From Pseudomonadota bacterium (GTDB taxonomy: Bacteria; Pseudomonadota; Alphaproteobacteria; UBA11222): a DNA stretch of 64,000 nt. Positions within the stretch are counted from its first letter, which is position 1. The number at the start of each line of letters is the position of its first letter. The position numbers were made by a program, and so were the translations under genes. The DNA is taken from positions 10,357 to 74,356 of the forward strand of contig JBMOMX010000035.1 in assembly GCA_049323435.1 (NCBI GenBank). The letters run 5' to 3'. The notes beneath the pieces are model-generated. The model ran no database searches and was not told the DNA's origin. It saw nothing but the letters and a program-made list of their open reading frames with translations. This document shows, piece after piece, positions 1 to 64,000 of this stretch.

Positions 1-1803
1 CCGTGCTGACGCCAACAATCAATTCGGCGGCGCCTTTGCCGCTGATCATCGGCTGCACGGTGAAGCCGTCAATCTGCGCCTCTGGCCGGGTTCGCGCCAT
101 CCGCGCCAGCATTGACGCGGCCGCCGCGCGCACCATATCGGCGCCTTCAAGGCCAAGGGCAACGCCGCCCGCATCCGATTTATGGGTAATGTCGCGCGAC
201 ATGATTTTCAAAGCAACGGGGCCTCCAAAACCACCGGCGATTTCGCCCGCCTCAACCGGATTTTGCGCCACGCGGGTTTCCACCACCGGAATGCCATAAG
301 CCGCCAGAACGCATTTCGCCTCCGCTTCGCTCAGCCATTCGCGCCGCTCGCTGAGCGCCCTGTCTATGATCTCGCGCACCTCGCCGCAATTGGTTGCCTG
401 CAAAACCTCGCCTCCGCTGGCGGGGGTTTGCATCAGCAGATCCTGATTGCGGCGGTAGCGCAGCAGATGACCGAACGCCCGCACCGCATGGGTGGGCGTA
501 TCATAGCTCGGCACGCCCGCCGCGCGAAACAGCGCCCGCGCCGGGCCGGTGCTTGCGCCGCCCAGCCAGCTGGTCAGCACCGGCTTGCGCGTATCATGCA
601 GATTATCCAGCACCGCGCGGGCGGCTTCGCTGCTATTGGCGATGGCCGTCGGGCAATTCAGCACCAGCAGCGCGTCGACATTTTCATCCTCCAGCAATGC
701 GCGGGTGGCCTCGGCATAGCGCGCGCCGGGCGCGTCACCGATAATGTCAACCGGATTGCCATGCGACCAGGTGACCGGCAGCGCCATGTTCAGGCGCGCC
801 AGCGTCGCTTCGGACAGCGCCGCCAGCACGCCGCCATCATCGATAAGTTCGTCCGTTGCCAGCACGCCAATGCCCCCGCCATTGGTAAGAATCGCCAGGC
901 GTTCGCCAATGGGGCGTATCCCGGCGGACAGCGTTTCCACCGCCTCGAACAGTTCATCCAGCACCTTCACCCGCAACATGCCGGCGCGCCGGAACGCCGC
1001 CTCATAGACATCATCCGCTCCGGCCAGCGCGCCGGTGTGCGAGCTTGCCGCTTTCGCGCCTTCCGCATGGCGGCCCGCCTTGATGACGATGACGGGCTTG
1101 ATGCGGGCGCAGGCGCGCGCCGCCGACATGAATTTGCGGGCATGGGTGATGGATTCGACATATAGCAGCACGGCGCTGACATCCGTATCATTGGCGAGAT
1201 AATCCAGCATGTCGCCAAAATCCACATCCGCCATGCCGCCCAGCGACACCATGTGCGAAAAACCAATATTGCGCGATCCCGCCCAGTCCAGCACCGAGGT
1301 CAGCACCGCGCCTGATTGCGTAACAAAGGCCAGCTTGCCGCACAGGGCATTTACCGGAGCGAAACTGGCGTTCAGATTGACGCCGGGAACCAGTATGCCG
1401 ACGCAGTTTGGCCCGATAATGCGCAGCAGATGCGGCTTGGCCGCTTGCAGCACTTGCTGTTGCAGGGCGCGTCCCGCATCGCCCAGTTCGGCAAATCCGG
1501 CGGTGATGACAATGGCGGCTTTGACGCCGCGCCGCCCCAGCGCATCGATCAGCCCGGGCACGGTGGCGGGCGGCGTGCAGATCACCGCCAGGTCCGGCGT
1601 GACGGGCAGGCTTGCCACATCCTTATAGGCGGGGAGTGAGGCAATCATCGTTTCATTGGGATTCACCGGCAGCACCGGCCCGGCAAATCCCTGGCCGAGC
1701 AGATTTTGCATCAGCACCTGACCCACCGAACCTGGCCGCTGGCTGGCCCCGATCAGGGCGATGCTTTTAGGCGCAAACAGAAATTGCAAATTACGCACGG
1801 ACA
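1..1803 (-). CDS. NDP-forming acyl-CoA synthetase / Pat-type protein acetyltransferase family protein. The N-terminal ~600 aa lie in the window; the 3' end runs past the window start.
   Basis: I translated the reverse strand myself. The ORF track omits it because it has no in-window stop. The translation opens MSVRNLQFLFAPKSIALIGAS..., with ATG at 1803. It shows a CoA-binding Rossmann segment, then succinyl-CoA-ligase-like and ATP-grasp-like segments (GPNCVGI, KPVIVIKAGR, HTGALAG). Plus-strand ORFs 182-1165 and 394-744 are Arg/Ala-rich antisense artefacts. Confidence 0.78.
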
Positions 1804-1840
1804 TCGGTACTTGCTCCCATATGCAGGCGCCCGCCCGTGC

Positions 1841-3607
1841 TCACCGCTCCAGCACATACAGGCCCGGCGCATCGCCCAGAGGCGCATAACCCTTTTGCGG
1901 CGCGCCCATTTGCGGCGAACTTACTCTATACCCGGAATGCCGGATCAGCCAGTCCTGCCAGCATAGCCACCAGGAGCCTTCCTGGCGCGGTGTCGCCTGC
2001 TGCCAGCGATCCGGATTTACATAGTTTTCGTCATCTTTTTGCGTCGATATCTGATAATGCTGCCCTGGCTGGCCCGGCGGGTTGACGATGCCCGCATTAT
2101 GGCCGCCATTCGACAGCACAAAGGTTACATCAGAACCAGTGAGCATCTGGATTTTGTAAACAGAACGCCAGGGCGCAACCTGATCCCCGATCGTACTCAC
2201 CGCGAAGATCGGAACCCGTATATCGCGCAGCGATACGGGCCGTCCGTCACACTCATAACGGCCCTCAACCAGATCATTGTCAAGAAACAGATGCCGCAGA
2301 TAGCCCGAATGCATATGAAAAGGCAGGCGCGTTGCATCGGCATTCCAGGCCATAAGATCGTTCATCGGCCGCCGCTGGCCCATCAGATAGGTTTTCACCA
2401 GCGCGGACCAGATCAGATCGTTCGAGCGCAAAAGCTGAAACGCGCCCGCCATCTGGCGCGTGTCGAGATACCCCTGTTCGGCCATCATATCCTCCAGAAA
2501 GCTGACCTGCGCATCGTCAATGAACAGCATCAGCTCTCCGGCCTCGGTGAAATCCGTCTGTGCGGCGAACAGCGTCAGGCTCTGAAGGCGGTCATCCGCA
2601 TCCCTGGCCATGGCGGCGGCGGTAATGGCGAGCAGCGTGCCGCCAATGCAATATCCGGCGGCGTGTATCTTCTGGCCGGGAACGATAGCCGAGATGGCGT
2701 CCAGCGCGGCCATGACGCCAAGCCTGCGGTAATCAACCATGCCCAGATCGCGGTCAGCGCCGGTGGGGTTCTTCCAGGAAATCATAAAAACCGTATGGCC
2801 TTTTTCCGTCAGATATTTTACCAGCGAATTTTCCGGAGAAAGATCGAGGATATAATATTTCATGATCCAGGCGGGGGTGATGAGAATCGGCTCCGCATGC
2901 ACGGTGTCCGCCGCCGGGGCATATTGAATCAGTTCGATCAGCCGGTTGCGGAGCACCACCTTGCCGGGCGTGACCGCCACATTGCGGCCAACCTGAAAGG
3001 CTTCCGCGCCAGCCGGCGGTGCGCCATTCACGGCCCGGCGCCAGTCTTCCCACAAATTGCGTGCGCCAATGACAAAATTCATTCCGCCCTGCCGGATGGT
3101 TTCCTCCAGTATTTCCGGATTTGTCAGCGGGAAATTCATTGGGGAAAGCATGTCAAGCAACTGACGCGCGGTAAAGGCGGTCACATCTTCATGGTGCCGG
3201 GAAACCCCGTCAACCCCTATGGTGGCGTTGTGCCACCATTGCTGCGTCAGCAGAAACCCCTGAGATATGGCGGCGAAGGGCTGTTTGCGCCACGCCTCGC
3301 CGGTGAAGCGGTTGTCAAATGGCAGCGGTTCAATGCATGGTGCGCAGGCAGGATCCGAACTGGCGCGCAGGCAATAGTCGGCGAAGCGCATCGATTTGCG
3401 CAAGGCCTTTATGGCAAGCAGGGCCTGCTTGTCAGGCGATAACAGCAGATGCTGCGCCCAGTCCGTATAGGCCTGCGCCAATGCGGCGGGCGAAATCCCG
3501 GCCGTAAATAACGCCGTGGCGGCGTGCAGCGGACGGTCGAAGGAAAAGGGCAGCCGCTCCGGCGGCTCTTTCCCCAACTGGTTTAATGACGGTGCTCGTT
3601 TTGCCAT
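1841..3607 (-). CDS. phaC: Class I poly(3-hydroxyalkanoate) synthase
   Basis: 588 aa, a typical class I length. Lipase-box GYCIGG is present and the alpha/beta-hydrolase core is conserved. It ends only 37 nt from the start of the acyl-CoA synthetase gene. Confidence 0.93.
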   Translation of the reverse strand: MAKRAPSLNQLGKEPPERLPFSFDRPLHAATALFTAGISPAALAQAYTDWAQHLLLSPDKQALLAIKALRKSMRFADYCLRASSDPACAPCIEPLPFDNRFTGEAWRKQPFAAISQGFLLTQQWWHNATIGVDGVSRHHEDVTAFTARQLLDMLSPMNFPLTNPEILEETIRQGGMNFVIGARNLWEDWRRAVNGAPPAGAEAFQVGRNVAVTPGKVVLRNRLIELIQYAPAADTVHAEPILITPAWIMKYYILDLSPENSLVKYLTEKGHTVFMISWKNPTGADRDLGMVDYRRLGVMAALDAISAIVPGQKIHAAGYCIGGTLLAITAAAMARDADDRLQSLTLFAAQTDFTEAGELMLFIDDAQVSFLEDMMAEQGYLDTRQMAGAFQLLRSNDLIWSALVKTYLMGQRRPMNDLMAWNADATRLPFHMHSGYLRHLFLDNDLVEGRYECDGRPVSLRDIRVPIFAVSTIGDQVAPWRSVYKIQMLTGSDVTFVLSNGGHNAGIVNPPGQPGQHYQISTQKDDENYVNPDRWQQATPRQEGSWWLCWQDWLIRHSGYRVSSPQMGAPQKGYAPLGDAPGLYVLER

Positions 3608-3694
3608 GTCTGATTATAATGTCTAACTTAGCTACGCTTGCAAACGCGGGGACGCAACGGCTGCCCGTAAATACACTGCGCGATCATTTGCGGG

Positions 3695-4285
3695 TCAGCG
3701 CTTTCTGCCACGCGCAGCAGATTTGGAAACAGTGGATGTGCGTTTACCAGCGCCCGTTTTAAGCAATGCCCGGACCTTTTTATTTTTCACCGGCGCGTCA
3801 TCATCATCATCATCATCATCCGTTTCCTCATCGGATGACGCCACATGTAATGTGAACTCTTTCGTTGCATCCGCTATGGCCGTCTCAGCCGCAGTATCGG
3901 CTCTCGCGGCCATATCGCGGACCATGGCCTGGCCACGCTCTTGCAGCCTTTGCGTCAGCTCCAGCCAGCTCCGGGTTTGCCCGGAGAAGCTCTCCATTAT
4001 GTCCGATACAATATTGGATTGGACGTCGATCAGATCCTGCGGCTTGCGCGCGCTGAACAGATCCTGAAAGTAACGCACGCTCCGTTCGCTGGCGGCTTTC
4101 AGCGCCTCGGTCTGGCGGGCCGATGCGTCCTGAACAAGCTTGCTCATATCCGCATTGTGCGCCTGAAATTTTCCGAAAAGGGATTCCATTTCGGATGTAT
4201 TGAAAATGCCGGACTGACCCCAGAAGGCACGCAAGCCGTTAAAGGGATTCATTGCCGCCGGGATGATTTCTGATGGTGCAGTCAT
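3695..4285 (-). CDS. Phasin (PHA granule-associated protein) with a poly-Asp and Lys-rich C-terminal tail
   Basis: The ORF runs to 4339, but AGGGAG sits 7 nt before the ATG at 4285 (MTAPSEIIPAAMNPF...). The body is a helical phasin-type sequence. It ends DDDDDDDD...KNKKVRALLKTGAGKRTSTVSKSAARGRKR. It lies next to phaC. Confidence 0.78.
   Translation of the reverse strand: MTAPSEIIPAAMNPFNGLRAFWGQSGIFNTSEMESLFGKFQAHNADMSKLVQDASARQTEALKAASERSVRYFQDLFSARKPQDLIDVQSNIVSDIMESFSGQTRSWLELTQRLQERGQAMVRDMAARADTAAETAIADATKEFTLHVASSDEETDDDDDDDDAPVKNKKVRALLKTGAGKRTSTVSKSAARGRKR
3798..3820. repeat. (TCA/ATC)7-8 trinucleotide microsatellite encoding the poly-Asp run of the phasin
   Basis: Plus strand reads gtcatcatcatcatcatcatcatcc. 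On the coding (minus) strand this is GAT repeats that give D8. Confidence 0.9.
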
Positions 4286-4425
4286 GATTCGTGCTCCCTG
4301 GTTATAGTTTACGCTTTGTAAGCTTAATGATCCGATCACGGAGCAATAATTTCATTGCCCCTGAATGATGCGAAAATCCTACCGCGCCATCGTGACGTAT
4401 TCGTGACAGGCGCGAATTTTTTCCG

Positions 4426-5436
4426 CTAAAGCAGCAGACTTGCAGTGATAATAAAACTCATTATTGAGAACGTGTCCTGAAGCACGGTGGCGACAGGACC
4501 AGAGCCAAGCGCGGGATCATATCCAAGCCGCGCGAACAGCCACGGCAGCAGAAAACCAATGGAGGTGGCGACGCTGCATGCAATAACCAGTGCTATCGCA
4601 ACAGACGCGCCCAGCGCCAGGCTGCCAAAACCCAGCCAGACCAGCGGCAAAGCCAGCGCCCCTAATGTTACGCCAATCACAATGCCGGTTCCGATCTCGC
4701 CCAGCAATAACTGCCCCATCCGGGCTTGTGTCAGTGACAGGCTTCGCACCGCAACCGATTCCGTCTGTGTTCCGACGGCGTCAGCGAGATAGACAATTGC
4801 GGGAATGAAGAAGGTAATTGCGATATGCGCCGCAAGCAGCGTCTCGAATTGCGATATCATGAGTGTCGCCAGGGCGCTGCCCGCCATACCGGCAAGCAGC
4901 CATGGCAATCTGTACCAGGCGCGCCGGAACGGCGGCGCCGTCAACGCCGCCTGCGCCGCCTCGGATTTTCCCATGATGCCAACAATATGATGCAGATCCT
5001 CAAGATGCTCATCACGCAGGATCAGCATCAGCGCCGCAGCCGGCACGGCGCCAATAAGGCGGCCATTCGCGTCGCAAACCGCCAGCGATGTGGCGTCTGC
5101 GCGGATCGCCAGGCTGGCGGCCAGTTCGCGATCCGTCTGAGGCGAAACGACATGGCTATTGGCAGGGAACATCAGCGCACTGATTATCTTGCTGGAAGGC
5201 GCCGCCAGAAGATCCGTAAGCTTGGCGACGCCCAGCAGCTTTTGGTCTTTATCGATGACAAAAACATGCGATGCATCGGCATAGCGCTGGCCCATAAGCC
5301 GCCCGCGCGCATCGGCGGCGCTTTCATCAGGCCCCGAAATGGGAATATCACGCACAATATAGCGCGCAACGGTTTGAGGATGCGGTGTTTCGTCCGGGGA
5401 GACAATGTCCACCATATTTTCAGACGCTGCTGTCAT
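4426..5436 (-). CDS. MgtE-family Mg2+/divalent-cation transporter, short form (CBS pair plus MgtE membrane domain, no MgtE_N)
   Basis: 336 aa. A CBS-pair region (VFVIDKDQKLLGV..., AVCDANGRLIGAV) is followed by five hydrophobic helices typical of the MgtE transmembrane domain. Confidence 0.82.
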   Translation of the reverse strand: MTAASENMVDIVSPDETPHPQTVARYIVRDIPISGPDESAADARGRLMGQRYADASHVFVIDKDQKLLGVAKLTDLLAAPSSKIISALMFPANSHVVSPQTDRELAASLAIRADATSLAVCDANGRLIGAVPAAALMLILRDEHLEDLHHIVGIMGKSEAAQAALTAPPFRRAWYRLPWLLAGMAGSALATLMISQFETLLAAHIAITFFIPAIVYLADAVGTQTESVAVRSLSLTQARMGQLLLGEIGTGIVIGVTLGALALPLVWLGFGSLALGASVAIALVIACSVATSIGFLLPWLFARLGYDPALGSGPVATVLQDTFSIMSFIITASLLL

Positions 5437-5547
5437 GGCTCACGCGCCACCTTTCATAGAGCCAATGGGGTGGCTTCACCACTATTGCGCCGGTTGATAG
5501 CGCGCCTTCAGGCAGGCTGCTTAAGCAAACTGCATCCTCTCGGAAGC

Positions 5548-5640
5548 GTACCCCCTCCCAACCTCCCCCTTTCAGGGGGAGGAGTCATTCGCCGCAGCGT
5601 CCCCTCCCCTTGGAAAGGGGGGGGGACAGGGAGGGGATCA
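5548..5640. repeat. Compound GC-rich palindromic intergenic element, copy 1
   Basis: Hairpin cctccccctttcagggggagg at 5562-5582 has a 9-bp stem. A second G/C hairpin, cccctcccc...ggaggggatc, follows, and the two are nested inside outer inverted arms. The 21-nt core is identical to the one at 31241-31261. Translation gives the artefactual PFQGEG peptide. Confidence 0.8.
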
Positions 5641-5688
5641 ACGGCACACAAGAAAGCAAGCCGTGTATCAAGCTGATCACAAAATGCT

Positions 5689-6054
5689 CTAGGCGATAGC
5701 CCCAATCAATGCCAGCGCCGACCGCTCGATAATCTTCTCGAGAACGAAGCCCCCGACCAGGCGGGTCGCAATCCTGCCTGTCTCCGAGATCACGTCTGTC
5801 TGCGCCTGCGGCACACCGCCTTCTGGCGTAACGATATTGTGGCCACGCAAATGATCCAGCAGGCCATTATGGCAGATCAGGCGCATATCATAGGTAATCT
5901 TAATGCTGCCGGTAACCGTGCTGGCCTCAACCGTTTTAACACCCTGTAATGCGGAGAGGGTTTCGCACACACGGCCCGCCAACCACTCATCGCGCTTGAT
6001 GGCGTCGCTGCGTACCCTCAGCCGGCCCGGAACATGATGCAGATAATGGACCAC
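5689..6054 (-). CDS. Hypothetical protein with an HMA-like fold lacking CxxC (HxVPGRxRxR motif), paralogue A
   Basis: GTG start with AGGAG 7 nt upstream. It opens VHYLHHVPGRLRVRSD...GVKTVEASTVTGSIKITYD. The predicted b-a-b-b-a-b order matches heavy-metal-associated domains, but Arg residues replace the metal-binding cysteines. The same motif occurs in ORF 6906-7427 and at the N-terminus of the ATPase at 12148. Confidence 0.65.
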   Translation of the reverse strand: MVHYLHHVPGRLRVRSDAIKRDEWLAGRVCETLSALQGVKTVEASTVTGSIKITYDMRLICHNGLLDHLRGHNIVTPEGGVPQAQTDVISETGRIATRLVGGFVLEKIIERSALALIGAIA

Positions 6055-6265
6055 GGTTGCTCCTGTGGTGGTTTAAGTCACGATCCCTCTATGTCAAAAA
6101 TATTTCAGTTTCAGTGTTGGTTTTATGAAGAAATGGTGACGGGCAAAGTGCCGTGGATGCAGCGCAAGCAATAATCCGGCCTTCTCCGATCTGACTGAAT
6201 TGCCGGATTCAATCAGATCGGATATTCCGTATTAGCGGCATGCGCCTGTCTGTGCCGGGTCGTTG

Positions 6266-6913
6266 TTACAGCACGCCATCACGTGGAGGTTGCGGTTTAC
6301 CCTCTGGCAGCAATGCGCCTGCTACACGCTTGACACCGCCCAGGACATTGACCAGCACGCTTTCCACTGCTGACACTGCCGTGTTGCTGATGCTTCCCGC
6401 CGCCTCAAGCGCGCCGTTCGCTGCCGATACGGCCAGATTGCCAACATTGCCGCCAATTTCAGCCGCCGCCTCGACCACGCCCTCCACAACGCGCTTGGCG
6501 ACCGTGCCGACATCGCCGCCAACTTCAGCCGTGCCCTTGACCGCAGTTTTAGCGAGTTCCGCAGCCGCGCCAATAAGATCGCCGCCAACATCACTGACGC
6601 CAAGAATGACGCCCTTGGCGACGCTCTTGGTGGACAGGACCAGTCCGGTGCCGACCTGCTCCGTGGCCTGGATGGTTCCATGGATCACGTCGCGGGCAAC
6701 CCCGAGTGTTTCGGATGTCACCGATTTAGCGGCATGCACCGTGTTGGTGACGGTGCTGCGCGCCAGCGCCACGATCTCAGCCTCGATTTGGTCGATACCG
6801 CGCAGGCTGTTCACGATACCGTCTTTGATCTTGAGGCCAGCCTCGCTGGCCGGCTGCGCGGTTTCATGCATTATCTCGGCTGCTGTTTCTTTAACATGTG
6901 GGGTCTTAACCAT
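6266..6913 (-). CDS. Hypothetical Gly/Ala/Val-rich protein with degenerate ~21-aa tandem repeats
   Basis: The ORF runs to 6994, but the ATG at 6913 has AAGGAG 7 nt upstream (MVKTPHVKE...). The repeats are SDVGGDLIGAAAELAKTAVKGT / AEVGGDVGTVAKRVVEGVVEAA / AEIGGNVGNLAVSAANGALEAA / GSISNTAVSAVESVLVNVLG. I see no recognisable family. Confidence 0.6.
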   Translation of the reverse strand: MVKTPHVKETAAEIMHETAQPASEAGLKIKDGIVNSLRGIDQIEAEIVALARSTVTNTVHAAKSVTSETLGVARDVIHGTIQATEQVGTGLVLSTKSVAKGVILGVSDVGGDLIGAAAELAKTAVKGTAEVGGDVGTVAKRVVEGVVEAAAEIGGNVGNLAVSAANGALEAAGSISNTAVSAVESVLVNVLGGVKRVAGALLPEGKPQPPRDGVL

Positions 6914-7427
6914 CTCTGTCTCCTTGCTGCTGATGTTTACGTTGTGCTTTCCTCCCCTCGCTTCCGCTTCTTTTAGGCGTGGCAACCGGGGCAATAGCCT
7001 CGATTTCCAGCGCCGCTTGATCTGTGTCCGCGTTCAACAGGCTGAACGCGTACCAGAAAAATGTTGCAGCCGGCGCAAGGACATTACCCTGCGCCAGCTG
7101 ATAAAGGCCAAGCCCGATCAATAGCGGCGGCAACAGGCTTCGCAGGTCCAGCGCCGCTATGTCCGTAGACGGTGCAGGCGGTTCCCCGCCAAGCCGGAAC
7201 AGGCCGTGTTGTTCGGCATAGCGCGTTATCGCTTCCGGCTCGGTGGTGTGAATGACCAGCACGCTTCCCGTCATAGGGTTTATTTCCACCGTCTGCACCA
7301 TCTCGCATTTCAACAGCTCCGCGCCTATATGGGCATAAAATTCCCGGTCCCCGCGCCGCGCCGCAATCCGGTAGCGCACTCTTCCAGGCACCTCATGCGT
7401 CAGCGCGGCGGCTGCATCGCCATTCAC
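6906..7427 (-). CDS. Hypothetical protein with an HMA-like fold lacking CxxC, paralogue B
   Basis: GTG start whose codon overlaps the upstream stop as GTGA. It opens ...THEVPGRVRYRIAARRGDREFYAHIGAELLKCEMVQTVEINPMTGSVLVIHT. The C-terminal half is hydrophobic and Pro/Leu-rich. Its stop overlaps the next gene's start by 8 nt. Confidence 0.62.
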   Translation of the reverse strand: MNGDAAAALTHEVPGRVRYRIAARRGDREFYAHIGAELLKCEMVQTVEINPMTGSVLVIHTTEPEAITRYAEQHGLFRLGGEPPAPSTDIAALDLRSLLPPLLIGLGLYQLAQGNVLAPAATFFWYAFSLLNADTDQAALEIEAIAPVATPKRSGSEGRKAQRKHQQQGDRDG

Positions 7428-7792
7428 TGGACCGATCCAGGAAAAATATTATCGGGCTCCTCAGCCGCGGGCTTCGCCGGCTGCTGCCGCGCCGCCTGGG
7501 GCGCCGCCGTGGCGGCCGTCGCTGTGGCTGTGGCGGCCGCCGCCGTCTGCCGCTCTTTCGCCAGTTCCGCATGCGCCTCAGCGGCTGTGTCTTCGATGAA
7601 CTCGCCAAGTTCCGCTGCGGCCTCCCGCCCGCGCTCGAACATCTCAATGCCGGTTTTGAGCAAGGTTTTTGCCACCGGCCGGGCAGCCCGCAGAACGACA
7701 GGAACGATCACCGGTCCCAATACCGCGACACCAAGGCCCACCGCCAAACCAACAACAACGTTTCGCTTCAACATCTCATCAATGATCATCAT
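7424..7792 (-). CDS. Hypothetical small membrane-anchored helical protein with an Ala/Thr low-complexity tail
   Basis: ATGATG start. One N-terminal transmembrane helix (VVVGLAVGLGVAVLGPVIVPVVL) is followed by a charged helical region, then AAAATATATAATAAPQAARQQPAKPAAEEP. Confidence 0.55.
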   Translation of the reverse strand: MMIIDEMLKRNVVVGLAVGLGVAVLGPVIVPVVLRAARPVAKTLLKTGIEMFERGREAAAELGEFIEDTAAEAHAELAKERQTAAAATATATAATAAPQAARQQPAKPAAEEPDNIFPGSVQ

Positions 7793-7916
7793 CTGTAACC
7801 GCCATTCCTTCTCTACTCTCTGCGTTTAGCGTTCGGCGGGGCCTAATTCTGGTTCAGTGATGACCGCCTTGCGCTACAAACTCATGTCAATCCGCCTTCC
7901 AGGCGGAGAAAAGTAT

Positions 7917-9116
7917 CTAATCCCGCAGCGCGGGCACCTTGTCGATGCGTTCCCACGGCAGCCCAATATCCATGCGGCCTATATGACCATATGCCGCAAG
8001 GCGGCTGTAGAAGCGGCCGCGAAACAAAGCCGGCAGGCGGCGCAGATTAAATTCCGCGATTATTCCGGCTGGCCGAAACTCGAATGCGGCCTGCAACCTT
8101 TTTGCGATCTCTTCGTCCGCAATACGGCCCGTGCCAAAAGTCTGCACGCGCAGGCTGACAGGTTGCGCCATGCCGATCGTGTAACTGAGTTGCAACTCGC
8201 ACTCCTCCGCAAGCCCGGCGGCAACGACATTCTTCGCCGCGTAGCGGGCGGCATAGGCGCTAATCCGGTCAATGCGCGATGGGTCCTTACCGCTCAGGGC
8301 CGCGCCGCTGTGGCGTGAATATTCGCCATAAGTGTCAATCGCATTTTTGCGGCCGGTAAGCCCCGCATGCATTTCCGGCCCGCCCGTGAATAGCAGGCCG
8401 CCGGGATTGACGAAAATGCGGGTGGCGTTATCGGGGCGGATTAATTCATCTTCAAAGACCGGCTTGACGGCAAGATCGACGAGGTTTGCCTCCAGCTCCT
8501 TTAACGAAGGGGCGTGCCGGGGATCAACCGCGGCTGTAATGGTAAGGCTGTGGATGCGATGCGGGCGCCGGTTGCGATACTCCACCGCAACCTGAATCTT
8601 GCCGTCAGGGGCGAGATAGCCAAGCTGACGGGTGAGGCGGACGGTTGCGATGCGCCGCGCCAGCTTGTGCGCAAGCCAGACCGGCAGGGGCATCAGCGCA
8701 GCGGTCTGGGTGCAGGCATAGCCGAACTGGGTTACCTGGTTATCGGCGGCAATTGCGTCAATGCCCGCATCGTCCAGCATGGTTTCGTCGATCTCGCGGT
8801 AGGCGCCGCCAACTTCGGTAAGACTGGTCATGATGTGGCAGTTCGCGGCCGTGAACCCGTCTTCGTCATCGCCATTGCCATAGCCCGCACGCCTTATTGC
8901 CTGACGGGCAACCATTGGCGCATCAATCGTGGCGCGCGATGCGAAACGCACGGCAAGGAAGAGGATGCCCTTCGCAACGGCGCATTCGGCGTCAAGCCGG
9001 GAAAACGGGTCGGCAAGCAGATAACTGTCGAGGATCGAATCGCTGATCTGGTCGCACAGCTTGTCCGGATGCCCTTCGGTTACGGATTCGGATGTGAAGA
9101 CAAAATCTTCCATCAT
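7917..9116 (-). CDS. metK: S-adenosylmethionine synthetase, a divergent MetK paralogue
   Basis: The ORF extends to 9305, but the MetK N-terminus MMEDFVFTSESVTEGHPDK begins at 9116, giving 399 aa. The conserved blocks are altered: GGGAFSGKD is replaced by HSGAALSGKD, and DQGxMFGYA by DNQVTQFGYA. The ATGATGG start overlaps the ATPase TGA stop. Confidence 0.85.
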   Translation of the reverse strand: MMEDFVFTSESVTEGHPDKLCDQISDSILDSYLLADPFSRLDAECAVAKGILFLAVRFASRATIDAPMVARQAIRRAGYGNGDDEDGFTAANCHIMTSLTEVGGAYREIDETMLDDAGIDAIAADNQVTQFGYACTQTAALMPLPVWLAHKLARRIATVRLTRQLGYLAPDGKIQVAVEYRNRRPHRIHSLTITAAVDPRHAPSLKELEANLVDLAVKPVFEDELIRPDNATRIFVNPGGLLFTGGPEMHAGLTGRKNAIDTYGEYSRHSGAALSGKDPSRIDRISAYAARYAAKNVVAAGLAEECELQLSYTIGMAQPVSLRVQTFGTGRIADEEIAKRLQAAFEFRPAGIIAEFNLRRLPALFRGRFYSRLAAYGHIGRMDIGLPWERIDKVPALRD

Positions 9117-12100
9117 GCGCCTCCATCCGGATTTGCGGCTTGCGCCCGCAGCCGCGCGCCCTTGATGGTCTCGTTGACAAGCAGCGAACCTGCGGCAGCC
9201 GCGCCCGCCACGGCGTAATCCGCCAGTCCAAGCGCATCCAGCCCAAGCAGGCGGCGCGTTACAGGGAATAATGCGGCGAGCCCCTGCAACCCCAGCAGAC
9301 CCCATACCGCCTGGTTGAGACGCGGATTGGGCGGCAGCGCATTACGCTCGAAGATGGTGTGGCGCGGCGATCGGGCGGAGAGGGCATGCAGTAATTGCCC
9401 GGCGGCAAGCGTGATAAAGGCCACACCGCCAGCCGCCGGGCCAGCGCCATAGCGGGCGGCGCCATACAGATAGGCGGCCAGCCCGCCCGCGCTAAGCACC
9501 GCGCCTTCAATGCCGATGCGCCGGAACTCTTCTGCGGTAATCAGGGGTTCCCGCGGATCGCGCGGCGGGTCTTTGAGCACGTCCGGCTCGGGCGGTTCCA
9601 GCCCCAGCGCCAGCGCCGGGAAAATGTCCGAAACCAGATTGATCCACAATAGCTGCACCGGCGTAAGCGGCTGACCGAGACCAAGGCCGACCGCCCCCAG
9701 CATGACAAAGATTTCACTGGAATTGGTGGCGAGCAGGTAATGGATCGCCTTGCGGATGTTAGCGTAAATGGTCCGCCCCTGACCAAGCGCGACCAGCATG
9801 CTTTGAAGCCGGTCGTCCTCAAGGATCACATCGGCTACTTCGCGCGCCACATCGGTGCCGCTCTGGCCCATGGTCACTCCAATATCGGCCGCGCGCAGCG
9901 CAGGCCCGTCATTGATGCCATCACCCGTCATGGCCACAATATTGCCGTTGCGTTGCAGCGCCTGCACGATCTGCAATTTGTTCGCCGGGCTGACACGGGC
10001 GAACACATGCGTGCGCTGCGCCAGCCCCGCCAGCAATCCGGGATCAAGTCTGTCAAGATCAACGCCTTCAAGAATTTCCACAGGCTGGCCCTGAGAGAGA
10101 TCAAGCTCCCTGGCGATAGCGAAGGCCGTCGCACCCTGGTCACCTGTAATGATAATGGTGCGCAGGCCCGCATCATGGAAGTCCCGCATCAGCGCCGCCA
10201 TGCCGGGGCGCGTCGGATCGGCAAGGCCAGCCAGGCCCAGCCAGGAAAATGCGCCGGGATCCTGGGCATCGCCCTGGCGGGTTGCAAAGCCGAGCACCCG
10301 CAGGCCGCGCCCAGCCATTGCCTGGTTCAGTGCCTGGATGCGCAGCACATCCTCTTCGTCAAGCGGCCGCTCCGCGCCGCCATCAAAAAAGGCCGTGCAT
10401 AATTGCAGCACTTCGTCCGGGCTGCCTTTGACGGCCGTGAACGGGCAGCCATCCTCGCCTGCATGGCTGGTCATCATGAAACGATGCTGTTCCGTGCGCC
10501 GGTCCATATTGAGCATCGGGCGCTGTGCGCGCAATTGCCGCACATCGATGCCCGCAGACATGGCAAGTTCTATCAGCGCGGTTTCGGTCGGCGAACCCTT
10601 CAGCGAGACGTCTTCGTCCTCAGCGATCTCGACTTCGCTGCACAAGACGCAGGTTTCCAGCAGCCTGCGCAGTTCATCGTTTGCAGATGCGCTAGCCCCG
10701 GAATGGTTGCGCTGAATCTGACCGTCCGCGATCTCGAAGATTTCGCGGGCATTCGCGACCGCCACGGCGCTCATGCGGTTGAGCGTTAGCGTGCCTGTCT
10801 TGTCGAGGCATACGGTGCTGACGGCGCCAAGGGTTTCAACAGCATCCAGGCGGCGGATGAGAACGTTATGCGTCCGCATGGTGCGGATGCCCAGCGCCAG
10901 CGTCACCGTTGCGACTGTCGGCAGGCCTTCGGGCACCGCAGCAACGGCCAGCGAGACGCTGCTTCGGAGCATTTGCAACATTCCAAAGCCGCGCAGCAGA
11001 CCCAGCGAGAAAACCAGCCCACAGGCGCCCAGGCTGAGCCAGACCAACTGTTTGCCCATGATATCGAGCTGATGCTGCATGGGCGTTTCCGGCGGCCGTG
11101 CATCGCCCACCAGGGATTGAATATGGCCAAGTTCGGTGCGTTCCGCCGTCGCCGTCGCCGCCGCCAGGCCGGAGCCGCCCGTAACCGCGGTTCCCTTGAA
11201 CACCATATTTGCGCGATCGCCCAGCGCTGTCCCGGCGCTGGCGATGGCGGTAGCGCTCTTGACCGAGGGCATGCTTTCACCGGTAAGCGCGGATTCATCA
11301 ATTGTGAGATCCTTTGCCTCAATGACCCGCGCATCGCAGGCGATAAGCGTGCCCGGAACAAGCTTCAGCATATCGCCCGGAACGATGTCACAGGACGCGA
11401 CCTCGCAAACACCGCCGTCGCGCAGCACCAGCGGCGCAGCGGGCACAAGCCGGCCGAGCGCTTCAATGGTGTGCTCCGCCTCGGACTCGGAACGATAGCC
11501 AATGGCGGAATTTAGCGCCACGACCGCGAGAATAACCACTGCGTCCGCAAGCCCCCCGGTCGCAACCGACAGCGCCGCCGATCCGAGCAGCAAAAGCGAG
11601 GGCAAGCTGTTGACCTGGCCAAGCAGAATTTCAAGCGCGCTGCGGCGCGGCATTTGCGGCAGCGCATTCGGCCCGTAGCGCGCCAGCCGCAGCGCGGCCT
11701 CGCTGCTGGAAAGGCCTTGCTCCGGCTGTGTCTCCAGCCGCTGCAACACCTGCTCCCTGCTCAGCGTATGGGGCGGGGCATCCCCCGGGACGGCGTCTGG
11801 CATGCCGCTATCCTCGCGCTTCCTGCCTGCGGGGAAGGGAACGACATTTGGCGCCGGCTTTGGTTCGCCGATGTCCGCCGCGCCGGAATCGAGCATGGCC
11901 GCCACAGCCTGGATTATTGTGTCAACGGATCGCGCAGGATCAAAATGCACCAGCAGATTGCCGGTGCGGATATTTGCGGCGGCGGCGCGAATGCCGCTGC
12001 GCCCCGGAAGCCGATGCTCCAGCATCTGCGCAACCCCGGTATTGCGGTCAAGGCCAACCACTTTCAGGCGTGCGCGGCCGCTGACCGCGACATGCAGCGG

Positions 12101-12148
12101 TACGACGCCTGCAAGCGATGCGGCCATTGACGCCACGCTCATGACCAT
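9113..12148 (-). CDS. Cation-transporting P-type ATPase, P2 (Ca2+-ATPase-like) type, with an extra ~128-aa HMA-like N-terminal domain
   Basis: 1011 aa. It carries DKTGTLT, PEGLP, KGSPDEVL, TGDGINDGPAL and GVTMGQSGTDVAREVADVIL, and a Cation_ATPase_N helix (LSSSEAALRLARYGPNALPQ) at about residues 130-165. Ahead of that helix lies ...PLHVAVSGRARLKVVGL...TGNLLVHFD. Confidence 0.9.
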   Translation of the reverse strand: MVMSVASMAASLAGVVPLHVAVSGRARLKVVGLDRNTGVAQMLEHRLPGRSGIRAAAANIRTGNLLVHFDPARSVDTIIQAVAAMLDSGAADIGEPKPAPNVVPFPAGRKREDSGMPDAVPGDAPPHTLSREQVLQRLETQPEQGLSSSEAALRLARYGPNALPQMPRRSALEILLGQVNSLPSLLLLGSAALSVATGGLADAVVILAVVALNSAIGYRSESEAEHTIEALGRLVPAAPLVLRDGGVCEVASCDIVPGDMLKLVPGTLIACDARVIEAKDLTIDESALTGESMPSVKSATAIASAGTALGDRANMVFKGTAVTGGSGLAAATATAERTELGHIQSLVGDARPPETPMQHQLDIMGKQLVWLSLGACGLVFSLGLLRGFGMLQMLRSSVSLAVAAVPEGLPTVATVTLALGIRTMRTHNVLIRRLDAVETLGAVSTVCLDKTGTLTLNRMSAVAVANAREIFEIADGQIQRNHSGASASANDELRRLLETCVLCSEVEIAEDEDVSLKGSPTETALIELAMSAGIDVRQLRAQRPMLNMDRRTEQHRFMMTSHAGEDGCPFTAVKGSPDEVLQLCTAFFDGGAERPLDEEDVLRIQALNQAMAGRGLRVLGFATRQGDAQDPGAFSWLGLAGLADPTRPGMAALMRDFHDAGLRTIIITGDQGATAFAIARELDLSQGQPVEILEGVDLDRLDPGLLAGLAQRTHVFARVSPANKLQIVQALQRNGNIVAMTGDGINDGPALRAADIGVTMGQSGTDVAREVADVILEDDRLQSMLVALGQGRTIYANIRKAIHYLLATNSSEIFVMLGAVGLGLGQPLTPVQLLWINLVSDIFPALALGLEPPEPDVLKDPPRDPREPLITAEEFRRIGIEGAVLSAGGLAAYLYGAARYGAGPAAGGVAFITLAAGQLLHALSARSPRHTIFERNALPPNPRLNQAVWGLLGLQGLAALFPVTRRLLGLDALGLADYAVAGAAAAGSLLVNETIKGARLRAQAANPDGGA

Positions 12149-12636
12149 CCACCCCAGTCTGCCTTAGCGCGCAGGAAAAGAGGTAAAACCAGGCCGGTAC
12201 AGTAAGGCAGCTGCTCTATCACCGGTAAATCCTGAATTGCACAATATTGCGCTCCACATTTCCCGCGTCCGGCGGGCGGCGAGAATGGCCGCGGGACCAA
12301 ATCGCTCGAACGGGTATTCTCGCTCCCCAGCCAGAATGGTGCGGAAGCTGCCGCAGTTGACTTGATCGAGATCAAATTTGCGATGACATGTTGATTAAGT
12401 TTTTATTACAGCCTGGATCAGCATCACTTTGCCGCGCAGACGGCGCAAAGAAATGGTTCTGGCTTAGGTTTGGAGAATGGCGTCTGCGGGGAGGAGAGAT
12501 GGCTGCTATCTATCGCGGCCTCAAAATAAATATTTCAGGAAAAAACACGCTAAAAATAACGCTGCGAGATGCCAGCCCCGGCGCCGTTTTTCCCCGGTTT
12601 CATCCCATGCGCTGTAACGTCTGGCTGGCGGATTGC

Positions 12637-13947
12637 CTATTCCTTGCTGATCAGAACCGTTTCGACATGATGGTCGCGCATGCCTTCGACAATGAAGCGG
12701 TAGGCGCCATCGGTGATCATGTCCCCTTCCACCGGAATACGTTCCAGCCGGTGCATGAACAGGCCGGACAATGTATTCACATTGACCGGCTCGCCGGGAA
12801 TGTAACCGGTTTCACGCTCGACATCGGCCAGTGACGCCAGGCCATGCGCCTTCCATCCGGCGTCTGTTTCGGTGATCGGAAATTCCGAAATATTTTCGTC
12901 CGTTTCATCGGCGATTTCGCCGACAATTTCTTCCAGCAGATCTTCAATCGTCACCAGGCCGGCAAAAGTGCCATATTCATCCAGAATGCAGGCCATATGC
13001 GCCTTTTTAACCCGCATCATTTCAAACAAGGTGGAAACCTTGAGCGATTCCGTAACCACCAGCGGCTCACGGCAATGGATGCGCAAATCTTTCCAGGGCT
13101 CGGGCCCGCCCGAAAGCAGGGTGTCCACAATATCCTTCATCAGAATCATGCCGATAAGACTGTCGCCGCTGCCATCGACAAGCGGAAAACGCGAATGGCG
13201 CGTGTCTTTCATAATGGCCAGGTTGGACTCCGGCGGCTGATCCAGCCGCAGCAGATCACACTTCATCCGCGGGATCATGACCTGGCCCACTGTGCGTTCG
13301 TTGAACCGGAACAGGTTCTGGATCATCTCCGCGGTGTCAAGGTGCAATTCGCCATGCTCGGCCGATGTCGTCACCAGGCCGCGAAATTCCGTATTGGTCA
13401 GCACATCCATATGGCTGGCCTCCTCGACGCCGAACAGGCCAAGCATGCCCCGTGACGCCCGGTTAAGCCCCCAATGCAAGGGATAGGACAGCAGATAAAA
13501 AATCCGCAATGGAATGGCGCAGAACAATGAAAGCGCCTCGGGCTTGCGGATGGCGAAGGTTTTCGGCACCTGTTCTCCCACGACGATATGCAGCGACGAA
13601 AAGACAGTGAAGCCGATCAGAAACGAAATCGTATGCAATGCCGGCTGGCTCAGTTCGAACGGCGCCAGCAGCGGCTCGATCAGCGCCGCCACCGCTGGTT
13701 CGCCCACCCAGCCCAAACCAAGCGAAGCCATGGTGATGCCAAGCTGACAGGCCGCCAGATAGGCTTCGAGCTCCTCCTGTATTTTAAGGGTCAGTTTAGC
13801 CGAAAAACTGCCCGTGCTGGCCATGCTTTCAATACGAAATCCCCTCGCTTTCACCAGTGCGAATTCCGCCGCCACAAAAAATGCATTGGCGGCCAGCAGC
13901 ACCAGTACGGCGATCAGACTTACCGAAATTTCCTCGCTCGTCAGCAT
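12637..13947 (-). CDS. HlyC/CorC (CNNM) family transporter: DUF21, CBS pair and CorC_HlyC domains
   Basis: 436 aa. It has the N-terminal four-TM DUF21 region, CBS domains and the C-terminal CorC domain. Confidence 0.9.
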   Translation of the reverse strand: MLTSEEISVSLIAVLVLLAANAFFVAAEFALVKARGFRIESMASTGSFSAKLTLKIQEELEAYLAACQLGITMASLGLGWVGEPAVAALIEPLLAPFELSQPALHTISFLIGFTVFSSLHIVVGEQVPKTFAIRKPEALSLFCAIPLRIFYLLSYPLHWGLNRASRGMLGLFGVEEASHMDVLTNTEFRGLVTTSAEHGELHLDTAEMIQNLFRFNERTVGQVMIPRMKCDLLRLDQPPESNLAIMKDTRHSRFPLVDGSGDSLIGMILMKDIVDTLLSGGPEPWKDLRIHCREPLVVTESLKVSTLFEMMRVKKAHMACILDEYGTFAGLVTIEDLLEEIVGEIADETDENISEFPITETDAGWKAHGLASLADVERETGYIPGEPVNVNTLSGLFMHRLERIPVEGDMITDGAYRFIVEGMRDHHVETVLISKE

Positions 13948-13960
13948 TTTGACTGTTTCT

Positions 13961-15151
13961 CTAGGAGTTTTTCTTGCGTTGTTCGCGCATCAGCCGTTCG
14001 GCGATGGCCCAGCGATGCACTTCCGATGGGCCGTCATAGATGCGGAACGGGCGTACATCGCGATAGATGCGCGCAACCACCGTATCATTGGTAATGCCCT
14101 TGCCGCCCAGCACCTGCAGGCTGCGATCCACCACACGCCCGGCGGCCTCGGAACACAGTACTTTGGCAATAGCGGTTTCCTGGCGTCCGTCCGATCCATT
14201 ATCCAGCGCCCAGGCGGCATGCCAGATGGTCAGGCGCGCGGTGTGAATATCCATCTCATTATCGGCCAGTTGAAAGCCCACCCCTTCATGATGGCCGATC
14301 AGTTTGCCAAAGGCTTCACGCCGCGCCGCATAATTCAGCGCCACATCATGGGCGCGCTTCATCGCGCCCAGCCAGCGCATGCAATGGGTCAGCCGCGCGG
14401 GCCCCAGCCGCACCTGGGCATAACGGTAGCCCTCATCAAGCTCGCCCAGAATATCAGCGGCGGGTATGCGCACATTATTGAGCAGCACCTCACTGTGACC
14501 GCCGGTGAAGCCCCGGTCCAGCGTATCCAGATCGCGGATAATTTCGATACCCTTGCGGTCCATAGGGGTCAGAAACATGGTGGCGCCGCGCCCGCGTTCC
14601 ACAGTGGCGCCGGTACGCGCCATGATAATGCCAAGACCCGCGCCGCGCGCGCCGGTGATCAGCCATTTGCGGCCATTGATCACAAAATCCTGCCCGTCGC
14701 GGACTGCCGTGGTGGCCAGCATGCCGGGATCGGACCCCGCCCCGTCAGGTTCCGTCATCAGAAAAGCGGACCGGATATCGCCCGCCGCCAGCGGGCGCAG
14801 CCAGCGTTCCTTGTGCGATTTGCTGGCAACCACTTCGAGCATGTGCATATTGCCCTCATCCGGGGCGAAAATATGCAGCGCGATCGGCCCGAGCGGCGAA
14901 TAGCCGGCCTCCTCAAAAACCACCGCCTTGCCGCGATGATCCAGCCCAAGGCCGCCAAATTCCTTGCTGACATGCGGCACGAACAGGCCCGCTTTTTTAG
15001 CCAGCGCATTCAATTCCAGGCGCAGTTCATCGGATGGCCCGTGTTCGCCCTGACGGCGGTCATTCTCATAGGGAATGATCTGATCGCGGATAAAGGCGCC
15101 GGTTCGTTGCTTGAGCTCTACCAGTTCCTGCGGCAACGAAAAATCAATCAT
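13961..15151 (-). CDS. Acyl-CoA dehydrogenase family protein
   Basis: 396 aa with the typical ACAD N/M/C-domain pattern, including the C-terminal YDGPSEVH-like motif. Confidence 0.88.
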   Translation of the reverse strand: MIDFSLPQELVELKQRTGAFIRDQIIPYENDRRQGEHGPSDELRLELNALAKKAGLFVPHVSKEFGGLGLDHRGKAVVFEEAGYSPLGPIALHIFAPDEGNMHMLEVVASKSHKERWLRPLAAGDIRSAFLMTEPDGAGSDPGMLATTAVRDGQDFVINGRKWLITGARGAGLGIIMARTGATVERGRGATMFLTPMDRKGIEIIRDLDTLDRGFTGGHSEVLLNNVRIPAADILGELDEGYRYAQVRLGPARLTHCMRWLGAMKRAHDVALNYAARREAFGKLIGHHEGVGFQLADNEMDIHTARLTIWHAAWALDNGSDGRQETAIAKVLCSEAAGRVVDRSLQVLGGKGITNDTVVARIYRDVRPFRIYDGPSEVHRWAIAERLMREQRKKNS

Positions 15152-15582
15152 GGTTCACCTGGCCTTCTGATGTGAATATGTGAAAAGGCAAATAACCGCC
15201 CCGCAAAACTGCATAATCGAATCTAAAGCAATTCCATCAAGGTTGGAAAGCCATAGTCGGACAATCAAAATCAAACAGTCAAAGTCAAACAAACAGACAC
15301 AAGCGCCAGTGAAATGGCGCCCGGTACGGAATCACACTATTGGGAAACATGTATATTTATCAATCAACCAATGTACAGCACTGTTCGCAGCCGCCAACAA
15401 TAATAGCAGCACATTATTTATAGAACGGGTTCAGCTCCCGAATAGCTTTTATACACACGCCCAGATATATGATGCTTGTGAAAGCAGTGGCCGCCGGTGC
15501 GTCTCCGGAACCATAGCGTGACGGCATCTTGTTGACCCCGCAGCGCATAGCCCCATCAGGACGAAGCGCGGGGGGCGAAGTG

Positions 15583-15658
<76 letters not shown>

Positions 15659-15753
15659 ATACCCGCTTGTTCCCGCCGCGCGCCTCAGCGCCCGGACGGG
15701 GGTCATGCAGGGGTTTTAGGGGCGGCGGCGTCCCGTGTCAAGCTGTGCCGCCA

Positions 15754-15818
15754 GGCCCTATTTTACGGATCATATGGAACAGCCAAAGGCTGTTCCATAT
15801 GATCCGTAAAATAGGGCC
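15754..15818. repeat. Perfect inverted repeat, 31-bp arms and a 3-nt loop
   Basis: ggccctattttacggatcatatggaacagcc aaa ggctgttccatatgatccgtaaaatagggcc. It is AT-rich and lies between the divergent tRNA-Ala and yggT starts. Confidence 0.9.
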
Positions 15819-15956
15819 GGTCTGAAAATTCAGGGCAATTCCTGTTCGGACTACACCATCTGCTTCAAGTCGTACAGACTCCAGTGTTAGGGCGCTTGCA
15901 TGACGCGCTGGGCGCGGGTACATGTGGTCCAAATAACCGGCGGGATCGGGCGCAGC

Positions 15957-16247
15957 ATGCAGGCAGTTTTCTGGCTTATCAACGAATTACTGAATCTTTA
16001 CTGGTGGGTGATCATCATTGGCGCGGTATTAAGCTGGCTGGTGGCCTTTGAAGTGGTCAATACCCGCAATCGCTTTGTCGCCATGGCGCTGGATTTCACC
16101 CATCGCCTGACCGAGCCGGCCTTGCGCCCGATCCGGCGGTTTCTTCCCGATCTGGGCGGTATTGATATCTCGCCGGTGCTGCTATTGCTTGGCATCATGT
16201 TCTTGCAAAAACTTCTATATGATCTGGCGCGCACCGTGTCCTTCTGA
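15957..16247 (+). CDS. yggT: YggT family membrane protein
   Basis: The protein starts [28 protein letters not shown]... and has two transmembrane segments with the YggT/Ycf19 pattern. The ORF opens at 15900, but the Met at 15957 is the likely start. Confidence 0.7.
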
Positions 16248-16288
16248 GATGGCCAGGCCGGGCCGGGCGCGAACAGCGGAGACACGCC

Positions 16289-17188
16289 ATGGGTAAAGCC
16301 CGCATCATTGATGGCAAGGCGCTGGCGCAGTCACTGCGCGCCGATGTGGCCCGCGAGGCGGCGCGGCTGGCGCGCGATCACGCGCTCACGCCGGGGCTTG
16401 GCGTCATATTGGCTGGCGATGATCCGGCCAGCCAGATTTATGTGCGCAACAAGGGCGTGCAAGCGGTTGAGTCAGGCCTGCGCAGTTTTGAAACCCGGCT
16501 GCCGCAGAACGCCAGTCTTGCGGATGTTTTGGCCGCTGTGCGCGCCTTCAATGAAAATCCATCCGTACACGGGTTTCTGGTGCAGCTGCCGCTGCCCCGG
16601 CATCTGCCCGAAGCCGAAGTGCTGCGGGCTATTGATCCGGAAAAGGACGCCGATGGCATTCATGTGATCAATGCCGGCCTGCTGGCCAGCGGCATCGCGG
16701 GGCCTGCGCCCTGTACGCCGGTTGGCTGCATACTTTTGATCAGGCAGGTGCTGGGGCCCGATCTTTCAGGGCTTGAAGCGGTTATTGTCGGACGCTCCAA
16801 TATTGTCGGCAAACCGGTTGCGCAATTATTGCTGCGGGAAAACTGCACGGTCACGATTGCCCATTCGCGCACCAGGGATCTGGCGGGCATCTGCCGCCGT
16901 GCGGATATTCTGGTCGTTGCGGCCGGGCAGCCCGAACTGGTACGCGGCGATTGGATAAAACCCGGCGCCACTGTCATTGATGTGGGCATGAACCGCCTGC
17001 CTGCGCCGGAAAAAGGCGAGGGCAAAACCCGGCTGACGGGGGATGTCAATTTTGCAGAAGCGGTGGAGGTCGCCGGTGCGATCACGCCGGTGCCGGGCGG
17101 CGTTGGCCCAATGACGATTGCCTGTCTGTTGCGCGCCACCCTGATTGCCGCCTGCCGCCAGAATGGGCTGCCGGTTCCGGAGATTTGA
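16289..17188 (+). CDS. folD: Bifunctional methylenetetrahydrofolate dehydrogenase / methenyl-THF cyclohydrolase
   Basis: 299 aa with a conserved FolD N-terminus and the GRSNIVGKP Rossmann motif. Confidence 0.93.
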
Positions 17189-17224
17189 TGCGCCGCTGAT
17201 TTAACCCGCCTGAGGACTGGAGCC

Positions 17225-18433
17225 ATGCTGATGGGGCGGATCTGGATTCTGATGCTGATTGCTATGCTGGGCGCGTGTGACGCGCCGGTCCCGCTGCGCG
17301 GGGCCTGCATGGGCAGTGATCTGCAAAGCGGGCTGCGTTACGCGGATTGCGGTCCCGATGCGCCGGTCCTGACAGTGCGCACCGGCCAGCGCGGCGCGCC
17401 CCTGCATCAGCGTGCTCTGGTATATGCCGTCAGCAATGATTTTGATGGGCCCATCACCGGCTTTCGTCCGGACTTTCTGTTTTATCCGGTGTCTGCGGAA
17501 GCGCTGATCAACCGGGCCGTGACGCGCATTCGCGCCGGTGCATATCCCGGGGCCATTGAGGATCTGGATTCGGCGCTGAATTTTAATCCGCTGGCCGGGG
17601 ATGCGTTTTATGCGCGTGGCCGTCTCTATGTGCTGACCGGGCAACCGCGCCAGGCCATTCAGGATTTGAACGAGGCCTGGCGTCTGACCGGAGGGCGCAG
17701 CGATATCGCCTATCACCGTGCCAATGCCTATCGTCAGACCGGACGCCTGCGCGAGGCCTTGCGCGATTATGATTATGTTCTGCGTCACGACCCGCAGCAT
17801 GCCGGGGCCACTATCAATCGGGGCGCGGTCCGGGCCCTGCTGGGGGTAATGAACGGCGCGCTAGCGGATGAAAATACTGCCCTGAAATATCAACCCGATA
17901 GCAGCGAGGCTTTGTATAATCGCGCCACTGTCAATGTCTGGCTGGGAAATATTCCGGCGGCGCTGGGCGATCTTGACCGGTTGATTGAACGCTTTCCGAT
18001 GGATCTGGCTCTGTATCGCAGCCGCGCGGCGGCGCTGGTCCTGTCCGGGAATATCACGGCCGCCAAGGGTGATTATCAGCGGATTCTGCATGAAATGCCT
18101 GACGATGCGGATGCGCTGATTGGCCGCGGGCGGCTGCGCGCGCGCGAAGGCGGACATAATCTGGCAGTGCTCGACTTTAACCATGCCTTGCGGGTGCGCC
18201 CCGGCGATGCCGTTGCGGTGCTGGCACGCGGACAGGCCTATAGGGCGCTGGGCCGTCTGCCCGAAGCGTTGGAAAATTTTGACGCCGCCATTAAATGGGC
18301 GCCTGGCCTGGCCGAAGCCTATGCGGCGCGGGCAGCCCTGCTGCGCCAAATGGGCGACACCGCGCGCGCCAGTGCGGACGAGGCCAGCGCCGCCGCACGC
18401 GCCGCGCGCCCGCAATCCACCGGCGCAAGATAA
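17225..18433 (+). CDS. TPR-repeat lipoprotein
   Basis: Lipobox ...MLGAC, then at least eight TPR-like 34-aa repeats (AxxxxAxxxG pattern). Confidence 0.72.
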   Translation: MLMGRIWILMLIAMLGACDAPVPLRGACMGSDLQSGLRYADCGPDAPVLTVRTGQRGAPLHQRALVYAVSNDFDGPITGFRPDFLFYPVSAEALINRAVTRIRAGAYPGAIEDLDSALNFNPLAGDAFYARGRLYVLTGQPRQAIQDLNEAWRLTGGRSDIAYHRANAYRQTGRLREALRDYDYVLRHDPQHAGATINRGAVRALLGVMNGALADENTALKYQPDSSEALYNRATVNVWLGNIPAALGDLDRLIERFPMDLALYRSRAAALVLSGNITAAKGDYQRILHEMPDDADALIGRGRLRAREGGHNLAVLDFNHALRVRPGDAVAVLARGQAYRALGRLPEALENFDAAIKWAPGLAEAYAARAALLRQMGDTARASADEASAAARAARPQSTGAR

Positions 18434-18516
18434 AACCAAGCCTTCACTTGAATTTTGAGACTGACAGGGATAGGTTGCGCGGCGATTGCAGCCGCCGGGC
18501 TCAATCCATTGCTTAT

Positions 18517-18593
18517 GCCGCCGTAGCTCAGTTGGTTAGAGCGCTTGATTGTGGATCAAGAGGCCCCTGGTTCGAATCCAGGCGGTGGTACCA
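18517..18593 (+). tRNA. tRNA-His(GTG), with no genome-encoded G-1
   Basis: GCCGCCGTAGCTCAGTTGGTTAGAGCGCTTGATTGTGGATCAAGAGGCCCCTGGTTCGAATCCAGGCGGTGGTACCA. The anticodon loop is TTGTGGA. Confidence 0.85.
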
Positions 18594-18712
18594 GCCCTCA
18601 CCGCCCCTGCCTCTATTGCGCCCCCTTTCCGCTGCCGGGAGGCGCCGGGCCCTCTTTCTATTTACATTTAGTTATAGTAGAATAATCTGAATACTACATT
18701 CCGGACAGGCAT

Positions 18713-19921
18713 ATGTTATCGGGAAAGCGCATTCTACTCATCATTGGCGGCGGCATCGCGGCCTATAAAAGTCTGGAACTGATTCGCGCCCTGCGCGCCC
18801 AGGGGGCCAGTGTGCGCGGCATTCTGACGGCGGGCGGGGCGCAGTTTGTGACGCCTTTGTCGGTCGCCAGCCTGTCCGGCGACAAGGCCTATACCGAACT
18901 GTTCGATCTGATGAACGAAGCCGAAATGGGGCATATTCAGCTATCTCGTGACGCCGATCTGCTGGTGGTGGCGCCCGCCACCGCCGATCTGATGGCGAAA
19001 ATGGCGCATGGGCTGTGTGATGATCTGGCCACCACGGCGCTGCTGGCCACTGACAAGCCGGTGCTGATTGCGCCCGCCATGAATGTGCGCATGTGGGGCC
19101 ATGCGGCCACAAAGCGCAATCTGGCGGCATTATGTGCCGATGGGGTTATCGTGGTGGGCCCCAATGCGGGCGACATGGCCTGCGGCGAATTCGGGCCGGG
19201 GCGCATGGCGGAAGCAGGCGAAATCGTTGCGGCGGTGGCGGCGCAGCTTGTCCCTGCCGCCCGCCCGCTTAGCGGTTTGCGCGCGCTGGTAACCTCGGGG
19301 CCGACGCATGAGCCGATTGATCCTGTGCGTTATATCGCCAACCGCTCTTCCGGCAAGCAGGGCCACGCCATCGCTGCCGCGCTGGCGGCGCTGGGGGCTG
19401 AAACGATCCTGGTCTCCGGCCCGGTGCAGGAAGCCTTTCCCAAGGGCGTCGCCATCCGCCGGGTGGAAACCGCCTGCGACATGCTGGCCGCCTGCAAGGA
19501 GGCCGGTCAGCTTGATATTGCGGTCTGTGCCGCCGCCGTTGCCGACTGGCGCGTCGCAAGCCAGTCGTCCCGCAAGATTAAAAAACGCGCCGATGGCAGT
19601 ACCCCGGCACTCGCATTGACGGAAAATCCTGACATTTTACACACGCTGAGCACCCCGGGCCCGCAACGCCCCCGTCTGGTGGTGGGCTTTGCGGCGGAAA
19701 CCCATGATCTCGTAAGCCATGCCCGTGAAAAACGCGCCCGCAAAGGCTGCGACTGGATCGTCGCCAATGATGTCTCGCCGCATACCGGTATCATGGGCGG
19801 CGATTTCAATACCGTGCATCTGCTGACCGAAACCAGTGTTGAAGACTGGCCGGCGATGAGCAAGATCGAGGTTGCGCAACGGCTGGCCCAGCGCATCGCA
19901 GAACATTTTGCGAAGCGCTGA
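18713..19921 (+). CDS. coaBC: Bifunctional phosphopantothenoylcysteine decarboxylase / phosphopantothenate-cysteine ligase
   Basis: 402 aa. An N-terminal flavoprotein domain is followed by a C-terminal DFP ligase domain. Confidence 0.92.
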
Positions 19922-20370
19922 TGCTGAAGATTGCTTTTTGCCGCCTGCCGCATAATCCGGATCTGCCGCTGCCGGCCTATGCCACACCGGGCGCTGCCGG
20001 GCTGGATCTGTGCGCCGCAGTGCCTGCCGATGATCCGCTGATTCTGCAGCCGGGCGCGCGCGCGCTGATCCCCACCGGCTTTGCCATGGCCATACCGCCT
20101 GGATATGAGGCGCAGATACGGCCCCGATCCGGTCTGGCGCTAAAACATGGTGTCACCGTGCTGAATGCGCCCGGCACTATCGACGGCGATTATCGCGGCG
20201 AAATTGGCGTCATCCTGATTAATTCGGGCAAGACGCCCTTCACCATTGCGCGCGGCGCGCGTATTGCCCAGATGGTGATCGCCAGCACCACACAGGCGCA
20301 AATCATCGAAACCGCCGAACTGCCTGAGACCGGGCGCGGCGCCGGCGGCTTTGGTTCTACAGGTTTATAG
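19921..20370 (+). CDS. dut: dUTP diphosphatase
   Basis: 149 aa with Dut motifs ([22 protein letters not shown]). The usual coaBC-dut synteny is kept. Confidence 0.93.
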
Positions 20371-20383
20371 GGGTGCAGGACAG

Positions 20384-20836
20384 ATGTTGCGGCTGACGAA
20401 GAAAATGCGTTTTGCGCTTGAGGCGGTGGTGGACATTGCCTATAACGCCCGGCCCGAGCCGGTGCAGTCGCGCGAAATTACCCGGCGTCAGGGCATTCCG
20501 CAACGCTATCTGGAACAGGTGATGCAGCAATTGGTGCATGCCAATATCCTGAAAGGCGTGCGCGGCCCGCGCGGCGGCTATACGCTGGCGCGCGAACGCC
20601 GCCGTATCAGCGTTGGCGAAATCATCCGCGTGATCAGCGAGAATGACGAACCCGATCCCGACAAACAGGAAGTCCATTCCGTTCTCGGCGCAACCGTGAT
20701 CAATCCCTTATGGGATGAAATGCAGGCCGAAATGATGCAGCGCTTTGACCGGGTCAGCATAGAAGATTTATGCAATCGCGCCGACGCCGCAAAGGTCGCG
20801 CCCGAACACCGCAAACAGGCCGACTTCAATATCTGA
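20384..20836 (+). CDS. Rrf2 family transcriptional regulator
   Basis: MLRLTKKMRFALEAVVDIAYN... is an Rrf2 winged-helix N-terminus. The ORF opens at 20351, and the Met at 20384 is the likely start. Confidence 0.8.
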   Translation: MLRLTKKMRFALEAVVDIAYNARPEPVQSREITRRQGIPQRYLEQVMQQLVHANILKGVRGPRGGYTLARERRRISVGEIIRVISENDEPDPDKQEVHSVLGATVINPLWDEMQAEMMQRFDRVSIEDLCNRADAAKVAPEHRKQADFNI

Positions 20837-20848
20837 TCCGGACAGGGC

Positions 20849-22183
20849 CTAGCGGCCCGCTTCCTTGACGCGCATCAGAATCCAGAAACCCAATATAAGA
20901 AACAGCAGGACCACCGCCATGCCGGCGCGTTGCGAAGATAGTGTGGCGGTAATCAGGCCGATTAGCAGGGGCGCCAGAAAGGCTGTGGCCTTGCCCGACA
21001 TGGCATAGAGCCCGAAAAATTCCCCGGACATGTGCCTGGGTGCGAGACGGGCCAGCAGGGTCCGGCTGGCGGCCTGCACCGGTCCGCCGAATATGCCCAT
21101 CAGGATACCGCTCAGCAGATAGGCCTGTTCCGGAACGCTGCTGAATGGCGGCGCGCCCGCAATGGCGGGATCTGCCGCAACACCAAACAGGATCGTGCCC
21201 GGCTGAATGGAAATGGCCAGCAGCGCAGCGGCGATCAGCCCGGAACCCGAAACCAGAATTGTACGGCGCGAGCCAAACTGGTCATCCGCCCAACCGCCTG
21301 CAAATGCGCCAATGGCGGCAAAGATAATCAAAATAATGCCAAACAGGCCGAGCGTGAAAATCTCCCAGCCGAACAGCCCCGCCCCGTAAATGCCGCCAAA
21401 TGCAAACAGCGCCGAAAGCCCGTCGGAATAGATCATATGCGCGATCAAAAACCGCATCACATTACCATGGCGGCGCAGCTGCAACAGTGTTTGACGCAAT
21501 TGCGCCAGACCTTCGCGCACCGCCTGTGTAACGGCCTTGTCCGCCCTGGGCCGGTCCGGCGTGAACAAAAAGAAGGCCGGGCAGAACAGCGCAAACCAGA
21601 TGGCTGTCATCGGGCCAACAAGCTGTCCTGGCGCCTCCTTCAGGCCCGGCGCGGTGATGATGAGCACCAGGCTGATCAGGCCCCCGACATATCCAAGCCC
21701 CCAGCCAAATCCGCTTAATCGTCCCAGGCGCTCCGGCGAAACCAGATCGGGCAGCATCGCATTGCTGAACACAATGATGAATTCCGCGCTGATCGAAGCC
21801 AGCACCAGCGCAGCCATGACCGGCAATAACAGGCCCAGCGCGCCGGGTGCTGCAAACCACAGCATGGTGTTACTCAGTACAAAGATTACAGCCAGCGCCG
21901 CTATCCAGGGCTTGCGCCGCCCCATTCTGTCGGCGGCCGCCCCCAGCACCGGGCTTAACAGCGCAATGAGTGCGCCTGCAAGGGCCTGTGTATAGCCCCA
22001 CAATTCCTGCCCGCGCACCGCGTCTCCAATAAAGGCCGTGGCGAAATAGGGTGCAAAAATGAAAGTCGTGACCAGTGTGAAATAGGGCTGATGCGCCCAA
22101 TCCAGCAGCGCCCAGGAATATTGCCCGCGGCGCCGCCAGAAGGATAACCGCTGCTTATCAGCGCTTGCCTGCGGGTGATTCAT
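20849..22183 (-). CDS. MFS transporter
   Basis: 444 aa, about 12 transmembrane helices, with the MFS GRRKP loop. Confidence 0.8.
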   Translation of the reverse strand: MNHPQASADKQRLSFWRRRGQYSWALLDWAHQPYFTLVTTFIFAPYFATAFIGDAVRGQELWGYTQALAGALIALLSPVLGAAADRMGRRKPWIAALAVIFVLSNTMLWFAAPGALGLLLPVMAALVLASISAEFIIVFSNAMLPDLVSPERLGRLSGFGWGLGYVGGLISLVLIITAPGLKEAPGQLVGPMTAIWFALFCPAFFLFTPDRPRADKAVTQAVREGLAQLRQTLLQLRRHGNVMRFLIAHMIYSDGLSALFAFGGIYGAGLFGWEIFTLGLFGIILIIFAAIGAFAGGWADDQFGSRRTILVSGSGLIAAALLAISIQPGTILFGVAADPAIAGAPPFSSVPEQAYLLSGILMGIFGGPVQAASRTLLARLAPRHMSGEFFGLYAMSGKATAFLAPLLIGLITATLSSQRAGMAVVLLFLILGFWILMRVKEAGR

Positions 22184-22222
22184 GCAGGCAGCATAGCCTG
22201 GCGGAACTGACCGGCGCCAGCC

Positions 22223-25200
22223 TTACTTGTTCAGCAGATCGCGCATCTGGCGGTTGACGAAGGCCAGTTTGGCGACGCTGATGGTTCCGGCCCACATGCC
22301 TTCAATCAGCCGCACCGTGCGGGCCACTGCCTGTGCATGCTGTGTGCACCAAAGCGCCACTGCCTGCTGCGCGTCATGTCCTGCCCCGGCGCTTAACGCC
22401 TGGGCCGTCATCACCCGCTGCTGCCCGTAAAAATCATCAATCATGGCGTTCATCGCCAGGCGTTCCCAATGCCCCTGGGCCGGATTTTTTTCCGCCGCGC
22501 TGCACAGCCAGTCCAGATTCAGTTCCGCCCCTATGCGGTAAAAGGCTGCCGCCACATCGCCAATATCCCGGCCTGTGCTGCGCGCCACCTGCACCATATC
22601 CGCCGCTGCCCCCATCGGCGGCAGCGCCGCCGCCTGCCGGCTGATATCTTCGGGCGTGCCATCGGCCAGCAGGGCCTGCAAGCGTTCGTTGTATGCCTGC
22701 ATTTCCACCGGCGGCAGATGCAGATGGATTTCGCTGCGCAATTGCGCAATGCCCGGCTGATAGGCCGCGATAACCGCACTCATATCCATGGGTTGCGGCA
22801 CATTGCGCAAAAACCAGATGGCCGCGCGCCGGATCAGGTCGCGCCCATAAAGCTGGATGCGCGTCTGCACCCCTGCTGGCAGCCGGTTGTCCAGCGCTTC
22901 CAGCGCATGCCAGAATGCGCGCATATCAAAAGCTGCGCGCGCCACTACAAAGGCGCGTACAATTTCGGCAGTGGAATTTCCGGTTTCCTCGGCGATGGCG
23001 CTGACAAAACTGATGCCCGCCCGGTTGACAATCGAGTTGGCCAGCAGCGAAGCCATGATTTCACGGCGCAACTGATGCCCAAGCAATGCCTGTGGATATT
23101 TTTCGCGCAGCGGTTTGGGAAAATAACCCAGCAGATCGTCCCGCAAATATTCCGAATCGAGCAGGTCGCTGTCCAGCAGCTCCATCCGCATGCCATTTTT
23201 GGCATAGGCGACCAGCACCGCAATCTCCGGCCTTGTAAGGCCGGACCCCGCCTCCGCGCGTTCCGCCAGCGCCGCATCATCGGGCAGAAATTCGATGCTG
23301 CGGTTTAGCAGGCCGGCGCGTTCCTGTTCGCGGATAAAGCCCGCATGGGCGTCCAGCAGGCGATGCGCCTGCGCAGCCTCCAGGCTGATCGCCAGGGTCT
23401 GCTGATAATTATCGCGCAGTACCAGTTCGGCCACCTCATCGGTCATCGAGGCCAGCAGCTGATCGCGCTGCTTGCGCGGCAGATCGCCCGCGCGCACTTC
23501 AGGGCCAAGCGCGATCTTGATATTCACTTCATGATCAGAGCAATCGACGCCCGCCGAATTATCCACGGCGTCGGTATTGATCGCGCCGCCGGATTGCGCA
23601 TATTCAATGCGGCCCAATTGCGTGCAGCCAAGATTTGCGCCTTCGCCAATGACTTTGGCTTTCACCTTGCAGCCGTCAATGCGCACCGCGTCATTGGCCT
23701 TGTCGCCCACATCCAGATGGCTTTCGCGCGAGGATTTGAGATAGGTGCCGATGCCTCCGAAAAACAGCAGATCCGCCTCCGCCCCCAACAGCGCGTGGAT
23801 CAGTTCCTCCGGCGTGACCGCCGCCTGGCTCAGGCCGGTCATCTGCTGTATCTGCGGCGTCAGCGTGATGGATTTACGCGCACGGCTGAACACGCCGCCC
23901 CCGGCGCTGATCAGTTTTGGATCATAATCCGCCCAGGAAGAACGCGGCAGTTCAAACAGCCGCGCGCGTTCCTCAAAACTTTTTGCCGGATCGGGATCGG
24001 GATCAATGAAAATATCACGATGGTCGAACGCCGCCAGCAGCCGCGTCTGGCGCGATCGCAACATGCCATTGCCAAACACATCCCCCGACATATCGCCACA
24101 GCCGATAACGGTGAAGGGTTCGCTCTGAATATCTTTGCCGCGTTCGCGAAAATGGCGCTTCACCGCTTCCCATGCGCCGCGCGCCGTGATCGCCATTTTC
24201 TTATGGTCATAACCAACCGAGCCGCCCGAAGCAAAGGCGTCGTCAAGCCAGAACCCGTAAGATTGCGCCACGCCATTGGCGATGTCCGAAAAGCTGGCCG
24301 TGCCCTTGTCGGCGGCAACCACCAGATAGGGATCATCCCCGTCATAGCGCAGCACATTTTCCGGCGGCACGGCCTGGCCATCAACAATATTATCGGTCAG
24401 ATCCAGCAGTCCCGAGACAAACATCCGATAGGCGGCGATGCCTTCCTGCTGAATGGCGTCGCGCGTGCCGTTTTGGGGCAGCCGTTTGGGGAAAAACCCG
24501 CCTTTTGATCCAACCGGAATGATGACTGCGTTCTTCACCTGTTGCGCCTTGACCAGCCCCAGAATTTCGGTACGGAAATCCTCGCGCCGGTCGGACCAGC
24601 GCAGCCCGCCGCGCGCGACCTTGCCAAAACGCAGATGCACCCCTTCGACACGCGGCGCATAAACGAAAATTTCCACCATGGGGCGCGGCAGCGGTAAATC
24701 ATCCACGTGACGGCTGTCCAGCTTGAAAGAGAAATAGGGCTTGTCCATCCCGTCATGGGCGCGCTGATAAAAATTGGTGCGCAATGTGCTCTCGATCAGA
24801 TTCAGAAATCGCCGCAATATCCGGTCTTCATCAAGGCTTTCAACCGCATCAAGGGCCTGTGCGATCTGTTCGCGCAGTTGCGCGGCCTGAATGCCGCGGT
24901 CAGCCGGATAAGCCACATTAAAACGCGCATGAAACAGATCAATCATCTGGCGCACAATGGCGGGATTGGCGCTTAGCGCGCGCTCCATATAATCATTGCT
25001 GTACAGAATGCCCGCCTGGCGCAGATATTTGCCATAGGCGCGCATGACGGCCGCCTCGCGCCATTTCAGGCCGGCCGCCAGCACCAGCCGGTTATAGCCG
25101 TCACTCTCGGCGGCGCCGCGCCAGATTGCGCTGAACAATTCCTGAAGATTTTCACGCACAAGCCCAAGATCAACCGGACGGCCCTGTGCTTCCTGCATTT

Positions 25201-27058
25201 CAAAATCATGCAGCCAGATGCGCGCCAGGCCCGCGGCGTCAATTTCATAAGGATGTTCGCCCAGCACCTGGAAACCCATGCGTTCCAGCATGGGCATGCA
25301 GTCACTCAGGGGAACGGCTTCACCCCGGCGGAACAGTTTGAAACGCACTGTTGCGTCCGCATCCTCGATGGCGCGGTAAAAGCTGACTTCGACGCCATCT
25401 GAATTTAACAGCATCTCCATATGCTCTATATCGCGCACCGCCAGTTCCGGCGAAAACTGCGCCATATAATCGGGCGGAAAGCCGTTTGAATAGCGTTCCC
25501 ATAATTGCAGCCCGCGCCCGCCGCCCGCATGGGCCAGCACCGCCACCCGCAATTCATCCCGCCAGGTGCGGGCCGCCTGATCAATTTGCGCCTCGATCCT
25601 TGCAATTTCAAATTCAGGCAGCGCGCCGGGGGTGGCCGTGACGATAAAATGCACGCGCGCCAGCGGCGCATCGCCATATTCCGGCGTGATGGCGGTGACT
25701 GTGCCATTAAAACTCTGCGCCAGAATGACGGCGATACGCGCCTGCAAACCGGCGTCATAGCGTTCACGCGGAATGAAGACCAGGCATGAAACATAGCGCT
25801 CAAACGGATCGACACGCACGATCAGCCGGGTGCGCGGGCGTTCCTGGAGGCGCAGAATGGCGATGGCGTTTTCAAACAGATCATCGCGCCGGGTCTGAAA
25901 CAATTCATCTCGCGGATAGGTGTCGAGAATATTCTGAATGGCCTTGCCGTCATGGCTGTCGCGGGCGAATCCGGCACGCGCAATGGTCAGTGCGACTTTG
26001 CGCCGCAGCAGGGGGATATCAGCGGGCGGCAGGCTATAGGCGCCGGATGTGAACAGGCCGGTAAAGCGGCGTTCGCCTATCACCGCGCCATCCGGGCCAT
26101 ACCGCTTGACGCCGATATAATCCATATAGGTATCGCGGTGCACGCTGGAGCGTATATCGGTTTTGGTAATGATCAGCGGCCCCGGACGGTTCAGGCTTTG
26201 CAGAATTTCGGGCGAAATCGCCACCAGCGCATTGCTCCGGGAACGGAACAGTTTGATATCCGGATCCCGCAGCACGCCAAGGCCTGTCCCTGGAACCACC
26301 GATGCGGCAAGCCCGGCGCCATTTCCCGAGAATGCCAGTTCGGCATAGCCCAGCAGCGTGAAGTGATTGTCCCGCAGCCATTGCAGAAACGCCACTGATT
26401 CGTCTATTTCAGCTTCTGCAATCGGCAGGCTGTTCTGGCGAATTTCGGTCACCGCCATATCAATGCGCGCCAGCATTTCACGCCAGTCGGCAACTGCGGC
26501 GCGCACATCCGCCAGAACCGCGGCAATATGATCGCGGATGGCGTTCAGCCCCGCGCCTTCGGGCTGTTCATCAATCATGATATGAATGAAGGATTCCGCT
26601 TTGGCCCCGGAATCGCCGCCTTCCGCCAGGGCGTCCCAGCATCCATCCGGCGTGCGCCGCACGTGCAGCACGGGATGCGCCACCAGATGCACGCCCAGGC
26701 CGCGCCGCGCAATCACCGCGCTGACGGAGTCGAGCAGAAACGGCATATCGTCATTGACGAGTTCAATGACCGTGTGCGGGGTCTGCCAGCCATGCGCTTC
26801 CATGCGCGGGGTGTATACCCGCACCAGCGCCTCGCCGGGCTGGCGTCTGGCCGCCAGTCTGTAATGCGCCAGCGCCGCCCCGTAAATATTCTGCACCGGC
26901 AATTGCAGCAGGTCTTCGGCGATGACGTTTTTGAAATATTGCCCGATAAAGTTTTCCAGTTCTGCTCTGGCCGCCGGGCTTATACGGTCCCCCGCCAGAG
27001 TGGCGGCGCGGGCAAGCAGTGCCGATTTTCTATCATTCGCACTCGCAATCATATGCAA
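22223..27058 (-). CDS. NAD-specific glutamate dehydrogenase, large (~180 kDa) GdhB-type
   Basis: 1611 aa. The central Glu/Leu/Phe/Val dehydrogenase catalytic region is flanked by the long N- and C-terminal extensions typical of large NAD-GDHs. Confidence 0.9.
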   Translation of the reverse strand: MHMIASANDRKSALLARAATLAGDRISPAARAELENFIGQYFKNVIAEDLLQLPVQNIYGAALAHYRLAARRQPGEALVRVYTPRMEAHGWQTPHTVIELVNDDMPFLLDSVSAVIARRGLGVHLVAHPVLHVRRTPDGCWDALAEGGDSGAKAESFIHIMIDEQPEGAGLNAIRDHIAAVLADVRAAVADWREMLARIDMAVTEIRQNSLPIAEAEIDESVAFLQWLRDNHFTLLGYAELAFSGNGAGLAASVVPGTGLGVLRDPDIKLFRSRSNALVAISPEILQSLNRPGPLIITKTDIRSSVHRDTYMDYIGVKRYGPDGAVIGERRFTGLFTSGAYSLPPADIPLLRRKVALTIARAGFARDSHDGKAIQNILDTYPRDELFQTRRDDLFENAIAILRLQERPRTRLIVRVDPFERYVSCLVFIPRERYDAGLQARIAVILAQSFNGTVTAITPEYGDAPLARVHFIVTATPGALPEFEIARIEAQIDQAARTWRDELRVAVLAHAGGGRGLQLWERYSNGFPPDYMAQFSPELAVRDIEHMEMLLNSDGVEVSFYRAIEDADATVRFKLFRRGEAVPLSDCMPMLERMGFQVLGEHPYEIDAAGLARIWLHDFEMQEAQGRPVDLGLVRENLQELFSAIWRGAAESDGYNRLVLAAGLKWREAAVMRAYGKYLRQAGILYSNDYMERALSANPAIVRQMIDLFHARFNVAYPADRGIQAAQLREQIAQALDAVESLDEDRILRRFLNLIESTLRTNFYQRAHDGMDKPYFSFKLDSRHVDDLPLPRPMVEIFVYAPRVEGVHLRFGKVARGGLRWSDRREDFRTEILGLVKAQQVKNAVIIPVGSKGGFFPKRLPQNGTRDAIQQEGIAAYRMFVSGLLDLTDNIVDGQAVPPENVLRYDGDDPYLVVAADKGTASFSDIANGVAQSYGFWLDDAFASGGSVGYDHKKMAITARGAWEAVKRHFRERGKDIQSEPFTVIGCGDMSGDVFGNGMLRSRQTRLLAAFDHRDIFIDPDPDPAKSFEERARLFELPRSSWADYDPKLISAGGGVFSRARKSITLTPQIQQMTGLSQAAVTPEELIHALLGAEADLLFFGGIGTYLKSSRESHLDVGDKANDAVRIDGCKVKAKVIGEGANLGCTQLGRIEYAQSGGAINTDAVDNSAGVDCSDHEVNIKIALGPEVRAGDLPRKQRDQLLASMTDEVAELVLRDNYQQTLAISLEAAQAHRLLDAHAGFIREQERAGLLNRSIEFLPDDAALAERAEAGSGLTRPEIAVLVAYAKNGMRMELLDSDLLDSEYLRDDLLGYFPKPLREKYPQALLGHQLRREIMASLLANSIVNRAGISFVSAIAEETGNSTAEIVRAFVVARAAFDMRAFWHALEALDNRLPAGVQTRIQLYGRDLIRRAAIWFLRNVPQPMDMSAVIAAYQPGIAQLRSEIHLHLPPVEMQAYNERLQALLADGTPEDISRQAAALPPMGAAADMVQVARSTGRDIGDVAAAFYRIGAELNLDWLCSAAEKNPAQGHWERLAMNAMIDDFYGQQRVMTAQALSAGAGHDAQQAVALWCTQHAQAVARTVRLIEGMWAGTISVAKLAFVNRQMRDLLNK

Positions 27059-27218
27059 TACTGCCTTTTGCTGACGCCATTCCCCCAGGTGCGAAAAGTT
27101 ACCACTTGATATCTTTCAATTATCTTTCAAATTTTTGCCATTGTTTTTTATCCGCCAAGGATGGACACTTTGCGTCCGCAAACAGTTTCTGGCATCAAAA
27201 TCAAAAAGGGGTCGATAT

Positions 27219-28568
27219 ATGAACGTCGCAGCGAGCGATCTGGAAGTCTTTATGCAAGGTCTGATCCGCAGAAATCCTGGGGAAACCGAGTTTCATCAGG
27301 CCGTTCAGGAGGTTGCCGGCAGCATCATCCCGTTCATTCAGGACAAGCCCAAATATCTGAAAATGCGCATCCTGGAGCGGCTGGCCGAGCCCGACCGGGT
27401 GGTGATCTTCCGGGTCTGCTGGGAAGATGATCAGGGCAATATCCGTGTCAACCGGGGCTACCGGGTTCAGAACAGCAACGCCATCGGCCCCTATAAAGGC
27501 GGTATCCGCTTTCATCCAACTGTAACATTAAGCGTTCTTAAATTTCTGGCCTTTGAGCAAACCTTCAAAAACAGCCTGACCGGCCTGCCCATGGGCGGCG
27601 GCAAGGGCGGCTCGGACTTCAACCCCAAGGGCAAGTCGGATAATGAGGTGATGCGCTTCTGCCAGTCTTTCATGACCGAACTGCACCGCCATATCGGTGC
27701 GGATGTCGATGTTCCGGCGGGCGATATCGGCGTGGGCGGACGCGAGATCGGTTTCATGTTCGGCCAGTACAAGCGGCTGGAAAATATCTATACCGGCGTG
27801 CTGACCGGCAAGGGGCTGGAATATGGCGGCAGCCTGATCCGCACCGAGGCCACCGGCTATGGCGCGGTCTATATGATGGAAGATATGCTGACCCGCAACA
27901 AAAACGGCTTTGTCGGCAAAAAATGTCTGGTGTCGGGTTCAGGCAATGTTGCGCAATATGCCGCCGAAAAGCTGATCCAGCTGGGCGCGACGGTTTTGAC
28001 CCTGTCGGATTCGGATGGCTTTATTTATGACAAGAACGGCATCACCGCCGAAAAGCTGGCGCAGGTGATGGAAATCAAAAATGTCAAACGCGGCCGCATC
28101 GAGGAGGCCGCCAAAAAGATCGGCTGCGAATATTTTGCGGGCAAGCGGCCCTGGGCCGTGCCGTGCGATCTGGTGTTCCCCTGCGCCACGCAGAACGAAA
28201 TCAGCGGCGATGAAGCCAAACTGCTGCTCACGAACGGCTGTATCGGCGTGGCCGAAGGGGCCAATATGCCGACCGTGCAGGAAGGCATTGATGCGTTCCT
28301 GCATTCCAAAATCCTGTTCGCGCCGTCCAAGGCGGCGAATGCCGGCGGCGTGTCGGTGTCGGGCCTCGAAATGAGCCAGAACAGCGCGCGGCTTTCCTGG
28401 AAGGAAGAAGAGCTGCAAAAACTGCTGCGCGACGTGATGACCGGCATTCACGAACGCTGTGTGCAGTATGGCGAGGAAAAGGATGGCTATGTGAATTACC
28501 TCAAGGGCGCCAATATTGCAGGCTTCGTCAAGGTCGCCGACGCCATGCTCGCCTATGGCGTGGTGTGA
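27219..28568 (+). CDS. gdhA: NADP-specific glutamate dehydrogenase
   Basis: It has the KGGIRFHP and GGGKGG motifs. The Met at 27219 is preceded by AAAAAGGGG. The ORF opens at 27135. It is divergent from the large GDH. Confidence 0.9.
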   Translation: MNVAASDLEVFMQGLIRRNPGETEFHQAVQEVAGSIIPFIQDKPKYLKMRILERLAEPDRVVIFRVCWEDDQGNIRVNRGYRVQNSNAIGPYKGGIRFHPTVTLSVLKFLAFEQTFKNSLTGLPMGGGKGGSDFNPKGKSDNEVMRFCQSFMTELHRHIGADVDVPAGDIGVGGREIGFMFGQYKRLENIYTGVLTGKGLEYGGSLIRTEATGYGAVYMMEDMLTRNKNGFVGKKCLVSGSGNVAQYAAEKLIQLGATVLTLSDSDGFIYDKNGITAEKLAQVMEIKNVKRGRIEEAAKKIGCEYFAGKRPWAVPCDLVFPCATQNEISGDEAKLLLTNGCIGVAEGANMPTVQEGIDAFLHSKILFAPSKAANAGGVSVSGLEMSQNSARLSWKEEELQKLLRDVMTGIHERCVQYGEEKDGYVNYLKGANIAGFVKVADAMLAYGVV

Positions 28569-28711
28569 TCGCAGGCGGACAGGTTTTTCCTGATCCTGTA
28601 TCCGTAAGATGCACACAACATGCATTTTACGGGTAAAGCCGGGGCCATGATTAAAATGGCGCCGGCGGCCGGGTTTGCCAGAAAATTCGGGTATTGGCGC
28701 GATCCGGTCCC

Positions 28712-28744
28712 CGCGTGAAATCCGCGTGAAATCTGCGTGAAATA
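28712..28744. repeat. Three tandem 11-nt direct repeats: cgcgtgaaatc, cgcgtgaaatc, tgcgtgaaata
   Basis: Read directly from the sequence, about 140-170 nt upstream of the acyl-CoA dehydrogenase start at 28883. Confidence 0.85.
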
Positions 28745-28882
28745 ATGGCCCTCTTAATCCGCCGCGCTTTATTTGGCGGGCGCAAAATTCAAGCAATTCT
28801 GCGCCCATTGCACTTGCGGCGTGACTAAAGTAAGACTAAAGCACAGCAATTAACAGCACCCCGCAAAAGGCGAAAGCAGATC

Positions 28883-30124
28883 ATGGATTTTAACGATACC
28901 CCGGAAGAAGCCGCGTTCCGCGCCAAGGTTCGCGCCTGGCTGACCGCCAATGCCCCGCGCCGCATTGAGGGCGAATCCCCCCCGTCCATTCTGGCGATGG
29001 AAGGCGCGGATGCTGAATTGATCGCACGCTCCAAGGCCTGGCAAGCAAAAAAGGCGGCCGAAGGCTATGCCGCCATCAGCTGGCCAAAAGAATATGGCGG
29101 CATGGGCGGCACGCCGATGCAGAATGTTATTTATTCGCAGGAAGAAGCGCATTTTGATGTTTCCAGCGATCTGTTCATTCTCGGCCTGGGCCTGGCCATG
29201 CCTACTTTGATGGTGCTGGGATCGCCTGCGCAGAAAGAACGCTTCATCAAGCCGGCGCTTTATGGCGAAGAAATCTGGTGCCAGCTATTTTCCGAACCGG
29301 GGGCGGGGTCCGATCTGGCCGGGGTGCGCACCCGCGCCGAAAAAGACGGCGATGAATGGGTGGTGAACGGACAGAAAATATGGACCACGCTGGGCCATAT
29401 CGCCGACTGGGGCATTCTGGTCGCGCGCACCGATCCCAACAAGCCCAAGCACAAGGGGCTGAGCTTTTTCCTGCTGGACATGAAAACCCCGGGCATCACC
29501 GTCAAACAGATCAAGCAGATTTCCGGCGCCAGCAGCTTTAATGAAATTTTCTTTGAAAATGTGCGCATTCCCGACGCCAACCGCGTGGGCAAGGAAGGCG
29601 ATGGCTGGAAGGCGGCCTTGACGGTGCTGATGAATGAACGTGTGGTCGTCGGCAATCTGTCGGCAGGTCATGGCGTGGGTGAATTCCTGTCACTGGCGCG
29701 CGACACGCAGCTGGCTGATGGCCCGGCCATCCGCAATGCCGCCGTGCGTGAAAAAATTGCCGACTGGTATATTCAATCTGAAGGCCTGAAATATATTCAC
29801 TACCGCACTTTGACTGCGATCAGCAAAGGCGTGACCCCCGGCGCGGAAAACGCCATCTCCAAGGCTGTGGGCGCGGTCTATGGCCAGGACCTGCCGCATT
29901 TCGCCATGGAACTGATGGATATGGGCGGCATCATCCGCGATGCGGAATTATCCCCGCATGAAGCGGGTTTCCAGGAAGCCTGGATCACCTCGCCCGCTTT
30001 GCGCATTGGCGGCGGCACCGACGAAATCCTGCGCAACATCATCGCCGAACAGGTGCTTGGCCTGCCCGGCGATATCCGCGTGGACAAGGACATGCCCTTT
30101 AACGCTTCGCCGGGGAATAAATAA
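28883..30124 (+). CDS. Acyl-CoA dehydrogenase family protein
   Basis: 413 aa with an ACAD fold (WITSPALRIGGGTDEI near the C-terminus). Confidence 0.85.
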   Translation: MDFNDTPEEAAFRAKVRAWLTANAPRRIEGESPPSILAMEGADAELIARSKAWQAKKAAEGYAAISWPKEYGGMGGTPMQNVIYSQEEAHFDVSSDLFILGLGLAMPTLMVLGSPAQKERFIKPALYGEEIWCQLFSEPGAGSDLAGVRTRAEKDGDEWVVNGQKIWTTLGHIADWGILVARTDPNKPKHKGLSFFLLDMKTPGITVKQIKQISGASSFNEIFFENVRIPDANRVGKEGDGWKAALTVLMNERVVVGNLSAGHGVGEFLSLARDTQLADGPAIRNAAVREKIADWYIQSEGLKYIHYRTLTAISKGVTPGAENAISKAVGAVYGQDLPHFAMELMDMGGIIRDAELSPHEAGFQEAWITSPALRIGGGTDEILRNIIAEQVLGLPGDIRVDKDMPFNASPGNK

Positions 30125-30179
30125 TTCTCCGGCGGCGTGCGTTGTCTTTAACCCGGAAAATCCGCACGCCATATGCTTG

Positions 30180-31202
30180 ATGCTGTACAAAATGAACGCG
30201 AATAGGCCGAAATTTACGCATCGCTTTTGTGTTGCGCCGATGATGGACTGGACGGACCGGTTTGACCGGTACTTTCTGCGCCAGCTGTCGCGTCATGCGC
30301 GGCTCTATACCGAAATGGTCACGGCCAATGCGGTGTTGCATGGCGACCGGCAGCGTTTGCTGGGCTTTGATCAGAGCGAACATCCCGTCGCGTTGCAGCT
30401 TGGCGGGTCGGAACCCGCAGCACTGGCCGAAGCGGCAAAAATCGGCGCGGATTTCGGCTATGACGAGATCAATCTGAATGTCGGCTGTCCCAGCGACAGG
30501 GTGCAGTCCGGGCGTTTCGGCGCCTGTCTGATGGCGGAGCCGGAACTGGTCGCGCACTGCGTGGCCGCCATGCGCGCCGCCGTGCCGCATCTGCCGGTGA
30601 CGGTGAAATGCCGTACCGGCATTGACCGTCAGAACCCGGAGGAAATTCTGCCGCGCTTTATCGCCACTGTGCGCGATGCGGGCTGTGAAACCTTTATCAT
30701 TCATGCGCGCATGGCCTGGCTCGAAGGGCTTAGCCCGAAGCAGAACCGCGACATTCCGCCGCTCGATTATGCGCTGGCGCATCGTATGAAGACTGAATTT
30801 CCGGAACTGACTTTTGTGCTGAATGGCGGCCTGCATTCGCTGGATGACGCCGCGCCGCATCTGGCGCATCTGGACGGGGTGATGCTGGGCCGTGCCGCCT
30901 ATCATAATCCCTATCTGCTGGCGGAGGTTGATGGCCGCCTGTTCGGCGATGACGCGCCGCCGCCCACACGCGCGCGGGTGATCGAACGCCTGCTGCCCTG
31001 GGCCGATGCCCAGGTGGCGCAGGGGGTGCCGCTGCATTGCATTACCCGGCATATTTTTGGTTTGTTTCAGGGCCAGCCGGGCGCGCGATCCTGGCGGCGG
31101 CATCTGAGCGAAAATGCGCATCGCCCCGGCGCGGGCGCGGGTGTGATCCGGGATGCGCTGGTGCATGTACTGGACCCCGATCTGGCGCGGCGGGCGGCCT
31201 AG
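30180..31202 (+). CDS. dusA: tRNA-dihydrouridine synthase A
   Basis: HRFCVAPMMDWTDRFDRYFLRQLSRHARLYTEMV matches the DusA N-terminus. The ORF opens at 29940, overlapping the preceding gene, so 30180 (MLYKM) is the likely start. Confidence 0.85.
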   Translation: MLYKMNANRPKFTHRFCVAPMMDWTDRFDRYFLRQLSRHARLYTEMVTANAVLHGDRQRLLGFDQSEHPVALQLGGSEPAALAEAAKIGADFGYDEINLNVGCPSDRVQSGRFGACLMAEPELVAHCVAAMRAAVPHLPVTVKCRTGIDRQNPEEILPRFIATVRDAGCETFIIHARMAWLEGLSPKQNRDIPPLDYALAHRMKTEFPELTFVLNGGLHSLDDAAPHLAHLDGVMLGRAAYHNPYLLAEVDGRLFGDDAPPPTRARVIERLLPWADAQVAQGVPLHCITRHIFGLFQGQPGARSWRRHLSENAHRPGAGAGVIRDALVHVLDPDLARRAA

Positions 31203-31226
31203 CGGCATGACATTAGATTTGTCCTT

Positions 31227-31320
31227 TGACCCCCTCCCGGCCTCCCCCTTTCAGGGGGAGGAGGGCGATAGCCGCGCATACTCCCTCCCCCTGCAAGGGG
31301 GAGGGCTGGGGTGGGGGTCC
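31227..31320. repeat. Compound GC-rich palindromic intergenic element, copy 2
   Basis: Hairpins cctccccctttcagggggagg (31241-31261) and ccctccccctgcaagggggaggg (31283-31305) sit inside outer inverted arms gaccccctcccggcc / ggctggggtgggggtc. Confidence 0.8.
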
Positions 31321-31380
31321 ACTTTTATAGAGGGCTGGATGGCTTACGGGCCGATTCAACCTGATGTCATGCTGCTCTAG

Positions 31381-32214
31381 ATGGACATCCTCGCCGGTTA
31401 CACGCTTGTCCAACTGGTGCTGTTTGCAGGCGGTTTGGCGCTGACCGGCGCGGTGGCCGGCATATTGGCGGGTCTGCTGGGCGTGGGCGGCGGCATTGTG
31501 ATCGTGCCGGTGCTGTATCATATATTTACCGGCATCGGCATTGATGAGGCGGTGCGGATGCATCTGGCGGTCGGCACCTCGCTCGCCACCATTGTCGCCA
31601 CCTCGACCCGTTCAATGCGTGCGCACCGCGACAGGGGTGCGGTGGATGCGCAACTGCTGAAACAGCTTGCCTTGCCGATAATCGCGGGTGTGCTGCTGGG
31701 CTCGGTTCTTGCGGGTTGGCTGAACAGTGCTGCGTTGATGGCGGTGTTCGCCACAGTGGCGCTGATTGTTTCATGCCATCTGGCGTTCGGGCGCGAGAAA
31801 TGGCGCATCGCCGATCATTTTCCCGGCGGCCTCCTGCGCGCGGCCATTGGCGCATTTATCGGATTGATCAGTGTGCTGATGGGTATTGGCGGCGGCACGG
31901 TGGGGGTACCGATCCTGACGCTGTATAATACACCCATTCACCGGGCAGTCGGCACCGCGACCGGATTCGGGTTGATCATCGCCGTGCCGGGAACGCTCGC
32001 CATGATGGCGAATGGCTGGGGCGCGCCGGGCCTGCCGCCATTCTCGATCGGTTATGTCAATCTGCTGGGTTTTGCGCTGATTGTGCCCACAACCATTCTG
32101 GCAGCGCCCTGGGGCGCGCGCATTGCCCATGCGATCAGCCGCCCCGCATTGCGCGCCGCTTTTGCGGCCTTTCTGGCGCTGACCAGCCTGCGAATGATAC
32201 TCGATCTTATCTAG
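31381..32214 (+). CDS. TauE/SafE (DUF81) family sulfite/anion exporter
   Basis: 277 aa with two repeated four-TM halves carrying the GxGGG motif. Confidence 0.85.
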   Translation: MDILAGYTLVQLVLFAGGLALTGAVAGILAGLLGVGGGIVIVPVLYHIFTGIGIDEAVRMHLAVGTSLATIVATSTRSMRAHRDRGAVDAQLLKQLALPIIAGVLLGSVLAGWLNSAALMAVFATVALIVSCHLAFGREKWRIADHFPGGLLRAAIGAFIGLISVLMGIGGGTVGVPILTLYNTPIHRAVGTATGFGLIIAVPGTLAMMANGWGAPGLPPFSIGYVNLLGFALIVPTTILAAPWGARIAHAISRPALRAAFAAFLALTSLRMILDLI

Positions 32215-32277
32215 CAATTTTTTTAGGGTTTTTTGATTCAGGGGCTTGCAAGGGGCGGAGCTTTCTGATCACATCTA

Positions 32278-32290
32278 TGATCATAGATTG
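32278..32290 (+). promoter_or_regulatory. Putative operator box TGATCATAGATTG upstream of amidohydrolase paralogue 1
   Basis: The same box occurs at 46196-46208 and 47506-47518, 24-26 nt before each paralogue's ATG. In this copy it lies inside a perfect 16-bp palindrome ATCTATGATCATAGAT, next to a second half-site TGATCACA at 32266-32273. Confidence 0.5.
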
Positions 32291-32316
32291 TGAAGCCGCG
32301 TCAACGGAGGAAACCC

Positions 32317-33486
32317 ATGAAGACAGGAATCGGACCAGGAGCCATCTCGGCGGACAGTCATATCGTCGAGCCGCCAAATTGTTATATCGACTATATTGAA
32401 CCGAAATACCGCGATACCGCCCCGCATGTGGCGGCCGGTGAAAATGGCCAGGACATCATCGTCATCAAGGATATGAAGAAAACCGTGCCCATGGGTTTTC
32501 TGGCTGGCGCCGGCATGACACCCAATGACCGCGCCAAATTCGCAGCGACCACCAAATTCGACGGCATCCGCCGCGGCGCCTGGGATCCCAAGGCGCGCGC
32601 CGCCGATCTGGACCAGGATGGTATTGCCGCTGAAATCATATATGCCTCCATTGGCATGATTTTATGCACCCACCCGGATGCGGAATATAAAAATGCCTGT
32701 ATGCAGGCCTATAACCGCTGGCTTCAGGAATTTTGCGGCGGCTTGCCGAACCGGCTGTTCGGGCTGGCGCAAACCGCCGTTCTGTCCGTGGACAGCGCGA
32801 TCGAGGATTTCCGCCGCGCCAAGGAAATGGGTTTTGTCGGCATGATGATGCCGGGCAATCCCATTCAGGGCGATTACGACAAGCCGGAATATGACGCTTT
32901 GTGGGAATGCGCGGTGGATCTCGACCTGCCGCTGGCGTTTCATATTCTTACCTCATCGGAAGGCAGCATCGAAAGCGTATTGGCGCCAAAGCGCGGACAT
33001 CCGCTGGGCGGATTCCTGAATATCATCCGCGCGGTGCAGGACATTGTATGCCTGTTCACCCTGACCGGCATTTTCGAGCGCTTCCCCAAACTGAAACTGG
33101 TTTGCGCGGAAGGCGATGCGGGCTGGATGCCGCATTACATGTACCGGATGGATCATGCGGCGACCTTTAACCTGCAAACCGGCATCATTCCGGGGCTGTC
33201 CAAACTGCCCAGCGAATATCTGCGCAGCAATGTCTGGATGACCTTCCAGGATGACGGGATCGCCTATCAGACCGCGCATCTGATGAATCACAAGCGCCTG
33301 ATCTGGGCCAATGATTTTCCGCATACGGATTCGACCTGGCCGCGCTCGCAGGCATTGATCAGCAAACAAGCCAAAGGACTGACCGCGGCGCAGCATCAGG
33401 ATATTTTCCGCAACAATGTGGCGGAACTGTTCAATCTGCCCGCGGGCAATGAATCCTGGCAGATGCACAAAATGGCGGCGGAATAG
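32317..33486 (+). CDS. Amidohydrolase family protein (PF04909 / Amidohydro_2 type), paralogue 1
   Basis: It has the ISADSHIVEPPNCY...HILT...ANDFPH metal-ligand pattern. GGAGGA precedes the ATG at 32317. It is about 70% identical to the ORFs at 46235 and 47543. Confidence 0.85.
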   Translation: MKTGIGPGAISADSHIVEPPNCYIDYIEPKYRDTAPHVAAGENGQDIIVIKDMKKTVPMGFLAGAGMTPNDRAKFAATTKFDGIRRGAWDPKARAADLDQDGIAAEIIYASIGMILCTHPDAEYKNACMQAYNRWLQEFCGGLPNRLFGLAQTAVLSVDSAIEDFRRAKEMGFVGMMMPGNPIQGDYDKPEYDALWECAVDLDLPLAFHILTSSEGSIESVLAPKRGHPLGGFLNIIRAVQDIVCLFTLTGIFERFPKLKLVCAEGDAGWMPHYMYRMDHAATFNLQTGIIPGLSKLPSEYLRSNVWMTFQDDGIAYQTAHLMNHKRLIWANDFPHTDSTWPRSQALISKQAKGLTAAQHQDIFRNNVAELFNLPAGNESWQMHKMAAE

Positions 33487-33571
33487 CGCCGCCCGCGCCG
33501 GAATGGCCTGATCGGATCAATCGGGGACAGTATAAATGCTGTCCCCGATAAGCCGTGCGCCCCGGCCAGTG

Positions 33572-34840
33572 TTAGGCCGGATCAAACATTATGTGCAGTT
33601 CCTTTAACCCGCGCAGAACGATGCTGGGTTCATGGTGCGGGTCGGGATGACCGGGCGCCAGGCGCAGATTTTTCATCCGTGTCAGGATGGTTCTGAACGC
33701 CAAATTCATTTCCTTGCGCGCCAGCATGGCCCCCAGGCAGTGATGCGTGCCCTGGCCAAACGCCACATGGCGGGCCGCGTTTTCACGGCGCACGTCGAAT
33801 TTTTCCGCCCCCTCGAATTGCGCCTCGTCACGATTGGCGCTGGCGAACATCAGCATCACCGCTGCGCCTTTGGGCATGAAGGTTCCGCCCAGCGTCGTGT
33901 CGCGGGTAGTAACCCGGAAAAGACCCTGCACCGGGCCGTCAAAGCGCAGCACTTCCTCGGTCAGGTTCTCCACCAGCGACATATCATCAAGCACCAGTTG
34001 CATTTGATCCGGGTGCTGAAGCAATAGCATCATTCCCTTGGACAGCGAGTTGGTAGTGGTTTCATTACCCGCCGCCAGCAACTGATTGAGCACGGACAAT
34101 AGTTCCGCTGTGCTCATCGGCTCGCCATTTTCCATACGCGCGCGCACCAGATCGGAAATAATGTCATCGGTGGGATTGGCGCGTTTTTCCTCGATCACCC
34201 TGGCGAAATATAGCTGAAACTCCAGCATCAGTTTCGAGGCTGCAATACGCTGTTCCTTGCTGGACACGCCGCTGATCTGCTGGGTCAGCGCATCCGACCA
34301 TTGCTTGAAAATTCCGATATCGCTGCGCGGCACACCAAGCTGATCGGCAATGATAATCATCGGCAGCGGCACGGTGAATTGCGACACGAACTCGCACTTG
34401 CCGTCTTTGATGAATTTGTCAATCAGCTCGTCGACCAGGTTCTGAATATAGGGTTCCAGCTGATTGACGCGCGCCTGGGAAAACACCTTGTTGATCGGGT
34501 TGCGATAGAATTTATGCTTGGGCGGATCCACCGTGATCAGTGTGGGCACAGAAGGATAGCCGCCATAATCTTCAAACCGGGTGCGCATTTCGGGCGGCGC
34601 CATTAAATCAATGACATCGCTGGAAAAAGTCGCGGTGTCCTTGAGCGCCTTCACAACATCCTCATAGCAGGTGACGGTAAAAAACCCGGCAACCGGGTCT
34701 TTATGAACCGGATCTTCTTCCCGCAGTTTTTTGTAGGTGTGATACGGGCATTCGATCACATCCATATCGACCAGCGTGGTCTGCTCCAGTGGCTTTTGCG
34801 CAGCAATGCGGCCCTTTTCTTCAAGTTCCGTCCGGATCAT
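33572..34840 (-). CDS. Cytochrome P450
   Basis: 422 aa with heme loop FGQGTHHCLGAMLA, an ExxR motif and the AGNETT I-helix. Confidence 0.9.
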   Translation of the reverse strand: MIRTELEEKGRIAAQKPLEQTTLVDMDVIECPYHTYKKLREEDPVHKDPVAGFFTVTCYEDVVKALKDTATFSSDVIDLMAPPEMRTRFEDYGGYPSVPTLITVDPPKHKFYRNPINKVFSQARVNQLEPYIQNLVDELIDKFIKDGKCEFVSQFTVPLPMIIIADQLGVPRSDIGIFKQWSDALTQQISGVSSKEQRIAASKLMLEFQLYFARVIEEKRANPTDDIISDLVRARMENGEPMSTAELLSVLNQLLAAGNETTTNSLSKGMMLLLQHPDQMQLVLDDMSLVENLTEEVLRFDGPVQGLFRVTTRDTTLGGTFMPKGAAVMLMFASANRDEAQFEGAEKFDVRRENAARHVAFGQGTHHCLGAMLARKEMNLAFRTILTRMKNLRLAPGHPDPHHEPSIVLRGLKELHIMFDPA

Positions 34841-35121
34841 GGCAAATTCCTCAGTTGGTTGCGGTCTGCAAATGACAGGCCTATCAGGCCCTCATCTACA
34901 ATATTATCAGTAATATGGTTTATTTTTGGTCAAGAGGCAAATTGCTTGTAAGAGATTTACAAAAAAATGCCGTTGCGTCCCTTGCCTTCTGGCTGCCACG
35001 GCGGCAAGACAGGGGGTGAATGACAGGCGCGATAATTCAGGGCACGCCCTGGAATAACAGGCATCCCGGTCCGTTACATACCCAGATCAACTGGCCGTGT
35101 TTTCTCCGGCCAGCCTGATTG

Positions 35122-35745
35122 TTAGTCCGGTTTTTTTGCCTTTAGCGGCAGCAGCCGGAACAGGCTTTCCTGATCAGGCAGGCCAGTGACATTAATTCCA
35201 TTCTTCTTTTGGAATTCGCTCAGGGCCGCATGCATGGCCTTACTGTAATTGCCATCAATTGATCCCTTGTAAAACCCCTGATCCGACAGGCTCTGTTGCA
35301 CCCTTTGCAATGTTTCACGATAAATGGGAACGCCCTTTTCCTTATTGCCAGCCAGTAATTTGTCACTACGGGCGATAATGCGCTGCGGGTGAAGCGCCTG
35401 GATCATATTATTTACAGCAATTTCAAATCGGTCCTCGGGATAAGATGCGCAGTAACGCTCCAGCAGCGCCAGCAGCAGATCGGTTGTCTGCCAGGGCGTC
35501 AGATCGAAAGTATCCGGGCTATTCTTGTTTGCGGCGGACAAATATCCATCCACCCAGCCGGCGAACAGATCTGCGGCCTTGGCGTTTCCCGCCTTGCGGG
35601 AATCGGTAAAGGCCTTGCATGGCGCACCGCCGCCGCCATCAATGGCATAGGCCCCATTACTATCGGCGGCTTTTGCGCGGTCCACCGGCAATGCAGGGCT
35701 CCATGCCAGGCCAAACACAAGAAGCGCCAATATCCTATGCGCCCG
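35122..35745 (-). CDS. Secreted protein with a C-terminal peptidoglycan-binding (PG_binding_1-like) domain
   Basis: Signal peptide MRAHRILALLVFGLAWSPALP. The C-terminal motif is LSDQGFYKGSIDGNYSKAMHAALSEFQKKNGINVTGL. Confidence 0.62.
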   Translation of the reverse strand, partial: RAHRILALLVFGLAWSPALPVDRAKAADSNGAYAIDGGGGAPCKAFTDSRKAGNAKAADLFAGWVDGYLSAANKNSPDTFDLTPWQTTDLLLALLERYCASYPEDRFEIAVNNMIQALHPQRIIARSDKLLAGNKEKGVPIYRETLQRVQQSLSDQGFYKGSIDGNYSKAMHAALSEFQKKNGINVTGLPDQESLFRLLPLKAKKPD

Positions 35746-35837
35746 CATGGCGAATATTCCTATTTCTGATTTGAATAATAAAAACCACCGGCGCATCATT
35801 ATGGCGCGCCGGCGGTTGCTAACGTAAGTGGTGCGCT

Positions 35838-37316
35838 TTAGCCGGCGCGAACCAGCTGCCCGCGTCCCGTCCTCAGACCAAGGATCCCCGCCAGTCCCGT
35901 GCCCAGAAGCAGCAGCATGCCGGGCTCAGGCACAGCGGCGCCATCATCATCCACAAGGATGGCCGTCATCGTCAGGGACAGGGCGCCGCCAGTGAAGTCG
36001 AGGAAAGTTGGGAACGCCGTGGCGAAGCCCGCATCCGCAACGTCAAGTAGTGGCAATATCCCCATCAGATCAAATGTGGTGACATCATCATCGGGGTCGA
36101 AGGAGTAGGATTCACCCGGTAGAATGGTGGCCACGACAATCCCATCAACAATGATGTCGAAGGGCCCGGTAAAGCCGGTCAAGGGCGCCATCACTTCGAG
36201 GAACTCGGCCCCGGGACCGGTCAGCGCATAGGTGAAGCCTTCCGCAAATGGCGGGTCATACCACAGACGGGGTTGTGGCGCGGGGAACTCAAACTGCCCG
36301 GGTGCGGGAACGAATGGCAGTACAGGATTGTCTTCCGTCTCGCCCGGGGCAACACCACCGACGCCGCCAAAGGCAAAGATAAAGGTCGCGGGCGTGCCGT
36401 CAGGGTTGCCTTCGACAGGATCGCCCACGGCAGCAGATGTAAACCCATCGCCGCCGCCGCCGCCAGGGTTGCTTTGCCCCAATGAATACAGATTGACACC
36501 AAGCCCGGCCAGCGCGGCAAGGGCGCTGGCCTCGCTTTCGCGCGAGCCGTAGAAGATGTTGAAGGTGCGGCTTTCCCCGGAGGCAAGATCACCAAAGGCA
36601 AAATCAAACAGAGAGCCATGGTCGTCCGGCCCCAGGTCGATAAAGTCGACGTTTTCCGACGAGGACCCAAAGTCACCTGTCGTGCTCGGACCCGTGAGCG
36701 GGTCGCCACTGGCGAAGCCATCATTGCTGGCATACAACACATTGCCGCCATTGGCCACCAGATTGTCCTCCACGCCCTGATGGGTGACAAATTCATTGAA
36801 AGCAGTGGGCGGCACATCCCAATCCATTACCCGCCGGTAGATGACATTATTCGCTGTCAGATCGCCAGTATTCCGGATCGTGACATTGACCTGGAAAATA
36901 TCGGCCTGCAGCGAGGGGCCAAACAGATGCGTGACCTCGATCGGGGCGCCGGATAGCCTTACCAGGGAGCTGGCGGTGTTGGCGGTTGCACCGAATGTGC
37001 CGCCGGTCAGGCCGCCAAAACCCGCAGCCTGATTAGCGAAACCTGAGGTGGTAATGCTGTCATAGGTGGTCGCAACACCCCAGCCTTCGCAGAAACAACC
37101 CGGAGAAATGGCATCGCCAATCGGGTTGCGGTAAACACCGTAGGTCATGAACCCGCCCGGACCGTTATCGGAAAAGTTCAGCTCGGCTGTATCGTTCACC
37201 CCTAGCGAAGTCGCGCCATAGGTGATGACCGCGCCAGCATAGGCCGGGCCATTTGCTAGAAATAATGCCATCGGCGCTGTCGCGGCGGTGGCCAATAATG
37301 CTCGTCTTAAGCTCAT
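35838..37316 (-). CDS. PEP-CTERM sorting-domain protein (an exosortase substrate), Gly-rich
   Basis: AGGAGA lies before the ATG at 37316. Signal peptide MSLRRALLATAATAPMALFLANGPAYA. The C-terminus VPEPGMLLLLGTGLAGILGLRTGRGQ is a PEP motif, a TM helix and an Arg cluster. Confidence 0.75.
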   Translation of the reverse strand: MSLRRALLATAATAPMALFLANGPAYAGAVITYGATSLGVNDTAELNFSDNGPGGFMTYGVYRNPIGDAISPGCFCEGWGVATTYDSITTSGFANQAAGFGGLTGGTFGATANTASSLVRLSGAPIEVTHLFGPSLQADIFQVNVTIRNTGDLTANNVIYRRVMDWDVPPTAFNEFVTHQGVEDNLVANGGNVLYASNDGFASGDPLTGPSTTGDFGSSSENVDFIDLGPDDHGSLFDFAFGDLASGESRTFNIFYGSRESEASALAALAGLGVNLYSLGQSNPGGGGGDGFTSAAVGDPVEGNPDGTPATFIFAFGGVGGVAPGETEDNPVLPFVPAPGQFEFPAPQPRLWYDPPFAEGFTYALTGPGAEFLEVMAPLTGFTGPFDIIVDGIVVATILPGESYSFDPDDDVTTFDLMGILPLLDVADAGFATAFPTFLDFTGGALSLTMTAILVDDDGAAVPEPGMLLLLGTGLAGILGLRTGRGQLVRAG

Positions 37317-37477
37317 GATATTTCTCCTATTAATAGTTAAGGACGTCCCAAAATGCGGAAGCCAAAGTTTTGATCTGCTTACTTCACCCAAATGCTTGCG
37401 GGTATATTCAAATACTAAGCAATGCCCATGCTAATTATGGGTTTATTAATGGTCAATAATTTGTCTATTCAAAATTT

Positions 37478-37909
37478 GTGACGGCCATCACAAAGCGGGT
37501 GGATTTTTCCCTGCGTGAGACCGCTCTTGCCTTATGGCGCAACAGACAGCAAGATTACCCCGTGAGCGACACCATACCCATACAGATGGCCCGCGTGCAG
37601 CGGGCCCCCGAAAAGGTCTTTTTCGACCGGCAGGAACTGCTGGTAATTCTGCATCTTTATGGCCGCATGGTGCAGGCGGGCGAATGGCGCGATTATGCGA
37701 TTGACGGGTTAAGGGATCGGGCGATTTTCTCGGCCTTCCGGCGCGCAAGTGAAATGCCGGCCTATTGCATCGTCAAACAGCCCGCGCTGGCCGGGCGTCA
37801 GGGCCAGTACGCCATTACCGGCAGCGGCGGCCAAATTCTGAAGCGCGGCCGTGAATTGCCCCAGGTGCTGCGAGTGCTGGAACGCAAACTGTTGAAGCTG
37901 GTGGAATAA
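37478..37909 (+). CDS. Conserved alphaproteobacterial hypothetical protein, possibly DUF2794-like
   Basis: The core LLVILHLYGRMVQAGEWRDYAIDGL resembles DUF2794 as I remember it. The real start may be the Met at 37586. Confidence 0.5.
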   Translation: MTAITKRVDFSLRETALALWRNRQQDYPVSDTIPIQMARVQRAPEKVFFDRQELLVILHLYGRMVQAGEWRDYAIDGLRDRAIFSAFRRASEMPAYCIVKQPALAGRQGQYAITGSGGQILKRGRELPQVLRVLERKLLKLVE

Positions 37910-37948
37910 AAAACCCCGCAGCTTAAGCAAGCTGCGGGGCTTGATTGT
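37910..37948. terminator. Bidirectional rho-independent terminator
   Basis: aaaaaa CCCCGCAGCTT aagc AAGCTGCGGGG cttgattgt lies between two convergent genes. An A-run sits on one side and T-rich sequence on the other. Confidence 0.7.
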
Positions 37949-37961
37949 CTCAGGCCGCAAC

Positions 37962-38681
37962 CTATTCGCGGTTGCCGCCAAACAGGCGCAGCATCATCAG
38001 GAACAGGTTGAGGAAATCCAGATACAGCGTCAGCGCGCCCATGATCGACTTTTTGCCGGCGATCTCATGGCCATCGTCTTCAAGGTAGATTTCCTTGATT
38101 TTCTGCGTGTCATAGGCGGTCAGGCCGGTGAACACCAGCACGCCGATCACCGAAATGGCGAAGTCCAGCGCCGAAGAAGCCAGGAAAATATTCACCACCG
38201 ATGCGATGATAATACCGATCAGCCCCATAAACAGGAACGAGCCAAAGCCGGTCAAATCCCGCTTGGTGGTATAGCCATACAGGCTGACCGCGCCGAACAT
38301 GCCCGCCGTGATAAAGAATACGCGGGTAATGCTGACCCCGGAATAGACATAGAAAATGCCCGACAGCGACAGGCCAACCAGCCCGGCATAGACCCAGAAC
38401 CAGGTTTGCGCGGAACTGAAGCTCATCGCATGAATGCGGGCGCTGAGATAGAGGACAACGCCCAGCGGCGCCAGCATCACCACCCAGATCAGCGGCGATC
38501 CAGCGATGGCGGAATAGATATCGGTGCGATAACCAAGATAAGCGATGATGCCGGTCAGCGCCAAACCCGACGCCATATAATTATAGACCCGCAGCATATA
38601 TTCGCGCAGGCCCTGATCGATGACCTGCGCACGCGCGCCAGTGCCGCCGAGGGCCGTCATATTCCGATCAAAATCAGCCAT
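37962..38681 (-). CDS. Bax inhibitor-1 / YccA family membrane protein
   Basis: 239 aa with seven transmembrane helices and a conserved BI-1 N-terminus (...REYMLRVYNYMASGLALTG). Confidence 0.85.
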   Translation of the reverse strand: MADFDRNMTALGGTGARAQVIDQGLREYMLRVYNYMASGLALTGIIAYLGYRTDIYSAIAGSPLIWVVMLAPLGVVLYLSARIHAMSFSSAQTWFWVYAGLVGLSLSGIFYVYSGVSITRVFFITAGMFGAVSLYGYTTKRDLTGFGSFLFMGLIGIIIASVVNIFLASSALDFAISVIGVLVFTGLTAYDTQKIKEIYLEDDGHEIAGKKSIMGALTLYLDFLNLFLMMLRLFGGNRE

Positions 38682-38878
38682 GTGAGTCCAGTTCTCCCTG
38701 TAAGAATGCTTGCGCTATATATCGGTCATATATGGGCAAAGTTCAAGCCATAGCCGTTAAACCGCCGCTTGCAGCAATAAAAGTGTCACTGTAGCTGTTG
38801 ATTAGTTGCTTTTTTACTATTGATATATTACATATTAACCCGCACGCACCATCCGCCAAAGATAGATATGAGGGTTAA

Positions 38879-40129
38879 ATGTCAATTCTGGAAGAAAAGG
38901 GCCGCGCCGCCGCCGCCAAGCCGGTTGATCAGATCACACTGGTGGATATGGATGTGATTGGCTGCCCCTATCACGCCTATCAGAAGCTGCGCCAAGAGGC
39001 GCCGGTATTCAAGGATCCGGCGGGTTTTTTCGTCGTGACCCGCTATGACGATATTTATATGGCGCTGAAGGACACGGCGACATTCTCCAGCGATTCGCTG
39101 GTGCCGCGCGAGGAATATGTCCGCCCCGTGCAGTATGGCGGCCTGCCGATGACGGACACCATGATCACCTCCGATCCGCCCCGGCACCGTTTTCTGCGCG
39201 GCCCGCTGAACAAGCTGTTTTCGCTTTCGCGCGTCAATCAGATGGAAGCCTATGTGCAGCAGATTGTGGATGAGCTGATCGACAGCTTCATCGACAAGGG
39301 CGAATGCGATTTCGTCAAAGACTATACCATACCGCTGCCGATGATTGTCATCGCCGATCAGCTGGGCGTGACACGCGATGACCTGCCGAGCTTTTCACGC
39401 TGGTCGGACGCTTTTGCTTCGCTGGTCAGCGGTTTTGCAACCGAGGATGACAAGATTTTTGCGGCGAAACAGATTGTCGAGATGCAGCAATATTTCCTCA
39501 AGGTCATTCCGGTAAAACGCCAGAACCCGACCAATGACGTGATCTCCGATCTGGTACAGGCCAAAATGGAAGATGGCGAACCGATGAAGGATGTGGATAT
39601 TCTTTCCAGCATCCATCTGCTGCTGACGGCGGGGAATGAGACCACGACCAATTCCATGTCGCTGGCCATGCGGGCGCTGATCGAAAATCCGGCGCAGATG
39701 CAGGCGCTGCGCGATGATCCGTCGCTGGTCACCAATTTTGTCGAGGAATCGCTGCGTTTTGACGGGCCGGTACAGGGGCTGATGCGCCGCGCCACCTGCG
39801 ATACCCAAATCGCCGGGGTAAAAATTCCCAAGGATTCGCTAGTGAATCTGCGCTTCGGCAGCGGCAATCGCGACGCAGCCAAATATACCAAACCCGATGA
39901 GCTCAATGTCTGCCGTAAGGACAGCACCGTGCATCTGGCTTTCGGCCAGGGTACGCATACCTGCCTGGGCGCCAGCCTGGCGCGCAAGGAAATTGATCTG
40001 ACCTTCCGCACCATTCTGCGCCGGATGAAAAATATCCGCTTCCGCGATCCGGGGGTGGAAATGGTCTATGAACGCAATATAGCGCTGCGTACCATGAAAA
40101 ATCTGCATATCAAGTTCGACAAGGCGTAA
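38879..40129 (+). CDS. Cytochrome P450, a paralogue of the ORF at 33572-34840
   Basis: 416 aa with heme loop FGQGTHTCLGASLA. The N-terminus (EEKGRAAAAKPVDQITLVDMDVIGCPYH) aligns with the other P450. Confidence 0.9.
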   Translation: MSILEEKGRAAAAKPVDQITLVDMDVIGCPYHAYQKLRQEAPVFKDPAGFFVVTRYDDIYMALKDTATFSSDSLVPREEYVRPVQYGGLPMTDTMITSDPPRHRFLRGPLNKLFSLSRVNQMEAYVQQIVDELIDSFIDKGECDFVKDYTIPLPMIVIADQLGVTRDDLPSFSRWSDAFASLVSGFATEDDKIFAAKQIVEMQQYFLKVIPVKRQNPTNDVISDLVQAKMEDGEPMKDVDILSSIHLLLTAGNETTTNSMSLAMRALIENPAQMQALRDDPSLVTNFVEESLRFDGPVQGLMRRATCDTQIAGVKIPKDSLVNLRFGSGNRDAAKYTKPDELNVCRKDSTVHLAFGQGTHTCLGASLARKEIDLTFRTILRRMKNIRFRDPGVEMVYERNIALRTMKNLHIKFDKA

Positions 40130-40134
40130 TCGGT

Positions 40135-40548
40135 TCACATGCCCAGCAGGGTGACGCCGGCAGCGTCACCCGCCGCGCGCAATTCCTTATCGAGCGACGC
40201 CAGCGGCAGGCGCAGCCGCAGCGCCAGCTCCAGATAGGCGGCATCGTATAGGGTGAGACGGTGCTGTTCGGCGAGGCTTAGGGTCGTTGACCAGGCGAAA
40301 TTATCCGTATCAGGATCAGTTGTAATGTTGAGCAGTGCAAGCCCCCTGAGCGCGGTGTCGCGGGTTGCAGCATCTATGCGCCCACGCCGGACAGACATCT
40401 GCAACCCGTTGGCAATCTCCAGTCGCCAGATGGCTGGCACGAAAGCCTGTTCGTCAATGAGACGGTCCAGGATTTTCTGAACCGGCAAAGTTCTCTCCTC
40501 AGTAAAAATCCAGGCAAGAGTAACCGATGCGTCCACGACAAGCGTCAC
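40135..40548 (-). CDS. vapC: Type II toxin VapC (PIN domain)
   Basis: 137 aa with PIN acidic residues (VVDASV..., ...YDAAYLELA). It overlaps the upstream antitoxin by 4 nt. Confidence 0.82.
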   Translation of the reverse strand: MTLVVDASVTLAWIFTEERTLPVQKILDRLIDEQAFVPAIWRLEIANGLQMSVRRGRIDAATRDTALRGLALLNITTDPDTDNFAWSTTLSLAEQHRLTLYDAAYLELALRLRLPLASLDKELRAAGDAAGVTLLGM

Positions 40549-40820
40549 TTACGCCCCTCGTCGCGATAGGCTTTCCACTCTTCCCAGTTAAAGCCACCCT
40601 CTAGCTTGACGGCATTCCTGCGCAATCCTTCTACTGCGGCGCGCGCGCGGACACGGTCGGCGGCCTGCCGCGCTTTTTCCCGGTCGAACACCGACTCCGC
40701 CGACACCAGCCGTGCCACCGGCTTGCCGCGCCTTGTGATCAGGACTTCCTCGCCCGCCTCAACCCAATCCAGCAATGTGCCAAGCTTGTTCTTGGCCTCA
40801 AAGGCCCCAACTTCCCGCAT
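40545..40820 (-). CDS. Phd/YefM-family antitoxin
   Basis: 91 aa. MREVGAFEAKNKLGTLLDWVEAGEEVLITRRGKPVARLV is the Phd/YefM signature. Confidence 0.78.
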   Translation of the reverse strand: MREVGAFEAKNKLGTLLDWVEAGEEVLITRRGKPVARLVSAESVFDREKARQAADRVRARAAVEGLRRNAVKLEGGFNWEEWKAYRDEGRK

Positions 40821-40886
40821 GAACCCATCTCCTCTAATAAGCTAGCTTACAGTCTAGCTTATTTAATCCAATGGAAAAAGTCAAAC

Positions 40887-43412
40887 TCAACCGGTGCGCA
40901 GTACACCCGCCGCTTTTTGTCCCAGCACCCGCCAGGTCATGGCCAGCCCTAGAAAGATGGTCACAGACACCGTGGCCAGCAGGGTAATCACCAGCGTGCC
41001 GGGCAAAAACTCAAAATCCGCATGCATCAGAAAGGTGACGGTCATATAGGCAGCGGCCGTGCCGATCAGGCCGGCAAGGCCTGCGGCGCACAGACCCAGC
41101 AGGGCATATTCCGCGCCATAGGCCAGCACCACCCGGGCCCGTGACGCACCCATGACTTTAAGCAGCACCGCGTCATAGACGCGCTGCCCATGCCCCGCCG
41201 CCAGCGCGCCTGCCAGAACCAGCATGCCGGTCACCAGCGTAACAGCGCCGGCCGCGCGCACGGCCATTGCCAGATTGTTCAGCAATCCGCTTACCGTTTC
41301 CAGGGTTTCGCGCACCCGCACCACGGACACGCCGGGGAAACGATCCGTCACTGCAATATGCAAGGGCGTTTCAGCCTTTTCAGTAGCGCGCGCGGTCGCC
41401 AGATAACTGTGCGGGGCGCTGGAAATCAGACCCGGCGAAAATATGAGCGCAAAATTCACCCCCATGGTGGACCAGTCGATGCTGCGCAGATTGGCGATAC
41501 GCGCCTCAATATCACGGCCCAGCACGTTGACCGTCATCGTGTCGCCAATCGCCAACCCCATATCCGCGGCCAGCCGCGCATCGAGCGATAAAAGCGGCGG
41601 CCCGTCATATCCAGGCGGCCACCATTCGCCTGTTGCAATGACGCTGTCTTCGGGCGGCATTGCTGCAAAGCTCAGATTGCGGTCCCCGCGCAGCGCCCAG
41701 CGCGCTTCGGGCGGAACGGAATCGACGGTGGCGGGCCTTTCCTTGATGCGCACAATCCGGCCGCGAAGGGTTGGCATGCTCTCCACATCCCAAACGCCGC
41801 CCACCCCATAGGCCAGTTTGCGAAACGCCTCAATATCCGTAGACTGAATATCCAGAAAGAAAAATGCGGGCGCGTCATTTGCCGTCCGCTGCGTCACCTG
41901 GCGGTTGATATTTCCCTCCACCATTGCAATCGTCACCAGCAGCGAAAGCCCAAGCCCCAGCGACAATAACACTGCCGGCGCGGGACTGCCCGGGCGGTGC
42001 AGATTGGCCAGCGCCAGACGCAGTTCCGGCCGCGGCGGCGCGGGCATGCGGCGCGCCAGCGCCATGACCGCAGCCCCAAGCACGCGCAACAAGGCAAAGC
42101 TCGCGCCAATGCCGGTGACGAACCAGAATGCAAATCGCGCATCGCCGGCAATCAGAAAGGCCAACCCCGCCAGCAGGCCAAGCAGCAGCGCAATCCCTGC
42201 AACATAGATGGGCCGCGGCCAGCGGCGGGCGGGCGCCACAATATCGCGGAACAGCCCGGCCGCCGAAATTTCCCGCGCCCGCGCCAGCGGCCAGATGGCG
42301 AACAGCACGGCCGTGATCATCCCGAAGGTGCTGGCATAGAGCAGCGGCAGCGGATAGACCGCAAAATGCGCAGGCACAGGCAGCATATCCGCCAATATCG
42401 TCCCCAGTAAAAACGGGATTGCCGCACCGAAGCCCAACCCGATGGCGATCCCGAGACAGGCGAGCAGAATAATCTGGATCAGATAGATGCGAAAAATCAG
42501 GCCGCCTTCCGCGCCAAGGCATTTCAGCGTGGCGATAGCCGCGCGCTTGCGCTGTAAATATCCGTGCACGGCATTGCCCGCGCCAACACCGCCCACCACC
42601 AGCGCCGTCAATCCGGTCAGGGTTAAAAACATCGCCATCTGATCCAGAAACTGCCGGGTGCTGGGCGCGCTATTGTCACGGTCACGCACCCGCCAGGCGG
42701 CGTCCGGAAATTGCGCGCTCAACCGCTCCAGCCAGATTTTAAGCTCCGTTTCCGGATGCAGCTTGATGCGGTAATGGCGCACTTGCAGGCTGCCGGGCTG
42801 CACAAGCCGTGTAACGTCCAGGGCGCCGGATGCGATCATGACCCGGGGCCCAAGCGCCAATCCGCCGGATGCGCGGTCCGGCTCACGCACAATAATGCCG
42901 CGCACCTGAAAATCATGCGCGCCAATACGCAGCAATGTGCCGGTGCGGGCATTCAGCCGTTCCGCCAGCGGGGCTTCGATGACCGCGCCCCAGACTCCAT
43001 CCCGCTGTGACAGCGCGCCATGCAGTTCCACATTCTCACGCAGGACCATCGCGCCAAACAGCGGATAGGCGGCGTCCACCGCCTTCAACTCGATCAGGGT
43101 GCGCACATTATTGGCGTGGCTTTTCACCATGGCGCGCATATCGCGGCTTAATGACACCGCGCCGCTGGCCTGCATATGCGCAAGTTCTGCGGCATTGGCG
43201 TCACGATAATTCAGTTCCAGCGCCACATCGCCGCCCAGAATGGCCTGCCCCTCGGCTTGCATACCCCCCATTATCGCCGCACCCAGCGACCCCGCCCCCG
43301 CAATCGCCGCCACCCCGACAGCCAGACAGGCCAGAAATATATAAAATCCATGCAGCCCCCCGCGCAGCTCACGCAGCGCAAAACGCAGGGATAGAGGTAA
43401 GGCCAGACTCAA
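40887..43412 (-). CDS. ybbP: ABC transporter permease with two FtsX domains, YbbP/MacB-like
   Basis: About 840 aa with two four-TM FtsX repeats and large periplasmic loops. The ORF extends to 43493, but a TTG at 43412 overlaps the ybbA stop as TTGA and aligns with the E. coli YbbP N-terminus. Confidence 0.78.
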   Translation of the reverse strand: MSLALPLSLRFALRELRGGLHGFYIFLACLAVGVAAIAGAGSLGAAIMGGMQAEGQAILGGDVALELNYRDANAAELAHMQASGAVSLSRDMRAMVKSHANNVRTLIELKAVDAAYPLFGAMVLRENVELHGALSQRDGVWGAVIEAPLAERLNARTGTLLRIGAHDFQVRGIIVREPDRASGGLALGPRVMIASGALDVTRLVQPGSLQVRHYRIKLHPETELKIWLERLSAQFPDAAWRVRDRDNSAPSTRQFLDQMAMFLTLTGLTALVVGGVGAGNAVHGYLQRKRAAIATLKCLGAEGGLIFRIYLIQIILLACLGIAIGLGFGAAIPFLLGTILADMLPVPAHFAVYPLPLLYASTFGMITAVLFAIWPLARAREISAAGLFRDIVAPARRWPRPIYVAGIALLLGLLAGLAFLIAGDARFAFWFVTGIGASFALLRVLGAAVMALARRMPAPPRPELRLALANLHRPGSPAPAVLLSLGLGLSLLVTIAMVEGNINRQVTQRTANDAPAFFFLDIQSTDIEAFRKLAYGVGGVWDVESMPTLRGRIVRIKERPATVDSVPPEARWALRGDRNLSFAAMPPEDSVIATGEWWPPGYDGPPLLSLDARLAADMGLAIGDTMTVNVLGRDIEARIANLRSIDWSTMGVNFALIFSPGLISSAPHSYLATARATEKAETPLHIAVTDRFPGVSVVRVRETLETVSGLLNNLAMAVRAAGAVTLVTGMLVLAGALAAGHGQRVYDAVLLKVMGASRARVVLAYGAEYALLGLCAAGLAGLIGTAAAYMTVTFLMHADFEFLPGTLVITLLATVSVTIFLGLAMTWRVLGQKAAGVLRTG

Positions 43413-44128
43413 TTTTGCGCTGCCGCCAGCGGCGCGCCGCCATTTGTCACACGTGCGATTTTCCCGTCCGCCAGATGCACCACACGGCCGCAACGCGCAG
43501 CCAGGGCCGCGTCATGCGTGATCAGCAGCAATGTGGCGCCGGTATCGGCCTGCAGGGCAAACATCAATTGAATGATCTGCTCGCCGGTAGCAGTGTCCAG
43601 ATTTCCGGTGGGTTCATCCGCCAGCAGTATGCGCGGCCGGGCGGCAACGGCGCGGGCCAGCGCCACCCGTTGCTGTTCACCCCCCGACAATTGCCCCGGA
43701 TAGTGGCCGGTGCGATGGGAAAGGCCGACAGACGCCAGCGCCTCCTGCGCGCGCGCAAATGCATCGCGCCGTCCCGCCAGTTCCAGCGGCACCGCGGCAT
43801 TTTCCAGCGCCGTCATCGTGGCGATCAGATGAAATGACTGAAACACAATTCCGGTATTATCGCGCCGGAACGCCGCCAGCTGATCCTCGCTCATGGCGCC
43901 CAGATCATGCCCGGCGACACGCACCACGCCGGAGCTGGCCCGCTCCAGCCCGGCCATCACCATCAGCATTGTGGATTTGCCCGAACCGCTGGGGCCGATC
44001 AGACCTACCGCTTCGCCTTCGCTTACGCTAAGATCAATGCCATGCAGAATATCAACTCTGCCTGCGCCGCTGTTCAGTGATAAATGCACATTGTCGAAGT
44101 GAATGACCGGATTACTCAAACATACCAC
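43409..44128 (-). CDS. ybbA: ABC transporter ATP-binding protein, YbbA-like
   Basis: Walker [10 protein letters not shown], the [14 protein letters not shown] signature and Walker B LLADEPT. Confidence 0.85.
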
Positions 44129-44147
44129 CTATGACCGTGTGAAGCAC

Positions 44148-44798
44148 ATGTCTGAACATAGCGTGATAAAGGCCATGATCAATAGCGCATTTCAACTTCT
44201 CATATTTGCAATGCTGCTTGCCGTCTCACCCTTGCAGGCAAAAGAGACGCCGGTGCTGGTTGTGCTGGGCGACAGCCTGACTGCGGGCGCGGGTTTGGCC
44301 GCCGGGGATGCGTTTCCGGCCAGGCTGCAAGCGCATCTGGCGTCGCTGGGAATAATGGTGAAAGTGGAAAATGCCGGCGTCTCCGGCGACACCAGCGCGG
44401 ATGGCCTGGCGCGGCTGGACTGGTCGATCGGCGCAGATGCGGACGCCGTGATTGTTGAACTGGGCGCCAATGACGCGCTGCGCGGGATCGCGCCGGAACA
44501 GGCTTATGCCAATCTTGAAAAAATCATACAGCGTTTGCAGCAGCGCAAACTGCCGGTCATGCTGGCGGGCATGAAGGCGATGCGCAATCTGGGGGAAGAC
44601 TATATCGCCGCCTTTGACGCGATTTACCCCCGGCTGGCTGAAAAATATCAGGTGCCGCTATACCCATTTTTTCTGGAAGGCGTTGCGGCGGACCCCAAAC
44701 TCAATCAGCCCGATATGCTGCACCCGAATGCGGCGGGCGTTGACGTGATCGTCAGGAATATTGCGCCGCAGGTGATAGAATTTCTCAAGGGCATATAA
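44148..44798 (+). CDS. tesA: SGNH/GDSL hydrolase, TesA-like (arylesterase / thioesterase I / lysophospholipase L1)
   Basis: Signal peptide, then VVLGDSLTAGAG (GDSL block), and DGLHP near the C-terminus. It is divergent from ybbA, as in E. coli. Possible starts are 44103, 44148 and 44175. Confidence 0.78.
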   Translation: MSEHSVIKAMINSAFQLLIFAMLLAVSPLQAKETPVLVVLGDSLTAGAGLAAGDAFPARLQAHLASLGIMVKVENAGVSGDTSADGLARLDWSIGADADAVIVELGANDALRGIAPEQAYANLEKIIQRLQQRKLPVMLAGMKAMRNLGEDYIAAFDAIYPRLAEKYQVPLYPFFLEGVAADPKLNQPDMLHPNAAGVDVIVRNIAPQVIEFLKGI

Positions 44799-44808
44799 GG
44801 TTTAATCC

Positions 44809-45342
44809 GTGTTTAGACTATTTTCAGCCCTCACGCTGCCGGCTGATATTGTGCGGCGCCTGGAATGGATGGGCGGCGGCATTCCCGGCGCGCGCTGGGT
44901 TGCTGCGGAAAATATGCATGTGACCCTGCGTTTTATCGGCGATGTCGATATGCACGCCGCCGGACTGGCCCATACGGCGCTTCAGGAAGTTTCCTTCTCG
45001 CCCTTTGATCTGCAATTGCGCGGGGTTGCGGTATTTGGCGAACGCAAGCCGCGTCTGTTATATGTGGGCGTTGAACCGGCTGAAGAATTGCTGGCGCTCT
45101 ATGCGCGGACCAATGCGGCGCTGGCCCGCGCCGGACTGCCGCCGCCGGCTGGGCGGCGATATGTGCCCCATGTCACGCTGGCGCGGCTGAACAATCCGCC
45201 GCGCGACCGCATCGGGGCCTTTATTGCGGCGCATAATATTCTGGCGCTGCCGGCAATCAGGGTGGAAAATTTCGTGCTGATGTCCAGCCACCGGTCCGAA
45301 AATGGCGCCAGCTATCAGATCGAGGCGCGCTATCCCGTCTAA
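44809..45342 (+). CDS. thpR: RNA 2',3'-cyclic phosphodiesterase (2H family, ThpR/LigT)
   Basis: Two HxTx motifs (HVTLRF and HVTLAR) in a 177-aa protein. Confidence 0.85.
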   Translation: MFRLFSALTLPADIVRRLEWMGGGIPGARWVAAENMHVTLRFIGDVDMHAAGLAHTALQEVSFSPFDLQLRGVAVFGERKPRLLYVGVEPAEELLALYARTNAALARAGLPPPAGRRYVPHVTLARLNNPPRDRIGAFIAAHNILALPAIRVENFVLMSSHRSENGASYQIEARYPV

Positions 45343-45773
45343 TTCAGCATATTGGGCTGCGCCAGGGCGGCATCTTCGAGCATTTCCATCGCCTCATCCG
45401 ACAGGCCGAAATGATGGCCGATCTCATGCACCAGTACATGGGTGACGATGTCCGCCAGACTGTCATCGCCCTCGCACCAGCAGTCCAGGATCGGGCGGCG
45501 GTACAGAAAAATAATGTCCGGGCCGGATGGCTGATCAAGAATATTTTTGCTGGTCAGATCAACCCCCGAATATAATCCCATTATCTCGAACGGGTTTTCG
45601 ATACCCAGTTCGCGGCAGGTGTCTTCATCGGGAAAATCCACCACCTGAATAATGATTTCAGTAATATTTTCGAGAAATTGCTGCGGCAGGCGCGCCAGTG
45701 CGGCACTGCCGATTTCGGCAATATCGTCAAGGCTCGGCGCTAACATGTGGGCGGACCAGTTGCTATATGTCAT
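45339..45773 (-). CDS. Small zinc metallopeptidase-like protein (zincin HExxH)
   Basis: 144 aa with HEIGHHFG near the C-terminus. Confidence 0.65.
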
Positions 45774-45863
45774 GTACGCAGTCTAGCCGATCTTGCCGGT
45801 CATGCAAAGCGGGCGCATACTGCGCGGCCTCAGATGGAAGGGAAATTTCGAAAGGAAGCAGCA

Positions 45864-46160
45864 ATGATTGAAAAACTAAGCGGCGAAGCCCGGCATGCGG
45901 CCCTGGCGGAACTTGCGGGCTGGCAGGAAGTGCCGGGACGTGACGCCATTGCAAAACAATTCAAATTCGCCAATTTCAATGCCGCCTTTGGCTGGATGAC
46001 GCGGGTTGCACTGCTTGCCGAAAAAATGGACCACCATCCAGAATGGTCCAATATATACAATACAATAGATGTTACCCTGGCGACCCATGAGGCAAATGGG
46101 GTGACCCTGCGCGATCATAAAATGGCCCTGGCCATGAATGCCTATGCGGCGGGCAAATAA
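45864..46160 (+). CDS. Pterin-4a-carbinolamine dehydratase
   Basis: [10 protein letters not shown]...[22 protein letters not shown] with the conserved DHHPEW motif. AAGGAAG precedes the ATG at 45864. Confidence 0.85.
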
Positions 46161-46195
46161 TGCTTCTGCCGCAGCGCGCCTTGCGCCTATAATTA

Positions 46196-46208
46196 TGATC
46201 ACAGATTG
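46196..46208 (+). promoter_or_regulatory. Putative operator box TGATCACAGATTG upstream of amidohydrolase paralogue 2
   Basis: 26 nt before the ATG at 46235. The same box precedes the other two paralogues. Confidence 0.5.
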
Positions 46209-46234
46209 AAAAGCCAGCATAGGGAGCGCCACCA

Positions 46235-47389
46235 ATGTTTTTCAAAGGCATCATCTCCGCAGACAGCCATATTGTTGAGCCGCCAAACTGCTATGTCGAT
46301 TTCATCGAACCCAAATATCGCGAAGACGCGCCGCGCGTGGTGCGCCAGCCTAATGGCAAGGACATTTATGTCATCAAGGATCTGAAGCAAAGCGTGCCTT
46401 TGGGGCTGCTGGACAGCGCCGGCATGAAGCCGAAAGAGCGCAAACATCACGCCGACACCACCAAGTTCGAGGAAACCCGTCCCGGCGGCTATGACGCCAA
46501 GGCACGCCTGCTGGACATGGACCTTGAAGGCACGGCGGCGGAAATCATCTATGCCTCGGTCGGCATGGTGCTTTGCACGCATCCGGACCCGCACTATAAA
46601 GACGCGGCGATGCAGGCCTATAACCGCTGGCTGCAAACTTTTTGCGCAGAAGCGCCGAACCGTCTGTTTGGCCTGGCGCAGACTGCAATTCTGTCCGTTG
46701 ACAGCGCCATCGCGGATTTCCGCCGCGCCAAGGAAATGGGCATGGTCGGGATGATGATGCCCGGCAATCCGGTTGAGGGCGAATATGACCGCCCGGAATA
46801 TGACGCGCTGTGGGAATGCGCCACCGATCTGGGCCTGCCGATCTGTTTTCATATTCTGACCGCCAAGGAAGGCGATTTATCTTCGGTGTTCGACGGCGGG
46901 CGCGGGCACAGACTGAATGGCGGCATGAAAATCATTCGCGCCATACAGGATATTGCCGGAATGATGGTGCTGGGCGGCGTGTTTGAACGCCACCCGAAAC
47001 TGAAACTGGTGACCGCCGAGGGCGATGCCGGCTGGATGCCGCATTATATGCGCCGCATGGACCACACCGCGTTCCGCGAGGCCGAGGATGGCATCATCAA
47101 GGGTCTGAGCAAACTGCCCAGCGAATATATCAAATCCAATGTCTTCATGACGTTCCAGGATGATTACATGGCCTGGCGGAATATCGAGCATATGAATTAC
47201 AAACAGCTTTTATGGGCCAATGATTATCCGCATTCGGATTCGACCTGGCCCAATTCCCAGGCCCTGCTGGCCAGACACGCCGCCGGCGTCGCCCCTGACA
47301 GGCTGCGCGCCATTCTGCGCGAAAATACCGCCAGCCTGTTCAACCTGCCGCTCGAAAAAATTCCCACCATGCAGATGGCGGCGGAATAG
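46235..47389 (+). CDS. Amidohydrolase family protein (PF04909 type), paralogue 2
   Basis: MFFKGIISADSHIVEPPNCYVDFIEPKYRED.... AGGGAG RBS. Confidence 0.85.
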   Translation: MFFKGIISADSHIVEPPNCYVDFIEPKYREDAPRVVRQPNGKDIYVIKDLKQSVPLGLLDSAGMKPKERKHHADTTKFEETRPGGYDAKARLLDMDLEGTAAEIIYASVGMVLCTHPDPHYKDAAMQAYNRWLQTFCAEAPNRLFGLAQTAILSVDSAIADFRRAKEMGMVGMMMPGNPVEGEYDRPEYDALWECATDLGLPICFHILTAKEGDLSSVFDGGRGHRLNGGMKIIRAIQDIAGMMVLGGVFERHPKLKLVTAEGDAGWMPHYMRRMDHTAFREAEDGIIKGLSKLPSEYIKSNVFMTFQDDYMAWRNIEHMNYKQLLWANDYPHSDSTWPNSQALLARHAAGVAPDRLRAILRENTASLFNLPLEKIPTMQMAAE

Positions 47390-47505
47390 GGCTAAACGCT
47401 CCGGCAGGGGGTCCGGCCAGTGGCTGGGCCCCTTTCCTTATAACGGCCGTGATCAGCGCCACACAAAAATCCCTTCTTTTCCCGCTATGTATGTGTCTAT
47501 AATTC

Positions 47506-47518
47506 TGATCACAGATTC
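47506..47518 (+). promoter_or_regulatory. Putative operator box TGATCACAGATTC upstream of amidohydrolase paralogue 3
   Basis: 24 nt before the ATG at 47543. Confidence 0.5.
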
Positions 47519-47542
47519 AAAACCGGAACAATGGAGCCTATC

Positions 47543-48697
47543 ATGTTCTTCAAGGGAGTCATCTCCGCCGACAGCCATATTGTCGAGCCGCCAAATTGTT
47601 ATGTGGACTTTATTGACCCGAAATTCCGGGCCGATGCGCCGCGCGTGGAACGTCTGCCCAATGGCACCGACACCTATGTCATCCGGGATATGAAACGCAC
47701 CATTCCGATGGGCTTTCTTGACGGCGCCGGCATGAAGGTGGCCGAGCGCAAGAAACATGCCGAAAATATCAGGTTTGAAGATATCCGCGTTGGCGGTTAT
47801 GACGCCAAGGCGCGCCTGGTGGATATGGACCGCGAAGGCACCGCAGCGGAAATCATCTATGCCTCGGTGGGCATGGTGCTGTGCACGCATCCTGATCCGG
47901 TTTACAAGGATGCGTCGTTCAAAGCCTATAATCGCTGGCTGCAAAGTTTCTGCGAAGGCGCGCCCAACCGTTTGTTCGGCCTTGCGCAAACCGCCATCCT
48001 GTCGGTGGACAGCGCGATCGAGGATTTCCGCCGCGCCAAGGAAATGGGCTTTGTCGGCATTATGATGCCGGGCAATCCCGTGAATGGCGAATATGACCAG
48101 CCGCAATATGATGCATTGTGGGAATGCGCGGTCGATCTGGATCTGCCCATTTGCTTTCACATTCTGACCGCCAAGGGCGATGGCGTTGACGAAGCGCTTC
48201 GCGGCAAGCGCGGCCATCCGCTGAACGGCTTTATGGGCATTATCCGCGCTGTGCAGGATGTCATGGGCATGATGGTGCTGGGCGGCGTGTTCGAACGCCA
48301 TCCCAAGCTGAAGCTGGTCACCGCCGAGGGTGATGCGGGCTGGATGCCGCATTATATGTATCGCATGGACCATGCGGCGCACACGGCGGCGGATGACGGC
48401 ATTATCAAAGGGCTGAGCAAACTGCCCAGCGAATATATTAAATCCAATGTCTATATGACGTTCCAGGATGATTATACCGCATTCCGCAATGCCGATCAGA
48501 GCAACTATAAGCAGTTGCTATGGGCGAATGATTATCCGCATACGGATTCAACCTGGCCGAATTCGCAGGCGCTGCTGGCCAAGCATGCCAGCAATCTTGC
48601 GCCGGATCTGGTGCGCGCCATCGTCAGGGAAAACACCGCCAATCTGTTCAATCTGCCGCTTGATAAAATCCCCGCCATGCAGATGGCGGCTGAATAG
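47543..48697 (+). CDS. Amidohydrolase family protein (PF04909 type), paralogue 3
   Basis: MFFKGVISADSHIVEPPNCYVDFIDPKFRAD.... GGAG lies 8 nt upstream. Another in-frame ATG exists at 47531. Confidence 0.85.
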   Translation: MFFKGVISADSHIVEPPNCYVDFIDPKFRADAPRVERLPNGTDTYVIRDMKRTIPMGFLDGAGMKVAERKKHAENIRFEDIRVGGYDAKARLVDMDREGTAAEIIYASVGMVLCTHPDPVYKDASFKAYNRWLQSFCEGAPNRLFGLAQTAILSVDSAIEDFRRAKEMGFVGIMMPGNPVNGEYDQPQYDALWECAVDLDLPICFHILTAKGDGVDEALRGKRGHPLNGFMGIIRAVQDVMGMMVLGGVFERHPKLKLVTAEGDAGWMPHYMYRMDHAAHTAADDGIIKGLSKLPSEYIKSNVYMTFQDDYTAFRNADQSNYKQLLWANDYPHTDSTWPNSQALLAKHASNLAPDLVRAIVRENTANLFNLPLDKIPAMQMAAE

Positions 48698-48704
48698 ACC
48701 GCGC

Positions 48705-49324
48705 TTGTTGCCGGATTTTTCCCGCGAACATGCGTTTTACGCCCTTCACCCCGGCGGAATTGCCGCCGGGGTTGATGAGGCCGGGCGCGGGCCCTGGGCG
48801 GGGCCGGTTGTCGCCGCCGCCGTCATTCTCGATCCGCGCAACATTCCCAGCGGACTGGATGATTCCAAAAAACTTTCCGCTTTGAAACGCGCCGCGCTGT
48901 ATGCGCAACTGCAGCGCTGTGCGCAGATTGGCGTGGGCAGCGCCAGTGTAGCAGAGATTGATGCGCTGAACATACTGCGCGCCAGCCTTCTGGCGATGCA
49001 GCGGGCGGTAGCCTGCCTGCCGGTGGCGCCCACATTTGCGCTGGTGGATGGCAACCGGGCGCCTGGGCTTTCCTGTCCGGTTGAAACCATGATCGCAGGC
49101 GATGCGCGCTGCCTTTCCATCGCCGCGGCGTCCATCATCGCCAAGGTAACGCGCGATGCGATCATGAATGATCTGGATACGGAATTTCCGGGATTTGGAT
49201 GGAAAACCAATCAGGGCTATGGAACCAGAGCGCATCAAAGCGCGCTTAGCCGTCTCGGCGTAACACCACATCATCGGCGCAGCTTCAAGCCGGTACACAA
49301 GATGTTGTGTGCGAACGGCAGCGT

Positions 49325-49334
<10 letters not shown>
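48705..49334 (+). CDS. rnhB: Ribonuclease HII
   Basis: GVDEAGRGPWAGPVVAAAVILDP and DDSKKLS motifs. The ORF as listed opens inside the previous gene. The first plausible starts after its stop are TTG codons at 48705 or 48708, so the start is uncertain. Confidence 0.82.
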
Positions 49335-51310
<1,976 letters not shown>

Positions 51311-51314
<4 letters not shown>

Positions 51315-52372
51315 CTGTCCGGCTCCTTTACGCAGGCATGCACATGCGCCGCAACTTTGCGCATCAGGCTTGGCAGGGCATATTCGCCAAGCCTGGCGGG
51401 CTGCACCCAGATTCCGTCTATGGGTGATGCGCGCGTGCATTCACCCGTATATACGCCAAGCGTCAGTTTGAAATGTGTGAAGGCGTGGCGCACCGTTCCG
51501 GGCAGTGCGCGCCAGGCGCATCCGGCTGGCGCATATGGCGCCAGATCCGGCATTTTATCGCCCCAGGGGGTGCCTGGAAATTCCATCATGCCGCCCAGCA
51601 GACCCTTTTCAGGCCGCCGCCGCAGCAGTACCGCGCCATCCCGGCGGGTCAGCCAGAACACCGCCCCAACATGCGACGGTACCGGCTGCTTGCGCGCTTT
51701 TACGGGCAGTTGTCCCGCAATGCCCTGACTGTGCGCGGCGCAGGCGGCCTGCCAGGGGCAGCGCGGACAATCGGGGCTGCGCGGTGTGCACAGCGTCGCG
51801 CCCAGATCCATCATGGCCTGCGCCATATCGCCCGGCCGCGCGCATGCGATCAGCCCAAGGCTCAGCGTGCGCAGCGCCGGTTTCGCGCCCGGCAGCGGTT
51901 GCGTTATCGCATGGAGGCGCGACAGAACCCGCTCAATATTGCCATCCAGCACCGGGCTTGCGGTGTCAAAGGCAATGGCCGCAATGGCTGCGGCGGTATA
52001 GGGGCCGATCCCCGGCAGTTTTTGCAACAGCGCCGGATCAGCGGGAAATTCGCCTTTCATCTCTGTACTGATAATTTTTGCGCAGCGATGCAGATTGCGG
52101 GCGCGCGCGTAATAGCCAAGGCCCGCCCACGCCGTCAGCACCGCATCCGGTTCCGCCCCGGCCAGGGCCTGCACGTCCGGCCAGCGCGCCGTAAAATTGT
52201 TGAAATAATCAATGACCGCCGCCGTGCCGGTCTGCTGCAACATGATTTCGCTCAGCCACACAGAGTAGGGATCGGCGCTTTCGCCCGGTCCGGCGCGCCA
52301 GGGAAACACTCTGCGATGCCGGTCATACCAGTCCAGCAATAGATCGGAAAGCTGCCGCGCGCTGTGCCGCAC
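51311..52372 (-). CDS. mutY: A/G-specific adenine DNA glycosylase
   Basis: HhH-GPD core, a 4Fe-4S cluster motif (C-x6-C-x2-C-x5-C, CTPRSPDCPRCPWQAAC) and a C-terminal NUDIX-like domain. Confidence 0.88.
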
Positions 52373-52381
52373 CCTCAGACT

Positions 52382-53290
52382 TCACTTTTGCATGGGATGA
52401 AAGATGACATTGATAAATACTTCGTTTACGGGCAGCATATCGGCATGCAGTTGCGGCCCTGTCCTGCCTGCTTCCAGCGCATGACAGCGATAACCTTGAT
52501 CCGCCATCCAGCGCACATAATCGCCCGCGGAAAAACCGGAAATTTTTGGCAGCAGTGAAAAATTCATTTCCGAAAGAATGACCGGGCGTGATTGCGCCAG
52601 CGTAGCGGCCGCGCCGCGCAGCGCCAGGCCTTCGGCGCCTTCAATATCCATCTTGATCACATCCACCTTGCGGCCGGCAACAAGACTGTCCAGCGTTTTC
52701 ACCTCAACTTCCTCGACGCTGAAACCGCTGTCGCGAAATTCCTGCTGCATTTCACTGGTGGGCAGGCTCCAGGTGCCGCCGGGATTGCCCGCATCATTGT
52801 CCCAGCCAATGCTGAATCGTCCGGCTTCAGTCCCCACGGCGCAATGATGCACTTCGGCGCGGTCTGAAAACCCGTTCGCCTCAAACAGCGAGCGCGCGAG
52901 ATAGCGCCCCGTCCGGGCGCGCGGTTCAATAGCAATGACCCGGCCGCCGGGGCCAACCGCGCGCGCGGCCTGCACCGCGAACCAGCCAATATTGGCCCCG
53001 ATATCAACGAATGTGTCCCCTGCCTTCACGCTGTTCAGTATGAAGGCGGTTTCGTCTTTTTCATAATGGCCCGACAGGCAGCCGAGCGAAACGCCGCTAT
53101 CACCCAGATCAATCCATAGCGCCAGCCCGCCGGGCATCTCGAACATCACCCAGCTATCAGGTGCAAAACCCGGCCGCGCCAGGCCCCCCGGAGCGGCCTC
53201 CGGTTGGGATAATGCCCCGCCCAGCCATGAACGGCGCACCAGTTGCGCGTCAAATTTTTTGAGCAGTTTTTCATTCAGCAGCGCAAACAT
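52382..53290 (-). CDS. FkbM family methyltransferase
   Basis: DIGANIGWFAV... is the SAM-binding motif of the FkbM family. The ORF extends to 53434, but 53290 is the likelier start. Confidence 0.72.
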   Translation of the reverse strand: MFALLNEKLLKKFDAQLVRRSWLGGALSQPEAAPGGLARPGFAPDSWVMFEMPGGLALWIDLGDSGVSLGCLSGHYEKDETAFILNSVKAGDTFVDIGANIGWFAVQAARAVGPGGRVIAIEPRARTGRYLARSLFEANGFSDRAEVHHCAVGTEAGRFSIGWDNDAGNPGGTWSLPTSEMQQEFRDSGFSVEEVEVKTLDSLVAGRKVDVIKMDIEGAEGLALRGAAATLAQSRPVILSEMNFSLLPKISGFSAGDYVRWMADQGYRCHALEAGRTGPQLHADMLPVNEVFINVIFHPMQK

Positions 53291-53411
53291 GGAATTAGAC
53301 ACGGGAAATCCTTCTACTAAACCGCCAGGAAAAGAACTGGCCCATCCACCATATAAAGGGCACATTTCAGTGCCGGAATACAGGCTGGCATCGCAACAGA
53401 GAGACCTAATG

Positions 53412-53915
53412 GTTGACAGCCCCAAACGCAACAAGCCAGCGCCGCGCCGCTATGGGCTTCGCCACCTTGCCAGCGCCGCCGACAGTGTGACCCGGCCGGC
53501 ATTTGGACGGCGCGGCTTCGCCCTTGGGGCATTGCTGTCGCAATGGCCGCAGATTGCAGGCGAACGGCTTAGTGAAAATTGTCAGCCCGAAAAACTGCAT
53601 TTCCCGCAGGGCAAGGGCGATGGCGGCACGCTGTGGGTGCGCGCAGATGGCGCCGCCGCATTGGAGTTGCAGCATATGCAGCCCGTTCTGATCGCAAGAA
53701 TCAATACGCTGTGCGGCTTTCGCGCCGTGGCTGCGCTGCGCATTGTGCAGGGGCCCATTCCCGCCCGTATCCGTCAGCCAGACCCGCCCAGACCCCTGCG
53801 TCCAGCGGAAAGCCTGGCCATTGATCAGGAGACCGCCATCATTACGGACCCGGAATTAAAGGCGGCGCTGACCCGGCTTGGGCAGGGTATTTACCGCCGT
53901 AAAAAGCCTTGTTGA
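53412..53915 (+). CDS. dciA: DUF721 / DciA-like protein (replicative helicase loader)
   Basis: The conserved alphaproteobacterial block mutY-DUF721-dsbA-smc is present. The sequence PAFGRRGFALGALLSQWPQIAGERLSENCQPEKL... fits the DUF721 core. Confidence 0.68.
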   Translation, partial: VDSPKRNKPAPRRYGLRHLASAADSVTRPAFGRRGFALGALLSQWPQIAGERLSENCQPEKLHFPQGKGDGGTLWVRADGAAALELQHMQPVLIARINTLCGFRAVAALRIVQGPIPARIRQPDPPRPLRPAESLAIDQETAIITDPELKAALTRLGQGIYRRKKPC

Positions 53916-53967
53916 GTCGGGTCAAAGCACCGTATAGTTCACCAGATATTGTAGTGGGAGGTCCATT

Positions 53968-54621
53968 TTGTTGCAATTAACGCGATATTTTGTAGGTATG
54001 CTCGGCCTTCTGGTGCTGGCGGCAGGGCTTGGCCTTTCCGGCGGCACGCGCCTGATGGCGGCGGAAGAACCGGCGGCAGCAGCGCCGCAAGGCAAGCCCT
54101 TCACCGGTGAAATTGTGCTCGGCAAGGCCGATGCGCCGGTGACGATCATCGAATATGCCTCAATGACCTGCCCGCATTGCGCAGCGTTCCATCTGGAAGT
54201 CCTGCCCGCGTTGAAGGAAAAATATATTGATACCGGCAAGGTCAAGCTGATGTTCCGCGAATTTCCGCTGGATGGGGTGGCGTTGCGGGCCTCCATGATG
54301 GCGCGCTGCGCTGGCGAGGCGAAGGCCTATCCCATGATTGATATATTGTTCAAGCAGCAGAAAATCTGGGCCACTTCTGAAGACCCTATCGGGGCATTAA
54401 GCCGGATCGCAAAACTGGGCGGCATGAGCCAGGGCACTTTTGACGCCTGTCTGGCCGACGAGACACTGATGAAGCAGCTTGTCCAAAGCCGCCAGGAGGG
54501 CGCGGACAAATTCGATATTAAAGGTACGCCCAGCTTTATCATTGATGGCAAGACCTATGACGGGGACACGGAAATCGAAGAGTTTGACGCGATTTTGCAA
54601 CCCTTGCTGAACGGCGCTTAA
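53968..54621 (+). CDS. dsbA: DsbA-family thiol:disulfide oxidoreductase
   Basis: Signal peptide and an active site CPHC in a thioredoxin fold. Confidence 0.82.
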   Translation: MLQLTRYFVGMLGLLVLAAGLGLSGGTRLMAAEEPAAAAPQGKPFTGEIVLGKADAPVTIIEYASMTCPHCAAFHLEVLPALKEKYIDTGKVKLMFREFPLDGVALRASMMARCAGEAKAYPMIDILFKQQKIWATSEDPIGALSRIAKLGGMSQGTFDACLADETLMKQLVQSRQEGADKFDIKGTPSFIIDGKTYDGDTEIEEFDAILQPLLNGA

Positions 54622-54645
54622 CCTAGCAGAGACAGGAACATTCCC

Positions 54646-57600
54646 GTGCGATTTACCCGGCTTCGCCTATCGGGCTTCAAAAGCTTCGTCGAACCAGTGG
54701 AATTGCGAATCGAGCCTGGGCTGACCGGCATTGTCGGCCCCAATGGCTGCGGCAAATCCAATCTGGTAGAGGCGCTGGGCTGGGTCATGGGCGAAGGCTC
54801 GGCCAAGCAGATGCGCGCCAGCGGCATGGATGATGTGATTTTCGCTGGCAGCGCCGGGCGCCCGGCCCGCAATATGGCCGAAGTAGGACTGGTCGTTGAT
54901 AATAGCAGCCGCACCGCCCCGGCCCATCTGAATGACGCTGATCAGCTTGAAATCACCCGGCGCATTGAACGCGAGGCGGGCTCCATCTACCGTATCAATG
55001 GCCGGGATGCGCGCCAGCGCGATGTCGCGCTGCTGTTCGCCGATGCGGCCAGCGGGCCGCGCTCCACCGCGATTGTCCGGCAGGGCCGCGTTGGCGCGCT
55101 GATCAATGCCAAGCCCAAGGAACGCCGCGCCATTCTGGAAGAAGCCGCCGGCATCAGCGGGTTGCATTCACGCCGCCACGAAGCGGAACTGCGTCTGCGC
55201 GCGGCCGAAACCAATTTGACCCGCCTCGATGACATTATGACGCAGCTTGAAACCCAGATCGCCGCGCTGAAACGCCAGGCGCGCCAGGCGTCACGCTATC
55301 GCAATCTGTCGGAACATATCCGCCACGGCGAAGCCCTGCTGTTTCATCTGCGCTGGCAGGAGACCGAACAGGCGGTGTCGCTGGCTGCTGAATTGCTGGA
55401 ACAGGCCGAAGCGCGGGTTGTGGACGCCACCACCGCTGCTGCCGCCGCCGCGACGGCGCAATTGGAGGCCGCCGAAGCCGTGCCGCCGCTGCGCCAGATC
55501 GAAGCCGAGGCCGCCGCTGCGCTGCACCGTCTGTCAGTGGCGCGCGACAGTCTGGAGGCCGAAAGCGCGCGCATCGCGCAACAAACCCAGCGCAGCGAAG
55601 CCAATTTATCGCAGGTCCAGCTCGATCAGTTGCGCGAAGGCGCGCATGTCAGCGACTCGGATCACGCCCTGCAACAGCTTGGTCAGGAACGCCAGGATCT
55701 CGAAGCCGCCGAGGCGGAGCAACATGGCCGGGGCGGCACGCTGCGCGATGAGGTGGCGCACGCCGCTGCCGCGCTGAAAACCAGCGAAGCGGCGCTGGAT
55801 AGTGCCACACGCCGGCTGTCCGATCTGATCGCCCAGCGCGAAAGCCTGAACCGCGAGATAAGCCAGACCCGGCAGCGTTTTGACCGGCTGGTCCAGCAAT
55901 TGACCGCCATCACGCAGGAGCGCACCCGGTTGCAGGCTGAAATGCCCGCTGCTGAATTGACGGCGGAAATGGAACAGCGCACCCTTGAGGCCCGCCAGGC
56001 GGTTGTTGCGGGCCGCGAGGCCGTAAGCCTTGCGGAAATCCGGCGCGAGGAAACCCAGAAGACCGAAGCCGCGCTGCGCGAAATATATCAATCCGCCCGC
56101 ACCGCAACCAGCGGGCTGGCGGCGGAAGAAAAAGCCCTGAGCGAGGTGCTGAATGATCGCGGCGGCGATCTGTGGCCGCCGCTGGTGGATGCGCTGCGTG
56201 TGGCGCCGGGATATGAAACCGCCCTTGGCGCGGCGCTGGGCGATGATCTGGAATATCCCAGCGATGACGCAGCCCCGGTGCATTGGGCGCTGCTGGCGGG
56301 CGATGGCCCATTGCCGCCACTGCCCGCAGGCGCCCAGCCGCTGGACCGCTATGTAACCGGTGCGCCCGCTTTGGCGCGCCGCCTGTCACAGATCGGCGTG
56401 GTGGCTGCATCGGATGGCATTTTTCTGCGTGCGCAGCTTAAACCCGGTCAGCGTCTGGTCAGCCTTGAGGGCGCGCTCTGGCGCTGGGATGGCTTTACCG
56501 CCGCCGCCGATGCGCCCACCGCCGCCGCAAGACGGCTGGAAATGCGCAACCGGCTGGGCGATGTTACGCTGCGCCGTCAACAGGCGGACGCACAATTACA
56601 AAGCGCGCGTGAGGCTTTCGAACAGGCCTCACATGCCGCTGCCACGGCGCGCAGCACTGAGGCGGATAGCCGCCGCTATGTCCGGCAAAAGGAAGAAGCG
56701 CTTTCCCAGATGCTGGATGCGCAGGCGAAAGCCGAACGCGAACTGCTTAACCGCACCGCCCGCCTGGCCGCTCTGGTCGAAGCGCAGGCGCGCATCGAAA
56801 ATGAATGCGCCGAGGCTGACCGGCACAGCCGGGAAACCGCCCAGGCGCGCGATATGCTGGAACCCGAAGAACAGCCCCGTGCCGTGGTGGCGGGCTTGCG
56901 CATCGAGGTTGATCTTGGACGTTCTTTATTGAGCCAGGCGCATGGCGCGCTGGATGCTTTTACGCGCGAGGCCAGTGCGCGTGCGCAGCGCCTTCAGGTC
57001 ATTGCGCGCGATCATGGCGCCTGGGCCACGCGCAAGCAGGCGGCGGCCCAGCAGCTGGAGGTTCTGGCCGCACGCGAAGCCGAGCTGAACACAGAGCTGG
57101 AAAATCTGCGCGCCCAGCCGCATGAAATTGAACAGCGGATGCAATCCCTGCTCAGCGAAATTGCCGGCGCGAGCCAGCGCCGCGATCAGGCGGCAGTCAG
57201 CCTTGCAGAGGCCGAAGCCTTACAGAGTGCACAGGACAAGGCGGCCCGCGCCGCACAAAATCATCTGGGTGAAATGCGCGAGGCGCGGGTGCGGCTCGAA
57301 GCAGCGGCGGGCGCCGCGCTGGAGCGCGCAAAGGATCTGGCGGATCAAATTCAGGAGCGGCTGGAATGCGGGCCGCAAGACTGTCTGCGTCTGGCCAATC
57401 ATGAGGATGGCGCGGCGCTGCCGGACATGGACACGGTCGAGCGCAATCTGGCGCGCTTCAAGCGCGAACGCGAGAATATGGGCGCGGTCAATCTGCGCGC
57501 CGAGGAAGAATCGCGCGAACTGAAGGAACGCCTGGAAGGCATGACCCGTGAACGCGCCGATCTCGAAGCCGCCATCGCGCGCCTGCGCCAGGCGATTGGC

Positions 57601-58104
57601 AGCCTGAACCGCGAAGGCCGCGAACGGCTGCTGAAAGCCTTCACCATCGTCAACGAACATTTCGCGCGCCTGTTCGTGCATTTATTTGGCGGCGGCAATG
57701 CGCGGCTGGAATTGATCGAATCCGACGATCCGCTGGAAGCGGGCCTGGAAATTCTGGCCAGCCCGCCCGGCAAGCGCCTGCAATCCATGGGCCTGATGTC
57801 GGGCGGTGAACAGGCGCTGACGGCGATGGCGCTGATTTTTGCGGTGTTCCTGACCAATCCGTCGCCCTTGTGCGTGCTGGACGAAGTGGACGCGCCGCTC
57901 GATGACGCCAATGTGGAGCGGTTCTGCAATCTGCTTGATGAAATGACCCGCTCGACCGAAACCCGGTTTCTGGTCATCACGCATAATTCCGTCACCATGT
58001 CGCGCATGGACCGCCTGTTCGGCGTCACCATGGCCGAACGCGGCGTCAGCCAGCTTGTCTCCGTCGATCTCGAACGCGCCGAAAAACTCCGCGCCGTGGG
58101 GTGA
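54646..58104 (+). CDS. smc: Chromosome partition protein SMC
   Basis: 1152 aa with an N-terminal Walker A GPNGCGKSN, long coiled coils, a hinge, and the C-terminal signature LSGGEQALTAMAL with Walker B. Confidence 0.93.
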   Translation: MRFTRLRLSGFKSFVEPVELRIEPGLTGIVGPNGCGKSNLVEALGWVMGEGSAKQMRASGMDDVIFAGSAGRPARNMAEVGLVVDNSSRTAPAHLNDADQLEITRRIEREAGSIYRINGRDARQRDVALLFADAASGPRSTAIVRQGRVGALINAKPKERRAILEEAAGISGLHSRRHEAELRLRAAETNLTRLDDIMTQLETQIAALKRQARQASRYRNLSEHIRHGEALLFHLRWQETEQAVSLAAELLEQAEARVVDATTAAAAAATAQLEAAEAVPPLRQIEAEAAAALHRLSVARDSLEAESARIAQQTQRSEANLSQVQLDQLREGAHVSDSDHALQQLGQERQDLEAAEAEQHGRGGTLRDEVAHAAAALKTSEAALDSATRRLSDLIAQRESLNREISQTRQRFDRLVQQLTAITQERTRLQAEMPAAELTAEMEQRTLEARQAVVAGREAVSLAEIRREETQKTEAALREIYQSARTATSGLAAEEKALSEVLNDRGGDLWPPLVDALRVAPGYETALGAALGDDLEYPSDDAAPVHWALLAGDGPLPPLPAGAQPLDRYVTGAPALARRLSQIGVVAASDGIFLRAQLKPGQRLVSLEGALWRWDGFTAAADAPTAAARRLEMRNRLGDVTLRRQQADAQLQSAREAFEQASHAAATARSTEADSRRYVRQKEEALSQMLDAQAKAERELLNRTARLAALVEAQARIENECAEADRHSRETAQARDMLEPEEQPRAVVAGLRIEVDLGRSLLSQAHGALDAFTREASARAQRLQVIARDHGAWATRKQAAAQQLEVLAAREAELNTELENLRAQPHEIEQRMQSLLSEIAGASQRRDQAAVSLAEAEALQSAQDKAARAAQNHLGEMREARVRLEAAAGAALERAKDLADQIQERLECGPQDCLRLANHEDGAALPDMDTVERNLARFKRERENMGAVNLRAEEESRELKERLEGMTRERADLEAAIARLRQAIGSLNREGRERLLKAFTIVNEHFARLFVHLFGGGNARLELIESDDPLEAGLEILASPPGKRLQSMGLMSGGEQALTAMALIFAVFLTNPSPLCVLDEVDAPLDDANVERFCNLLDEMTRSTETRFLVITHNSVTMSRMDRLFGVTMAERGVSQLVSVDLERAEKLRAVG

Positions 58105-58117
58105 GGGTGGGGGAATA

Positions 58118-59482
58118 TTGGCTGATAAATCACAACGCCTGCGTGACCCCATCCATGGCCTGATTATCTTTGATAGAGATAATGAAATTGATATGTTGGC
58201 ATGGCGTCTGATTCAGACACCAGAATTCCAGCGATTGCGCAGGATTAAGCAACTTGGACTTTCGGAGTTCGTCTATCCCGGCGCAACACACACCCGATTC
58301 GCCCATTCCATTGGCGTTTATCACAATGCCCGAAAGCTGATGGGGATTGTGAAGAAATCAAAGGGTGAGGGGTTTGATGAGCGCCGCTCAAAGGTTATTT
58401 TAATTGCGGCTTTGCTACATGATATCGGTCACGGACCATTTAGCCACGCCTTTGAGGTGGCACGTGAAGCAATCGCCAAGATGCGCGGCATCGAGGCTGT
58501 TGAGAGGCATGAAAAATTTACAGCTAAATTGATTCTCGCTGAGGATGGTGATCTTCTCCCAATTTTGAATGCTTTCGATGGGGCTCTTGCCAAAGATATT
58601 GCAAAACTGGTTGTCGCCGATGATCCAACTGATATTTATCATGCGGTAGTTTCAAGCTCTTTTGACGCTGACCGTCTCGACTATCTGGTGCGTGACCGCT
58701 ACATGACAGGTGCGTTAACGGGCTCGGTCGATTATGACTGGTTAATGGATAATCTCGAGACTTACGATTTACATGTCCCACAGGACGACGACCCACCACG
58801 TTTAATGCCTACTTTCGTATTTAAGGCGAAAGGCCGACAGGCGGCAGAGGATTTTCTTCTTGCTCGCTATCGGCTCTATACTCAAGTTTATCTCCATAAA
58901 ACTACCCGTGGTTTCGAAAAATTGATTTCGGCCTTGTTCGAGCATGTCGCCAGCGGCGTGCGTCCCCAAGAGTTAGGTCTTGATCCCACTCACCCACTTG
59001 TGAGATTTTTGTCCCAAGATGGCGAATCACTTCAAGATTATCGTCGGCTTGACGATACAGTGATCTGGGGTGCTGTCGAATGCATGACTCAGTGCCAGGA
59101 TGAGCGCGCTAACAGCCTTGCTAAACGGTTGTGGCATAGACAGAATCTAAAAGTATTAGACCTCTCAGTTGCTTACGGGCATGACGAGGAACAAAGACTC
59201 AATGCTGGAAAGCGGGTTGCTAAGCATGTGAGCAGTCAGCTTGGAAAAACTGTCTTTCAGGACGAACCTCGCTATAACCTTTACTCTCGTTCTGGTGCCG
59301 AGGCTGAAAAGGCTCATAAAATGGTGCGCGTGTTAGAGGGTAGTGGTGGTCAACGTGAGATAACCGAATTTGACGACACGATCATTAGCAAGAGATTAAG
59401 GGAAAACACGACTTTGACCAGATATTACTTCTTTTCTGCGGAAGAATGCCGAGACGCTGAGAAGGCCATGAGGGGGAACTAA
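58118..59482 (+). CDS. HD-domain phosphohydrolase, SAMHD1/COG1078-like (putative dNTP triphosphohydrolase)
   Basis: DPIHGLI...FQRLRRIKQLG...HTRFAHSIGV...LLHDIGHGPFSHAFE, and a C-terminal RYRLYTQVYLHK. Its GC is about 48%, against about 62% in the flanks. TTG at 58118 has GGGGG 6 nt upstream. The ORF reaches back to 58055, inside smc. Confidence 0.8.
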   Translation: MADKSQRLRDPIHGLIIFDRDNEIDMLAWRLIQTPEFQRLRRIKQLGLSEFVYPGATHTRFAHSIGVYHNARKLMGIVKKSKGEGFDERRSKVILIAALLHDIGHGPFSHAFEVAREAIAKMRGIEAVERHEKFTAKLILAEDGDLLPILNAFDGALAKDIAKLVVADDPTDIYHAVVSSSFDADRLDYLVRDRYMTGALTGSVDYDWLMDNLETYDLHVPQDDDPPRLMPTFVFKAKGRQAAEDFLLARYRLYTQVYLHKTTRGFEKLISALFEHVASGVRPQELGLDPTHPLVRFLSQDGESLQDYRRLDDTVIWGAVECMTQCQDERANSLAKRLWHRQNLKVLDLSVAYGHDEEQRLNAGKRVAKHVSSQLGKTVFQDEPRYNLYSRSGAEAEKAHKMVRVLEGSGGQREITEFDDTIISKRLRENTTLTRYYFFSAEECRDAEKAMRGN

Positions 59483-59487
59483 AAGCC

Positions 59488-59997
59488 ATGATAGAGAGCG
59501 AAAAGCTGGTGCACACCGTCCTTCAAGCTGCCGAGGGTGAGATCATTGGACGTATTCGGCTACAGAAGATTTTTTATCTTCTGGAACAGCTTGGTTTGGG
59601 GGGCGGGTTCCGTTTTTCTTACCACAATTTCGGCCCTTACTCCGAGGACCTGACCCATGCGCTTTTACTAGCCCGGATATTGGAAAAGACTATCAAAGAA
59701 GAAAAGGTTTCTAACGGATCGGGTTTTTACAGCATATATTCCGTCGTTAAGAAAGATCTCTCCCTCCCAAAAAAAATCGGCAGTCTTCGGGCGGAGGAAA
59801 TAAAAGAGTATATTAGCCGGATGAAGCAAACATCTTCTGTCGAGATAGAATTAGCTGCCACTATCCATTGGCTACGCAAAAAAGAAAAGGTGGGAGACTG
59901 GCGTTCTGAAATCAAAGCTCGCAAAGCCTCAAAAGCCCAGGACGCGGCAATTAGTAAGGCGGAAGAATTACTCAGGGGGCTTGGCCTGGCTGCATGA
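59488..59997 (+). CDS. Hypothetical protein, possibly Panacea-domain (DUF4065) antitoxin-like
   Basis: 169 aa. The RIRLQKIFYLLEQLGL...FRFSYHNFGPYSEDL pattern resembles Panacea domains (LQKLLYxxQ...GPYSxxL). It lies 5 nt after the HD gene and has the same low GC. Confidence 0.55.
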   Translation: MIESEKLVHTVLQAAEGEIIGRIRLQKIFYLLEQLGLGGGFRFSYHNFGPYSEDLTHALLLARILEKTIKEEKVSNGSGFYSIYSVVKKDLSLPKKIGSLRAEEIKEYISRMKQTSSVEIELAATIHWLRKKEKVGDWRSEIKARKASKAQDAAISKAEELLRGLGLAA

Positions 59998-60149
59998 ACC
60001 TTTCTCCCGTTGATCGCATCAGTACTTGTGGCGATAAAACGAAATCGAGGGAATTAAAAGACTTTACCCTTTAACTCCCTCCAATGAGCGTGCCCGGACG
60101 CGCAGCCTTACCCCAGCGATGTGTAGATCACCCGCAGCAAGGATCGCGC

Positions 60150-60266
60150 GGTCATCGCCGACAGCACCTTCGCCCATGCGGTTCATGACATGGGAAAGGG
60201 TGAGCGCGGTGTCAGCCAGCCTGTCTCGGTTGATCTCGAACGCGCCGGGAAATGCCGTACCGTGAG
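60150..60266 (+). pseudogene. Degenerate duplicate of the smc 3' terminus at the far end of the low-GC insert
   Basis: 60201-60246 matches smc 58036-58081 at 41 of 46 positions. Translated, it gives ...GERGVSQPVSVDLERAGK... against SMC ...AERGVSQLVSVDLERAEK... Confidence 0.6.
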
Positions 60267-60290
60267 ATAAAGCGCGGCATGTATCCGGAT

Positions 60291-60569
60291 TTACAGCGGG
60301 GGGCCTTCAATGCCGGGCGGGGCGGATGGCGGCAGAATGGTTTGGGCGCGCGATTTGCGCTGGCCATTCCAGACGGTAAAACCGCCCAATAATATGCCTG
60401 CAAACATCGCCGCGAAAATCACACCGTAAAGCGGCATGTTGACGCTCAGCCCTTCTGCGGCAGGTGCAATGGGATCAATGCTGAAAACCACCATGCTACG
60501 GTTAGCCACCGCCACCAGACTTGCCAGCAGCAGACAAAAACCAAGCCCGATCATGCGCAGCTGCTTCAT
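60291..60569 (-). CDS. Small two-TM inner-membrane protein, LapA-like (DUF1049)
   Basis: 92 aa with two transmembrane helices. It lies next to ihfB, as in many alphaproteobacteria. Confidence 0.5.
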   Translation of the reverse strand: MKQLRMIGLGFCLLLASLVAVANRSMVVFSIDPIAPAAEGLSVNMPLYGVIFAAMFAGILLGGFTVWNGQRKSRAQTILPPSAPPGIEGPPL

Positions 60570-60728
60570 TATTGGAGCAATTCCCGTTCAGATGCCATCA
60601 TATCCGGTCCGCGCAGTGTCATCACCCGGTTTGTCACTGCCCGCTCTGTCAGGGCAGTCCGGAACCCCGCACACAGCGCGCTGCGCAGGCAGGGATTAAC
60701 CGGACAGACACGAAGGCCGGCACACGGG

Positions 60729-61022
60729 TCAGCTGCCGCTGGCGCCGCCATTAAGCCGCTCGCGCATTTCCTTGCCGGTTTTGAAAAACGGCACGCGCTT
60801 TTCCGCAACCTCGACAGCGCCGCCGGTGCGGGGGTTGCGCCCGGTGCGGGCCGAACGCTGCTTGACCGAAAAAGCGCCAAAGCCGCGCAGCTCCACCCGG
60901 TCACCCCGCGCCAGCGCGCCTGAAATTTCGTCAAAAATCGTATTGACGATGCGCTCGATGTCACGCTGAAACAGATGCGGATTGGCAAGCGACAGTTTCG
61001 CGATCAGTTCGGATTTGATCAT
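60729..61022 (-). CDS. ihfB: Integration host factor subunit beta
   Basis: [11 protein letters not shown]...[12 protein letters not shown]...RTGRNPRTG. The ORF extends to 61070. Confidence 0.9.
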
Positions 61023-61129
61023 GCTGGAGCACCTGTTTTTAGACCATGCATCTTCATGCCTCTCAATCATCCTGACCCGGCGCGCTATCTGACCCGGCGC
61101 GCGACAGCGCGGCTAAAATCCGGCAGGTC

Positions 61130-62047
61130 TCAAGGTTGCCAGAGCGACACCAGCCCGTCAAGGGTAAGTCTTTTCATATCAAGGCTTTTTTCAGTCAATC
61201 CAAAAATCAGACTTTGGACCAGGCGGCCGGCCAGACCTTCCTCCTCGCCATATTCGACGGTTTGCAGCGGCAAGTCCCGGGAAATCCCTTTTTCCTTGTC
61301 CAGCCAGGCCCGCGCCTCCGGCAGGGCGCCGATCTGATCAATCAGTTGCGCTTCCAGCGCCTGACGCCCGCTGAAAACCCGGCCATCGGCCAGTTCACGC
61401 GCCCGCTCAGGCGTCAGCTTGCGCCGTTCCGCCACCAGACCGACAAACCATTGATAGGAATCATCTATGAGTGTTTTGATCGCCGCGCGGCCCTGCGCAT
61501 CCATCGGCTCGAAAGGCGAGGGTTTGCCTTTCAGCGGCCCGCTGGTGATCATTTCAACGCCAACCCCGATCTTGTCCAGCAGCCTGCTGACCTCGGTGGC
61601 CTGCATCAGCACGCCAATGGACCCGGTAATGCTATTGCCGCGGGCAAAAATATGATCGGCCCCAATGGCGGTGATATAGCCGCCGGACGCGGCCACCGTT
61701 CCCATGACGGCGACCACGGGTTTTTTTCTGGCGACTTCGCGCAGCGCCAGATAAAGCCCTTCCGAACCTGATGTGGTGCCCCCCGGACTGTCAATACTGA
61801 CAATCAGCGCCTTGGCGCGGCTGTCTGTGGCCAGTTCCAGCAAGGCCTGATCGCGTTCATTGTCATCGGTGATGACGCCGAATATTTCAAGCTGGGCGAC
61901 ATGATCGCGGCCCGGCGACCAGCCTGTAACCGCCAGCACAAACAGGATCAGCGCACCTGTAATCCCGGTAATGGCGGCAATACGCCACAGGGAAAGATTG
62001 CGCCGCAGGCGGCGCTTTTCAATAATGGCGTCCAGCTCAAATGACAT
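61130..62047 (-). CDS. sppA: Signal peptide peptidase SppA (S49 family, 36K type)
   Basis: An N-terminal TM segment, then the S49 core ...AASGGYITAIGADHIFARGNSITGSIGV. Confidence 0.85.
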   Translation of the reverse strand: MSFELDAIIEKRRLRRNLSLWRIAAITGITGALILFVLAVTGWSPGRDHVAQLEIFGVITDDNERDQALLELATDSRAKALIVSIDSPGGTTSGSEGLYLALREVARKKPVVAVMGTVAASGGYITAIGADHIFARGNSITGSIGVLMQATEVSRLLDKIGVGVEMITSGPLKGKPSPFEPMDAQGRAAIKTLIDDSYQWFVGLVAERRKLTPERARELADGRVFSGRQALEAQLIDQIGALPEARAWLDKEKGISRDLPLQTVEYGEEEGLAGRLVQSLIFGLTEKSLDMKRLTLDGLVSLWQP

Positions 62048-62126
62048 CGTGATGGCGCGGCATTATGATGGGGCCTCATTTCCAGGCCGCCCCGAAAGGG
62101 GCAGCCTGCTGATTAGCGTAAAATGT

Positions 62127-63854
62127 TCAGGACGATTCCTTGTCCTTTGCGCGCAATGCCGCGCCAAGAATGTCGCCCAGCGAAGCGCCGCTATCGGAAG
62201 AACCATATTGCGCGACGGCTTCTTTTTCCTCGTCAATTTCCCGCGCCTTGATCGACAGGCCGATCTTGCGGGTGTTTTTGTCAAGCGTGGTGATTTTGGC
62301 GTCAACCTTGTCGCCCACCGAGAAGCGTTCGGGGCGTTGCTCGGAACGGTCACGGCTCAGATCCGCGCGCCGGATAAAGGCCCGCATCCCGGTATCGGCG
62401 ACCGAAACTTCAATGCCCTGATCCTGAATTTCCTCGACGCGCACCGTCACCACCTGGCCCTTGCGCAGCGGCCCTTCAGCCGAGGCCGAGGCCTTCATGG
62501 GATCGGGGCCCAATTGCTTGATGCCGAGGCTGATACGCTCTTTTTCCATATCGACATCCAGCACCCGGGCCTTGACAATGTCACCCTTGTGAAAATCGGC
62601 AAGCGCGGTTTCGGGCGCACGGTCCCATGACAGGTCGCTCATATGCACCATGCCGTCAATGCCTTCTTCAAGACCAATGAACAGCCCGAACTCGGTGATG
62701 TTCTTGATCTCGCCTTCGACTTCCGAGCCGACGGGGTAGCGCTTGGCAAAGCCTTCCCAGGGATTGTCCATGCATTGTTTGAGGCCAAGCGAAATACGGC
62801 GGCGCTTGGAGTCAACATCCAGCACCATGACCTCGACTTCCTGCGAGGTCGAAACGATCTTGCCGGGATGCACGTTTTTCTTGGTCCAGCTCATTTCCGA
62901 CACATGCACCAGCCCCTCGACGCCCGGCTGCAATTCTACAAAGGCGCCGTAATCGGTGATATTGGTGACACGGCCCCGGAAGCGGCCATGCAGCGGATAT
63001 TTGACGTCGATGCTGTCCCAGGGGTCGGTCTGCAACTGCTTCATGCCGAGGCTGATGCGCTGCGTATCGGGATTGACTTTGACCACCTGCACTTTGATGG
63101 TTTCGCCAATGGTCAGCGCTTCGCTCGGATGATTGATGCGCTGCCAGGCAATGTCCGTGACATGCAGCAATCCGTCCACACCGCCAAGATCAACAAAGGC
63201 GCCGTAATCGGTGATGTTCTTGACCACGCCATCGAGGATCTGGCCTTCCTTGAGATTGACCAGCAATTCGGAGCGCTGTTCGGCGCGGGCTTCTTCCAGT
63301 ACGGCGCGGCGCGACACCACGATATTGCCGCGGCGTTTGTCCATTTTCAAAATCTGGAAAGGCTGTGACTGGCCGAATAGCGGCGTCACATCCCGCACCG
63401 GGCGGATATCCACCTGACTGCCGGGCAGGAACGCCACGGCGCCGTTCAGATCAACCGTAAAGCCGCCCTTGACGCGGCCGAATATGACACCATCAACACG
63501 TTTGGCTTCGGTAAAGCTGCGCTCCAGATCCGTCCAGGCTTCTTCGCGGCGGGCCTTTTCGCGGCTGAGCACCGCTTCGCCCATGGAGTTTTCGATGCGT
63601 TCGAGAAACACTTCAACCGTGTCGCCGACCTTGATCGCGGGGGCCTGTCCGGGCGCCGCAAATTCCTTCAGCGGAATGCGGCCTTCGGTTTTCAGGCCGA
63701 CATCGATCATTGCGAAATCATTTTCGATCGCAATAATCCGGCCAATGATGACGGAACCTTCTACGCTGCGCTGCTCCGAGAAACTCTCGTCGAGCATTGC
63801 GGCAAAATCTTCTTTCAGGGGCATCGCACGCGATGCCAGGTTTGCAGTAGCCAA
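62127..63854 (-). CDS. rpsA: 30S ribosomal protein S1
   Basis: 575 aa with six S1 repeats. Confidence 0.93.
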   Translation of the reverse strand: MATANLASRAMPLKEDFAAMLDESFSEQRSVEGSVIIGRIIAIENDFAMIDVGLKTEGRIPLKEFAAPGQAPAIKVGDTVEVFLERIENSMGEAVLSREKARREEAWTDLERSFTEAKRVDGVIFGRVKGGFTVDLNGAVAFLPGSQVDIRPVRDVTPLFGQSQPFQILKMDKRRGNIVVSRRAVLEEARAEQRSELLVNLKEGQILDGVVKNITDYGAFVDLGGVDGLLHVTDIAWQRINHPSEALTIGETIKVQVVKVNPDTQRISLGMKQLQTDPWDSIDVKYPLHGRFRGRVTNITDYGAFVELQPGVEGLVHVSEMSWTKKNVHPGKIVSTSQEVEVMVLDVDSKRRRISLGLKQCMDNPWEGFAKRYPVGSEVEGEIKNITEFGLFIGLEEGIDGMVHMSDLSWDRAPETALADFHKGDIVKARVLDVDMEKERISLGIKQLGPDPMKASASAEGPLRKGQVVTVRVEEIQDQGIEVSVADTGMRAFIRRADLSRDRSEQRPERFSVGDKVDAKITTLDKNTRKIGLSIKAREIDEEKEAVAQYGSSDSGASLGDILGAALRAKDKESS

Positions 63855-64000
63855 GTCATTCTCCTAAAACGGTAATTTTTCCGGCCTGCCGGTTGGTTCC
63901 GGCGGTCTTGGGGATTCACATCATATTCGGGCGGCGCCAGCCAAGGCCGTTCACCGGGAAAAGTCAGCCGTGAGGGGCAATTTTGCCGGAAACAGCCGCA

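Follow-up and report, generated by a model that had tools for sequence, protein, structure and literature searches.

Methionine adenosyltransferase (MAT; MetK in bacteria) is among the most conserved enzymes, and its gene is as a rule regarded as a housekeeping gene with one function. Its contacts with methionine and SAM have been described in the human enzyme: Glu70, Gln113 and Asp258, which bind both compounds, correspond to E55, Q98 and D238 of the Escherichia coli protein, whose numbering is used here unless stated (PMC6850014, PMC8727953). Earlier work cited in the same literature reports that patient mutations, Asp258Gly among others, lower SAM and leave the phosphatase activity unaffected. 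MATs retain their phosphatase activity, which does not depend on SAM formation, when the methionine site or the gating loop is mutated, and archaeal MATs have other residue sets able to bind SAM (PMC6850014, PMC8727953).

Two further systems are relevant for the surroundings of the gene. In Microcystis, genes for DUF5132 and CoBaHMA proteins flank ccyA, the calcyanin gene, and a Ca2+/H+ exchanger gene, and are co-expressed with both; CoBaHMA proteins and the ccyA neighbourhood have been connected with the intracellular amorphous calcium carbonate of cyanobacteria (bioRxiv 10.1101/2024.07.07.602159; PMC8890360). The fez clusters reportedly combine a P1B-6 ATPase with small membrane proteins and underlie an anaerobically induced iron-storage organelle, the ferrosome (Grant et al. 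2022). To our knowledge, no MetK-like gene is part of a ferrosome cluster.

In the window, the whole 64-kb stretch of DNA analysed here, a MetK-like gene is joined to the gene of a cation pump:

7917..9116, minus strand: MetK-family paralogue, 399 aa (398 aa from the second ATG); triphosphate and metal ligands kept, methionine pocket rebuilt
9111..9116, minus strand: ATGATG start region, overlapping the ATPase stop TGA (9113-9115)
9113..12148, minus strand: P2-type (E1-E2) cation ATPase, 1011 aa, with an N-terminal CoBaHMA/HMA_2-like domain and the motifs TGES, PEGLP, DKTGT and TGDGxND

The paralogue very likely represents a separate, pump-linked family and not the housekeeping MetK, with the reservation that no canonical metK has been shown in the same genome. 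The open reading frame 7917-9116, proposed without a strand in an earlier note made from sequence alone, is real and lies on the minus strand. The overlap of its start with the ATPase stop (ATGATGG / TGA), claimed in the same note, held as well: ATGATGG is the coding-strand sequence at the junction, where the ATPase gene, ending in TGA (9115-9113), overlaps the paralogue by 4 nt if this starts at the first ATG or by 1 nt if it starts at the second. The choice of start differs, with NCBI listing 399 aa and other gene callers preferring the second ATG (398 aa). All three Pfam MetK domains are present in the 399-aa protein (PF00438, PF02772 and PF02773, with E-values of 2.7e-29, 4e-30 and 1.6e-54). 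The MetK fold is confirmed by an AlphaFold2 model (mean pLDDT 71), for which the best Foldseek matches in the PDB are all MetK at probability 1.0; the active-site loops of the model have low confidence and are too uncertain for placing a ligand. Identity to canonical bacterial MetK enzymes is 38-46%, and the TIGR01034 metK model is passed only narrowly (358.7 bits versus a cut-off of 309.4). The family is named methionine adenosyltransferase at NCBI and S-adenosylmethionine synthetase at JGI.

In the active site, the ligands of ATP's triphosphate and of the metals are conserved and those of methionine are replaced. The features that define it are the following, with residue counts, here and below, referring to 181 non-identical relatives of the paralogue:

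9060..9074, minus strand: GHPDK block, residues 15-19; H16 and D18 are E. coli H14 and D16
8946..8948, minus strand: codon of R57, in place of E55, a methionine amino-group ligand; R in 174/181
8715..8744, minus strand: DNQVTQFGYA block, residues 125-134; N126 in place of active-site D118, V128 in place of G120
8367..8369, minus strand: codon of H250, in place of D238, which binds the methionine amino group and ribose O3'; H in 181/181
8283..8336, minus strand: DTYGE...HSGAALSGKD loop; G253 to E, G258 to S, G260 to A, F262 to L; K265 kept
8283-8312, minus strand: HSGAALSGKD, residues 269-278, aligning with HGGGAFSGKD

The triphosphate, Mg2+ and K+ ligands and the catalytic histidine (H14, D16, E42, K165, R244, K245, K265 and D271) are all present in the paralogue. 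Its relatives keep H14 in 180 cases, D16 in 181, E42 in 181, D163 in 180, R244 in 179, K245 in 181, K265 in 181 and D271 in 181; K165 is kept in 161 and replaced in 20. Single divergent members carry H14 to N, K165 to E or R, or D271 to E, and catalysis may therefore be dispensable in some lineages.

The methionine-moiety ligands E55, Q98 and D238 are R, V and H in the paralogue, and at position 98 the 181 relatives replace Q by L, M, V, I or F. Of the replacements, R55 is present in 174 relatives, H238 in 181, E253 in 178, S258 in 177, L262 in 181, R269 in 180 and N118 in 167. At the level of motifs, GGPxGD becomes GGPEMH (D238 to H250), DTYGG becomes DTYGE (G253 to E265) and the canonical GAGDQG reads AADNQV; variants of the GAGDQG and HGGGAFSGKD loops are fixed in the family. 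These variants are not chance, being conserved in 167-181 of the 181 non-identical relatives. The readings of three motifs in the earlier note, a canonical GHPDK block, HSGAALSGKD for GGGAFSGKD and DNQVTQFGYA for DQG(L)MFGYA, all held, the last with a refined register: the alignment with E. coli MetK sets GAGDQGLMFGYA against AADNQVTQFGYA, so that canonical D118 pairs with N126 and a D stands one position earlier. The most telling changes were absent from that note, namely E55 to R57, Q98 to V, D238 to H250, G253 to E265 and K269 to R281.

One explanation of this pattern is a SAM isozyme with a re-arranged methionine site, as a local source of SAM or as one for special conditions, for example low oxygen. 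It is favoured by the passed TIGR01034 cut-off and the NCBI name, by the conserved E253 and R55/R269, which could hold the amino acid in another orientation, and by the archaeal MATs that bind SAM with other residue sets. Against it, none of the three contacts to the amino-acid moiety survives, and at two of them the charge is now the opposite one; the human Asp258Gly mutation, at the D238 position, is cited as lowering SAM; the cassette lacks a recurring SAM-using enzyme; and the extra metK genes that serve biosynthetic clusters on plasmids of Rhizobium and Mesorhizobium have the full set of canonical residues. A SAM isozyme is thus unlikely, but SAM synthesis is not excluded, because the new conserved acid E253 could rebuild an amino-acid site with a different geometry.

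A second explanation is that the methionine step has been lost and the protein acts as a tripolyphosphatase, or as a hydrolase of ATP to adenosine and triphosphate, with PPPi, PPi or Pi serving as chelator or counter-ion for the pumped cation. The intact triphosphate site, the independence of MAT phosphatase activity from SAM formation and the cation-transport context (the ATPase, an MgtE-like channel and, in some loci, MntP or PsiE-like proteins) speak for this. A plain phosphatase, however, would not need near-invariant new pocket residues (H238 and L262 in 181/181 each, E253 in 178/181), and there is no obvious path for the protein into the lumen of a compartment; this reading is also improbable.

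The ATPase gene lies directly upstream of the MetK-like gene and on the same strand in 75 of 76 evaluable loci, and 422 nt upstream in the 76th. The two genes overlap in 46 of the 76 loci, by 4 nt in 41 and by 1 nt in 5. Pairwise identities of the MetK-like proteins and of the ATPases correlate (r = 0.887, Mantel p = 0.001), and the MetK-like protein is the more conserved partner (median identity 0.71 versus 0.58 for the pump). The MetK-like gene and the pump gene are on one transcript, usually by way of overlapping stop and start codons, and the two co-diverge. Two divergent members of the wider H238 clade extend the picture: P0148 directly follows a P-type ATPase gene, and for P0150 the preceding gene, of 871 aa, is unannotated and one neighbour is an HMA_2 gene. 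The best NCBIfam matches of the ATPase in the window are the PMR1/SERCA Ca-type models; the pumped ion cannot be assigned, because the scores fall below every equivalog cut-off.

Such coupling could also point to a sensor or non-catalytic subunit, a MetK-shaped protein that regulates the ATPase or acts as its scaffold, with ATP, tripolyphosphate or another anion bound and no turnover of a second substrate. One-to-one stop/start coupling and co-divergence fit a protein complex, no recurring downstream enzyme is there to use a product, and K165, H14 or D271 is lost in some divergent members. The catalytic set is nevertheless near-invariant in the core family, including the general acid His14 and both Mg ligands, which exceeds the needs of binding, and the MetK-like protein is better conserved than the pump (median identity 0.71 versus 0.58). 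A sensor or non-catalytic role is accordingly judged unlikely.

In the MetK phylogeny that the earlier note had asked for as a check, 13 paralogues split from 72 canonical MetKs in a neighbour-joining tree with a bootstrap of 50/50. Median identity is 0.59 inside the paralogue clade and 0.47 between paralogues and canonical MetKs. The clade is represented in Nitrospirota, Planctomycetota, Binatia, Thermodesulfobacteriota, Acidobacteriota, Cyanobacteria and Alpha-, Beta- and Gammaproteobacteria. Its carriers include a Crocosphaera MAG, all other cyanobacterial MetKs retrieved being canonical, and Nitrosospira isolates, for example with WP_258192703.1, which is encoded in a complete genome, WP_177191663.1 of strain Nsp14 and PTR14494.1 of strain Nsp2. 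A pattern scan of genome contigs gave at least nine paralogue loci, besides many canonical MetKs matched via the shared GHPDK pattern. Plasmid records contained no paralogue, all 189 matches being canonical MetKs with at most 46% identity to the query, and plasmid-borne copies were consequently rejected as proof of accessory status. No paper on the paralogue family was found in the full-text literature searched.

The remaining explanation, that the protein is the sole, fast-evolving housekeeping MetK of the organism, rests on the absence of a second metK from the 64-kb window and from 92 related loci, where a tblastn search with E. coli MetK matched only the paralogue; the rest of the genome was outside this search. 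It is very unlikely: the methionine ligands are gone, the signature marks a monophyletic clade spanning many phyla and sits behind the same ATPase in 75 of 76 loci, and a Crocosphaera MAG and Nitrosospira isolates belong to that clade, whereas the other cyanobacterial MetKs retrieved are canonical. The earlier note had left two readings side by side, a neofunctionalised enzyme dedicated to the operon and a divergent housekeeping MetK, and would have taken the same variants in the sole MetK of related alphaproteobacteria as refuting the first. That pattern fits poorly with a cross-phylum, ATPase-bound distribution, and it is the first reading that is supported. An alphaproteobacterial origin of the window agrees with the 90% cluster of its S1 protein.

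Around the pair lie further genes, several of which recur in related loci:

7424..7792, minus strand: DUF5132 protein, 122 aa, with a hydrophobic N-terminus; homologues in related cassettes
6906..7427, minus strand: CoBaHMA (HMA_2) protein, 173 aa
6266..6913, minus strand: conserved unknown protein, ~215 aa, repetitive, with only faint phasin similarity; found in 28-46 related loci, the count varying with the method
5689..6054, minus strand: second small CoBaHMA (HMA_2) protein, 121 aa
4426..5436, minus strand: MgtE-like divalent-cation channel with CBS and MgtE membrane domains, without the N-domain
12637..13947, minus strand: CNNM/CorC-family transporter, upstream of the ATPase

The CoBaHMA/HMA_2, DUF5132 and ~215-aa companions are all three encoded at 5689-7792 of the window, and homologues are found in 38-53 of the 92 related loci, a set that includes many short contigs. 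The MgtE-like channel often accompanies the pair and is also present in Brocadia, Methylocystis and Nitrosospira cassettes. Some related loci encode MntP or PsiE-like proteins. The recurrent neighbours of the related loci include no other enzyme and no SAM-using enzyme. PHA synthase, phasin and CNNM were not accepted as cassette genes, the CNNM/CorC-family transporter being at best an uncertain member: each was found in 1 of the 92 loci searched, L086, which is a copy of the locus in the window.

Upstream of the ATPase, one candidate regulatory site stands out:

12362..12375, no strand assigned: perfect FNR/FixK-type palindrome TTGATCGAGATCAA, ~214 nt upstream of the ATPase start

This box is the sole perfect match in the 64 kb, where 0.05 would be expected. 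A one-mismatch FNR-type box lies upstream of the ATPase region in L088, a locus whose MetK-like C-terminal region is 91% identical. As a family-wide feature the box was rejected, having been seen in this lineage only. Promoter and terminator scans of 3500-12700 were uninformative, shuffled sequence yielding more sites. Rfam searches returned only two tRNAs and no riboswitch in the window, and nothing in seven cassette loci.

Taken as a whole, the explanation we prefer is that the protein is a dedicated pump partner, an ancient offshoot of MetK with an altered co-substrate, and on balance the evidence tips modestly in its favour. Its parts do not stand equally firm. The neofunctionalised reading is strongly supported and likely to be correct, with the new function itself unidentified; it is favoured because the signature marks a monophyletic, multi-phylum clade that is tied to the ATPase and co-diverges with it, and because no canonical residue is changed in the extra metK copies carried by plasmids of Rhizobium and Mesorhizobium. 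Whether the protein is still an ATP-cleaving enzyme with a different co-substrate could go either way, there being no biochemical data and no ligand that can be named. In the proposed mechanism, the protein would still bind ATP and carry out MetK-type chemistry at the triphosphate, by displacement at C5' and/or hydrolysis of tripolyphosphate. The pocket for the second substrate has turned from acidic to basic, and an anionic or non-amino-acid ligand is therefore most likely, not L-methionine. The product or activity would serve the pump and its CoBaHMA, DUF5132 and MgtE-like companions, the divalent cation handled being putatively Ca2+, Mn2+ or Mg2+, and the operon in this organism would probably be turned on at low oxygen by an FNR/FixK-type regulator.

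A bolder reading can be put forward only as a doubtful whole. Here ATP would be used to make a non-SAM compound, for instance inorganic triphosphate in free form, or a novel product in which an anionic nucleophile carries the 5'-adenosyl group; this compound would be the missing ligand of the CoBaHMA basic patch or the counter-ion of the pumped metal; and the cassette would build or control an undescribed cation-storage compartment, induced at low oxygen and similar in logic to ferrosomes and to the calcium-carbonate inclusions of cyanobacteria.

The preferred reading, a dedicated pump partner, describes a large natural family in which the residues of ATP chemistry are kept and the substrate pocket is swapped; if true, it means that the MetK fold serves a reaction, or a regulatory use, that is new. 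The family would be a natural template for adenosyltransferase engineering. Because pipelines annotate the family as methionine adenosyltransferase, metabolic reconstructions may err where they take it for a SAM-synthesis step. CoBaHMA and DUF5132 proteins are already candidates in bacterial intracellular calcium-carbonate formation, and the MetK-like protein is a concrete enzyme to test there. Since cultured Nitrosospira strains carry the cassette, such experiments are feasible.

Like the ccyA neighbourhood, the cassette encodes a DUF5132 protein and several CoBaHMA (HMA_2, PF19991) proteins, and its pump also has a CoBaHMA domain; the transporter here, in contrast, is a P-type ATPase and not a cax exchanger. 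No calcyanin (GlyZip) gene was seen among the recurrent neighbours of the related loci, for which no dedicated GlyZip search was made, and a MetK-like gene is not mentioned in the CoBaHMA/ccyA literature searched, Gaschignard et al. 2024 (Proteins 92:776) being outside its coverage. A link of the cassette to biomineralisation is possible and rests on inference only. With the ferrosome system the cassette has in common a P-type ATPase combined with small membrane or amphipathic proteins, prevalence in anoxic habitats and, in the window, a likely low-oxygen promoter. The ATPase is of the P2 rather than the P1B type, however, fez homologues are lacking and there is no evidence of an organelle.

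The extra metK genes situated in clusters, for example on Streptomyces, Rhizobium and Mesorhizobium plasmids, likewise place a second MetK-family gene inside an accessory cluster. In the two that were checked, from Rhizobium and Mesorhizobium, the active site is canonical at every residue and the neighbours are SAM-using or one-carbon enzymes, neither of which holds for the paralogue family. With MetK itself (EC 2.5.1.6; TIGR01034) the paralogue shares the three-domain fold, the GHPDK block, the K+ ligand E42, the Mg ligands D16 and D271 and the triphosphate ligands R244, K245 and K265. It differs in E55, Q98 and D238, which become R, a hydrophobic residue and H, in D118 to N, in the GGG loop, which becomes SGA, and in F262 to L and K269 to R; it also has a longer gating loop and an insert of ~7 residues near the C-terminus. 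Unlike MetK, the paralogues form a clade of their own, whose members follow a P-type ATPase gene in the evaluable loci and are never free-standing there.

The gene downstream of the P-type ATPase encodes a protein with the MetK fold, and this protein very likely belongs to a family that derives from MetK, has a remodelled substrate pocket and is mis-annotated as MetK. An earlier note had read it as a MetK paralogue with altered motifs, either neofunctionalised and dedicated to its operon or simply the divergent housekeeping enzyme. The reading frame and all three quoted motifs held, being found in the translated minus-strand ORF, and the observation proved more striking than was stated. The features concerned are:

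7917-9116, minus strand: MetK-like ORF, 399 aa; the three Pfam S-AdoMet-synthetase domains are all present
9060-9074, minus strand: GHPDK motif of the MetK-like gene
8715-8744, minus strand: DNQVTQFGYA motif of the MetK-like gene
8283-8312, minus strand: HSGAALSGKD motif of the MetK-like gene
9113-12148, minus strand: P2-type E1-E2 ATPase, 1011 aa, with TGES, PEGLP, DKTGT and TGDGxND motifs

The protein (NCBI record MFZ5836219.1, labelled methionine adenosyltransferase) clears the NCBI metK equivalog cut-off of 309.4 bits by a small margin, scoring 358.7, and canonical metK is the only NCBIfam model that it matches. Its gene has the GC3 of its neighbours (0.69). In an AlphaFold2 model (pLDDT 71) the active-site loops, located at the dimer interface, are poorly modelled.

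The substitutions were mapped by aligning the protein with solved MetKs and, over the full length, with E. coli MetK; residues are numbered as in the literature on the E. coli enzyme. H14, D16, E42, D163, K165, R244, K245, K265 and D271 are retained. The changes comprise E55→R, Q98→V, D118→N, G120→V, R229→L, F230→L, D238→H, G253→E, G258→S, G260→A, F262→L and K269→R. In human MAT2A, Glu70 and Asp258 hold the amino group of methionine or SAM and Gln113 holds the carboxylate, with Asp258 also binding the ribose O3' (PMC6850014); these residues correspond to E. coli E55, D238 and Q98 (PMC8727953). All contacts to the amino-acid moiety are therefore lost, with two acids turned into bases. The triphosphate machinery is intact and the second pocket is rebuilt. 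The two functions are separable in the human enzyme: patient mutations including Asp258Gly lower SAM and leave phosphatase activity unaffected (earlier work cited in PMC6850014), and the gating-loop and Arg264 mutants of that study itself have wild-type phosphatase activity. A plain tripolyphosphatase, retaining only this hydrolysis, is a possible rival reading of the window protein.

The pattern is not peculiar to one genome. At least 120 relatives (60-99% identity) emerged when 5.8 billion proteins were searched; they stem from Manganitrophus, Brocadia, Nitrospirota, Hydrogenophilaceae and Dissulfurispiraceae and are labelled at source as methionine adenosyltransferase or S-adenosylmethionine synthetase, and a motif-specific metagenome scan added a further 440 members. 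From their sample codes, many of the metagenome loci are taken to originate in peat, wetland soil, groundwater and sediment. Over 181 non-identical full-length members the residue pattern is nearly fixed. D16, E42, K245, K265 and D271 are kept in 181/181, H14 and D163 in 180/181 and R244 in 179/181, while K165 is kept in 161/181 and varies in 20. The replacements D238→H and F262→L occur in 181/181, K269→R in 180/181, G253→E in 178/181, G258→S in 177/181, E55→R in 174/181 and D118→N in 167/181.

In a neighbour-joining tree, 13 paralogues (one from a Crocosphaera MAG) split from 72 canonical MetKs, including those of several cyanobacteria, Firmicutes and E. coli, with a bootstrap of 50/50. Median identity is 0.59 inside the clade, 0.47 between clade and canonical MetKs, and 0.67 among canonical MetKs. 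Ordinary 'extra' metK copies are unlike the paralogue: none of 189 plasmid-borne MetKs is more than 46% identical to it, and the two inspected, from Rhizobium and Mesorhizobium, retain all canonical residues, their neighbours being a methyltransferase, or glyA and adenosine kinase. That the window protein is merely the organism's sole, divergent housekeeping MetK is very unlikely, but it is not formally excluded, because no whole-genome search stands behind this judgement. The reading as a neofunctionalised, operon-dedicated paralogue is supported at family level.

When 1.8 billion cluster representatives were searched exhaustively, the clade widened to about twenty 50%-identity clusters, which share H238, L262 and R269 and are more variable at positions 55, 118, 165 and 253. 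In divergent members of it, single catalytic positions are substituted: H14→N, K165→E/R/Q/T or D271→E (loci L036, L061, L010 and L060; representatives P0150-P0168). Since K165 varies in 20 of 181 members and isolated members lack H14 or D271, it may be that not all of the clade is catalytically active. Some of these lineages may use the protein non-catalytically, and a non-catalytic regulator is a possible rival reading of the window protein.

The second line of evidence is genetic linkage. In gene maps from Manganitrophus, Brocadia and a metagenome contig, the common neighbours are DUF5132, HMA_2 (CoBaHMA) and unknown ~215-aa proteins, a P-type ATPase with an HMA_2 N-terminus and the MetK-like protein, often with an MgtE-like channel, DUF3562 and more small HMA_2 proteins; this syntenic set is here called the cassette. 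Downstream of the MetK-like gene the window carries:

7424-7792, minus strand: DUF5132 protein
6906-7427, minus strand: HMA_2 protein
6266-6913, minus strand: ~215-aa protein
5689-6054, minus strand: HMA_2 protein
4426-5436, minus strand: MgtE-like protein

Among 92 related loci compared, 76 have any upstream sequence and are evaluable, and the family is tied to a CoBaHMA-type P2 ATPase in every one: a same-strand ATPase precedes the MetK-like gene in 76/76, ending less than 400 nt from its start in 75 and 422 nt from it in the remaining locus. Stop and start overlap in 46 loci, with 4 nt shared in 41 of them and 1 nt in the other 5. In the window the MetK-like gene begins ATGATGG on the coding strand, with the TGA of the ATPase gene inside, giving an overlap of 4 nt (first ATG) or 1 nt (second ATG). 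Of the divergent representatives, P0148 lies immediately downstream of a P-type ATPase, and P0150 has an unannotated 871-aa gene ahead of it and an HMA_2 gene as a neighbour. Over 45 loci, pairwise identities of the ATPase and MetK-like proteins are correlated (r = 0.887, Mantel p = 0.001), the latter being more conserved (median 0.71 vs 0.58). The MetK-like gene is co-transcribed and co-inherited with the pump. The N-terminal HMA_2 match of the window ATPase is weak; its top NCBIfam matches are PMR1 and SERCA Ca-type models, and because every score falls under the equivalog cut-off, its ion is not established.

When all neighbours were clustered de novo, no further enzyme proved to recur near the cassette; the recurrent neighbours are DUF3562, ~215-aa, zinc-ribbon, DUF5132, MgtE-like, ArsA-like, DUF445, PsiE-like and MntP-like proteins and response regulators. 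The CNNM, phasin and PHA-synthase genes that adjoin the cassette in the window were each found in 1/92 loci, namely L086, a copy of the window locus.

It is inferred that the MetK-like protein would still bind Mg-ATP and perform MetK-type chemistry at C5'/triphosphate. The pocket is markedly more positive (E55→R, D238→H, D118→N, with G253→E the sole offset), suggesting an anionic or non-amino-acid ligand instead of L-methionine, and the near-invariance of the new residues would favour a specific ligand over mere loss of function. The ligand cannot be named; only its class is inferred. Since there is no downstream enzyme, the pump and its CoBaHMA companions may be served directly, either by the product or by binding itself. 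A further rival reading is an isozyme that makes SAM in a re-arranged site, for which the new E253 leaves room.

The contig derives from an uncultured MAG labelled "Pseudomonadota bacterium"; its ribosomal protein S1 falls in a ≥90% identity cluster with "Alphaproteobacteria bacterium" MAG proteins, in agreement with the alphaproteobacterial assignment of the earlier note. Upstream of the ATPase, in a 490-nt gap and ~214 nt from the start of the gene, 12362-12375 forms a perfect FNR/FixK-type palindrome, TTGATCGAGATCAA; the 64 kb contain no other perfect match, and 0.05 were expected. Locus L088, which in its MetK-like C-terminal region is 91% identical to the window, has a one-mismatch copy upstream of the ATPase region (position 1283); the box is not a family-wide feature. 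In L167, a divergent member from another lineage, the 871-aa gene upstream has a perfect TTGAT-N4-ATCAA box (2614-2627) at its end, close ahead of the start of the MetK-like gene.

Three plus-strand ORFs (6240-7124, 7206-7829 and 7857-8318) were rejected as genes, being antisense shadows of the minus-strand DUF5132, HMA_2, ~215-aa and MetK-like genes. They are long, with high GC3, and a length-based gene pick would wrongly choose them; the first two, the only ones scanned, have no family matches. Further observations in the window are:

1841-4339, minus strand: class I PHA synthase and phasin, adjoining the cassette on its downstream side (a faint phasin-like match, E = 0.3, is also given by the cassette's ~215-aa protein)
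15583-15658, minus strand: tRNA-Ala(CGC), ~430 nt past the acyl-CoA dehydrogenase gene that borders the transporter block on its upstream side; the block shows no sign of foreign origin in GC3
18517-18593, plus strand: tRNA-His(GTG), further on
22223-27058, minus strand: 1611-aa ORF without NCBIfam match at E <= 1e-20, adjoining NADP-glutamate dehydrogenase (27135-28568)
33572-34840, minus strand: cytochrome P450 gene
38879-40129, plus strand: cytochrome P450 gene, ~4 kb from the other; both score far under every equivalog cut-off

Beside the cassette elsewhere, an ArsA/Get3-like ATPase adjoins it in 8 loci (e.g. L003 12005-13215; L101 12346-13518), L003 also carrying an ArsA_HSP20 domain protein, and MntP-like (Mn efflux) and PsiE-like proteins occur in 7 loci each. 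In L168 and L169, from Nitrosospira isolate assemblies, a divergently oriented B12-dependent methionine synthase gene, metH (2736-6470, minus strand), adjoins the ATPase/MetK-like pair; this is maybe coincidence, and metH is absent from the other loci with gene maps examined.

The family is undescribed in the literature searched, no publication on it having been found in full text, and the accessible CoBaHMA literature examined makes no mention of the MetK-like gene. Cultured Nitrosospira strains have the full cassette (ATPase, MetK-like, HMA_2, MgtE-like and DUF445) and offer an experimental system. Calcyanin, which marks cyanobacterial intracellular amorphous calcium carbonate, is the protein in which the CoBaHMA domain was originally recognised (PMC8890360); the proposed role of the domain is the binding of anionic partners such as lipids. 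In Microcystis, ccyA and a Ca2+/H+ exchanger are flanked by, and co-expressed with, DUF5132 and CoBaHMA genes (bioRxiv 10.1101/2024.07.07.602159).

Follow-up and report, generated by a model that had tools for sequence, protein, structure and literature searches.

A CoBaHMA domain at the N-terminus of a bacterial P2-type cation ATPase: family membership, gene context and probable role

Introduction

The pump gene of this locus raises two questions, namely what kind of domain precedes its P2-type core and what that domain does for the pump. In a preliminary description, the first 128 residues were taken for a domain resembling the metal-binding HMA domains of P1B-type pumps, with Gly and Arg in place of the metal-binding cysteines, and its presence on a pump of P2 type was implied to be novel; an autoinhibitory or a partner-docking function was suggested for it. 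The locus was analysed within a window of 64,000 nt, the whole stretch of DNA considered here.

The family that proves relevant is CoBaHMA (Conserved Basic residues HMA), which received its name in 2022 on the basis of calcyanin (Benzerara et al., 2022, PMC8890360). Its first description concerned the N-terminal end of W-type calcyanin (CcyA), a protein of cyanobacteria with intracellular amorphous calcium carbonate (PMC8890360). CoBaHMA domains are defined by a His in an extra strand β0, by basic residues in β1 and β2 and by the absence of CxxC (PMC8890360; 10.1101/2024.07.07.602159), and a paper has been devoted to the family (Gaschignard et al., 2024, as cited in 10.1101/2024.07.07.602159).

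Table 1. Features of the pump gene and its neighbours. Coordinates are positions in the 64,000-nt window; the pump and module genes all lie on the minus strand.
Feature	Position	Strand	Evidence
P2-type (SPCA1/LMCA1-like) cation ATPase	9113..12148	-	ORF, 1011 aa; Pfam and motifs
CoBaHMA (Pfam HMA_2) domain, residues ~14-92, β0-β1-α1-β2-β3-α2, no Cys	11873..12109	-	Pfam, AF2, Foldseek, hhalign
Extra strand β0, residues 15-19, ending in signature His19	12092..12106	-	AF2; conservation
β1 stripe Gly24-Arg25-x-Arg27-x-Lys29, then Gly32-Leu33-x-Arg35 in place of GMxCxxC loop	12044..12079	-	Conservation
Flexible linker, residues 93-126 (~35 aa), predicted disordered	11771..11872	-	Low pLDDT
Cation_ATPase_N, residues 127-194, first part of canonical P2 core	11567..11770	-	Pfam PF00690, E = 6.2e-19
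Divergent MetK-like gene	7917..9116	-	TIGR01034 358.7 vs cutoff 309.4
DUF5132 protein, N-terminal TM helix then acidic helix	7424..7792	-	Pfam PF17195, E = 6.6e-11
Second CoBaHMA protein, C-terminal hydrophobic hairpin	6906..7427	-	Pfam HMA_2 46.2 bits vs cutoff 30
Gly/Ala-rich protein, ~215 aa	6266..6913	-	Kept in module in 23/46 loci of >= 18 kb
Third CoBaHMA protein, single domain, 121 aa	5689..6054	-	Pfam HMA_2 38.1 bits vs cutoff 30
CBS-MgtE-like channel, 336 aa, shorter than canonical MgtE	4426..5436	-	Pfam MgtE and CBS

The pump and its class

The Pfam domains of the pump follow one another in the order Cation_ATPase_N, E1-E2_ATPase, Cation_ATPase, Hydrolase and Cation_ATPase_C. Because the first of these is placed at residues 127-194, residues 1-126 precede it and positions 11765-12148 form an N-terminal extension ahead of the P2 core, as had been proposed. 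Translation probably starts at Met3 (position 12142), since a GGGGTGG ribosome-binding site lies 6 nt 5' of this codon and the database copy of the pump (P0001) is 1009 aa long.

The assignment to the P2 rather than the P1B type is upheld by the Pfam domains and by the PEGL motif. Both type II membrane domains, PF00690 at the N-terminal and PF00689 at the C-terminal side, are matched, and the protein carries the phosphorylation motif DKTGT (residues 449-453), PEGL with Glu407, and TGDGINDGPAL, with a TIGR01494 score of 244 against a cutoff of 62. A P1B heavy-metal ATPase was rejected on three counts: PEGLP stands instead of CPx/SPC in the ion-translocating helix, both Cation_ATPase_N and Cation_ATPase_C are found by Pfam, and the P1B family models all score below cutoff (TIGR01525, 225 vs 346; TIGR01511, 153 vs 397; TIGR01512, 167 vs 313).

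The best full-length matches among solved structures are SPCA1 (ATP2C1; 8iwp, E = 7e-137, residues 132-997) and Listeria LMCA1 (6zhf, E = 1.9e-134). In an alignment with SERCA1a, the Ca2+-site counterparts of Asn768, Glu771, Asn796 and Asp800 are kept, Thr799 is replaced by Ser, and Glu309 corresponds to Glu407 of the pump; the position of Glu908 in TM8, matched by eye only, is occupied by Gln. The core and ion-site residues resemble those of the Ca2+(/Mn2+) pumps SPCA1, LMCA1 and SERCA, and by this similarity the transported ion would be expected to be Ca2+ or Mn2+. However, the pump differs from these relatives in two respects. It misses all NCBIfam equivalog cutoffs, including those of the PMR1-type (576.6 vs 798.3) and the SERCA-type (479.7 vs 703.4) models, and all the solved-structure matches listed for it start at query residue 123 or later, so that the extension is aligned by none of them.

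Fold and family of the N-terminal domain

Much of what the preliminary description had read from the N-terminus is confirmed. The quoted strings are present (HVAVSGRARLKVVGL at residues 19-33, GVAQMLEHRL at 37-47 and TGNLLVHFD at 62-70), residues 1-128 contain no cysteine, and Arg35 and Gly38 occupy both Cys positions of GMxCxxC. AlphaFold2 (AF2), run with 46 homologues, predicts β0 at residues 15-19, β1 at 25-30, α1 at 37-46, β2 at 53-59, β3 at 64-69 and α2 at 75-91, with block-mean pLDDT values of 81-92 in the core and low confidence beyond residue ~92. A model of the full-length pump agrees on this fold, strand 15-19 included, and gives residues 92-118 of the linker a pLDDT below 50. In a Foldseek search of the PDB, the top ranks are taken by HMA domains (ZiaA, CopZ, CzcP, CopA, ATP7B and MerP) with probabilities of 0.98-1.0, target-normalised TM-scores of 0.6-0.73 and rmsd values of 1.6-2.6 Å over ~63 columns. 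Structure prediction and structural search together bear out an HMA-like ferredoxin fold. The suggested β1-α1-β2-β3 layout also stands, with the minor correction that an extra N-terminal β0 is found instead of β4; no β4 strand is predicted in the AF2 models of the domain, and the fold is therefore not the complete classical βαβαββ arrangement of HMA domains.

A classical metal-binding HMA domain (PF00403) was rejected, as the region has no GMxCxxC motif, no cysteine and no PF00403 match at E <= 1 in the Pfam search. Matches of its sequence to HMA domains in the PDB are marginal (E = 0.036-1.4, with ZiaA at 0.036). The core fold is common to the pump domain and to classical HMA domains such as those of ZiaA, CopA, ATP7A/B, CopZ and MerP, and in P1B pumps the classical domain is likewise N-terminal and tethered to a P-type pump by a linker. 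Unlike them, the domain described here has β0 and a basic signature, and its host is a type II pump (PEGL, Cation_ATPase_N and _C, 10-TM type) and not a CPx-type one.

Residues ~14-92 are a CoBaHMA domain, that is, a cysteine-free relative of the metal-binding HMA domains. The Pfam model HMA_2 (PF19991) matches residues 12-82 with E = 1.7e-6 and 28.5 bits, just under the gathering cutoff of 30. When a profile of the pump N-termini was compared by hhalign with the third CoBaHMA protein of the window, which itself scores above that cutoff, a probability of 96% and an E-value of 3.7e-9 were obtained, and the alignment pairs the His, GRxR and TG of the two. The defining features are also found one by one: strand β0 appears in both AF2 models and ends in the conserved His19, basic residues are supplied by Arg25, Arg27, Lys29 and Arg35, and the HMA core seen by AF2 and Foldseek lacks CxxC, although β4 is not predicted.

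The domain and its calcyanin counterpart are alike in their ferredoxin-like core, in the β0 His, in the basic residues of β1 and just beyond it, and in the absence of CxxC. They differ in what they are fused to, which is (GlyZip)3 in calcyanin and a P2-type ATPase here. Compared with the CoBaHMA norm, the pump copy scores slightly below the Pfam cutoff, has no predicted β4 and belongs to a group in which the basic residue of β2 is less well kept. Other cysteine-less HMA folds put to non-metal use are YAM, of the E. coli MFS transporter YajR, and the iHMA domains of plant NLR proteins, a likeness drawn here from their description (PMC8890360). Like the pump domain, YAM is fused to a membrane transporter at its cytosolic end (PMC8890360), but that transporter is a secondary one and YAM lies at its C-terminus, and neither YAM nor iHMA has the β0 His or the basic stripe.

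Conservation and distribution

The signature is well preserved among the relatives of the pump. His19 is found in 108 of the 113 aligned homologues (of the best 120) and the Gly-Arg pair in 115 of the best 120, while Lys or Arg occurs at position 29 in 90/118 and Arg35 in 99/117; Arg54, in β2, is kept in only 45/117. Four residues (Gly24, Arg25, Arg27 and Leu33) are invariant among 46 homologues with 24-69% identity. A profile of the domain matches 4,834 clusters at 50% identity, and relatives were found at 354 loci, the species-representative genomes concerned coming from at least seven phyla. The combination of a CoBaHMA domain with a P2-type ATPase is the usual architecture of a widespread bacterial pump clade. 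PF19991 is, moreover, a precomputed annotation of 77 of the 120 closest homologues; the family has already been named, modelled in Pfam and treated in a paper of its own, and its fusion to P-type ATPases is annotated by public pipelines. The implied novelty of the extension does not survive this survey, because the extension is common in the pump subfamily and already catalogued, which had been named beforehand as the outcome that would count against it.

Gene neighbourhood

The pump is followed by a divergent MetK-like gene, the ATG of which (9114-9116) overlaps the pump stop codon (9113-9115) by two bases in the sequence ATGA. Its product is ~42% identical to E. coli MetK, but the Asp of GDxGLTGRK is replaced by His, as it is in all 67 of 67 pump-linked MetK copies. 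This gene order is common, with MetK directly after the pump in 61 of 71 loci. Beyond it, the operon-like cluster of the pump holds two more CoBaHMA proteins and a DUF5132 protein, and the genes of the second CoBaHMA protein and of the DUF5132 protein overlap by 4 nt. Of the 46 loci that span at least 18 kb, 29 contain a DUF5132 protein and 28 have further CoBaHMA proteins no more than 10 kb away from the pump. The members from cyanobacteria, Rhodospirillales and Methylococcales retain the pair of pump and MetK and have no CoBaHMA genes nearby.

For the Gly/Ala-rich protein no relative was found in Pfam or the PDB; its homologues are annotated as hypothetical, and some are fused to MucR. The CBS-MgtE-like protein scores 145.9 with TIGR00400 (cutoff 232.75), and its gene is also present in loci L001, L002, L004 and L087. 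A CNNM/CorC gene lies upstream in the cluster, so that genes for divalent-cation proteins are found on both sides, with the MgtE-like gene downstream. As a parts list, the module resembles the neighbourhood of the calcyanin gene ccyA in Microcystis, which encodes two DUF5132 proteins, a CoBaHMA-DUF454Cter protein, a CoBaHMA protein, GlyZip proteins and a Ca2+/H+ exchanger. No description of the pump module was found in the literature searched.

Proposed role of the domain

The most likely role of the domain is that of a non-metal regulatory or targeting module which would turn a basic sheet face towards an anionic partner. Basic and hydrophobic residues alternate in β1 (G-R-A-R-L-K-V), so the three basic side chains of this strand would be expected on the side of the sheet that is exposed to solvent, where together with the adjacent His19 of β0 they would make up a flat surface of positive charge. 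In favour of an anionic partner, the net charge averages ~+3 in CoBaHMA domains and ~-4.5 in DUF5132 proteins; against it, the domain described here reaches only +3, and values in the family range from -4 to +9. Such a domain would not be expected to bind heavy metals, and its most likely ligand would be an anionic partner at the cytoplasmic membrane surface, candidates being anionic lipid head groups and the acidic helix in the DUF5132 protein encoded alongside the pump. Binding would regulate or localise the pump, in concert with the module's pair of stand-alone CoBaHMA proteins. The binding of an anionic partner or of lipid has been put forward for CoBaHMA domains by Gaschignard et al. (2024), as quoted in 10.64898/2025.12.07.689555. 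An experimentally shown function was not found in the literature for any CoBaHMA domain. Overall, a probability of roughly 0.7 is assigned to the reading in which a CoBaHMA domain, joined by a disordered linker to a Ca2+(/Mn2+)-like P2 pump, binds an anionic partner and regulates or localises the pump together with stand-alone CoBaHMA proteins.

It is conceivable, if rather unlikely, that the domain or the basic linker acts as an intramolecular autoinhibitor by docking on the A, N or P domain of the same pump until a signal arrives. Terminal regulatory domains are frequent in P-type ATPases, autoinhibition being known from the N-terminal region of plant ACA (P2B) pumps and from the terminal tails of P3 and P4 ATPases, and here the flexible tether lies directly ahead of the A-domain/TM1 segment. 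The basic linker motif RRKLRK...AExQ...WH is conserved in most relatives but degenerate in this pump and its two closest relatives (GRKRED...PPH). Furthermore, CoBaHMA domains also occur as stand-alone proteins, in calcyanin and, in the 2024 family paper, reportedly in other membrane proteins, which argues for a partner that is not specific to the pump. The N-termini of ACA pumps and the lipid-binding N-terminal domain of ATP13A2 (P5B) are flexibly linked modules before the A domain that regulate through protein or anionic-lipid binding. The analogy is functional only, as folds and sequences are unrelated, and whereas the autoinhibitory N-terminus of ACA is regulated by calmodulin, a calmodulin-binding motif was not identified in this pump.

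Chaperones of the Atx1/CopZ kind bind to the HMA domains of P1B pumps, and HMA-HMA heterodimers are the established form of contact in copper trafficking. By analogy, the stand-alone CoBaHMA proteins encoded in the cluster might dock on the pump domain, with a protein contact or a non-metal ligand, and not a metal, being exchanged or sensed. The two further CoBaHMA genes in the cluster lend partner docking indirect support, and their frequent counterparts within 10 kb of the pump in the long loci fit such an arrangement. On the other hand, the three domains all have their basic residues on one and the same face, so that pairing face to face is disfavoured, and the cyanobacterial, Rhodospirillales and Methylococcales pump-MetK pairs do without nearby CoBaHMA genes; docking of this kind is regarded as plausible but rather unlikely.

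A cytoplasmic cation sensor, in which His19, Glu44 and Asp/Asn70 would form a site for Ca2+, Mg2+ or a transition metal and signal its level to the pump, is highly improbable. Besides His19, Glu44 (103/117 homologues) and Asp/Asn70 (92/120) are conserved, and the cluster encodes other divalent-cation proteins, but the dominant conserved residues are Arg and Lys, which repel cations, a single His is conserved and no Cys is present. Similarly, published CoBaHMA analyses record the loss of the metal-binding cysteines and no alternative metal site (PMC8890360). Lastly, a functionless relic of a P1B-type metal-binding domain, its cysteines lost after domain shuffling, would agree with the weak sequence similarity to P1B HMA domains (ZiaA, E = 0.036) and the lost metal-binding loop, but it is effectively refuted by the conservation pattern, with strong purifying selection across phyla on a different and specific signature (the four invariant residues, n = 46, at about 30% identity), and is further opposed by the thousands of protein clusters matched and the confident AF2 model.

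Wider reading and significance

A broader interpretation is tentative and on balance unlikely. The CoBaHMA pump could be the energised transporter of a module that builds or loads an intracellular cation-rich inclusion or membrane domain, the CoBaHMA domains recruiting its components to the same anionic surface. This module would comprise the DUF5132 protein, the membrane-anchored CoBaHMA protein, the Gly/Ala-rich protein, the CoBaHMA-P2 ATPase, the translationally coupled MetK paralogue with its active-site Asp-to-His change, the soluble CoBaHMA protein and often CBS-MgtE. The inclusion might consist of amorphous carbonate, polyphosphate or another material, and the hosts would be nitrifiers, sulfur oxidisers, Nitrospirota, Syntrophobacteraceae and some cyanobacteria.

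To conclude, the domain itself adds little that is new, and the conserved set of little-studied neighbouring genes is the more interesting point. The pump offers a direct read-out, as its ATPase activity and transport can be compared in the presence and absence of the domain, and could as such test the proposed binding of an anionic partner better than calcyanin. Its gene context, which is strikingly conserved, brings a Ca2+-type pump together with a MetK paralogue whose active site is altered and with the same families that are found around ccyA, a marker of biomineralisation. Should these genes function jointly, they would represent a widespread bacterial cation-handling system that extends well beyond cyanobacteria and that, if real, would be found in the culturable organisms Nitrosospira multiformis, Thermithiobacillus tepidarius and Chlorogloeopsis fritschii.

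Pump gene and transport class

Cation_ATPase_N lies at residues 127-194 of the pump according to Pfam, with E1-E2_ATPase, Cation_ATPase, Hydrolase and Cation_ATPase_C behind it, and the first 128 codons are therefore an extension in front of a complete type II core, as the preliminary description, made from the sequence alone, had proposed. The highest NCBIfam scores were obtained with PMR1-type, SERCA-type and PMCA-type Ca2+ pump models, each below its equivalog cutoff, and P1B models scored far under these. The ion helix carries PEGLP, with the glutamate at Glu407, in place of CPx. The placement as P2-type rather than P1B is thus upheld, and the defining motifs rule out both a P1B identity for the ATPase and a classical HMA identity for its N-terminal domain.

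Among solved structures, human SPCA1 (8iwp, E = 7e-137) and Listeria LMCA1 (6zhf) come closest. The two best matches begin at query residues 132-135 and, because the matches listed all begin at residue 123 or later, no solved structure among them aligns to the extension. In an alignment with SERCA1a, the Ca2+ ligands Asn768, Glu771, Asn796 and Asp800 are kept and Thr799 is replaced by Ser; from the sequence, the best guess for the transported ion would be Ca2+ (or Ca2+/Mn2+).

Translation probably starts at Met3 and not at the first ATG. The database copy of the pump (P0001, 1009 aa) begins there, and a Shine-Dalgarno-like GGGGTGG lies 6 nt 5' of the Met3 ATG; the choice of start codon has no effect on the N-terminal domain. 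Plus-strand reading frames over the pump N-terminus are antisense frames of a GC-rich gene. An Rfam scan of the window for a riboswitch or leader 5' of the pump gave only two tRNAs, both elsewhere, and a promoter and terminator scan stayed at background level.

Features of the window discussed in the text
Feature	Position (nt)	Strand	Remarks
PhaC and phasin genes	1841-4339	-	directly 3' of module
Short CBS-MgtE protein	4426-5436	-	336 aa
Sub-module, DUF5132 to single-domain CoBaHMA	5689-7792	-	
Single-domain CoBaHMA protein	5689-6054	-	121 aa; Pfam HMA_2 38.1 bits, above cutoff
Gly/Ala-rich protein	6266-6913	-	215 aa; without known family
CoBaHMA protein with hydrophobic C-terminal (TM) hairpin	6906-7427	-	4-nt overlap with DUF5132 gene
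DUF5132 protein	7424-7792	-	
MetK-like gene	7917-9116	-	directly 3' of pump
P-type ATPase (pump)	9113-12148	-	1011 aa; single long ORF, translated
Pump stop codon	9113-9115	-	
Antisense ORF, example	11654-12130	+	
N-terminal extension of pump	11765-12148	-	128 codons
Linker, residues 93-126	11771-11872	-	
First ATG to Met3 of pump	12142-12148	-	
CNNM/CorC-type protein	12637-13947	-	5' of pump
tRNA gene	15586-15658	-	Rfam
tRNA gene	18517-18590	+	Rfam

A CoBaHMA domain on a P2-type pump

The Pfam model HMA_2 (PF19991) matches residues 12-82 of the pump with E = 1.7e-6 and 28.5 bits, against a gathering cutoff of 30 bits. HMA_2 corresponds to the CoBaHMA domain (10.1101/2024.07.07.602159), which was named from the N-terminus of W-type calcyanin and is defined by an HMA-superfamily fold, loss of the CxxC cysteines, an additional strand β0 with a conserved histidine, and a basic patch on β1/β2 (Benzerara et al. 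2022, PMC8890360). All four features are present in the window protein. Counted over 120 homologues, the signature is strongly conserved at His19 (108/113), Gly24 (114/115), Arg25 (115/115), Arg27 (117/118), Lys/Arg29 (90/118) and Arg35 (99/117), with Thr62-Gly63 nearly invariant; Gly24, Arg25, Arg27 and Leu33 are invariant in an alignment of 46 sequences with 24-69% identity to the query. Furthermore, a profile of pump N-termini matched the 121-aa HMA_2 protein of the same window with 96% probability (E = 3.7e-9), pairing the His, GRxR, TG and the FD at the end of β3. On the strength of the four features, the conserved signature and this profile match, the domain is assigned to CoBaHMA, and the window protein is a CoBaHMA-P2 ATPase.

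Structural modelling bears out the HMA-like β1-α1-β2-β3 layout that had been read from the sequence. AlphaFold2, run on 46 aligned N-termini, gave β0 at 15-19, β1 at 25-30, α1 at 37-46, β2 at 53-59, β3 at 64-69 and α2 at 75-91, with block-mean pLDDT of 81-92 in the core and low values beyond about residue 92; a β4 strand was not predicted in the domain. A model of the full-length pump gave the same picture (mean pLDDT 87.5, pTM 0.79), with the CoBaHMA domain at pLDDT 83-93 and the linker 92-118 below 50. When the domain model was compared with the PDB using Foldseek, the top matches were HMA domains and copper/mercury chaperones (probability 0.98-1.0; rmsd 1.6-2.6 Å over about 63 columns; target-normalised TM-score 0.6-0.73), and KipI-type proteins (YbgJK, PH0987) appeared further down the list. 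A sequence search of the PDB with the N-terminus gave marginal matches, of which the first five were HMA domains of P1B pumps (ZiaA, CzcP, ATP7B, CopA). For the family, β0 was positioned with the help of the KipI structure 2KWA (Benzerara et al. 2022, PMC8890360); from the strand order of ferredoxin folds, β0 would take the β4 position beside β1. Residues 1-128 are without cysteine, and the described loss of the MxCxxC cysteines is confirmed, with Arg35 and Gly38 at the two cysteine positions. The N-terminus is, overall, a cysteine-free HMA-like module that folds well and is strongly conserved, joined to the pump core by about 35 residues that are predicted to be disordered.

Distribution of the architecture

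In this clade of pumps, having the extension is the norm. PF19991 was already precomputed for 77 of the best 120 full-length homologues, which span 49-84% identity and lengths of about 1000-1060 aa, and the signature is present in almost all of the 120 whether or not the Pfam score passes. Using one peptide pattern in TM2, taken from a 232-aa alignment, 354 loci were confirmed in species-representative genomes, including Nitrosospira, Nitrosovibrio, Thermithiobacillus, Thiobacillus, Methylococcales, Rhodospirillales, Nitrospirota, Thermodesulfovibrionales, Syntrophobacteraceae, Acidobacteriota, Methylomirabilis, Myxococcota and many heterocystous cyanobacteria. With 68% identity over the N-terminal 232 aa, the relative in an unclassified Pseudomonadota MAG (L007) is the nearest. 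The extension is therefore common and already annotated, so that of the preliminary interpretation the fold assignment stands and the implied novelty falls away.

With just the 128-aa N-terminus as query, a word-indexed search for homologues returned no match, and relatives of the domain were reached through full-length pump matches and a profile. In a search of 1.84 billion representative proteins, the profile matched 4,834 clusters at E <= 0.001, with 923 of them reaching E <= 1e-10; short stand-alone proteins or gene fragments make up many of the clusters. A literature search for P2-type pumps with N-terminal HMA, PF19991 and DUF5132 returned calcyanin papers only; within the library searched, a single paper mentions DUF5132. 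P-type-ATPase architectures were reportedly included in the 2024 work of Gaschignard and co-workers, whose abstract is said to concern membrane proteins involved in transport.

Proposed working of the domain

The domain signature consists of a conserved His plus Arg/Lys. Basic and hydrophobic residues alternate in β1 (G-R-A-R-L-K-V), which should place Arg25, Arg27 and Lys29 on the exposed face of the sheet, and beside His19 of β0 they could form a flat cationic surface. Regulation via anionic lipids has been put forward for the family (Gaschignard et al. 2024, as quoted in 10.64898/2025.12.07.689555). A second candidate for an anionic partner would be the acidic helix of the co-clustered DUF5132 proteins, whose mean net charge is -4.5 (n=51) versus about +3 for CoBaHMA domains. 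The reading ranked first is a putative regulatory or targeting module acting through an anionic partner. Pure intramolecular autoinhibition, in which the domain would act on its own pump, and docking of one CoBaHMA domain on another are both placed second. The lowest places go to cation sensing and to a functionless relic, as the basic signature speaks against binding of cations and the conservation of the domain against a relic.

In the linker between CoBaHMA and Cation_ATPase_N, most relatives keep a basic S-R-R-K-L-R-K ... A-E-x-Q ... W-H motif, which is degenerate (GRKRED ... PPH) in the pump and its two closest relatives. This motif could represent an additional regulatory element, since lost in the lineage of the window.

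The MetK-like neighbour

The ATG of the MetK-like gene shares two bases with the pump stop codon in an ATGA arrangement. Of 71 loci with sufficient sequence 3' of the pump, 61, from at least seven phyla, have a MetK-like gene right behind it in the same orientation; besides the window, the pair is seen in L001, L002, L004-L007, L087-L089 and most of L009-L086, all loci with pump relatives. A literature search gave no paper on the pair. The protein, which shares about 42% identity with E. coli MetK, passes the NCBI metK model TIGR01034 (358.7 bits, cutoff 309.4). In an alignment of 67 MetK-like sequences linked to a pump, His occupies the Asp position of GDxGLTGRK throughout (67/67), the GAGDQG motif is not conserved (AADNQV in the window), and HGGGAFSGKD has become [HYQ]S[GED][AS]ALSGKD (HSGAALSGKD in the window). 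The pump-linked clade has conserved changes at what, by sequence, corresponds to the active site; the numbering and roles of the altered positions are presumably those of the E. coli enzyme. Immediately 3' of the MetK-like gene, three Pfam-labelled contigs carry a small DUF3562 gene of 74-82 aa (L004 13244-13474, L088 12300-12548, L089 13216-13440).

Flanking genes and the conserved module

Two divalent-cation proteins, of CNNM/CorC and CBS-MgtE type, flank the pump in the window; the latter scores 145.9 with TIGR00400, against a cutoff of 232.75, and covers model positions 166-446 only. L004 likewise has a CNNM protein close to the pump, along with a Na_Ca_ex protein and another P2 ATPase that lacks CoBaHMA. 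The PhaC and phasin genes occur in this position only here and in L001. Phosphate or polyphosphate genes stand beside the module in L002 (PPK2), L005 (PstSCAB, alkaline phosphatase, PsiE) and L089 (Ppx-GppA, CHAD, PhoU, alkaline phosphatase). When 148 flanking ORFs from about half of 52 surveyed loci were scanned with Pfam, 146 different families were found and none more than five times (DUF445, at five, was the most frequent). A general link to phosphate or polyphosphate genes was rejected since no flanking family recurs more often than this and the scan showed no general enrichment. In that scan, conservation is absent beyond the module core.

Within the core, the sub-module runs from DUF5132 through the CoBaHMA protein with hairpin and the Gly/Ala-rich protein to the single-domain CoBaHMA protein. 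The set of six genes 3' of the pump, from the MetK-like gene to that of the short CBS-MgtE protein, was also found in an 83%-identical groundwater contig, in Nitrosospira sp. Nsp14, in another Pseudomonadota MAG, and in Pfam-labelled contigs of Nitrospirota and others. The survey covered 80 genome loci plus these contigs; among the 46 loci of at least 18 kb, DUF5132 was present in 29, additional CoBaHMA proteins in 28 and the Gly/Ala-rich protein in 23. The last of these has repetitive G/A/V/E segments in the window, no relative in Pfam or PDB, and 39 homologues that are all hypothetical proteins, several of those from Syntrophobacteraceae being fused to a MucR/ROS domain (PF05443).

The same families, DUF5132 and CoBaHMA, make the sub-module resemble the neighbourhood of the calcyanin gene ccyA in Microcystis, where two DUF5132, CoBaHMA-DUF454Cter, CoBaHMA and GlyZip proteins and a Ca2+/H+ exchanger are encoded and several of the genes are co-expressed with ccyA (10.1101/2024.07.07.602159). 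As a likeness between parts lists, this parallel is suggestive. The pump's extension as first described is of modest interest, and the conserved module of pump, MetK-like protein, DUF5132 and CoBaHMA proteins is the part worth following up.

Follow-up and report, generated by a model that had tools for sequence, protein, structure and literature searches.

The amidohydrolase-related dinuclear oxygenases (AROs), described by Liu et al. (PMC10811679, PMC13154177), form a superfamily recognised only recently. Of an estimated 17,000 or so sequences, most carry the annotation 'amidohydrolase' and only a handful have a known substrate (PMC13154177). Two motifs, D-x-H on the first beta strand, which provides two ligands of metal site 1, and D-x-P-H-x-D/E after about 200 aa or more, are present in all characterised dinuclear oxygenases of Pfam family PF04909 and in no characterised hydrolase or decarboxylase (PMC13154177). 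The high-potential, diiron-dependent members, to which the studied DitZ enzymes have been assigned, show a hydrophilic gamma-1, a hydrophobic gamma-2 and a non-aromatic gamma-4 residue (Table 1 of PMC13154177). The founding member of the superfamily is PtmU3 (PDB 6OMP/6OMQ/6OMR), a non-haem diiron monooxygenase of platensimycin and platencin biosynthesis, and DitZ (PDB 8UYR) is a diiron diterpenoid hydroxylase of Pseudomonas and Rhodococcus.

Three paralogous genes for putative dinuclear oxygenases

The window analysed here, which is the whole stretch of 64,000 nucleotides, carries three paralogous genes on its forward strand, at 32317..33486 (paralogue or copy 1, 389 aa), 46235..47389 (copy 2, 384 aa) and 47543..48697 (copy 3, 384 aa). 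The three products match PF04909 (amidohydrolase_2) above the Pfam gathering score (E 9.8e-23, 3.1e-22 and 8.5e-23, respectively), in agreement with the reading frames given in a preliminary description of this DNA, whose figure of roughly 70% identity is also a fair one: at the protein level copy 1 is 64.3% identical to copy 2 and 64.8% to copy 3, and copies 2 and 3 are 78.4% identical to each other. Translation from the ATG codons at 32317, 46235 and 47543 is backed by Shine-Dalgarno-like GGAG(G) motifs as well as by the N-termini of homologues. Metagenome contigs carry paralogue 1 as the exact protein with its neighbours unchanged, and related MAGs contain at least five paralogues per genome. 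In the window, the genes are dispersed single-gene units in core-genome or housekeeping surroundings, and belong to no biosynthetic, catabolic or pathway cluster. Between paralogues 2 and 3, a terminator-like GC-rich hairpin followed by UUUCCUU (47406..47434, forward strand; 13-bp stem, -29 kcal/mol, z = -2.84) indicates that even these two are separate transcription units, each with a box of its own (see below). The vicinity of copy 1 contains cytochrome P450 genes, as the diterpenoid (dit) clusters do.

The preliminary description regarded the three proteins as probable decarboxylases or hydrolases of aromatic or heterocycle catabolism, of the ACMSD, LigW or LigI kind, an assignment that finds no support in their sequences. 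An N-terminal D-S-H (residues 13-15 in copy 1 and 10-12 in copies 2 and 3) corresponds in the alignment to PtmU3 SADSH and DitZ IDDH, and a C-terminal D-(F/Y)-P-H-(T/S)-D occurs as DFPHTD at 333 (copy 1), DYPHSD at 330 (copy 2) and DYPHTD at 330 (copy 3). The closest solved relatives, aligned over nearly the full length, are the diterpenoid hydroxylases PtmU3 and DitZ (for paralogue 1, over residues 11-376, E 3.5e-43 against PtmU3 6omp and 1.6e-25 against DitZ 8uyr; for paralogue 2, E 3.7e-48 and 2e-30), whereas the matches to LigW and ACMSD are weak and partial (E 1e-10 to 1e-4, the best decarboxylase reaching E 7e-11). With both ARO motifs present and the decarboxylase matches partial, the mononuclear decarboxylase/hydrolase class of PF04909 was rejected for these proteins.

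Seven residues, D13, H15, H209, E265, D333, H336 and D338, are conserved in the alignment to PtmU3 and DitZ. H209 (FHILT) falls opposite IHIGT of PtmU3 and LHIGG of DitZ, and E265 (AEGDAGW) opposite AEAGCAW and SEGGVGW, both positions presumably being ligand columns. An AlphaFold2 model had a pLDDT of 39 and was not usable. The gamma-1 residue, which lies between D and H, is a hydrophilic Ser as in PtmU3, which fits the diiron class, and no Rieske ferredoxin gene stands beside the window paralogues, an absence typical of that class and common to PtmU3. Judging from these signatures, the three 'amidohydrolases' are most likely two-metal oxygenases, with metal, substrate and activity suggested by relatives that are about 30-35% identical.

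A conserved 17-bp box upstream of the oxygenase genes

Each of the three genes had been described as preceded, 24-26 nt upstream, by a near-identical 13-mer. This holds: allowing at most one mismatch, the window contains three copies of TGATCAYAGATTS and no more, at 32278, 46196 and 47506, all on the forward strand, against a chance expectation of 0.26 from shuffled sequences, none of which (0/100) reached three. The conservation is, however, wider than the 13-mer and defines a 17-bp near-palindrome, AATT(A/C)TGATCA(C/T)AGATT, with conservation reaching 5 nt further left. Counted from the first T of TGATCA, the information content is high from -5 to +11, and at the flanking positions it is near zero. 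With a weight matrix trained solely on sites of other genomes, box 1 (ATCTATGATCATAGATT, 32273..32289), box 2 (AATTATGATCACAGATT, 46191..46207) and box 3 (AATTCTGATCACAGATT, 47501..47517), all on the forward strand, score 26.4, 28.0 and 26.7 bits, respectively, and the next best site of the window 12.6 bits. The spacing from the end of the box to the ATG is 24-26 nt in the three copies. Box 1 contains, as previously noticed, a perfect 16-bp palindrome (ATCTATGATCATAGAT, 32273-32288), and the same degree of symmetry is seen at the related loci L016 and L021. In most sites the arms are offset by 1 nt, and every site points the same way relative to its gene, two observations that would be less expected with a purely symmetric operator.

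The second half-site reported beside copy 1, TGATCACA, is present 12 bp upstream of the box 1 core (32266..32273, forward strand), but among the copy-1 orthologues it is intact in the window and L002 only. Since it is degenerate in L001 and L003 (TGCTCATA), L007 (TGTCCATA) and L004 (TGTTCATG), it is no conserved part of the element.

Across loci L001-L085, which amount to 566 kb of related DNA, all 35 sites with up to three mismatches lie directly upstream of an ARO start and in the same orientation. The search also returned nine reverse-strand readings of the same palindromic sites and one unrelated match. At least eight metagenome instances are located on contigs with a GC of 0.56 or more and, among the matches listed, all precede AROs. 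In the full-text literature, the palindrome core TATGATCATA turned up alongside the term 'operator' in unrelated papers only. The box is present in four separate paralogue clades from many MAGs of one uncultured alphaproteobacterial lineage and absent from the Pseudomonadales homologues, within or beside those clades, and from the Binatia homologues, while the upstream regions of the different promoter classes are unrelated outside it, a distribution that indicates selection and not mere shared descent. A functionless remnant, copied along in gene duplication, is thus already disfavoured and seems very improbable to us. Paralogues 2 and 3, in tandem and 78% identical, would suit this explanation, as their upstream regions also share CCTTC(A/T)-N20-TATAAT, but copy 1 is only 64% identical in protein and has upstream the box alone in common with them. 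The retention across the four clades, the lack of the box in Pseudomonadales members within them and the near-zero information content next to it also speak against a passive origin.

Position of the box relative to promoter and transcript

The box lies on, or directly next to, the predicted -10 and start region. One promoter class reads TTGACA-N17/18-GATCAT, with the box covering the -10, and the TATAAT or CATAAT of the other classes extends into the box by its last 3 nt. In the window, boxes 2 and 3 overlap in this way the consensus TATAAT at 46188-46193 and at 47498-47503, respectively. The copy-1 orthologues have a -10-like CATAAT at the position of the half-site (window 32266-32273), which is mutated to CACATC in the window copy and so blurs the promoter geometry there. 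All these hexamers are predictions, the TATAAT promoters not being called by a generic promoter scan because a good -35 is absent.

Such an arrangement could mean that the box is itself a core-promoter element (-10, discriminator and initial transcribed sequence), which RNA polymerase or an alternative sigma factor reads directly, no repressor being involved. The exact placement of GATCAT 17-18 nt after a perfect TTGACA in one class, the overlap of the left arm with TATAAT or CATAAT in the others and the uniform orientation of the sites would all be in line with this idea, which we nevertheless hold to be decidedly unlikely. In the TATAAT classes the box lies about 7 bp further downstream of the best -10 candidate than in the TTGACA-N17 class, so that it cannot be one and the same polymerase contact. 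Moreover, a dyad-symmetric element of 17 bp, which at some sites contains a perfect 16-bp palindrome, is much longer than a -10 element, and the housekeeping promoters of the 64-kb window do not carry the box. Its overlap with the predicted -10 and start region points instead to a repressor operator, and hence to probable repression rather than activation.

Across the promoter classes of the homologues, box and ATG are separated by anything between 24 and about 65 nt, the leaders fold no better than shuffled sequences (z = -1.2 and +0.5) and none of the three leaders matches an Rfam covariance model at E ≤ 1. On this basis, the element most probably acts at the DNA level and not at the RNA level. 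A role in RNA, be it that of a structured 5' leader, of a short upstream ORF or of an element resembling a riboswitch, could be suspected from the closeness of box and start codon in the window and from ATGATCACAGATTGA in copy 2, which could encode a 4-codon mini-ORF. This mini-ORF is unconserved, copy 3 having CTG and no in-frame stop nearby, and the box, which probably spans the transcription start, would be transcribed only in part, all of which, together with the variable distance and the leader results, makes such a role hardly credible.

A putative operator and its presumed regulator

Dyad symmetry, overlap with the predicted core promoter, recurrence at several promoters and conservation across genomes are features of the operator type. 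The earlier proposal of a dedicated operator for a single regulator of a small paralogue family is therefore supported, given the conservation of the box in four clades, its near-exclusive occurrence at these genes in 566 kb plus 64 kb and its position on the predicted -10 and start. However, no plausible regulator gene adjoins any box-bearing gene of the window or of 23 related loci. This includes the IclR, GntR or LysR types for which a nearby search had been advised. The sole regulator gene of the 64-kb window is an unlinked IscR-like Rrf2 at 20351-20836, with no box upstream.

This last gene brings in the possibility that a global regulator responding to metals (Fur, Mur, Irr, RirA or another protein of the Rrf2 type) binds the box, tying expression to metal supply and not to a pathway ligand. 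The target genes, predicted to encode dinuclear Fe (or Mn) enzymes, are scattered among housekeeping genes with neither a pathway cluster nor a local regulator, the only transcription factor gene of the window belongs to the Rrf2 type, and the reverse strand, TGATCATAATTATAG, loosely resembles by eye a 7-1-7 Fur box. However, only 10-11 of the 19 positions match the 19-bp Fur consensus GATAATGATAATCATTATC, which is no better than shuffled sequences (p = 0.11-0.5), and to our knowledge the box is unlike ICE (Irr), TGA-N9-TCA (RirA) and the IscR and NsrR motifs. In the 64-kb window and the 566 kb of related loci, the box was seen with no metal-uptake or Fe-S gene, nor does the Rrf2 gene itself carry one. 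We therefore judge a metal regulator unlikely.

The reading that we favour, with moderate confidence, is that of three separate units under a 17-bp operator for one repressor encoded elsewhere, the proteins being AROs of the PtmU3/DitZ type. A dimeric repressor, probably of the helix-turn-helix type and encoded elsewhere in the genome, would most likely bind the 17-bp site and block RNA polymerase at the promoter, and its release by a ligand would switch on all the paralogues together. The resulting enzymes would be high-potential, probably diiron AROs, whose presumed chemistry is the hydroxylation of C-H bonds in alicyclic, terpenoid-like or acyl-CoA substrates. A bolder proposal, tentative and in our view rather doubtful, is that a single regulator controls a regulon made up solely of at least five dispersed single-gene ARO paralogues, without a local redox partner or a catabolic or biosynthetic cluster. 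If so, a regulon of AROs alone would imply a physiological role so far undescribed for these enzymes, possibly a bank of substrate-diversified C-H hydroxylases co-induced by environmental compounds of one class (alicyclic, terpenoid or lipid) or, alternatively, a set of isoenzymes switched by metal or oxygen status, and the operator would offer a direct handle for fishing out regulator and inducer.

This locus is an example of how a generic annotation, and with it the guess of the preliminary description, would mislead, by suggesting hydrolysis or decarboxylation in place of O2-dependent C-H oxidation. A lineage-specific operator common to several ARO paralogues could be used to find the regulator, its inducing ligand and hence the physiological substrates of orphan oxygenases from abundant uncultured environmental alphaproteobacteria. 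What is new here is the putative operator, with its regulon, of an enzyme family that was recognised only recently, the regulatory principle, a palindromic repressor site at several promoters, being an ordinary one.

Comparison with known systems

Classical repressor operators, for example those of TetR-, GntR-, MarR- or Xre-type regulons of catabolic oxygenase genes, likewise consist of a 16-18-bp dyad site on the core promoter and serve several unlinked targets. The box described here differs from them in that no regulator adjoins any target and in the 1-nt offset of most arms. With regard to the enzymes, LigW, ACMSD, gamma-resorcylate decarboxylase and LigI have in common with the window proteins the Pfam family and the TIM-barrel amidohydrolase-2 fold. 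The resemblance to PtmU3 is closer, as the N-terminal SADSH is identical and both the mid-protein His and Glu and the D-x-P-H-x-(D/E) loop are kept. However, identity extends to only about one third of the residues, the motif ends in Asp, which DitZ and the other AROs also have, where PtmU3 has a metal-binding Glu, and the window genes are dispersed and lie in no biosynthetic cluster.

DitZ, the second-best solved relative, is part of a catabolic gene cluster that includes a local regulator, unlike the window genes, which have neither. It is also a longer protein, of 423 aa, and has Asp between D and H where the window proteins have Ser. Its C-terminal motif, D-Y-P-H-S-D-S-T-W-P-R-S, is almost identical to the ND(F/Y)PH(T/S)DSTWP(R/N)S of the three paralogues.

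Three paralogous genes and a shared box

The three genes described in the preliminary description as PF04909 paralogues are open reading frames at 32317-33486, 46235-47389 and 47543-48697 (copies 1, 2 and 3, all on the forward strand), each matching the family in Pfam at E about 1e-22, and their relatedness is borne out by pairwise identities of 64.3%, 64.8% and 78.4%. A GGAG(G) lies just 5′ of each ATG (32317, 46235 and 47543), and the N-termini of homologues agree with these starts. NCBIfam holds no specific model for the three proteins, and the copy-1 protein recurs unchanged, beside the same neighbours, on metagenome contigs.

Upstream of the copies, TGATCAYAGATTS occurs with at most one mismatch exactly three times in the 64 kb, always on the forward strand (32278, 46196 and 47506), compared with a chance expectation of 0.26 in shuffled sequence. 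The distance of 24-26 nt from the end of the box to the ATG holds for all three copies, as does the location of the first one within a perfect palindrome, ATCTATGATCATAGAT, at 32273-32288. A second half-site, TGATCACA, is indeed present at 32266-32273, but among copy-1 orthologues only that of one other locus (L002) also keeps it intact, for which reason it is left out of the conserved element. With a weight matrix built without the window's own sites, the boxes of copies 1, 2 and 3 reach 26.4, 28.0 and 26.7 bits, compared with 12.6 bits for the best of the other independent sites in the window. Relaxed searches of the window for other regulon members yielded chance-level matches alone. Two occurrences of TGATCACAAAAT, at 5674 and 14677, were discarded as further sites, as they lack the left arm and one of them is inside a coding region. 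Methylation at GANTC by CcrM was also considered and set aside, since some boxes carry GATTC and others GATTG, GATTA or GATTT.

Conservation and specificity of the box

A protein-guided scan in which each species was represented by one genome gave 79 loci, the best of which hold 92% identical copy-1 orthologues from uncultured alphaproteobacterial MAGs, with more distant homologues in Pseudomonadales and Binatia MAGs. The box precedes homologues in about 23 alphaproteobacterial loci, where it overlaps or adjoins promoter-like hexamers in three different contexts: TTGACA-N17/18-GATCATAGATT, with the box covering the -10; CCTTC(A/T)-N20-TATAAT-TA-TGATCACAGATT, as in window copies 2 and 3; and TTGCGC-N18-CATAAT-TA-TGATCATAGATTG, as in the copy-1 orthologues. 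When these upstream regions are compared, nothing outside the box is common to the three classes. A pure core-promoter element, which such proximity to the hexamers might bring to mind, is nevertheless unlikely, because the register of the box relative to the -10 differs from class to class. An element acting at the RNA level is equally unlikely, given the variable spacing between box and ATG and the lack of a stable fold or of any Rfam match.

The 34 distinct aligned instances define a 17-bp motif, AATT(A/C)TGATCA(C/T)AGATT, whose information content is high between positions -5 and +11 and drops to almost nothing outside. This motif is a near-palindrome, perfect in window copy 1 and in loci L016 and L021 (ATTTATGATCATAAAT), with arms one base out of register in most other sites.

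Its specificity is high. The 566 kb of related loci L001-L085 contain 45 matches to the 17-mer at three mismatches or fewer, 35 of them directly 5′ of the start of a gene of the amidohydrolase-related dinuclear oxygenase (ARO) type and in the same orientation; nine are reverse-strand readings of those palindromic sites, and the remaining one is an unrelated match with a broken core in a Binatia locus. Among the matches listed from a metagenome-wide scan for the exact 17-mer, most are chance occurrences on AT-rich contigs, all eight instances on contigs with a GC content of at least 0.56 precede ARO genes, and no non-ARO target appears on contigs of the right composition. In the window, the related loci and the metagenome matches listed, the box does not behave as a common sequence lacking enrichment upstream of these genes. 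Two metagenome contigs (L112, about 759-775, and L154, about 971-987) carry chance 17-mer matches at the start of unrelated amidohydrolase-like genes, where ATGATCATAGATT specifies the first residues, M-I-I-D-(S/F)-H; coincidence is the most likely explanation.

In a neighbour-joining tree of 85 homologues, four distinct clades of paralogues from the alphaproteobacterial lineage carry the box, which is absent from the Binatia sequences and from the Pseudomonadales members within or beside the same clades. This distribution argues that the box is kept by selection in one lineage, and was not simply carried along when the genes were duplicated. The paralogues of seven Pseudomonadales MAG loci (L005, L006, L008, L010, L012, L015 and L024) are 70-77% identical to alphaproteobacterial ones, and their position inside or beside the same clades suggests that the gammaproteobacterial genes were transferred horizontally without the operator. 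A fifth clade, whose members are partnered with the TTGACA-class gene and lie downstream of it, has TTTTCCTTCA-N20-TTTATAGTGATGACAAGAGTTA (L009, about 1400-1470; L017, about 2980-3050; L019, about 4250-4317; L033, about 4240-4307), a degenerate form of the box that includes indels; one member of the same clade, L044, retains the canonical form.

A putative operator and a possible regulator

We favour, with moderate confidence, a repressor operator, in which a dimeric DNA-binding protein would cover the -10 and start region at the promoter of each paralogue, and would presumably be released by a ligand. The dedicated operator for a single regulator originally proposed agrees with the restriction of the box to ARO promoters in the DNA scanned, but a local regulator was found neither in the window nor among the neighbours of related MAGs. 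In Pfam searches of all substantial window ORFs, the only DNA-binding proteins were an IscR-like Rrf2 regulator and a Phd antitoxin, whose genes have no box nearby. The Rrf2 gene (20351-20836), which scores below the IscR equivalog cutoff, is the sole transcription factor gene of the window; it lies 12 kb upstream of copy 1, after coaBC-dut, and has an MFS/Atg22-like transporter gene next to it. In related MAGs, the genes directly adjoining box-bearing homologues encode YbjN, ProC, MscL, MazEF and an AMP-binding ligase, and no transcription-factor family figures among the 25 most frequent of 57 neighbouring families. A global metal regulator is an attractive alternative, as the targets are predicted Fe/Mn enzymes without pathway context, although the similarity of the box to Fur boxes is not significant.

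The promoters of copies 2 and 3, like those of their orthologues, share a second conserved element, CCTTC(A/T) (TGCTTCT in copy 2), exactly 20 nt 5′ of the TATAAT (46163-46169 and 47471-47477; also upstream in L031, L035, L036, L038, L043 and L052). A normal -35 would lie closer, so the element might instead bind an activator or serve as an atypical -35.

Genomic context

The window is alphaproteobacterial core genome (CcrM, RNase HII, MutY, SMC, RpsA, MetK, FolD, CoaBC, Dut, PhaC), with neither a ferredoxin nor a catabolic cluster. Copy 1 comes after a gene of the TauE family and converges on a cytochrome P450 gene (33572-34840, reverse strand), a second one being 5 kb further (38879-40129, forward strand). 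Window searches and the matrix scan found no box in either P450 promoter; about 60-70 nt before its start, each gene has an AT-rich stretch with ATATTAC (reverse strand, near 34905-34930, for the first; 38815-38838 for the second), which may be a separate operator. Copies 2 and 3 come after a pterin-4a-carbinolamine dehydratase gene and, given the strong terminator-like hairpin between them, are each served by a separate promoter and box. Copy 1 also precedes copies 2 and 3 by about 13-14 kb on contig JBBQCS010000005 (L007, L052). Box-bearing genes of related MAGs are likewise dispersed beside housekeeping genes, and D_bin4 and CTOTU26806 each have at least five paralogues. In L020, L023 and, judging from position and size, probably L021, the upstream region holds an acyl-CoA-ligase-type gene on the opposite strand.

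A PIN (VapC)/Phd-YefM toxin-antitoxin pair at 40135-40820 (reverse strand) and a MazEF pair inserted in L023 (2233-2875, reverse strand) between the ligase-type gene and the ARO promoter indicate that small mobile modules punctuate these regions. The gap between the Dus-like and TauE genes contains a very stable G/C-rich hairpin of about 90 nt (31228-31319; -75.6 kcal/mol, z = -6.5) with CCCCCTCCC/GGGAGGGGG-type arms and weak matches to miRNA-precursor models on both strands. This hairpin might terminate transcription from both sides, or be a palindromic element of the REP-like kind. Two ORFs without Pfam matches (58415-58642 and 59488-59997) are atypical in composition, with GC1 of 0.37 and GC3 of 0.49 where the rest has about 0.7; they could be of foreign origin, or not be genes.

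Enzyme identity and relation to known systems

A literature search combining the palindrome core with "operator" returned nothing relevant, and the motif is, as far as checked, undescribed, if ordinary in kind. The enzymes appear to be new, uncharacterised members of a known, recently defined superfamily. These findings, real and useful but no surprise to a specialist, correct the functional class of the window genes and offer the box as a handle for finding the regulator and inducer of orphan AROs.

The decarboxylases or hydrolases of the ACMSD, LigW or LigI type suggested at first are not what the comparisons point to. The nearest relatives of solved structure are PtmU3 (6OMP), matched over almost the full length with E values of 3.7e-48 and 3.5e-43, and DitZ (8UYR), with 2e-30 and 1.6e-25, whereas LigW, gamma-resorcylate decarboxylase and ACMSD give just 1e-10 to 1e-4 over partial regions. 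PtmU3 and DitZ are AROs, oxygenases within PF04909 whose hallmarks are a D-x-H motif towards the N-terminus and a D-x-P-H-x-D/E motif towards the C-terminus (PMC13154177, PMC10811679); characterised hydrolases and decarboxylases of the family are reported to have neither motif (PMC13154177). All three window proteins contain D-S-H and D-(F/Y)-P-H-(T/S)-D, and H209 and E265 align with conserved His and Glu residues of PtmU3 and DitZ, so that on sequence evidence they are most likely AROs, that is, putative dinuclear oxygenases. Alicyclic or terpenoid-like substrates, possibly CoA-activated, are faintly hinted at by PtmU3 and DitZ as the closest characterised enzymes, by the P450 genes nearby and by the 5′ acyl-CoA-ligase-type gene of some relatives. 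A hydrophilic residue between D and H goes with the high-potential, diiron-dependent class of AROs (PMC13154177), in which a neighbouring Rieske ferredoxin is usually missing. The window genes have no such neighbour, as is usual in this class, and their proteins share with PtmU3 the Ser between D and H, a hydrophilic residue.

Follow-up and report, generated by a model that had tools for sequence, protein, structure and literature searches.

A probably old, recombinase-less islet behind an alphaproteobacterial smc gene, carrying a SAMHD1-like HD phosphohydrolase and a DarG C-terminal-like partner

Introduction

Elements such as e14 in icd, and the islands of tRNA and tmRNA genes, integrate into gene 3′ ends and give the target gene a replacement end, and the CIMEs are integrase-less derivatives of such elements. 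The locus described here, an islet behind the smc gene of an alphaproteobacterium, shares with all of these a foreign block at the end of an intact gene, direct repeats of the gene's 3′ end and a pseudo-terminus on the far side. It differs from e14 and the tRNA islands in that an integrase is missing and neither an att core nor conserved ends can be recognised, in its size (2.2 kb), content (two genes) and target (smc), and in being old and fixed rather than strain-variable, with repeat copies that are only 80–83% identical. The minimal mobile elements of Neisseria are variable cassettes between conserved genes, exchanged by homologous recombination. Like them, the smc islet is one of several different small cassettes behind a conserved gene and has no dedicated recombinase; here, however, only the left flank is conserved, and there is a duplication of the flank, which classical minimal mobile elements do not make.

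The cargo of the islet, a gene for an HD-domain protein followed by a small gene, has its closest described counterparts among systems of another kind. Single-gene anti-phage dGTPases were reportedly described by Tal et al. in 2022. Clover consists of a dNTPase, CloA, and a nucleotidyltransferase, CloB, and its dNTPase is toxic without the operon partner (PMC12265719). The smc pair shares with Clover and the anti-phage dGTPases an HD-family dNTPase effector with a restraining partner (as proposed here) and the principle of nucleotide depletion, but its small partner is not a nucleotidyltransferase of the CloB type. EF1143 of Enterococcus faecalis and SAMHD1, of whose family the HD protein is a member by its metal-binding and catalytic motifs and by homology along its length, are stand-alone, nucleotide-allosteric enzymes, whereas here a conserved protein partner is encoded directly downstream.

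In the PanAT toxin–antitoxin systems (Kurata et al. 2022, PMC8832971), antitoxins with the DUF4065/Panacea domain neutralise many unrelated toxins, and the toxin gene comes first in about a quarter of the loci; these antitoxins are reported to be homologous to the C-terminal domain of DarG (PMC13621843). The smc pair resembles PanAT in being a tight two-gene operon, with a gap of 5 nt, conserved across genera, in having a partner from the DarG-C-terminal/Panacea fold superfamily (by the homology reported in PMC13621843) and, together with that quarter of the loci, in its presumed toxin-first order. It departs from PanAT in that no member of the small-protein family reaches the gathering threshold of Pfam PF13274, and no HD/SAMHD1-like toxin partner was found in the main text or the searchable parts of the supplement of PMC8832971. 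With DarTG (PDB 7YK3) it has in common the toxin-binding fold of the DarG C-terminus, present in the small protein, but it has neither DarT (no PADLOC match) nor a macrodomain, and its partner enzyme is an HD phosphohydrolase.

The islet lies in what we call the window, that is, the whole stretch of 64,000 nucleotides analysed. The original prediction, made from the letters of the window, was of an element that had integrated into the 3′ end of smc, bringing a replacement terminus and leaving the displaced original behind. Our own reading, to which we would give a probability of about 0.6, is that of an old recombinase-less islet, inserted in the smc tail, whose cargo is a toxin-first toxin–antitoxin or abortive-infection dNTPase module.

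Results

GC content is 0.65 in smc and drops to 0.48 directly past its stop codon. In 300-nt windows it is 0.60–0.68 through smc and 0.45–0.49 from about 58150 to 60100, and the onset of the drop lies within some 15 nt of the stop (58102–58104), just where it had been predicted. Across the 64 kb, 2-kb windows have a mean of 0.590 (sd 0.031), with the minimum, 0.488 (z = −3.3), at 58001. The insert, at 0.477 against 0.610 in its flanks, has the deviating composition of an island, and the view that the two genes between the smc termini are compositionally foreign is supported. The composition does recover downstream, as predicted, but not at the repeat, where the recovery had been placed: GC is at host level from about 60085, some 115 nt before it.

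The features of the interval are collected in Table 1. Repeat to repeat the islet measures 2,166 bp, and its coding content is two genes only, for an HD phosphohydrolase and a DarG-C-terminal-like protein. The first starts 13 nt past the smc stop, its 454-aa call being likewise present on conspecific contigs.

Table 1. Features of the smc–lapA interval (positions in the window)
Feature	Position	Strand	Remarks
smc	54646..58104	+	Intact, 1152 aa; target gene; from the ORF list, and Pfam SMC_N on the identical conspecific gene
Left direct-repeat copy	58036..58104	+	Functional smc terminus, ERGVSQLVSVDLERAEKLRAVG*; the last 69 nt of smc
HD gene	58118..59482	+	TTG start, 454 aa; EF1143/SAMHD1-family HD phosphohydrolase, putative dNTP triphosphohydrolase
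Small partner gene	59488..59997	+	169 aa; N-terminal winged helix and helical domain; stand-alone DarG C-terminal-domain homologue
Short trailer	59998..60019	+	Homologous to the L091–L094 lineage; blastn of 53001–60019 against L092 stops at 60019
Spacer	60020..60201		182 nt; AT-rich up to about 60085, GC-rich beyond; not smc-like
16-pair hairpin with T-rich tail	60047..60081	-	Resembles an intrinsic terminator of the lapA-side transcript; weak call
Right direct-repeat copy	60202..60270	+	Decayed, displaced smc terminus (ERGVSQPVSVDLERAGKCRTVR*); TAA 20 nt from the lapA stop
lapA-like gene	60291..60569	-	Native right flank; convergent with smc; encodes a small membrane protein of 92 or 87 aa
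ihfB	60729..61022	-	97 aa; core-gene flank, followed by sppA and rpsA; Pfam Bac_DNA_binding 6.5e-30

That the insert holds no integrase and has no tRNA near it was part of the original prediction and is borne out, as there are only the two genes of the pair, the spacer has no recognisable coding remnant, and the nearest tRNA genes are at 15583 and 18517. No recombinase fragment is recognisable in the spacer or after smc in any relative examined, and no att-like conserved element ends, att core or excision product were seen at the islet. Blast matches of the spacer are conspecific only. Rfam gave no match at E ≤ 1 across 57900–60700, the spacer included; promoter and terminator scans stayed at the shuffle expectation, and the fold of 59990–60295 is not unusually stable (z = −1.2).

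The duplication of the smc terminus is the feature on which the interpretation of the locus turns. Positions 58036–58098 and 60202–60264 are identical at 52 of 63 nt (83%), and the similarity runs through the stop codon, with 55 of 69 positions identical. The local alignment scores 71, against 18.9 ± 2.5 for 500 shuffles (maximum 34), i.e., about 20 standard deviations above them, so that the repeat does not vanish under proper alignment statistics, as had been allowed for. The earlier count of 41 identities in 46 nt was essentially right (40 of 45 over 60202–60246) but understated the length, the real block being 63–69 nt; its translation was correct, since the frame still reads GERGVSQPVSVDLERAGKCRTVR*. 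The longest perfectly identical block between the copies is 16 nt, which is short for an exchange that depends on RecA. The block is a discrete one: the spacer to its left scores 11 against smc, where shuffles score 11.7 ± 1.8, and this rules out that the remnant is the end of a longer decayed smc pseudogene.

The two copies have had different fates. The left one has the same amino-acid sequence in six relatives, at a nucleotide identity of 87–91%, and smc itself is intact, with a tail that is the consensus of its clade, so the direct repeats come with an intact target gene. The right copy is 80% identical to the left copy of the window and 72–77% to those of the relatives, and of the 22 residues of its tail, which are 100% conserved among the six, five are changed. 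A displaced terminus was thus indeed left behind, as a decaying pseudo-terminus. Its last 20 nt or so are recognisable beside lapA in the sister lineage L100/L101. Import of the smc 3′ end was considered and rejected, as sliding identity against five relatives shows no breakpoint discontinuity. Judged from the sequences of the two copies, either may be the one that the element brought.

The insert is there on every one of the ten conspecific contigs spanning the site, at 99.3–99.7% identity; since these are independent, come from different samples and assemblers and have an identical structure, an assembly artefact is excluded. Outside the species, loci L091–L094, whose smc is 85% identical to that of the window at the nucleotide level, have the same tight smc–HD–small gene junction, and their collinearity with the window runs from dciA to a point 22 nt beyond the small gene. 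Their nucleotide identity to the window is 80% for the HD gene and 78% for the small gene, as against 79% for dsbA and 75% for dciA, and the module has a GC content of 0.48, as here. The smc gene of the window is 85–87% identical to those of L001–L003 and L092 in nucleotides and about 89% in amino acids.

The insert is therefore not recent, being fixed in the species and sharing a core-like divergence with L091–L094, and the same low GC in both means that it is old and has not been ameliorated. A foreign, integrase-less insert with a displaced terminus is what the original prediction had described, and that part stands; a recent arrival does not. Of the outcome named as its refutation, the same two genes at this site in relatives with native GC, only the first half is found, since the genes are at the L091–L094 junction but their GC is low. 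The right-hand remnant differs from the left copy at 14 of 69 positions, where about 24% would be expected under neutral decay since the L091–L094 split; its divergence of 20% fits neutral decay since about that time, and the insertion may date from about the time when this species and L091–L094 parted. A second smc terminus was sought downstream of the module in L091–L093 and downstream of smc in L001–L004, with scores at noise level. The HD gene of L092–L094 is without its start and interrupted by a premature stop, next to an intact small gene.

The empty smc–lapA site expected in relatives did not turn up among 80 genome loci and 23 conspecific contigs or in metagenomes, by exact look-up of IhfB, a genome scan for the SMC C-terminus, a search for LapA homologues (which gave a single non-identical match, on 1.2-kb contigs) and a pattern scan of metagenomes for the lapA junction; the state of this lineage before the insertion can therefore only be deduced. 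In some 40 wider alphaproteobacterial loci smc is directly followed by atpB-atpE-atpF-atpF′, an insert-free state, and in L091–L094 the module sits between smc and atpI. With the atp operon as the ancestral neighbour of smc, the lapA flank reflects either a further rearrangement or a prior state peculiar to this lineage. Conservation is limited to the left flank (dciA-dsbA-smc), the right one differing in every lineage. The pair is absent behind smc in L001–L004. Other genes are found there in L001–L003: YafQ/RelB and HTH genes in L003, RHH/HTH genes and an unknown ORF in L002, and three unknown low-GC ORFs directly after smc in L001. These differing small modules behind smc in close relatives make the site a hotspot.

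The HD protein matches Pfam HD (4.5e-11) and HD_assoc_2. Its closest solved relatives are PDB 2o6i, 3irh and 4lrl (E = 2e-44 over 340 residues; residues 7–345 of the query for 2o6i, which is EF1143), and it matches SAMHD1 at E ~1e-21. The motifs RFAHSIGV, LLHDIGHGPFSH and DADRLDYLVRD align to those of EF1143, with the catalytic H, HD and D intact, which points to a putative dNTP triphosphohydrolase of the EF1143/SAMHD1 type. Against the NCBIfam model of anti-phage dGTPases, NF041026, it scores 23.4 bits (cut-off 400), against TIGR01353 36 (cut-off 152), and the PADLOC dGTPase match is confined to residues 28–119, the region of the HD motif. Lacking a full-length match to the Dgt models, the protein is by sequence in the EF1143/SAMHD1 branch and not in that of Dgt.

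The small protein is placed by JGI in a family named ‘YwgA’, after B. subtilis YwgA. Four independent lines tie it to the C-terminal domain of DarG, whose toxin-binding fold it has, and that domain of the antitoxin is its sole whole-protein structural relative. It aligns to positions 165–319 and 183–311 only of the DarG model, with no macrodomain, the match of 39 bits being far under the curated NCBIfam cut-off of 250. Its N-terminal half is a winged helix, as in many transcription factors. None of 43 family members matches Pfam DUF4065 (PF13274), even at E ≤ 1, Pfam as a whole gives noise only for the family, and PHROGs gave no match to the protein; the UniRef homologue P0208 is named ‘Antitoxin SocA-like Panacea domain-containing protein’.

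The two genes keep together elsewhere. The small gene comes after the HD gene in 10 of 10 non-conspecific loci, down to identities of 43% and 37%, and with a gap of 5 nt in the window the pair keeps well within the 100 nt that the PanAT definition allows for a two-gene locus conserved across species. In all eight genomes compared the pair lies 8–17 GC points under its host flanks, so its low GC is a persistent property of the module and no evidence of recency. Such homologous pairs are found across Alphaproteobacteria and also in viral DNA, on one contig at least. They lie at unrelated sites, among them the 3′ ends of a tRNA-Ser and a tRNA-Arg gene and a place beside a type I restriction–modification (R-M) methylase. 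Their neighbours include R-M or prophage genes, L098 having R-M genes beside the module, and in Hoeflea the pair adjoins a class II ribonucleotide reductase. The copy at L095 is bracketed by an imperfect direct repeat of 72–104 nt (82–85%) whose sequence is unrelated to smc, and its leader contains iterated CTGTCACCG(A/T)TTAAC motifs. A 2873-nt contig, L096, with the L095 repeat near both ends, was considered as a circular form but is identical to the chromosomal segment and no circle. Between the copies of the window and of L095, neither the trailers nor the non-coding ends have significant similarity, and flanking repeats are absent at L091–L094 and at four other module sites. PADLOC 2.0 has no model of the pairing as a system, Pfam and NCBIfam assign it to no family, and no published description of it was found in the literature on YwgA, YwfO, Panacea with HD, and bacterial SAMHD1 defence.

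Discussion

The pair is probably an undescribed toxin–antitoxin or anti-phage module, and we infer that the partner restrains a toxic dNTPase. Unrestrained, the HD enzyme would drain the dNTP pools and stop DNA replication; the 169-aa partner probably holds it inactive by binding, and its winged helix may serve in autoregulation. The enzyme would be set free by phage infection or when the partner is lost. The pair would then be a toxin-first, type-II-like toxin–antitoxin module or an abortive-infection module acting by nucleotide depletion. The broken HD gene next to an intact small gene in L092–L094 is the order of decay expected if the toxin is the costly partner.

It is possible, though on the whole doubtful, that the pair is instead an accessory housekeeping system for dNTP pools, of the YwfO/YwgA type of B. 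subtilis, made up of an enzyme and a subunit that is regulatory or binds DNA. The family name given by JGI fits such a role, as does the transcription-factor-like winged helix of the small protein; YwfO-like HD enzymes are discussed as nucleotide sanitisers, one of them being retained in a minimal Mycoplasma genome (PMC4993169), housekeeping roles of EF1143 and Dgt-type dNTPases are mentioned in PMC12186491, and the pair in Hoeflea neighbours a ribonucleotide reductase. A housekeeping enzyme would, however, hardly be expected to be so patchy even among congeners (it is missing after smc in L001–L004), so persistently foreign in GC, and located at island hotspots, beside R-M or prophage genes. 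Nor does it sit well with such a role that one lineage lost the enzyme and kept the partner, or that the partner has just one structural relative over its whole length, the toxin-binding domain of an antitoxin.

A wider proposal can be made, rather speculative and held with little confidence as a whole: that the pair is a widespread, undescribed toxin–antitoxin or anti-phage system in which a Panacea-superfamily protein gates a SAMHD1-like enzyme directly, and which might travel as an integrase-free cassette via a short conserved host sequence (the smc tail here, a stretch near tRNA-Ser at L095), each insertion duplicating that stretch and so restoring a unit between repeats, able to excise again.

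The structure of the islet is directly observed, and from it the way of insertion may be reconstructed. Foreign DNA, made up of an smc-terminus-like stretch, the two-gene operon and the short trailer, would have recombined within the last 69 nt or so of smc, which would have kept a functional tail whilst a second copy was pushed downstream and has since decayed. The crossover could have been of the Campbell type, a circular intermediate undergoing one exchange within the short homology, or it could have been site-specific and the work of an integrase that acted in trans or was later lost. The insert is now fixed in the species, in a position that serves as a hotspot for different small accessory modules. 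The ‘decayed or minimal island’ of the original prediction is one option under this reconstruction, with which an integrase-free cassette recombining via short homology is equally compatible.

One could also imagine a recent island or prophage with a site-specific integrase, with the replacement terminus in its attP, that later lost the integrase and most of its genes. Direct repeats of the target's 3′ end do bracket the low-GC block, related copies of the module sit at the 3′ ends of tRNA genes, which are classic integrase targets, the R-M genes beside the module at L098 are as in a larger island, and the CTGTCACCG(A/T)TTAAC motifs in the L095 leader could be arm-type sites. This is nevertheless unlikely, since the insert is not recent but fixed and divergent from L091–L094 to a core-like degree, its low GC is intrinsic to the module and no mark of recent arrival, and no piece of a recombinase is recognisable in the spacer or lies after smc in the relatives. 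Moreover, it is the HD gene that begins directly behind the smc stop, the usual place of the integrase gene, and the same holds at the junction of L091–L094.

Equally improbable, in our view, is that there was no att-type integration at all, the pair having been inherited vertically behind smc and the 63-nt block being a by-product of a (possibly IS-mediated) rearrangement that replaced the atp operon with lapA-ihfB. The atp operon as ancestral neighbour, still found behind the module in L091–L094, and a downstream flank that differs in every close relative speak for such an event, as do the absence of the remnant from L091–L093 and, in L100/L101, an rve-type transposase that abuts lapA exactly where the homology to the window's remnant breaks. 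On its own, however, a rearrangement does not give a clean copy of the last 69 nt of smc, in the same orientation and 20 nt from the lapA stop. That the remnant stays beside lapA in two lineages is what one would expect had smc formerly adjoined lapA, and the independent copy at L095 is bracketed by repeats as well, which suggests that repeats accompany the insertion of the module. As to chance similarity or misassembly, it has the shortness of the repeat in its favour and nothing else, and is effectively refuted by a score some 20 standard deviations over shuffles, by the preserved reading frame and stop position and by the ten independent contigs of identical structure.

As a genome feature the islet is fairly ordinary. 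It does illustrate that an insertion dating back to a species split can still show persistently low GC and a doubled gene end, so that these are an unreliable sign of recent transfer, and its repeat-bracketed architecture, seen at two unrelated sites, hints at cassette movement without a recombinase. The pairing found in its cargo links SAMHD1-like nucleotide depletion in bacteria to the toxin-binding antitoxin domains of the DarG/Panacea kind. If the partner does gate the dNTPase by direct binding, it would be a second, protein-based answer to a problem that Clover solves with a nucleotide signal, namely the silencing of a toxic dNTPase up to the moment of infection, and a simple two-gene system for the study of SAMHD1-type regulation.

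Some smaller points concern the right-hand side of the locus. The terminator-like hairpin in the spacer is a weak call because such sites are as frequent in the region as in shuffles; it shows up in the computed RNA fold too. The lapA-like protein matches Pfam LapA_dom at E = 0.0014, which is under the curated cut-off. As for ihfB, its true start is an internal ATG, and the exact IhfB protein is found on 23 contigs.

Results

A foreign two-gene operon (an HD gene followed by a small gene) sits directly behind an intact smc, enclosed by two copies of its tail, the right of which is decayed. The degenerate copy of the smc end in the original prediction proved to be real and longer than claimed: 58036-58098 and 60202-60264 align over 63 nt with 52 identities (55/69 positions if the stop-codon region is included), with a local alignment score of 71 vs 18.9 +/- 2.5 in 500 shuffles. 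The amino-acid tail of the left copy is exactly common to 6/6 relatives, whilst the right copy, translated in frame as ERGVSQPVSVDLERAGKCRTVR*, departs from that common tail by five replacements and a different stop. The right copy is 80% identical to the window's own left copy and 72-77% to those of relatives and, being nearer the former than any relative's, is this lineage's own copy, displaced and now decaying. The 182 nt from the small-gene trailer to the repeat (60020-60201) have no smc similarity, scoring as shuffles do, so the duplication is self-contained rather than the end of some longer pseudogene. Mis-assembly is excluded, because the structure recurs, at 99.3-99.7% identity, in ten independent contigs of the species that come from different samples and assemblers. 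A hairpin of 16 pairs and a T-rich tail on the minus strand (60047-60081) resemble an intrinsic terminator that would end transcripts coming from lapA; a real terminator there would put the smc remnant inside the lapA 3' UTR.

The claimed fall in GC at the smc stop was borne out, from 0.60-0.68 in smc to 0.45-0.49 between ~58150 and 60100 (300-nt windows), and 2-kb windows average 0.590 (sd 0.031) over the 64 kb, with the lowest, 0.488, at 58001 (z = -3.3). The return to ancestral sequence had been placed at the repeat; GC recovers already at ~60085, roughly 115 nt before it. Next lowest in GC within the window is 33501-38000 (2-kb windows at 0.535-0.539). Since the module lies 8-17 GC points under its flanks in 8/8 genomes measured, low GC is a lasting trait of the mobile pair, uninformative on its time of arrival.

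Coordinates of the genes, repeats and transposase fragments compared
Feature	Position	Size	Remark
HD gene	58118 (TTG) to 59482	454 aa	13 nt past smc stop
Small gene	59488-59997	169 aa	5 nt downstream of HD gene
Disrupted HD gene	L092:6582-8000		also in L093, L094
rve-type transposase C-terminus	L100:1112-1222; L101:1062-1164 (minus strand)		~80 nt beyond lapA stop; both contigs end inside
Direct repeat around the L095 module	L095:5501-5605 and 8270-8373		right copy 136 nt from 3' end of tRNA-Ser(gct), 8509-8601

In the closest genomes, chosen by SMC C-terminus (L001-L004 and L026; 94-95% amino-acid identity there, 81-87% nucleotide identity over smc), similarity to the window stops at 58107, and neither cargo gene nor lapA/ihfB occurs within 5 kb. 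What follows smc differs between them: an HTH gene, a YafQ/RelB toxin-antitoxin pair, an unknown ORF and a HigA-like HTH gene (L003:5874-8217); RHH and HTH genes with an unknown 381-aa ORF (L002:5872-7956); three unknown ORFs of 42-45% GC (L001:5836-7959); or DUF1329 and amidohydrolase genes (L004), all four contigs stopping within a few kb downstream. The site behind smc is thus shown to be a hotspot. About 40 more distant Alphaproteobacteria have atpB-atpE-atpF-atpF' some 550 nt after smc, and this order is the ancestral, insert-free arrangement. Widely conserved in alphaproteobacteria (loci L005-L075) is the order dciA-dsbA-smc (window 53259-58104) with the atp (F0) operon next to it. No atp gene occurs anywhere in the 64-kb window, the smc-atp linkage having been lost in its species.

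A second lineage, from groundwater metagenomes (L091-L094; smc 85% identical in nucleotides and 89.5% in amino acids), is collinear with the window through dciA-dsbA-smc-HD-small gene up to 60019, continues with atpI-atpB and has no smc remnant. The original prediction would have yielded to relatives carrying the same two genes here at native GC; the genes are indeed found in this lineage, but at the same low GC of 0.48 (GC3 0.46-0.51 vs 0.70 in smc). Nucleotide identity between the two lineages is 80% for the HD gene and 78% for the small gene, vs 85% for smc, 79% for dsbA and 75% for dciA, i.e., the cargo is about as diverged as the core genes. In L092-L094 the HD gene lacks a start codon at the conserved position and carries a premature in-frame stop (…DEPR*NLYS…), with the small gene intact; L091 has an intact HD gene (455 aa) and the same small protein (P0123).

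From the smc third-position identity between the window and L092 (0.70), a neutral remnant of the age of that split is expected to differ from the functional copy at ~24% of sites; the observed 20% makes the insertion old, roughly as old as the split from L091-L094. The insert is also fixed in the species and partly common to another lineage. On the right side, a sister lineage (L100/L101; lapA 87% and ihfB 90% identical in nucleotides) stays homologous past the lapA stop and across the final ~20 nt of the remnant, breaking at ~60247, beyond which lies the C-terminus of an rve-type (IS3/IS481-like) transposase (rve_3, E = 1.6e-5). The remnant has thus been joined to lapA for some time, and IS activity has touched the junction. 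Upstream of the FYDLN_acid-aroA-cmk-rpsA block, one conspecific contig (L081:502-2320) encodes a large serine recombinase of 525 aa (Resolvase + Zn_ribbon_recom) as well as a DUF6362 gene, where others have CzcB/OEP efflux genes or amidohydrolases, so that a second strain-variable spot lies just past the window's right end.

The HD protein has the Pfam domains HD and HD_assoc_2 and matches the Enterococcus faecalis dNTP triphosphohydrolase EF1143 (PDB 2o6i/3irh/4lrl) over 340 residues (E = 2e-44), with motifs RFAHSIGV, LLHDIGHGPFSH and DADRLDYLVRD in register; SAMHD1 is matched at about 1e-21. A Dgt-type anti-phage dGTPase was rejected (23 bits vs a 400-bit cut-off, the PADLOC match covering the HD motif region only). 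The small protein belongs to no Pfam family, and 0/43 homologues match any relevant family. It aligns with positions 165-319 of 329 of the PADLOC DarG model (E = 4e-13) and 183-311 of 338 of NCBIfam antitoxin_DarG (E = 4.6e-10, far under the curated cut-off), and its family profile matches PDB 7yk3_B (E = 1.5e-3). In all, four independent lines link it with the DarG C-terminal toxin-binding domain, to which DUF4065/Panacea proteins are stated to be homologous in a 2026 paper (PMC13621843).

In 10/10 non-conspecific loci recovered, the small gene directly follows the HD gene, the most diverged pair (43% and 37% identity) being on a viral contig. The module lies with a type I R-M methylase on one side and a tRNA-Arg 3' end on the other, the latter 32 nt from the small-gene stop (L098); beside a tRNA-Ser 3' end in a Sphingomonadales MAG (L095; HD 76% identical to the window's); adjoining a prophage-like block in Aureimonas; between core genes in Agrobacterium rosae; and near an IS200-type transposase and ribonucleotide reductase in Hoeflea. 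Around the L095 copy there is likewise an imperfect direct repeat, 85% identical over 72 nt ungapped or ~82% over ~104 nt gapped, with its two copies 2768 nt apart and unrelated in sequence to the smc tail; no bracketing repeat was found at five other module sites examined, and the non-coding ends of the window and L095 copies are unrelated. The 600-nt non-coding leader upstream of the L095 HD gene has about seven iterations of CTGTCACCG(A/T)TTAAC (L095:5635-5710 and 5916-5957), iteron-like or arm-site-like, with none comparable in the window's copy.

Discussion

The original observation is confirmed and its interpretation partly borne out: of the proposed integration, the intact smc with the decayed right copy of its tail stands, as does the absence of any recombinase between the repeats; an empty site with these flanks was not found in L001-L004 or L026. 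Integration probably took a single crossover inside the ~69 nt of homology to the smc tail, made either by the host, through Campbell-type recombination with a circularised fragment, or by an integrase acting in trans or later deleted. As an island, the insert is like those elements that enter the 3' end of a gene and bring a replacement terminus, and like their integrase-less derivatives, but it has no integrase of its own. Two histories could account for its distribution. In one, a single ancient insertion behind smc was followed by loss of spacer and remnant in L091-L094 and rearrangement of the flank in the window's lineage, a history favoured by the left junction common to both. In the other, DNA from a relative with smc-HD-small gene integrated where smc already abutted lapA, in favor of which the remnant stop is only 20 nt from the lapA stop.

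As to function, we infer a toxin-first, type-II-like module, in which the HD enzyme would hydrolyse dNTPs and so arrest replication, whilst binding by the DarG-C-terminal/Panacea-like protein would keep it silent up to infection or loss of that partner. Panacea antitoxins are known to act against dozens of unrelated toxins by neutralising them, and the toxin comes first in ~1/4 of loci (PMC8832971); in Clover a dNTPase can kill when its operon partner is missing and protect when the partner is there (PMC12265719). The main rival reading of the function, a YwfO/YwgA-type pair of accessory housekeeping dNTPase and regulatory subunit, seems rather unlikely. In Hoeflea poritis (L105:10007-13753) the pair and a class II (B12-dependent) ribonucleotide reductase are convergent, a dNTP-metabolism neighbour that could point to a housekeeping link.

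The gene pair is not a member of PanAT, DarTG, the anti-phage dGTPases or Clover. It would work much as PanAT or Clover does, but its small protein has no PF13274 match; DarT and a macrodomain are absent; the HD enzyme is from another HD branch than the anti-phage dGTPases; and Clover has a nucleotidyltransferase as partner, which the small protein is not. A search of open-access text and of libraries from 2023-2026 brought up neither a paper nor a library model for this pairing. The island is ordinary in kind and old, its moderate interest residing in the cargo pair and the recurrent repeat-bracketing. On the only viral contig with the pair, three 28-nt units ending GTGGATTGAAA, each with its own short palindrome and spaced 65-66 nt, directly follow the small gene (L102:4559-4717), and these are possibly CRISPR-like or REP-like repeats.
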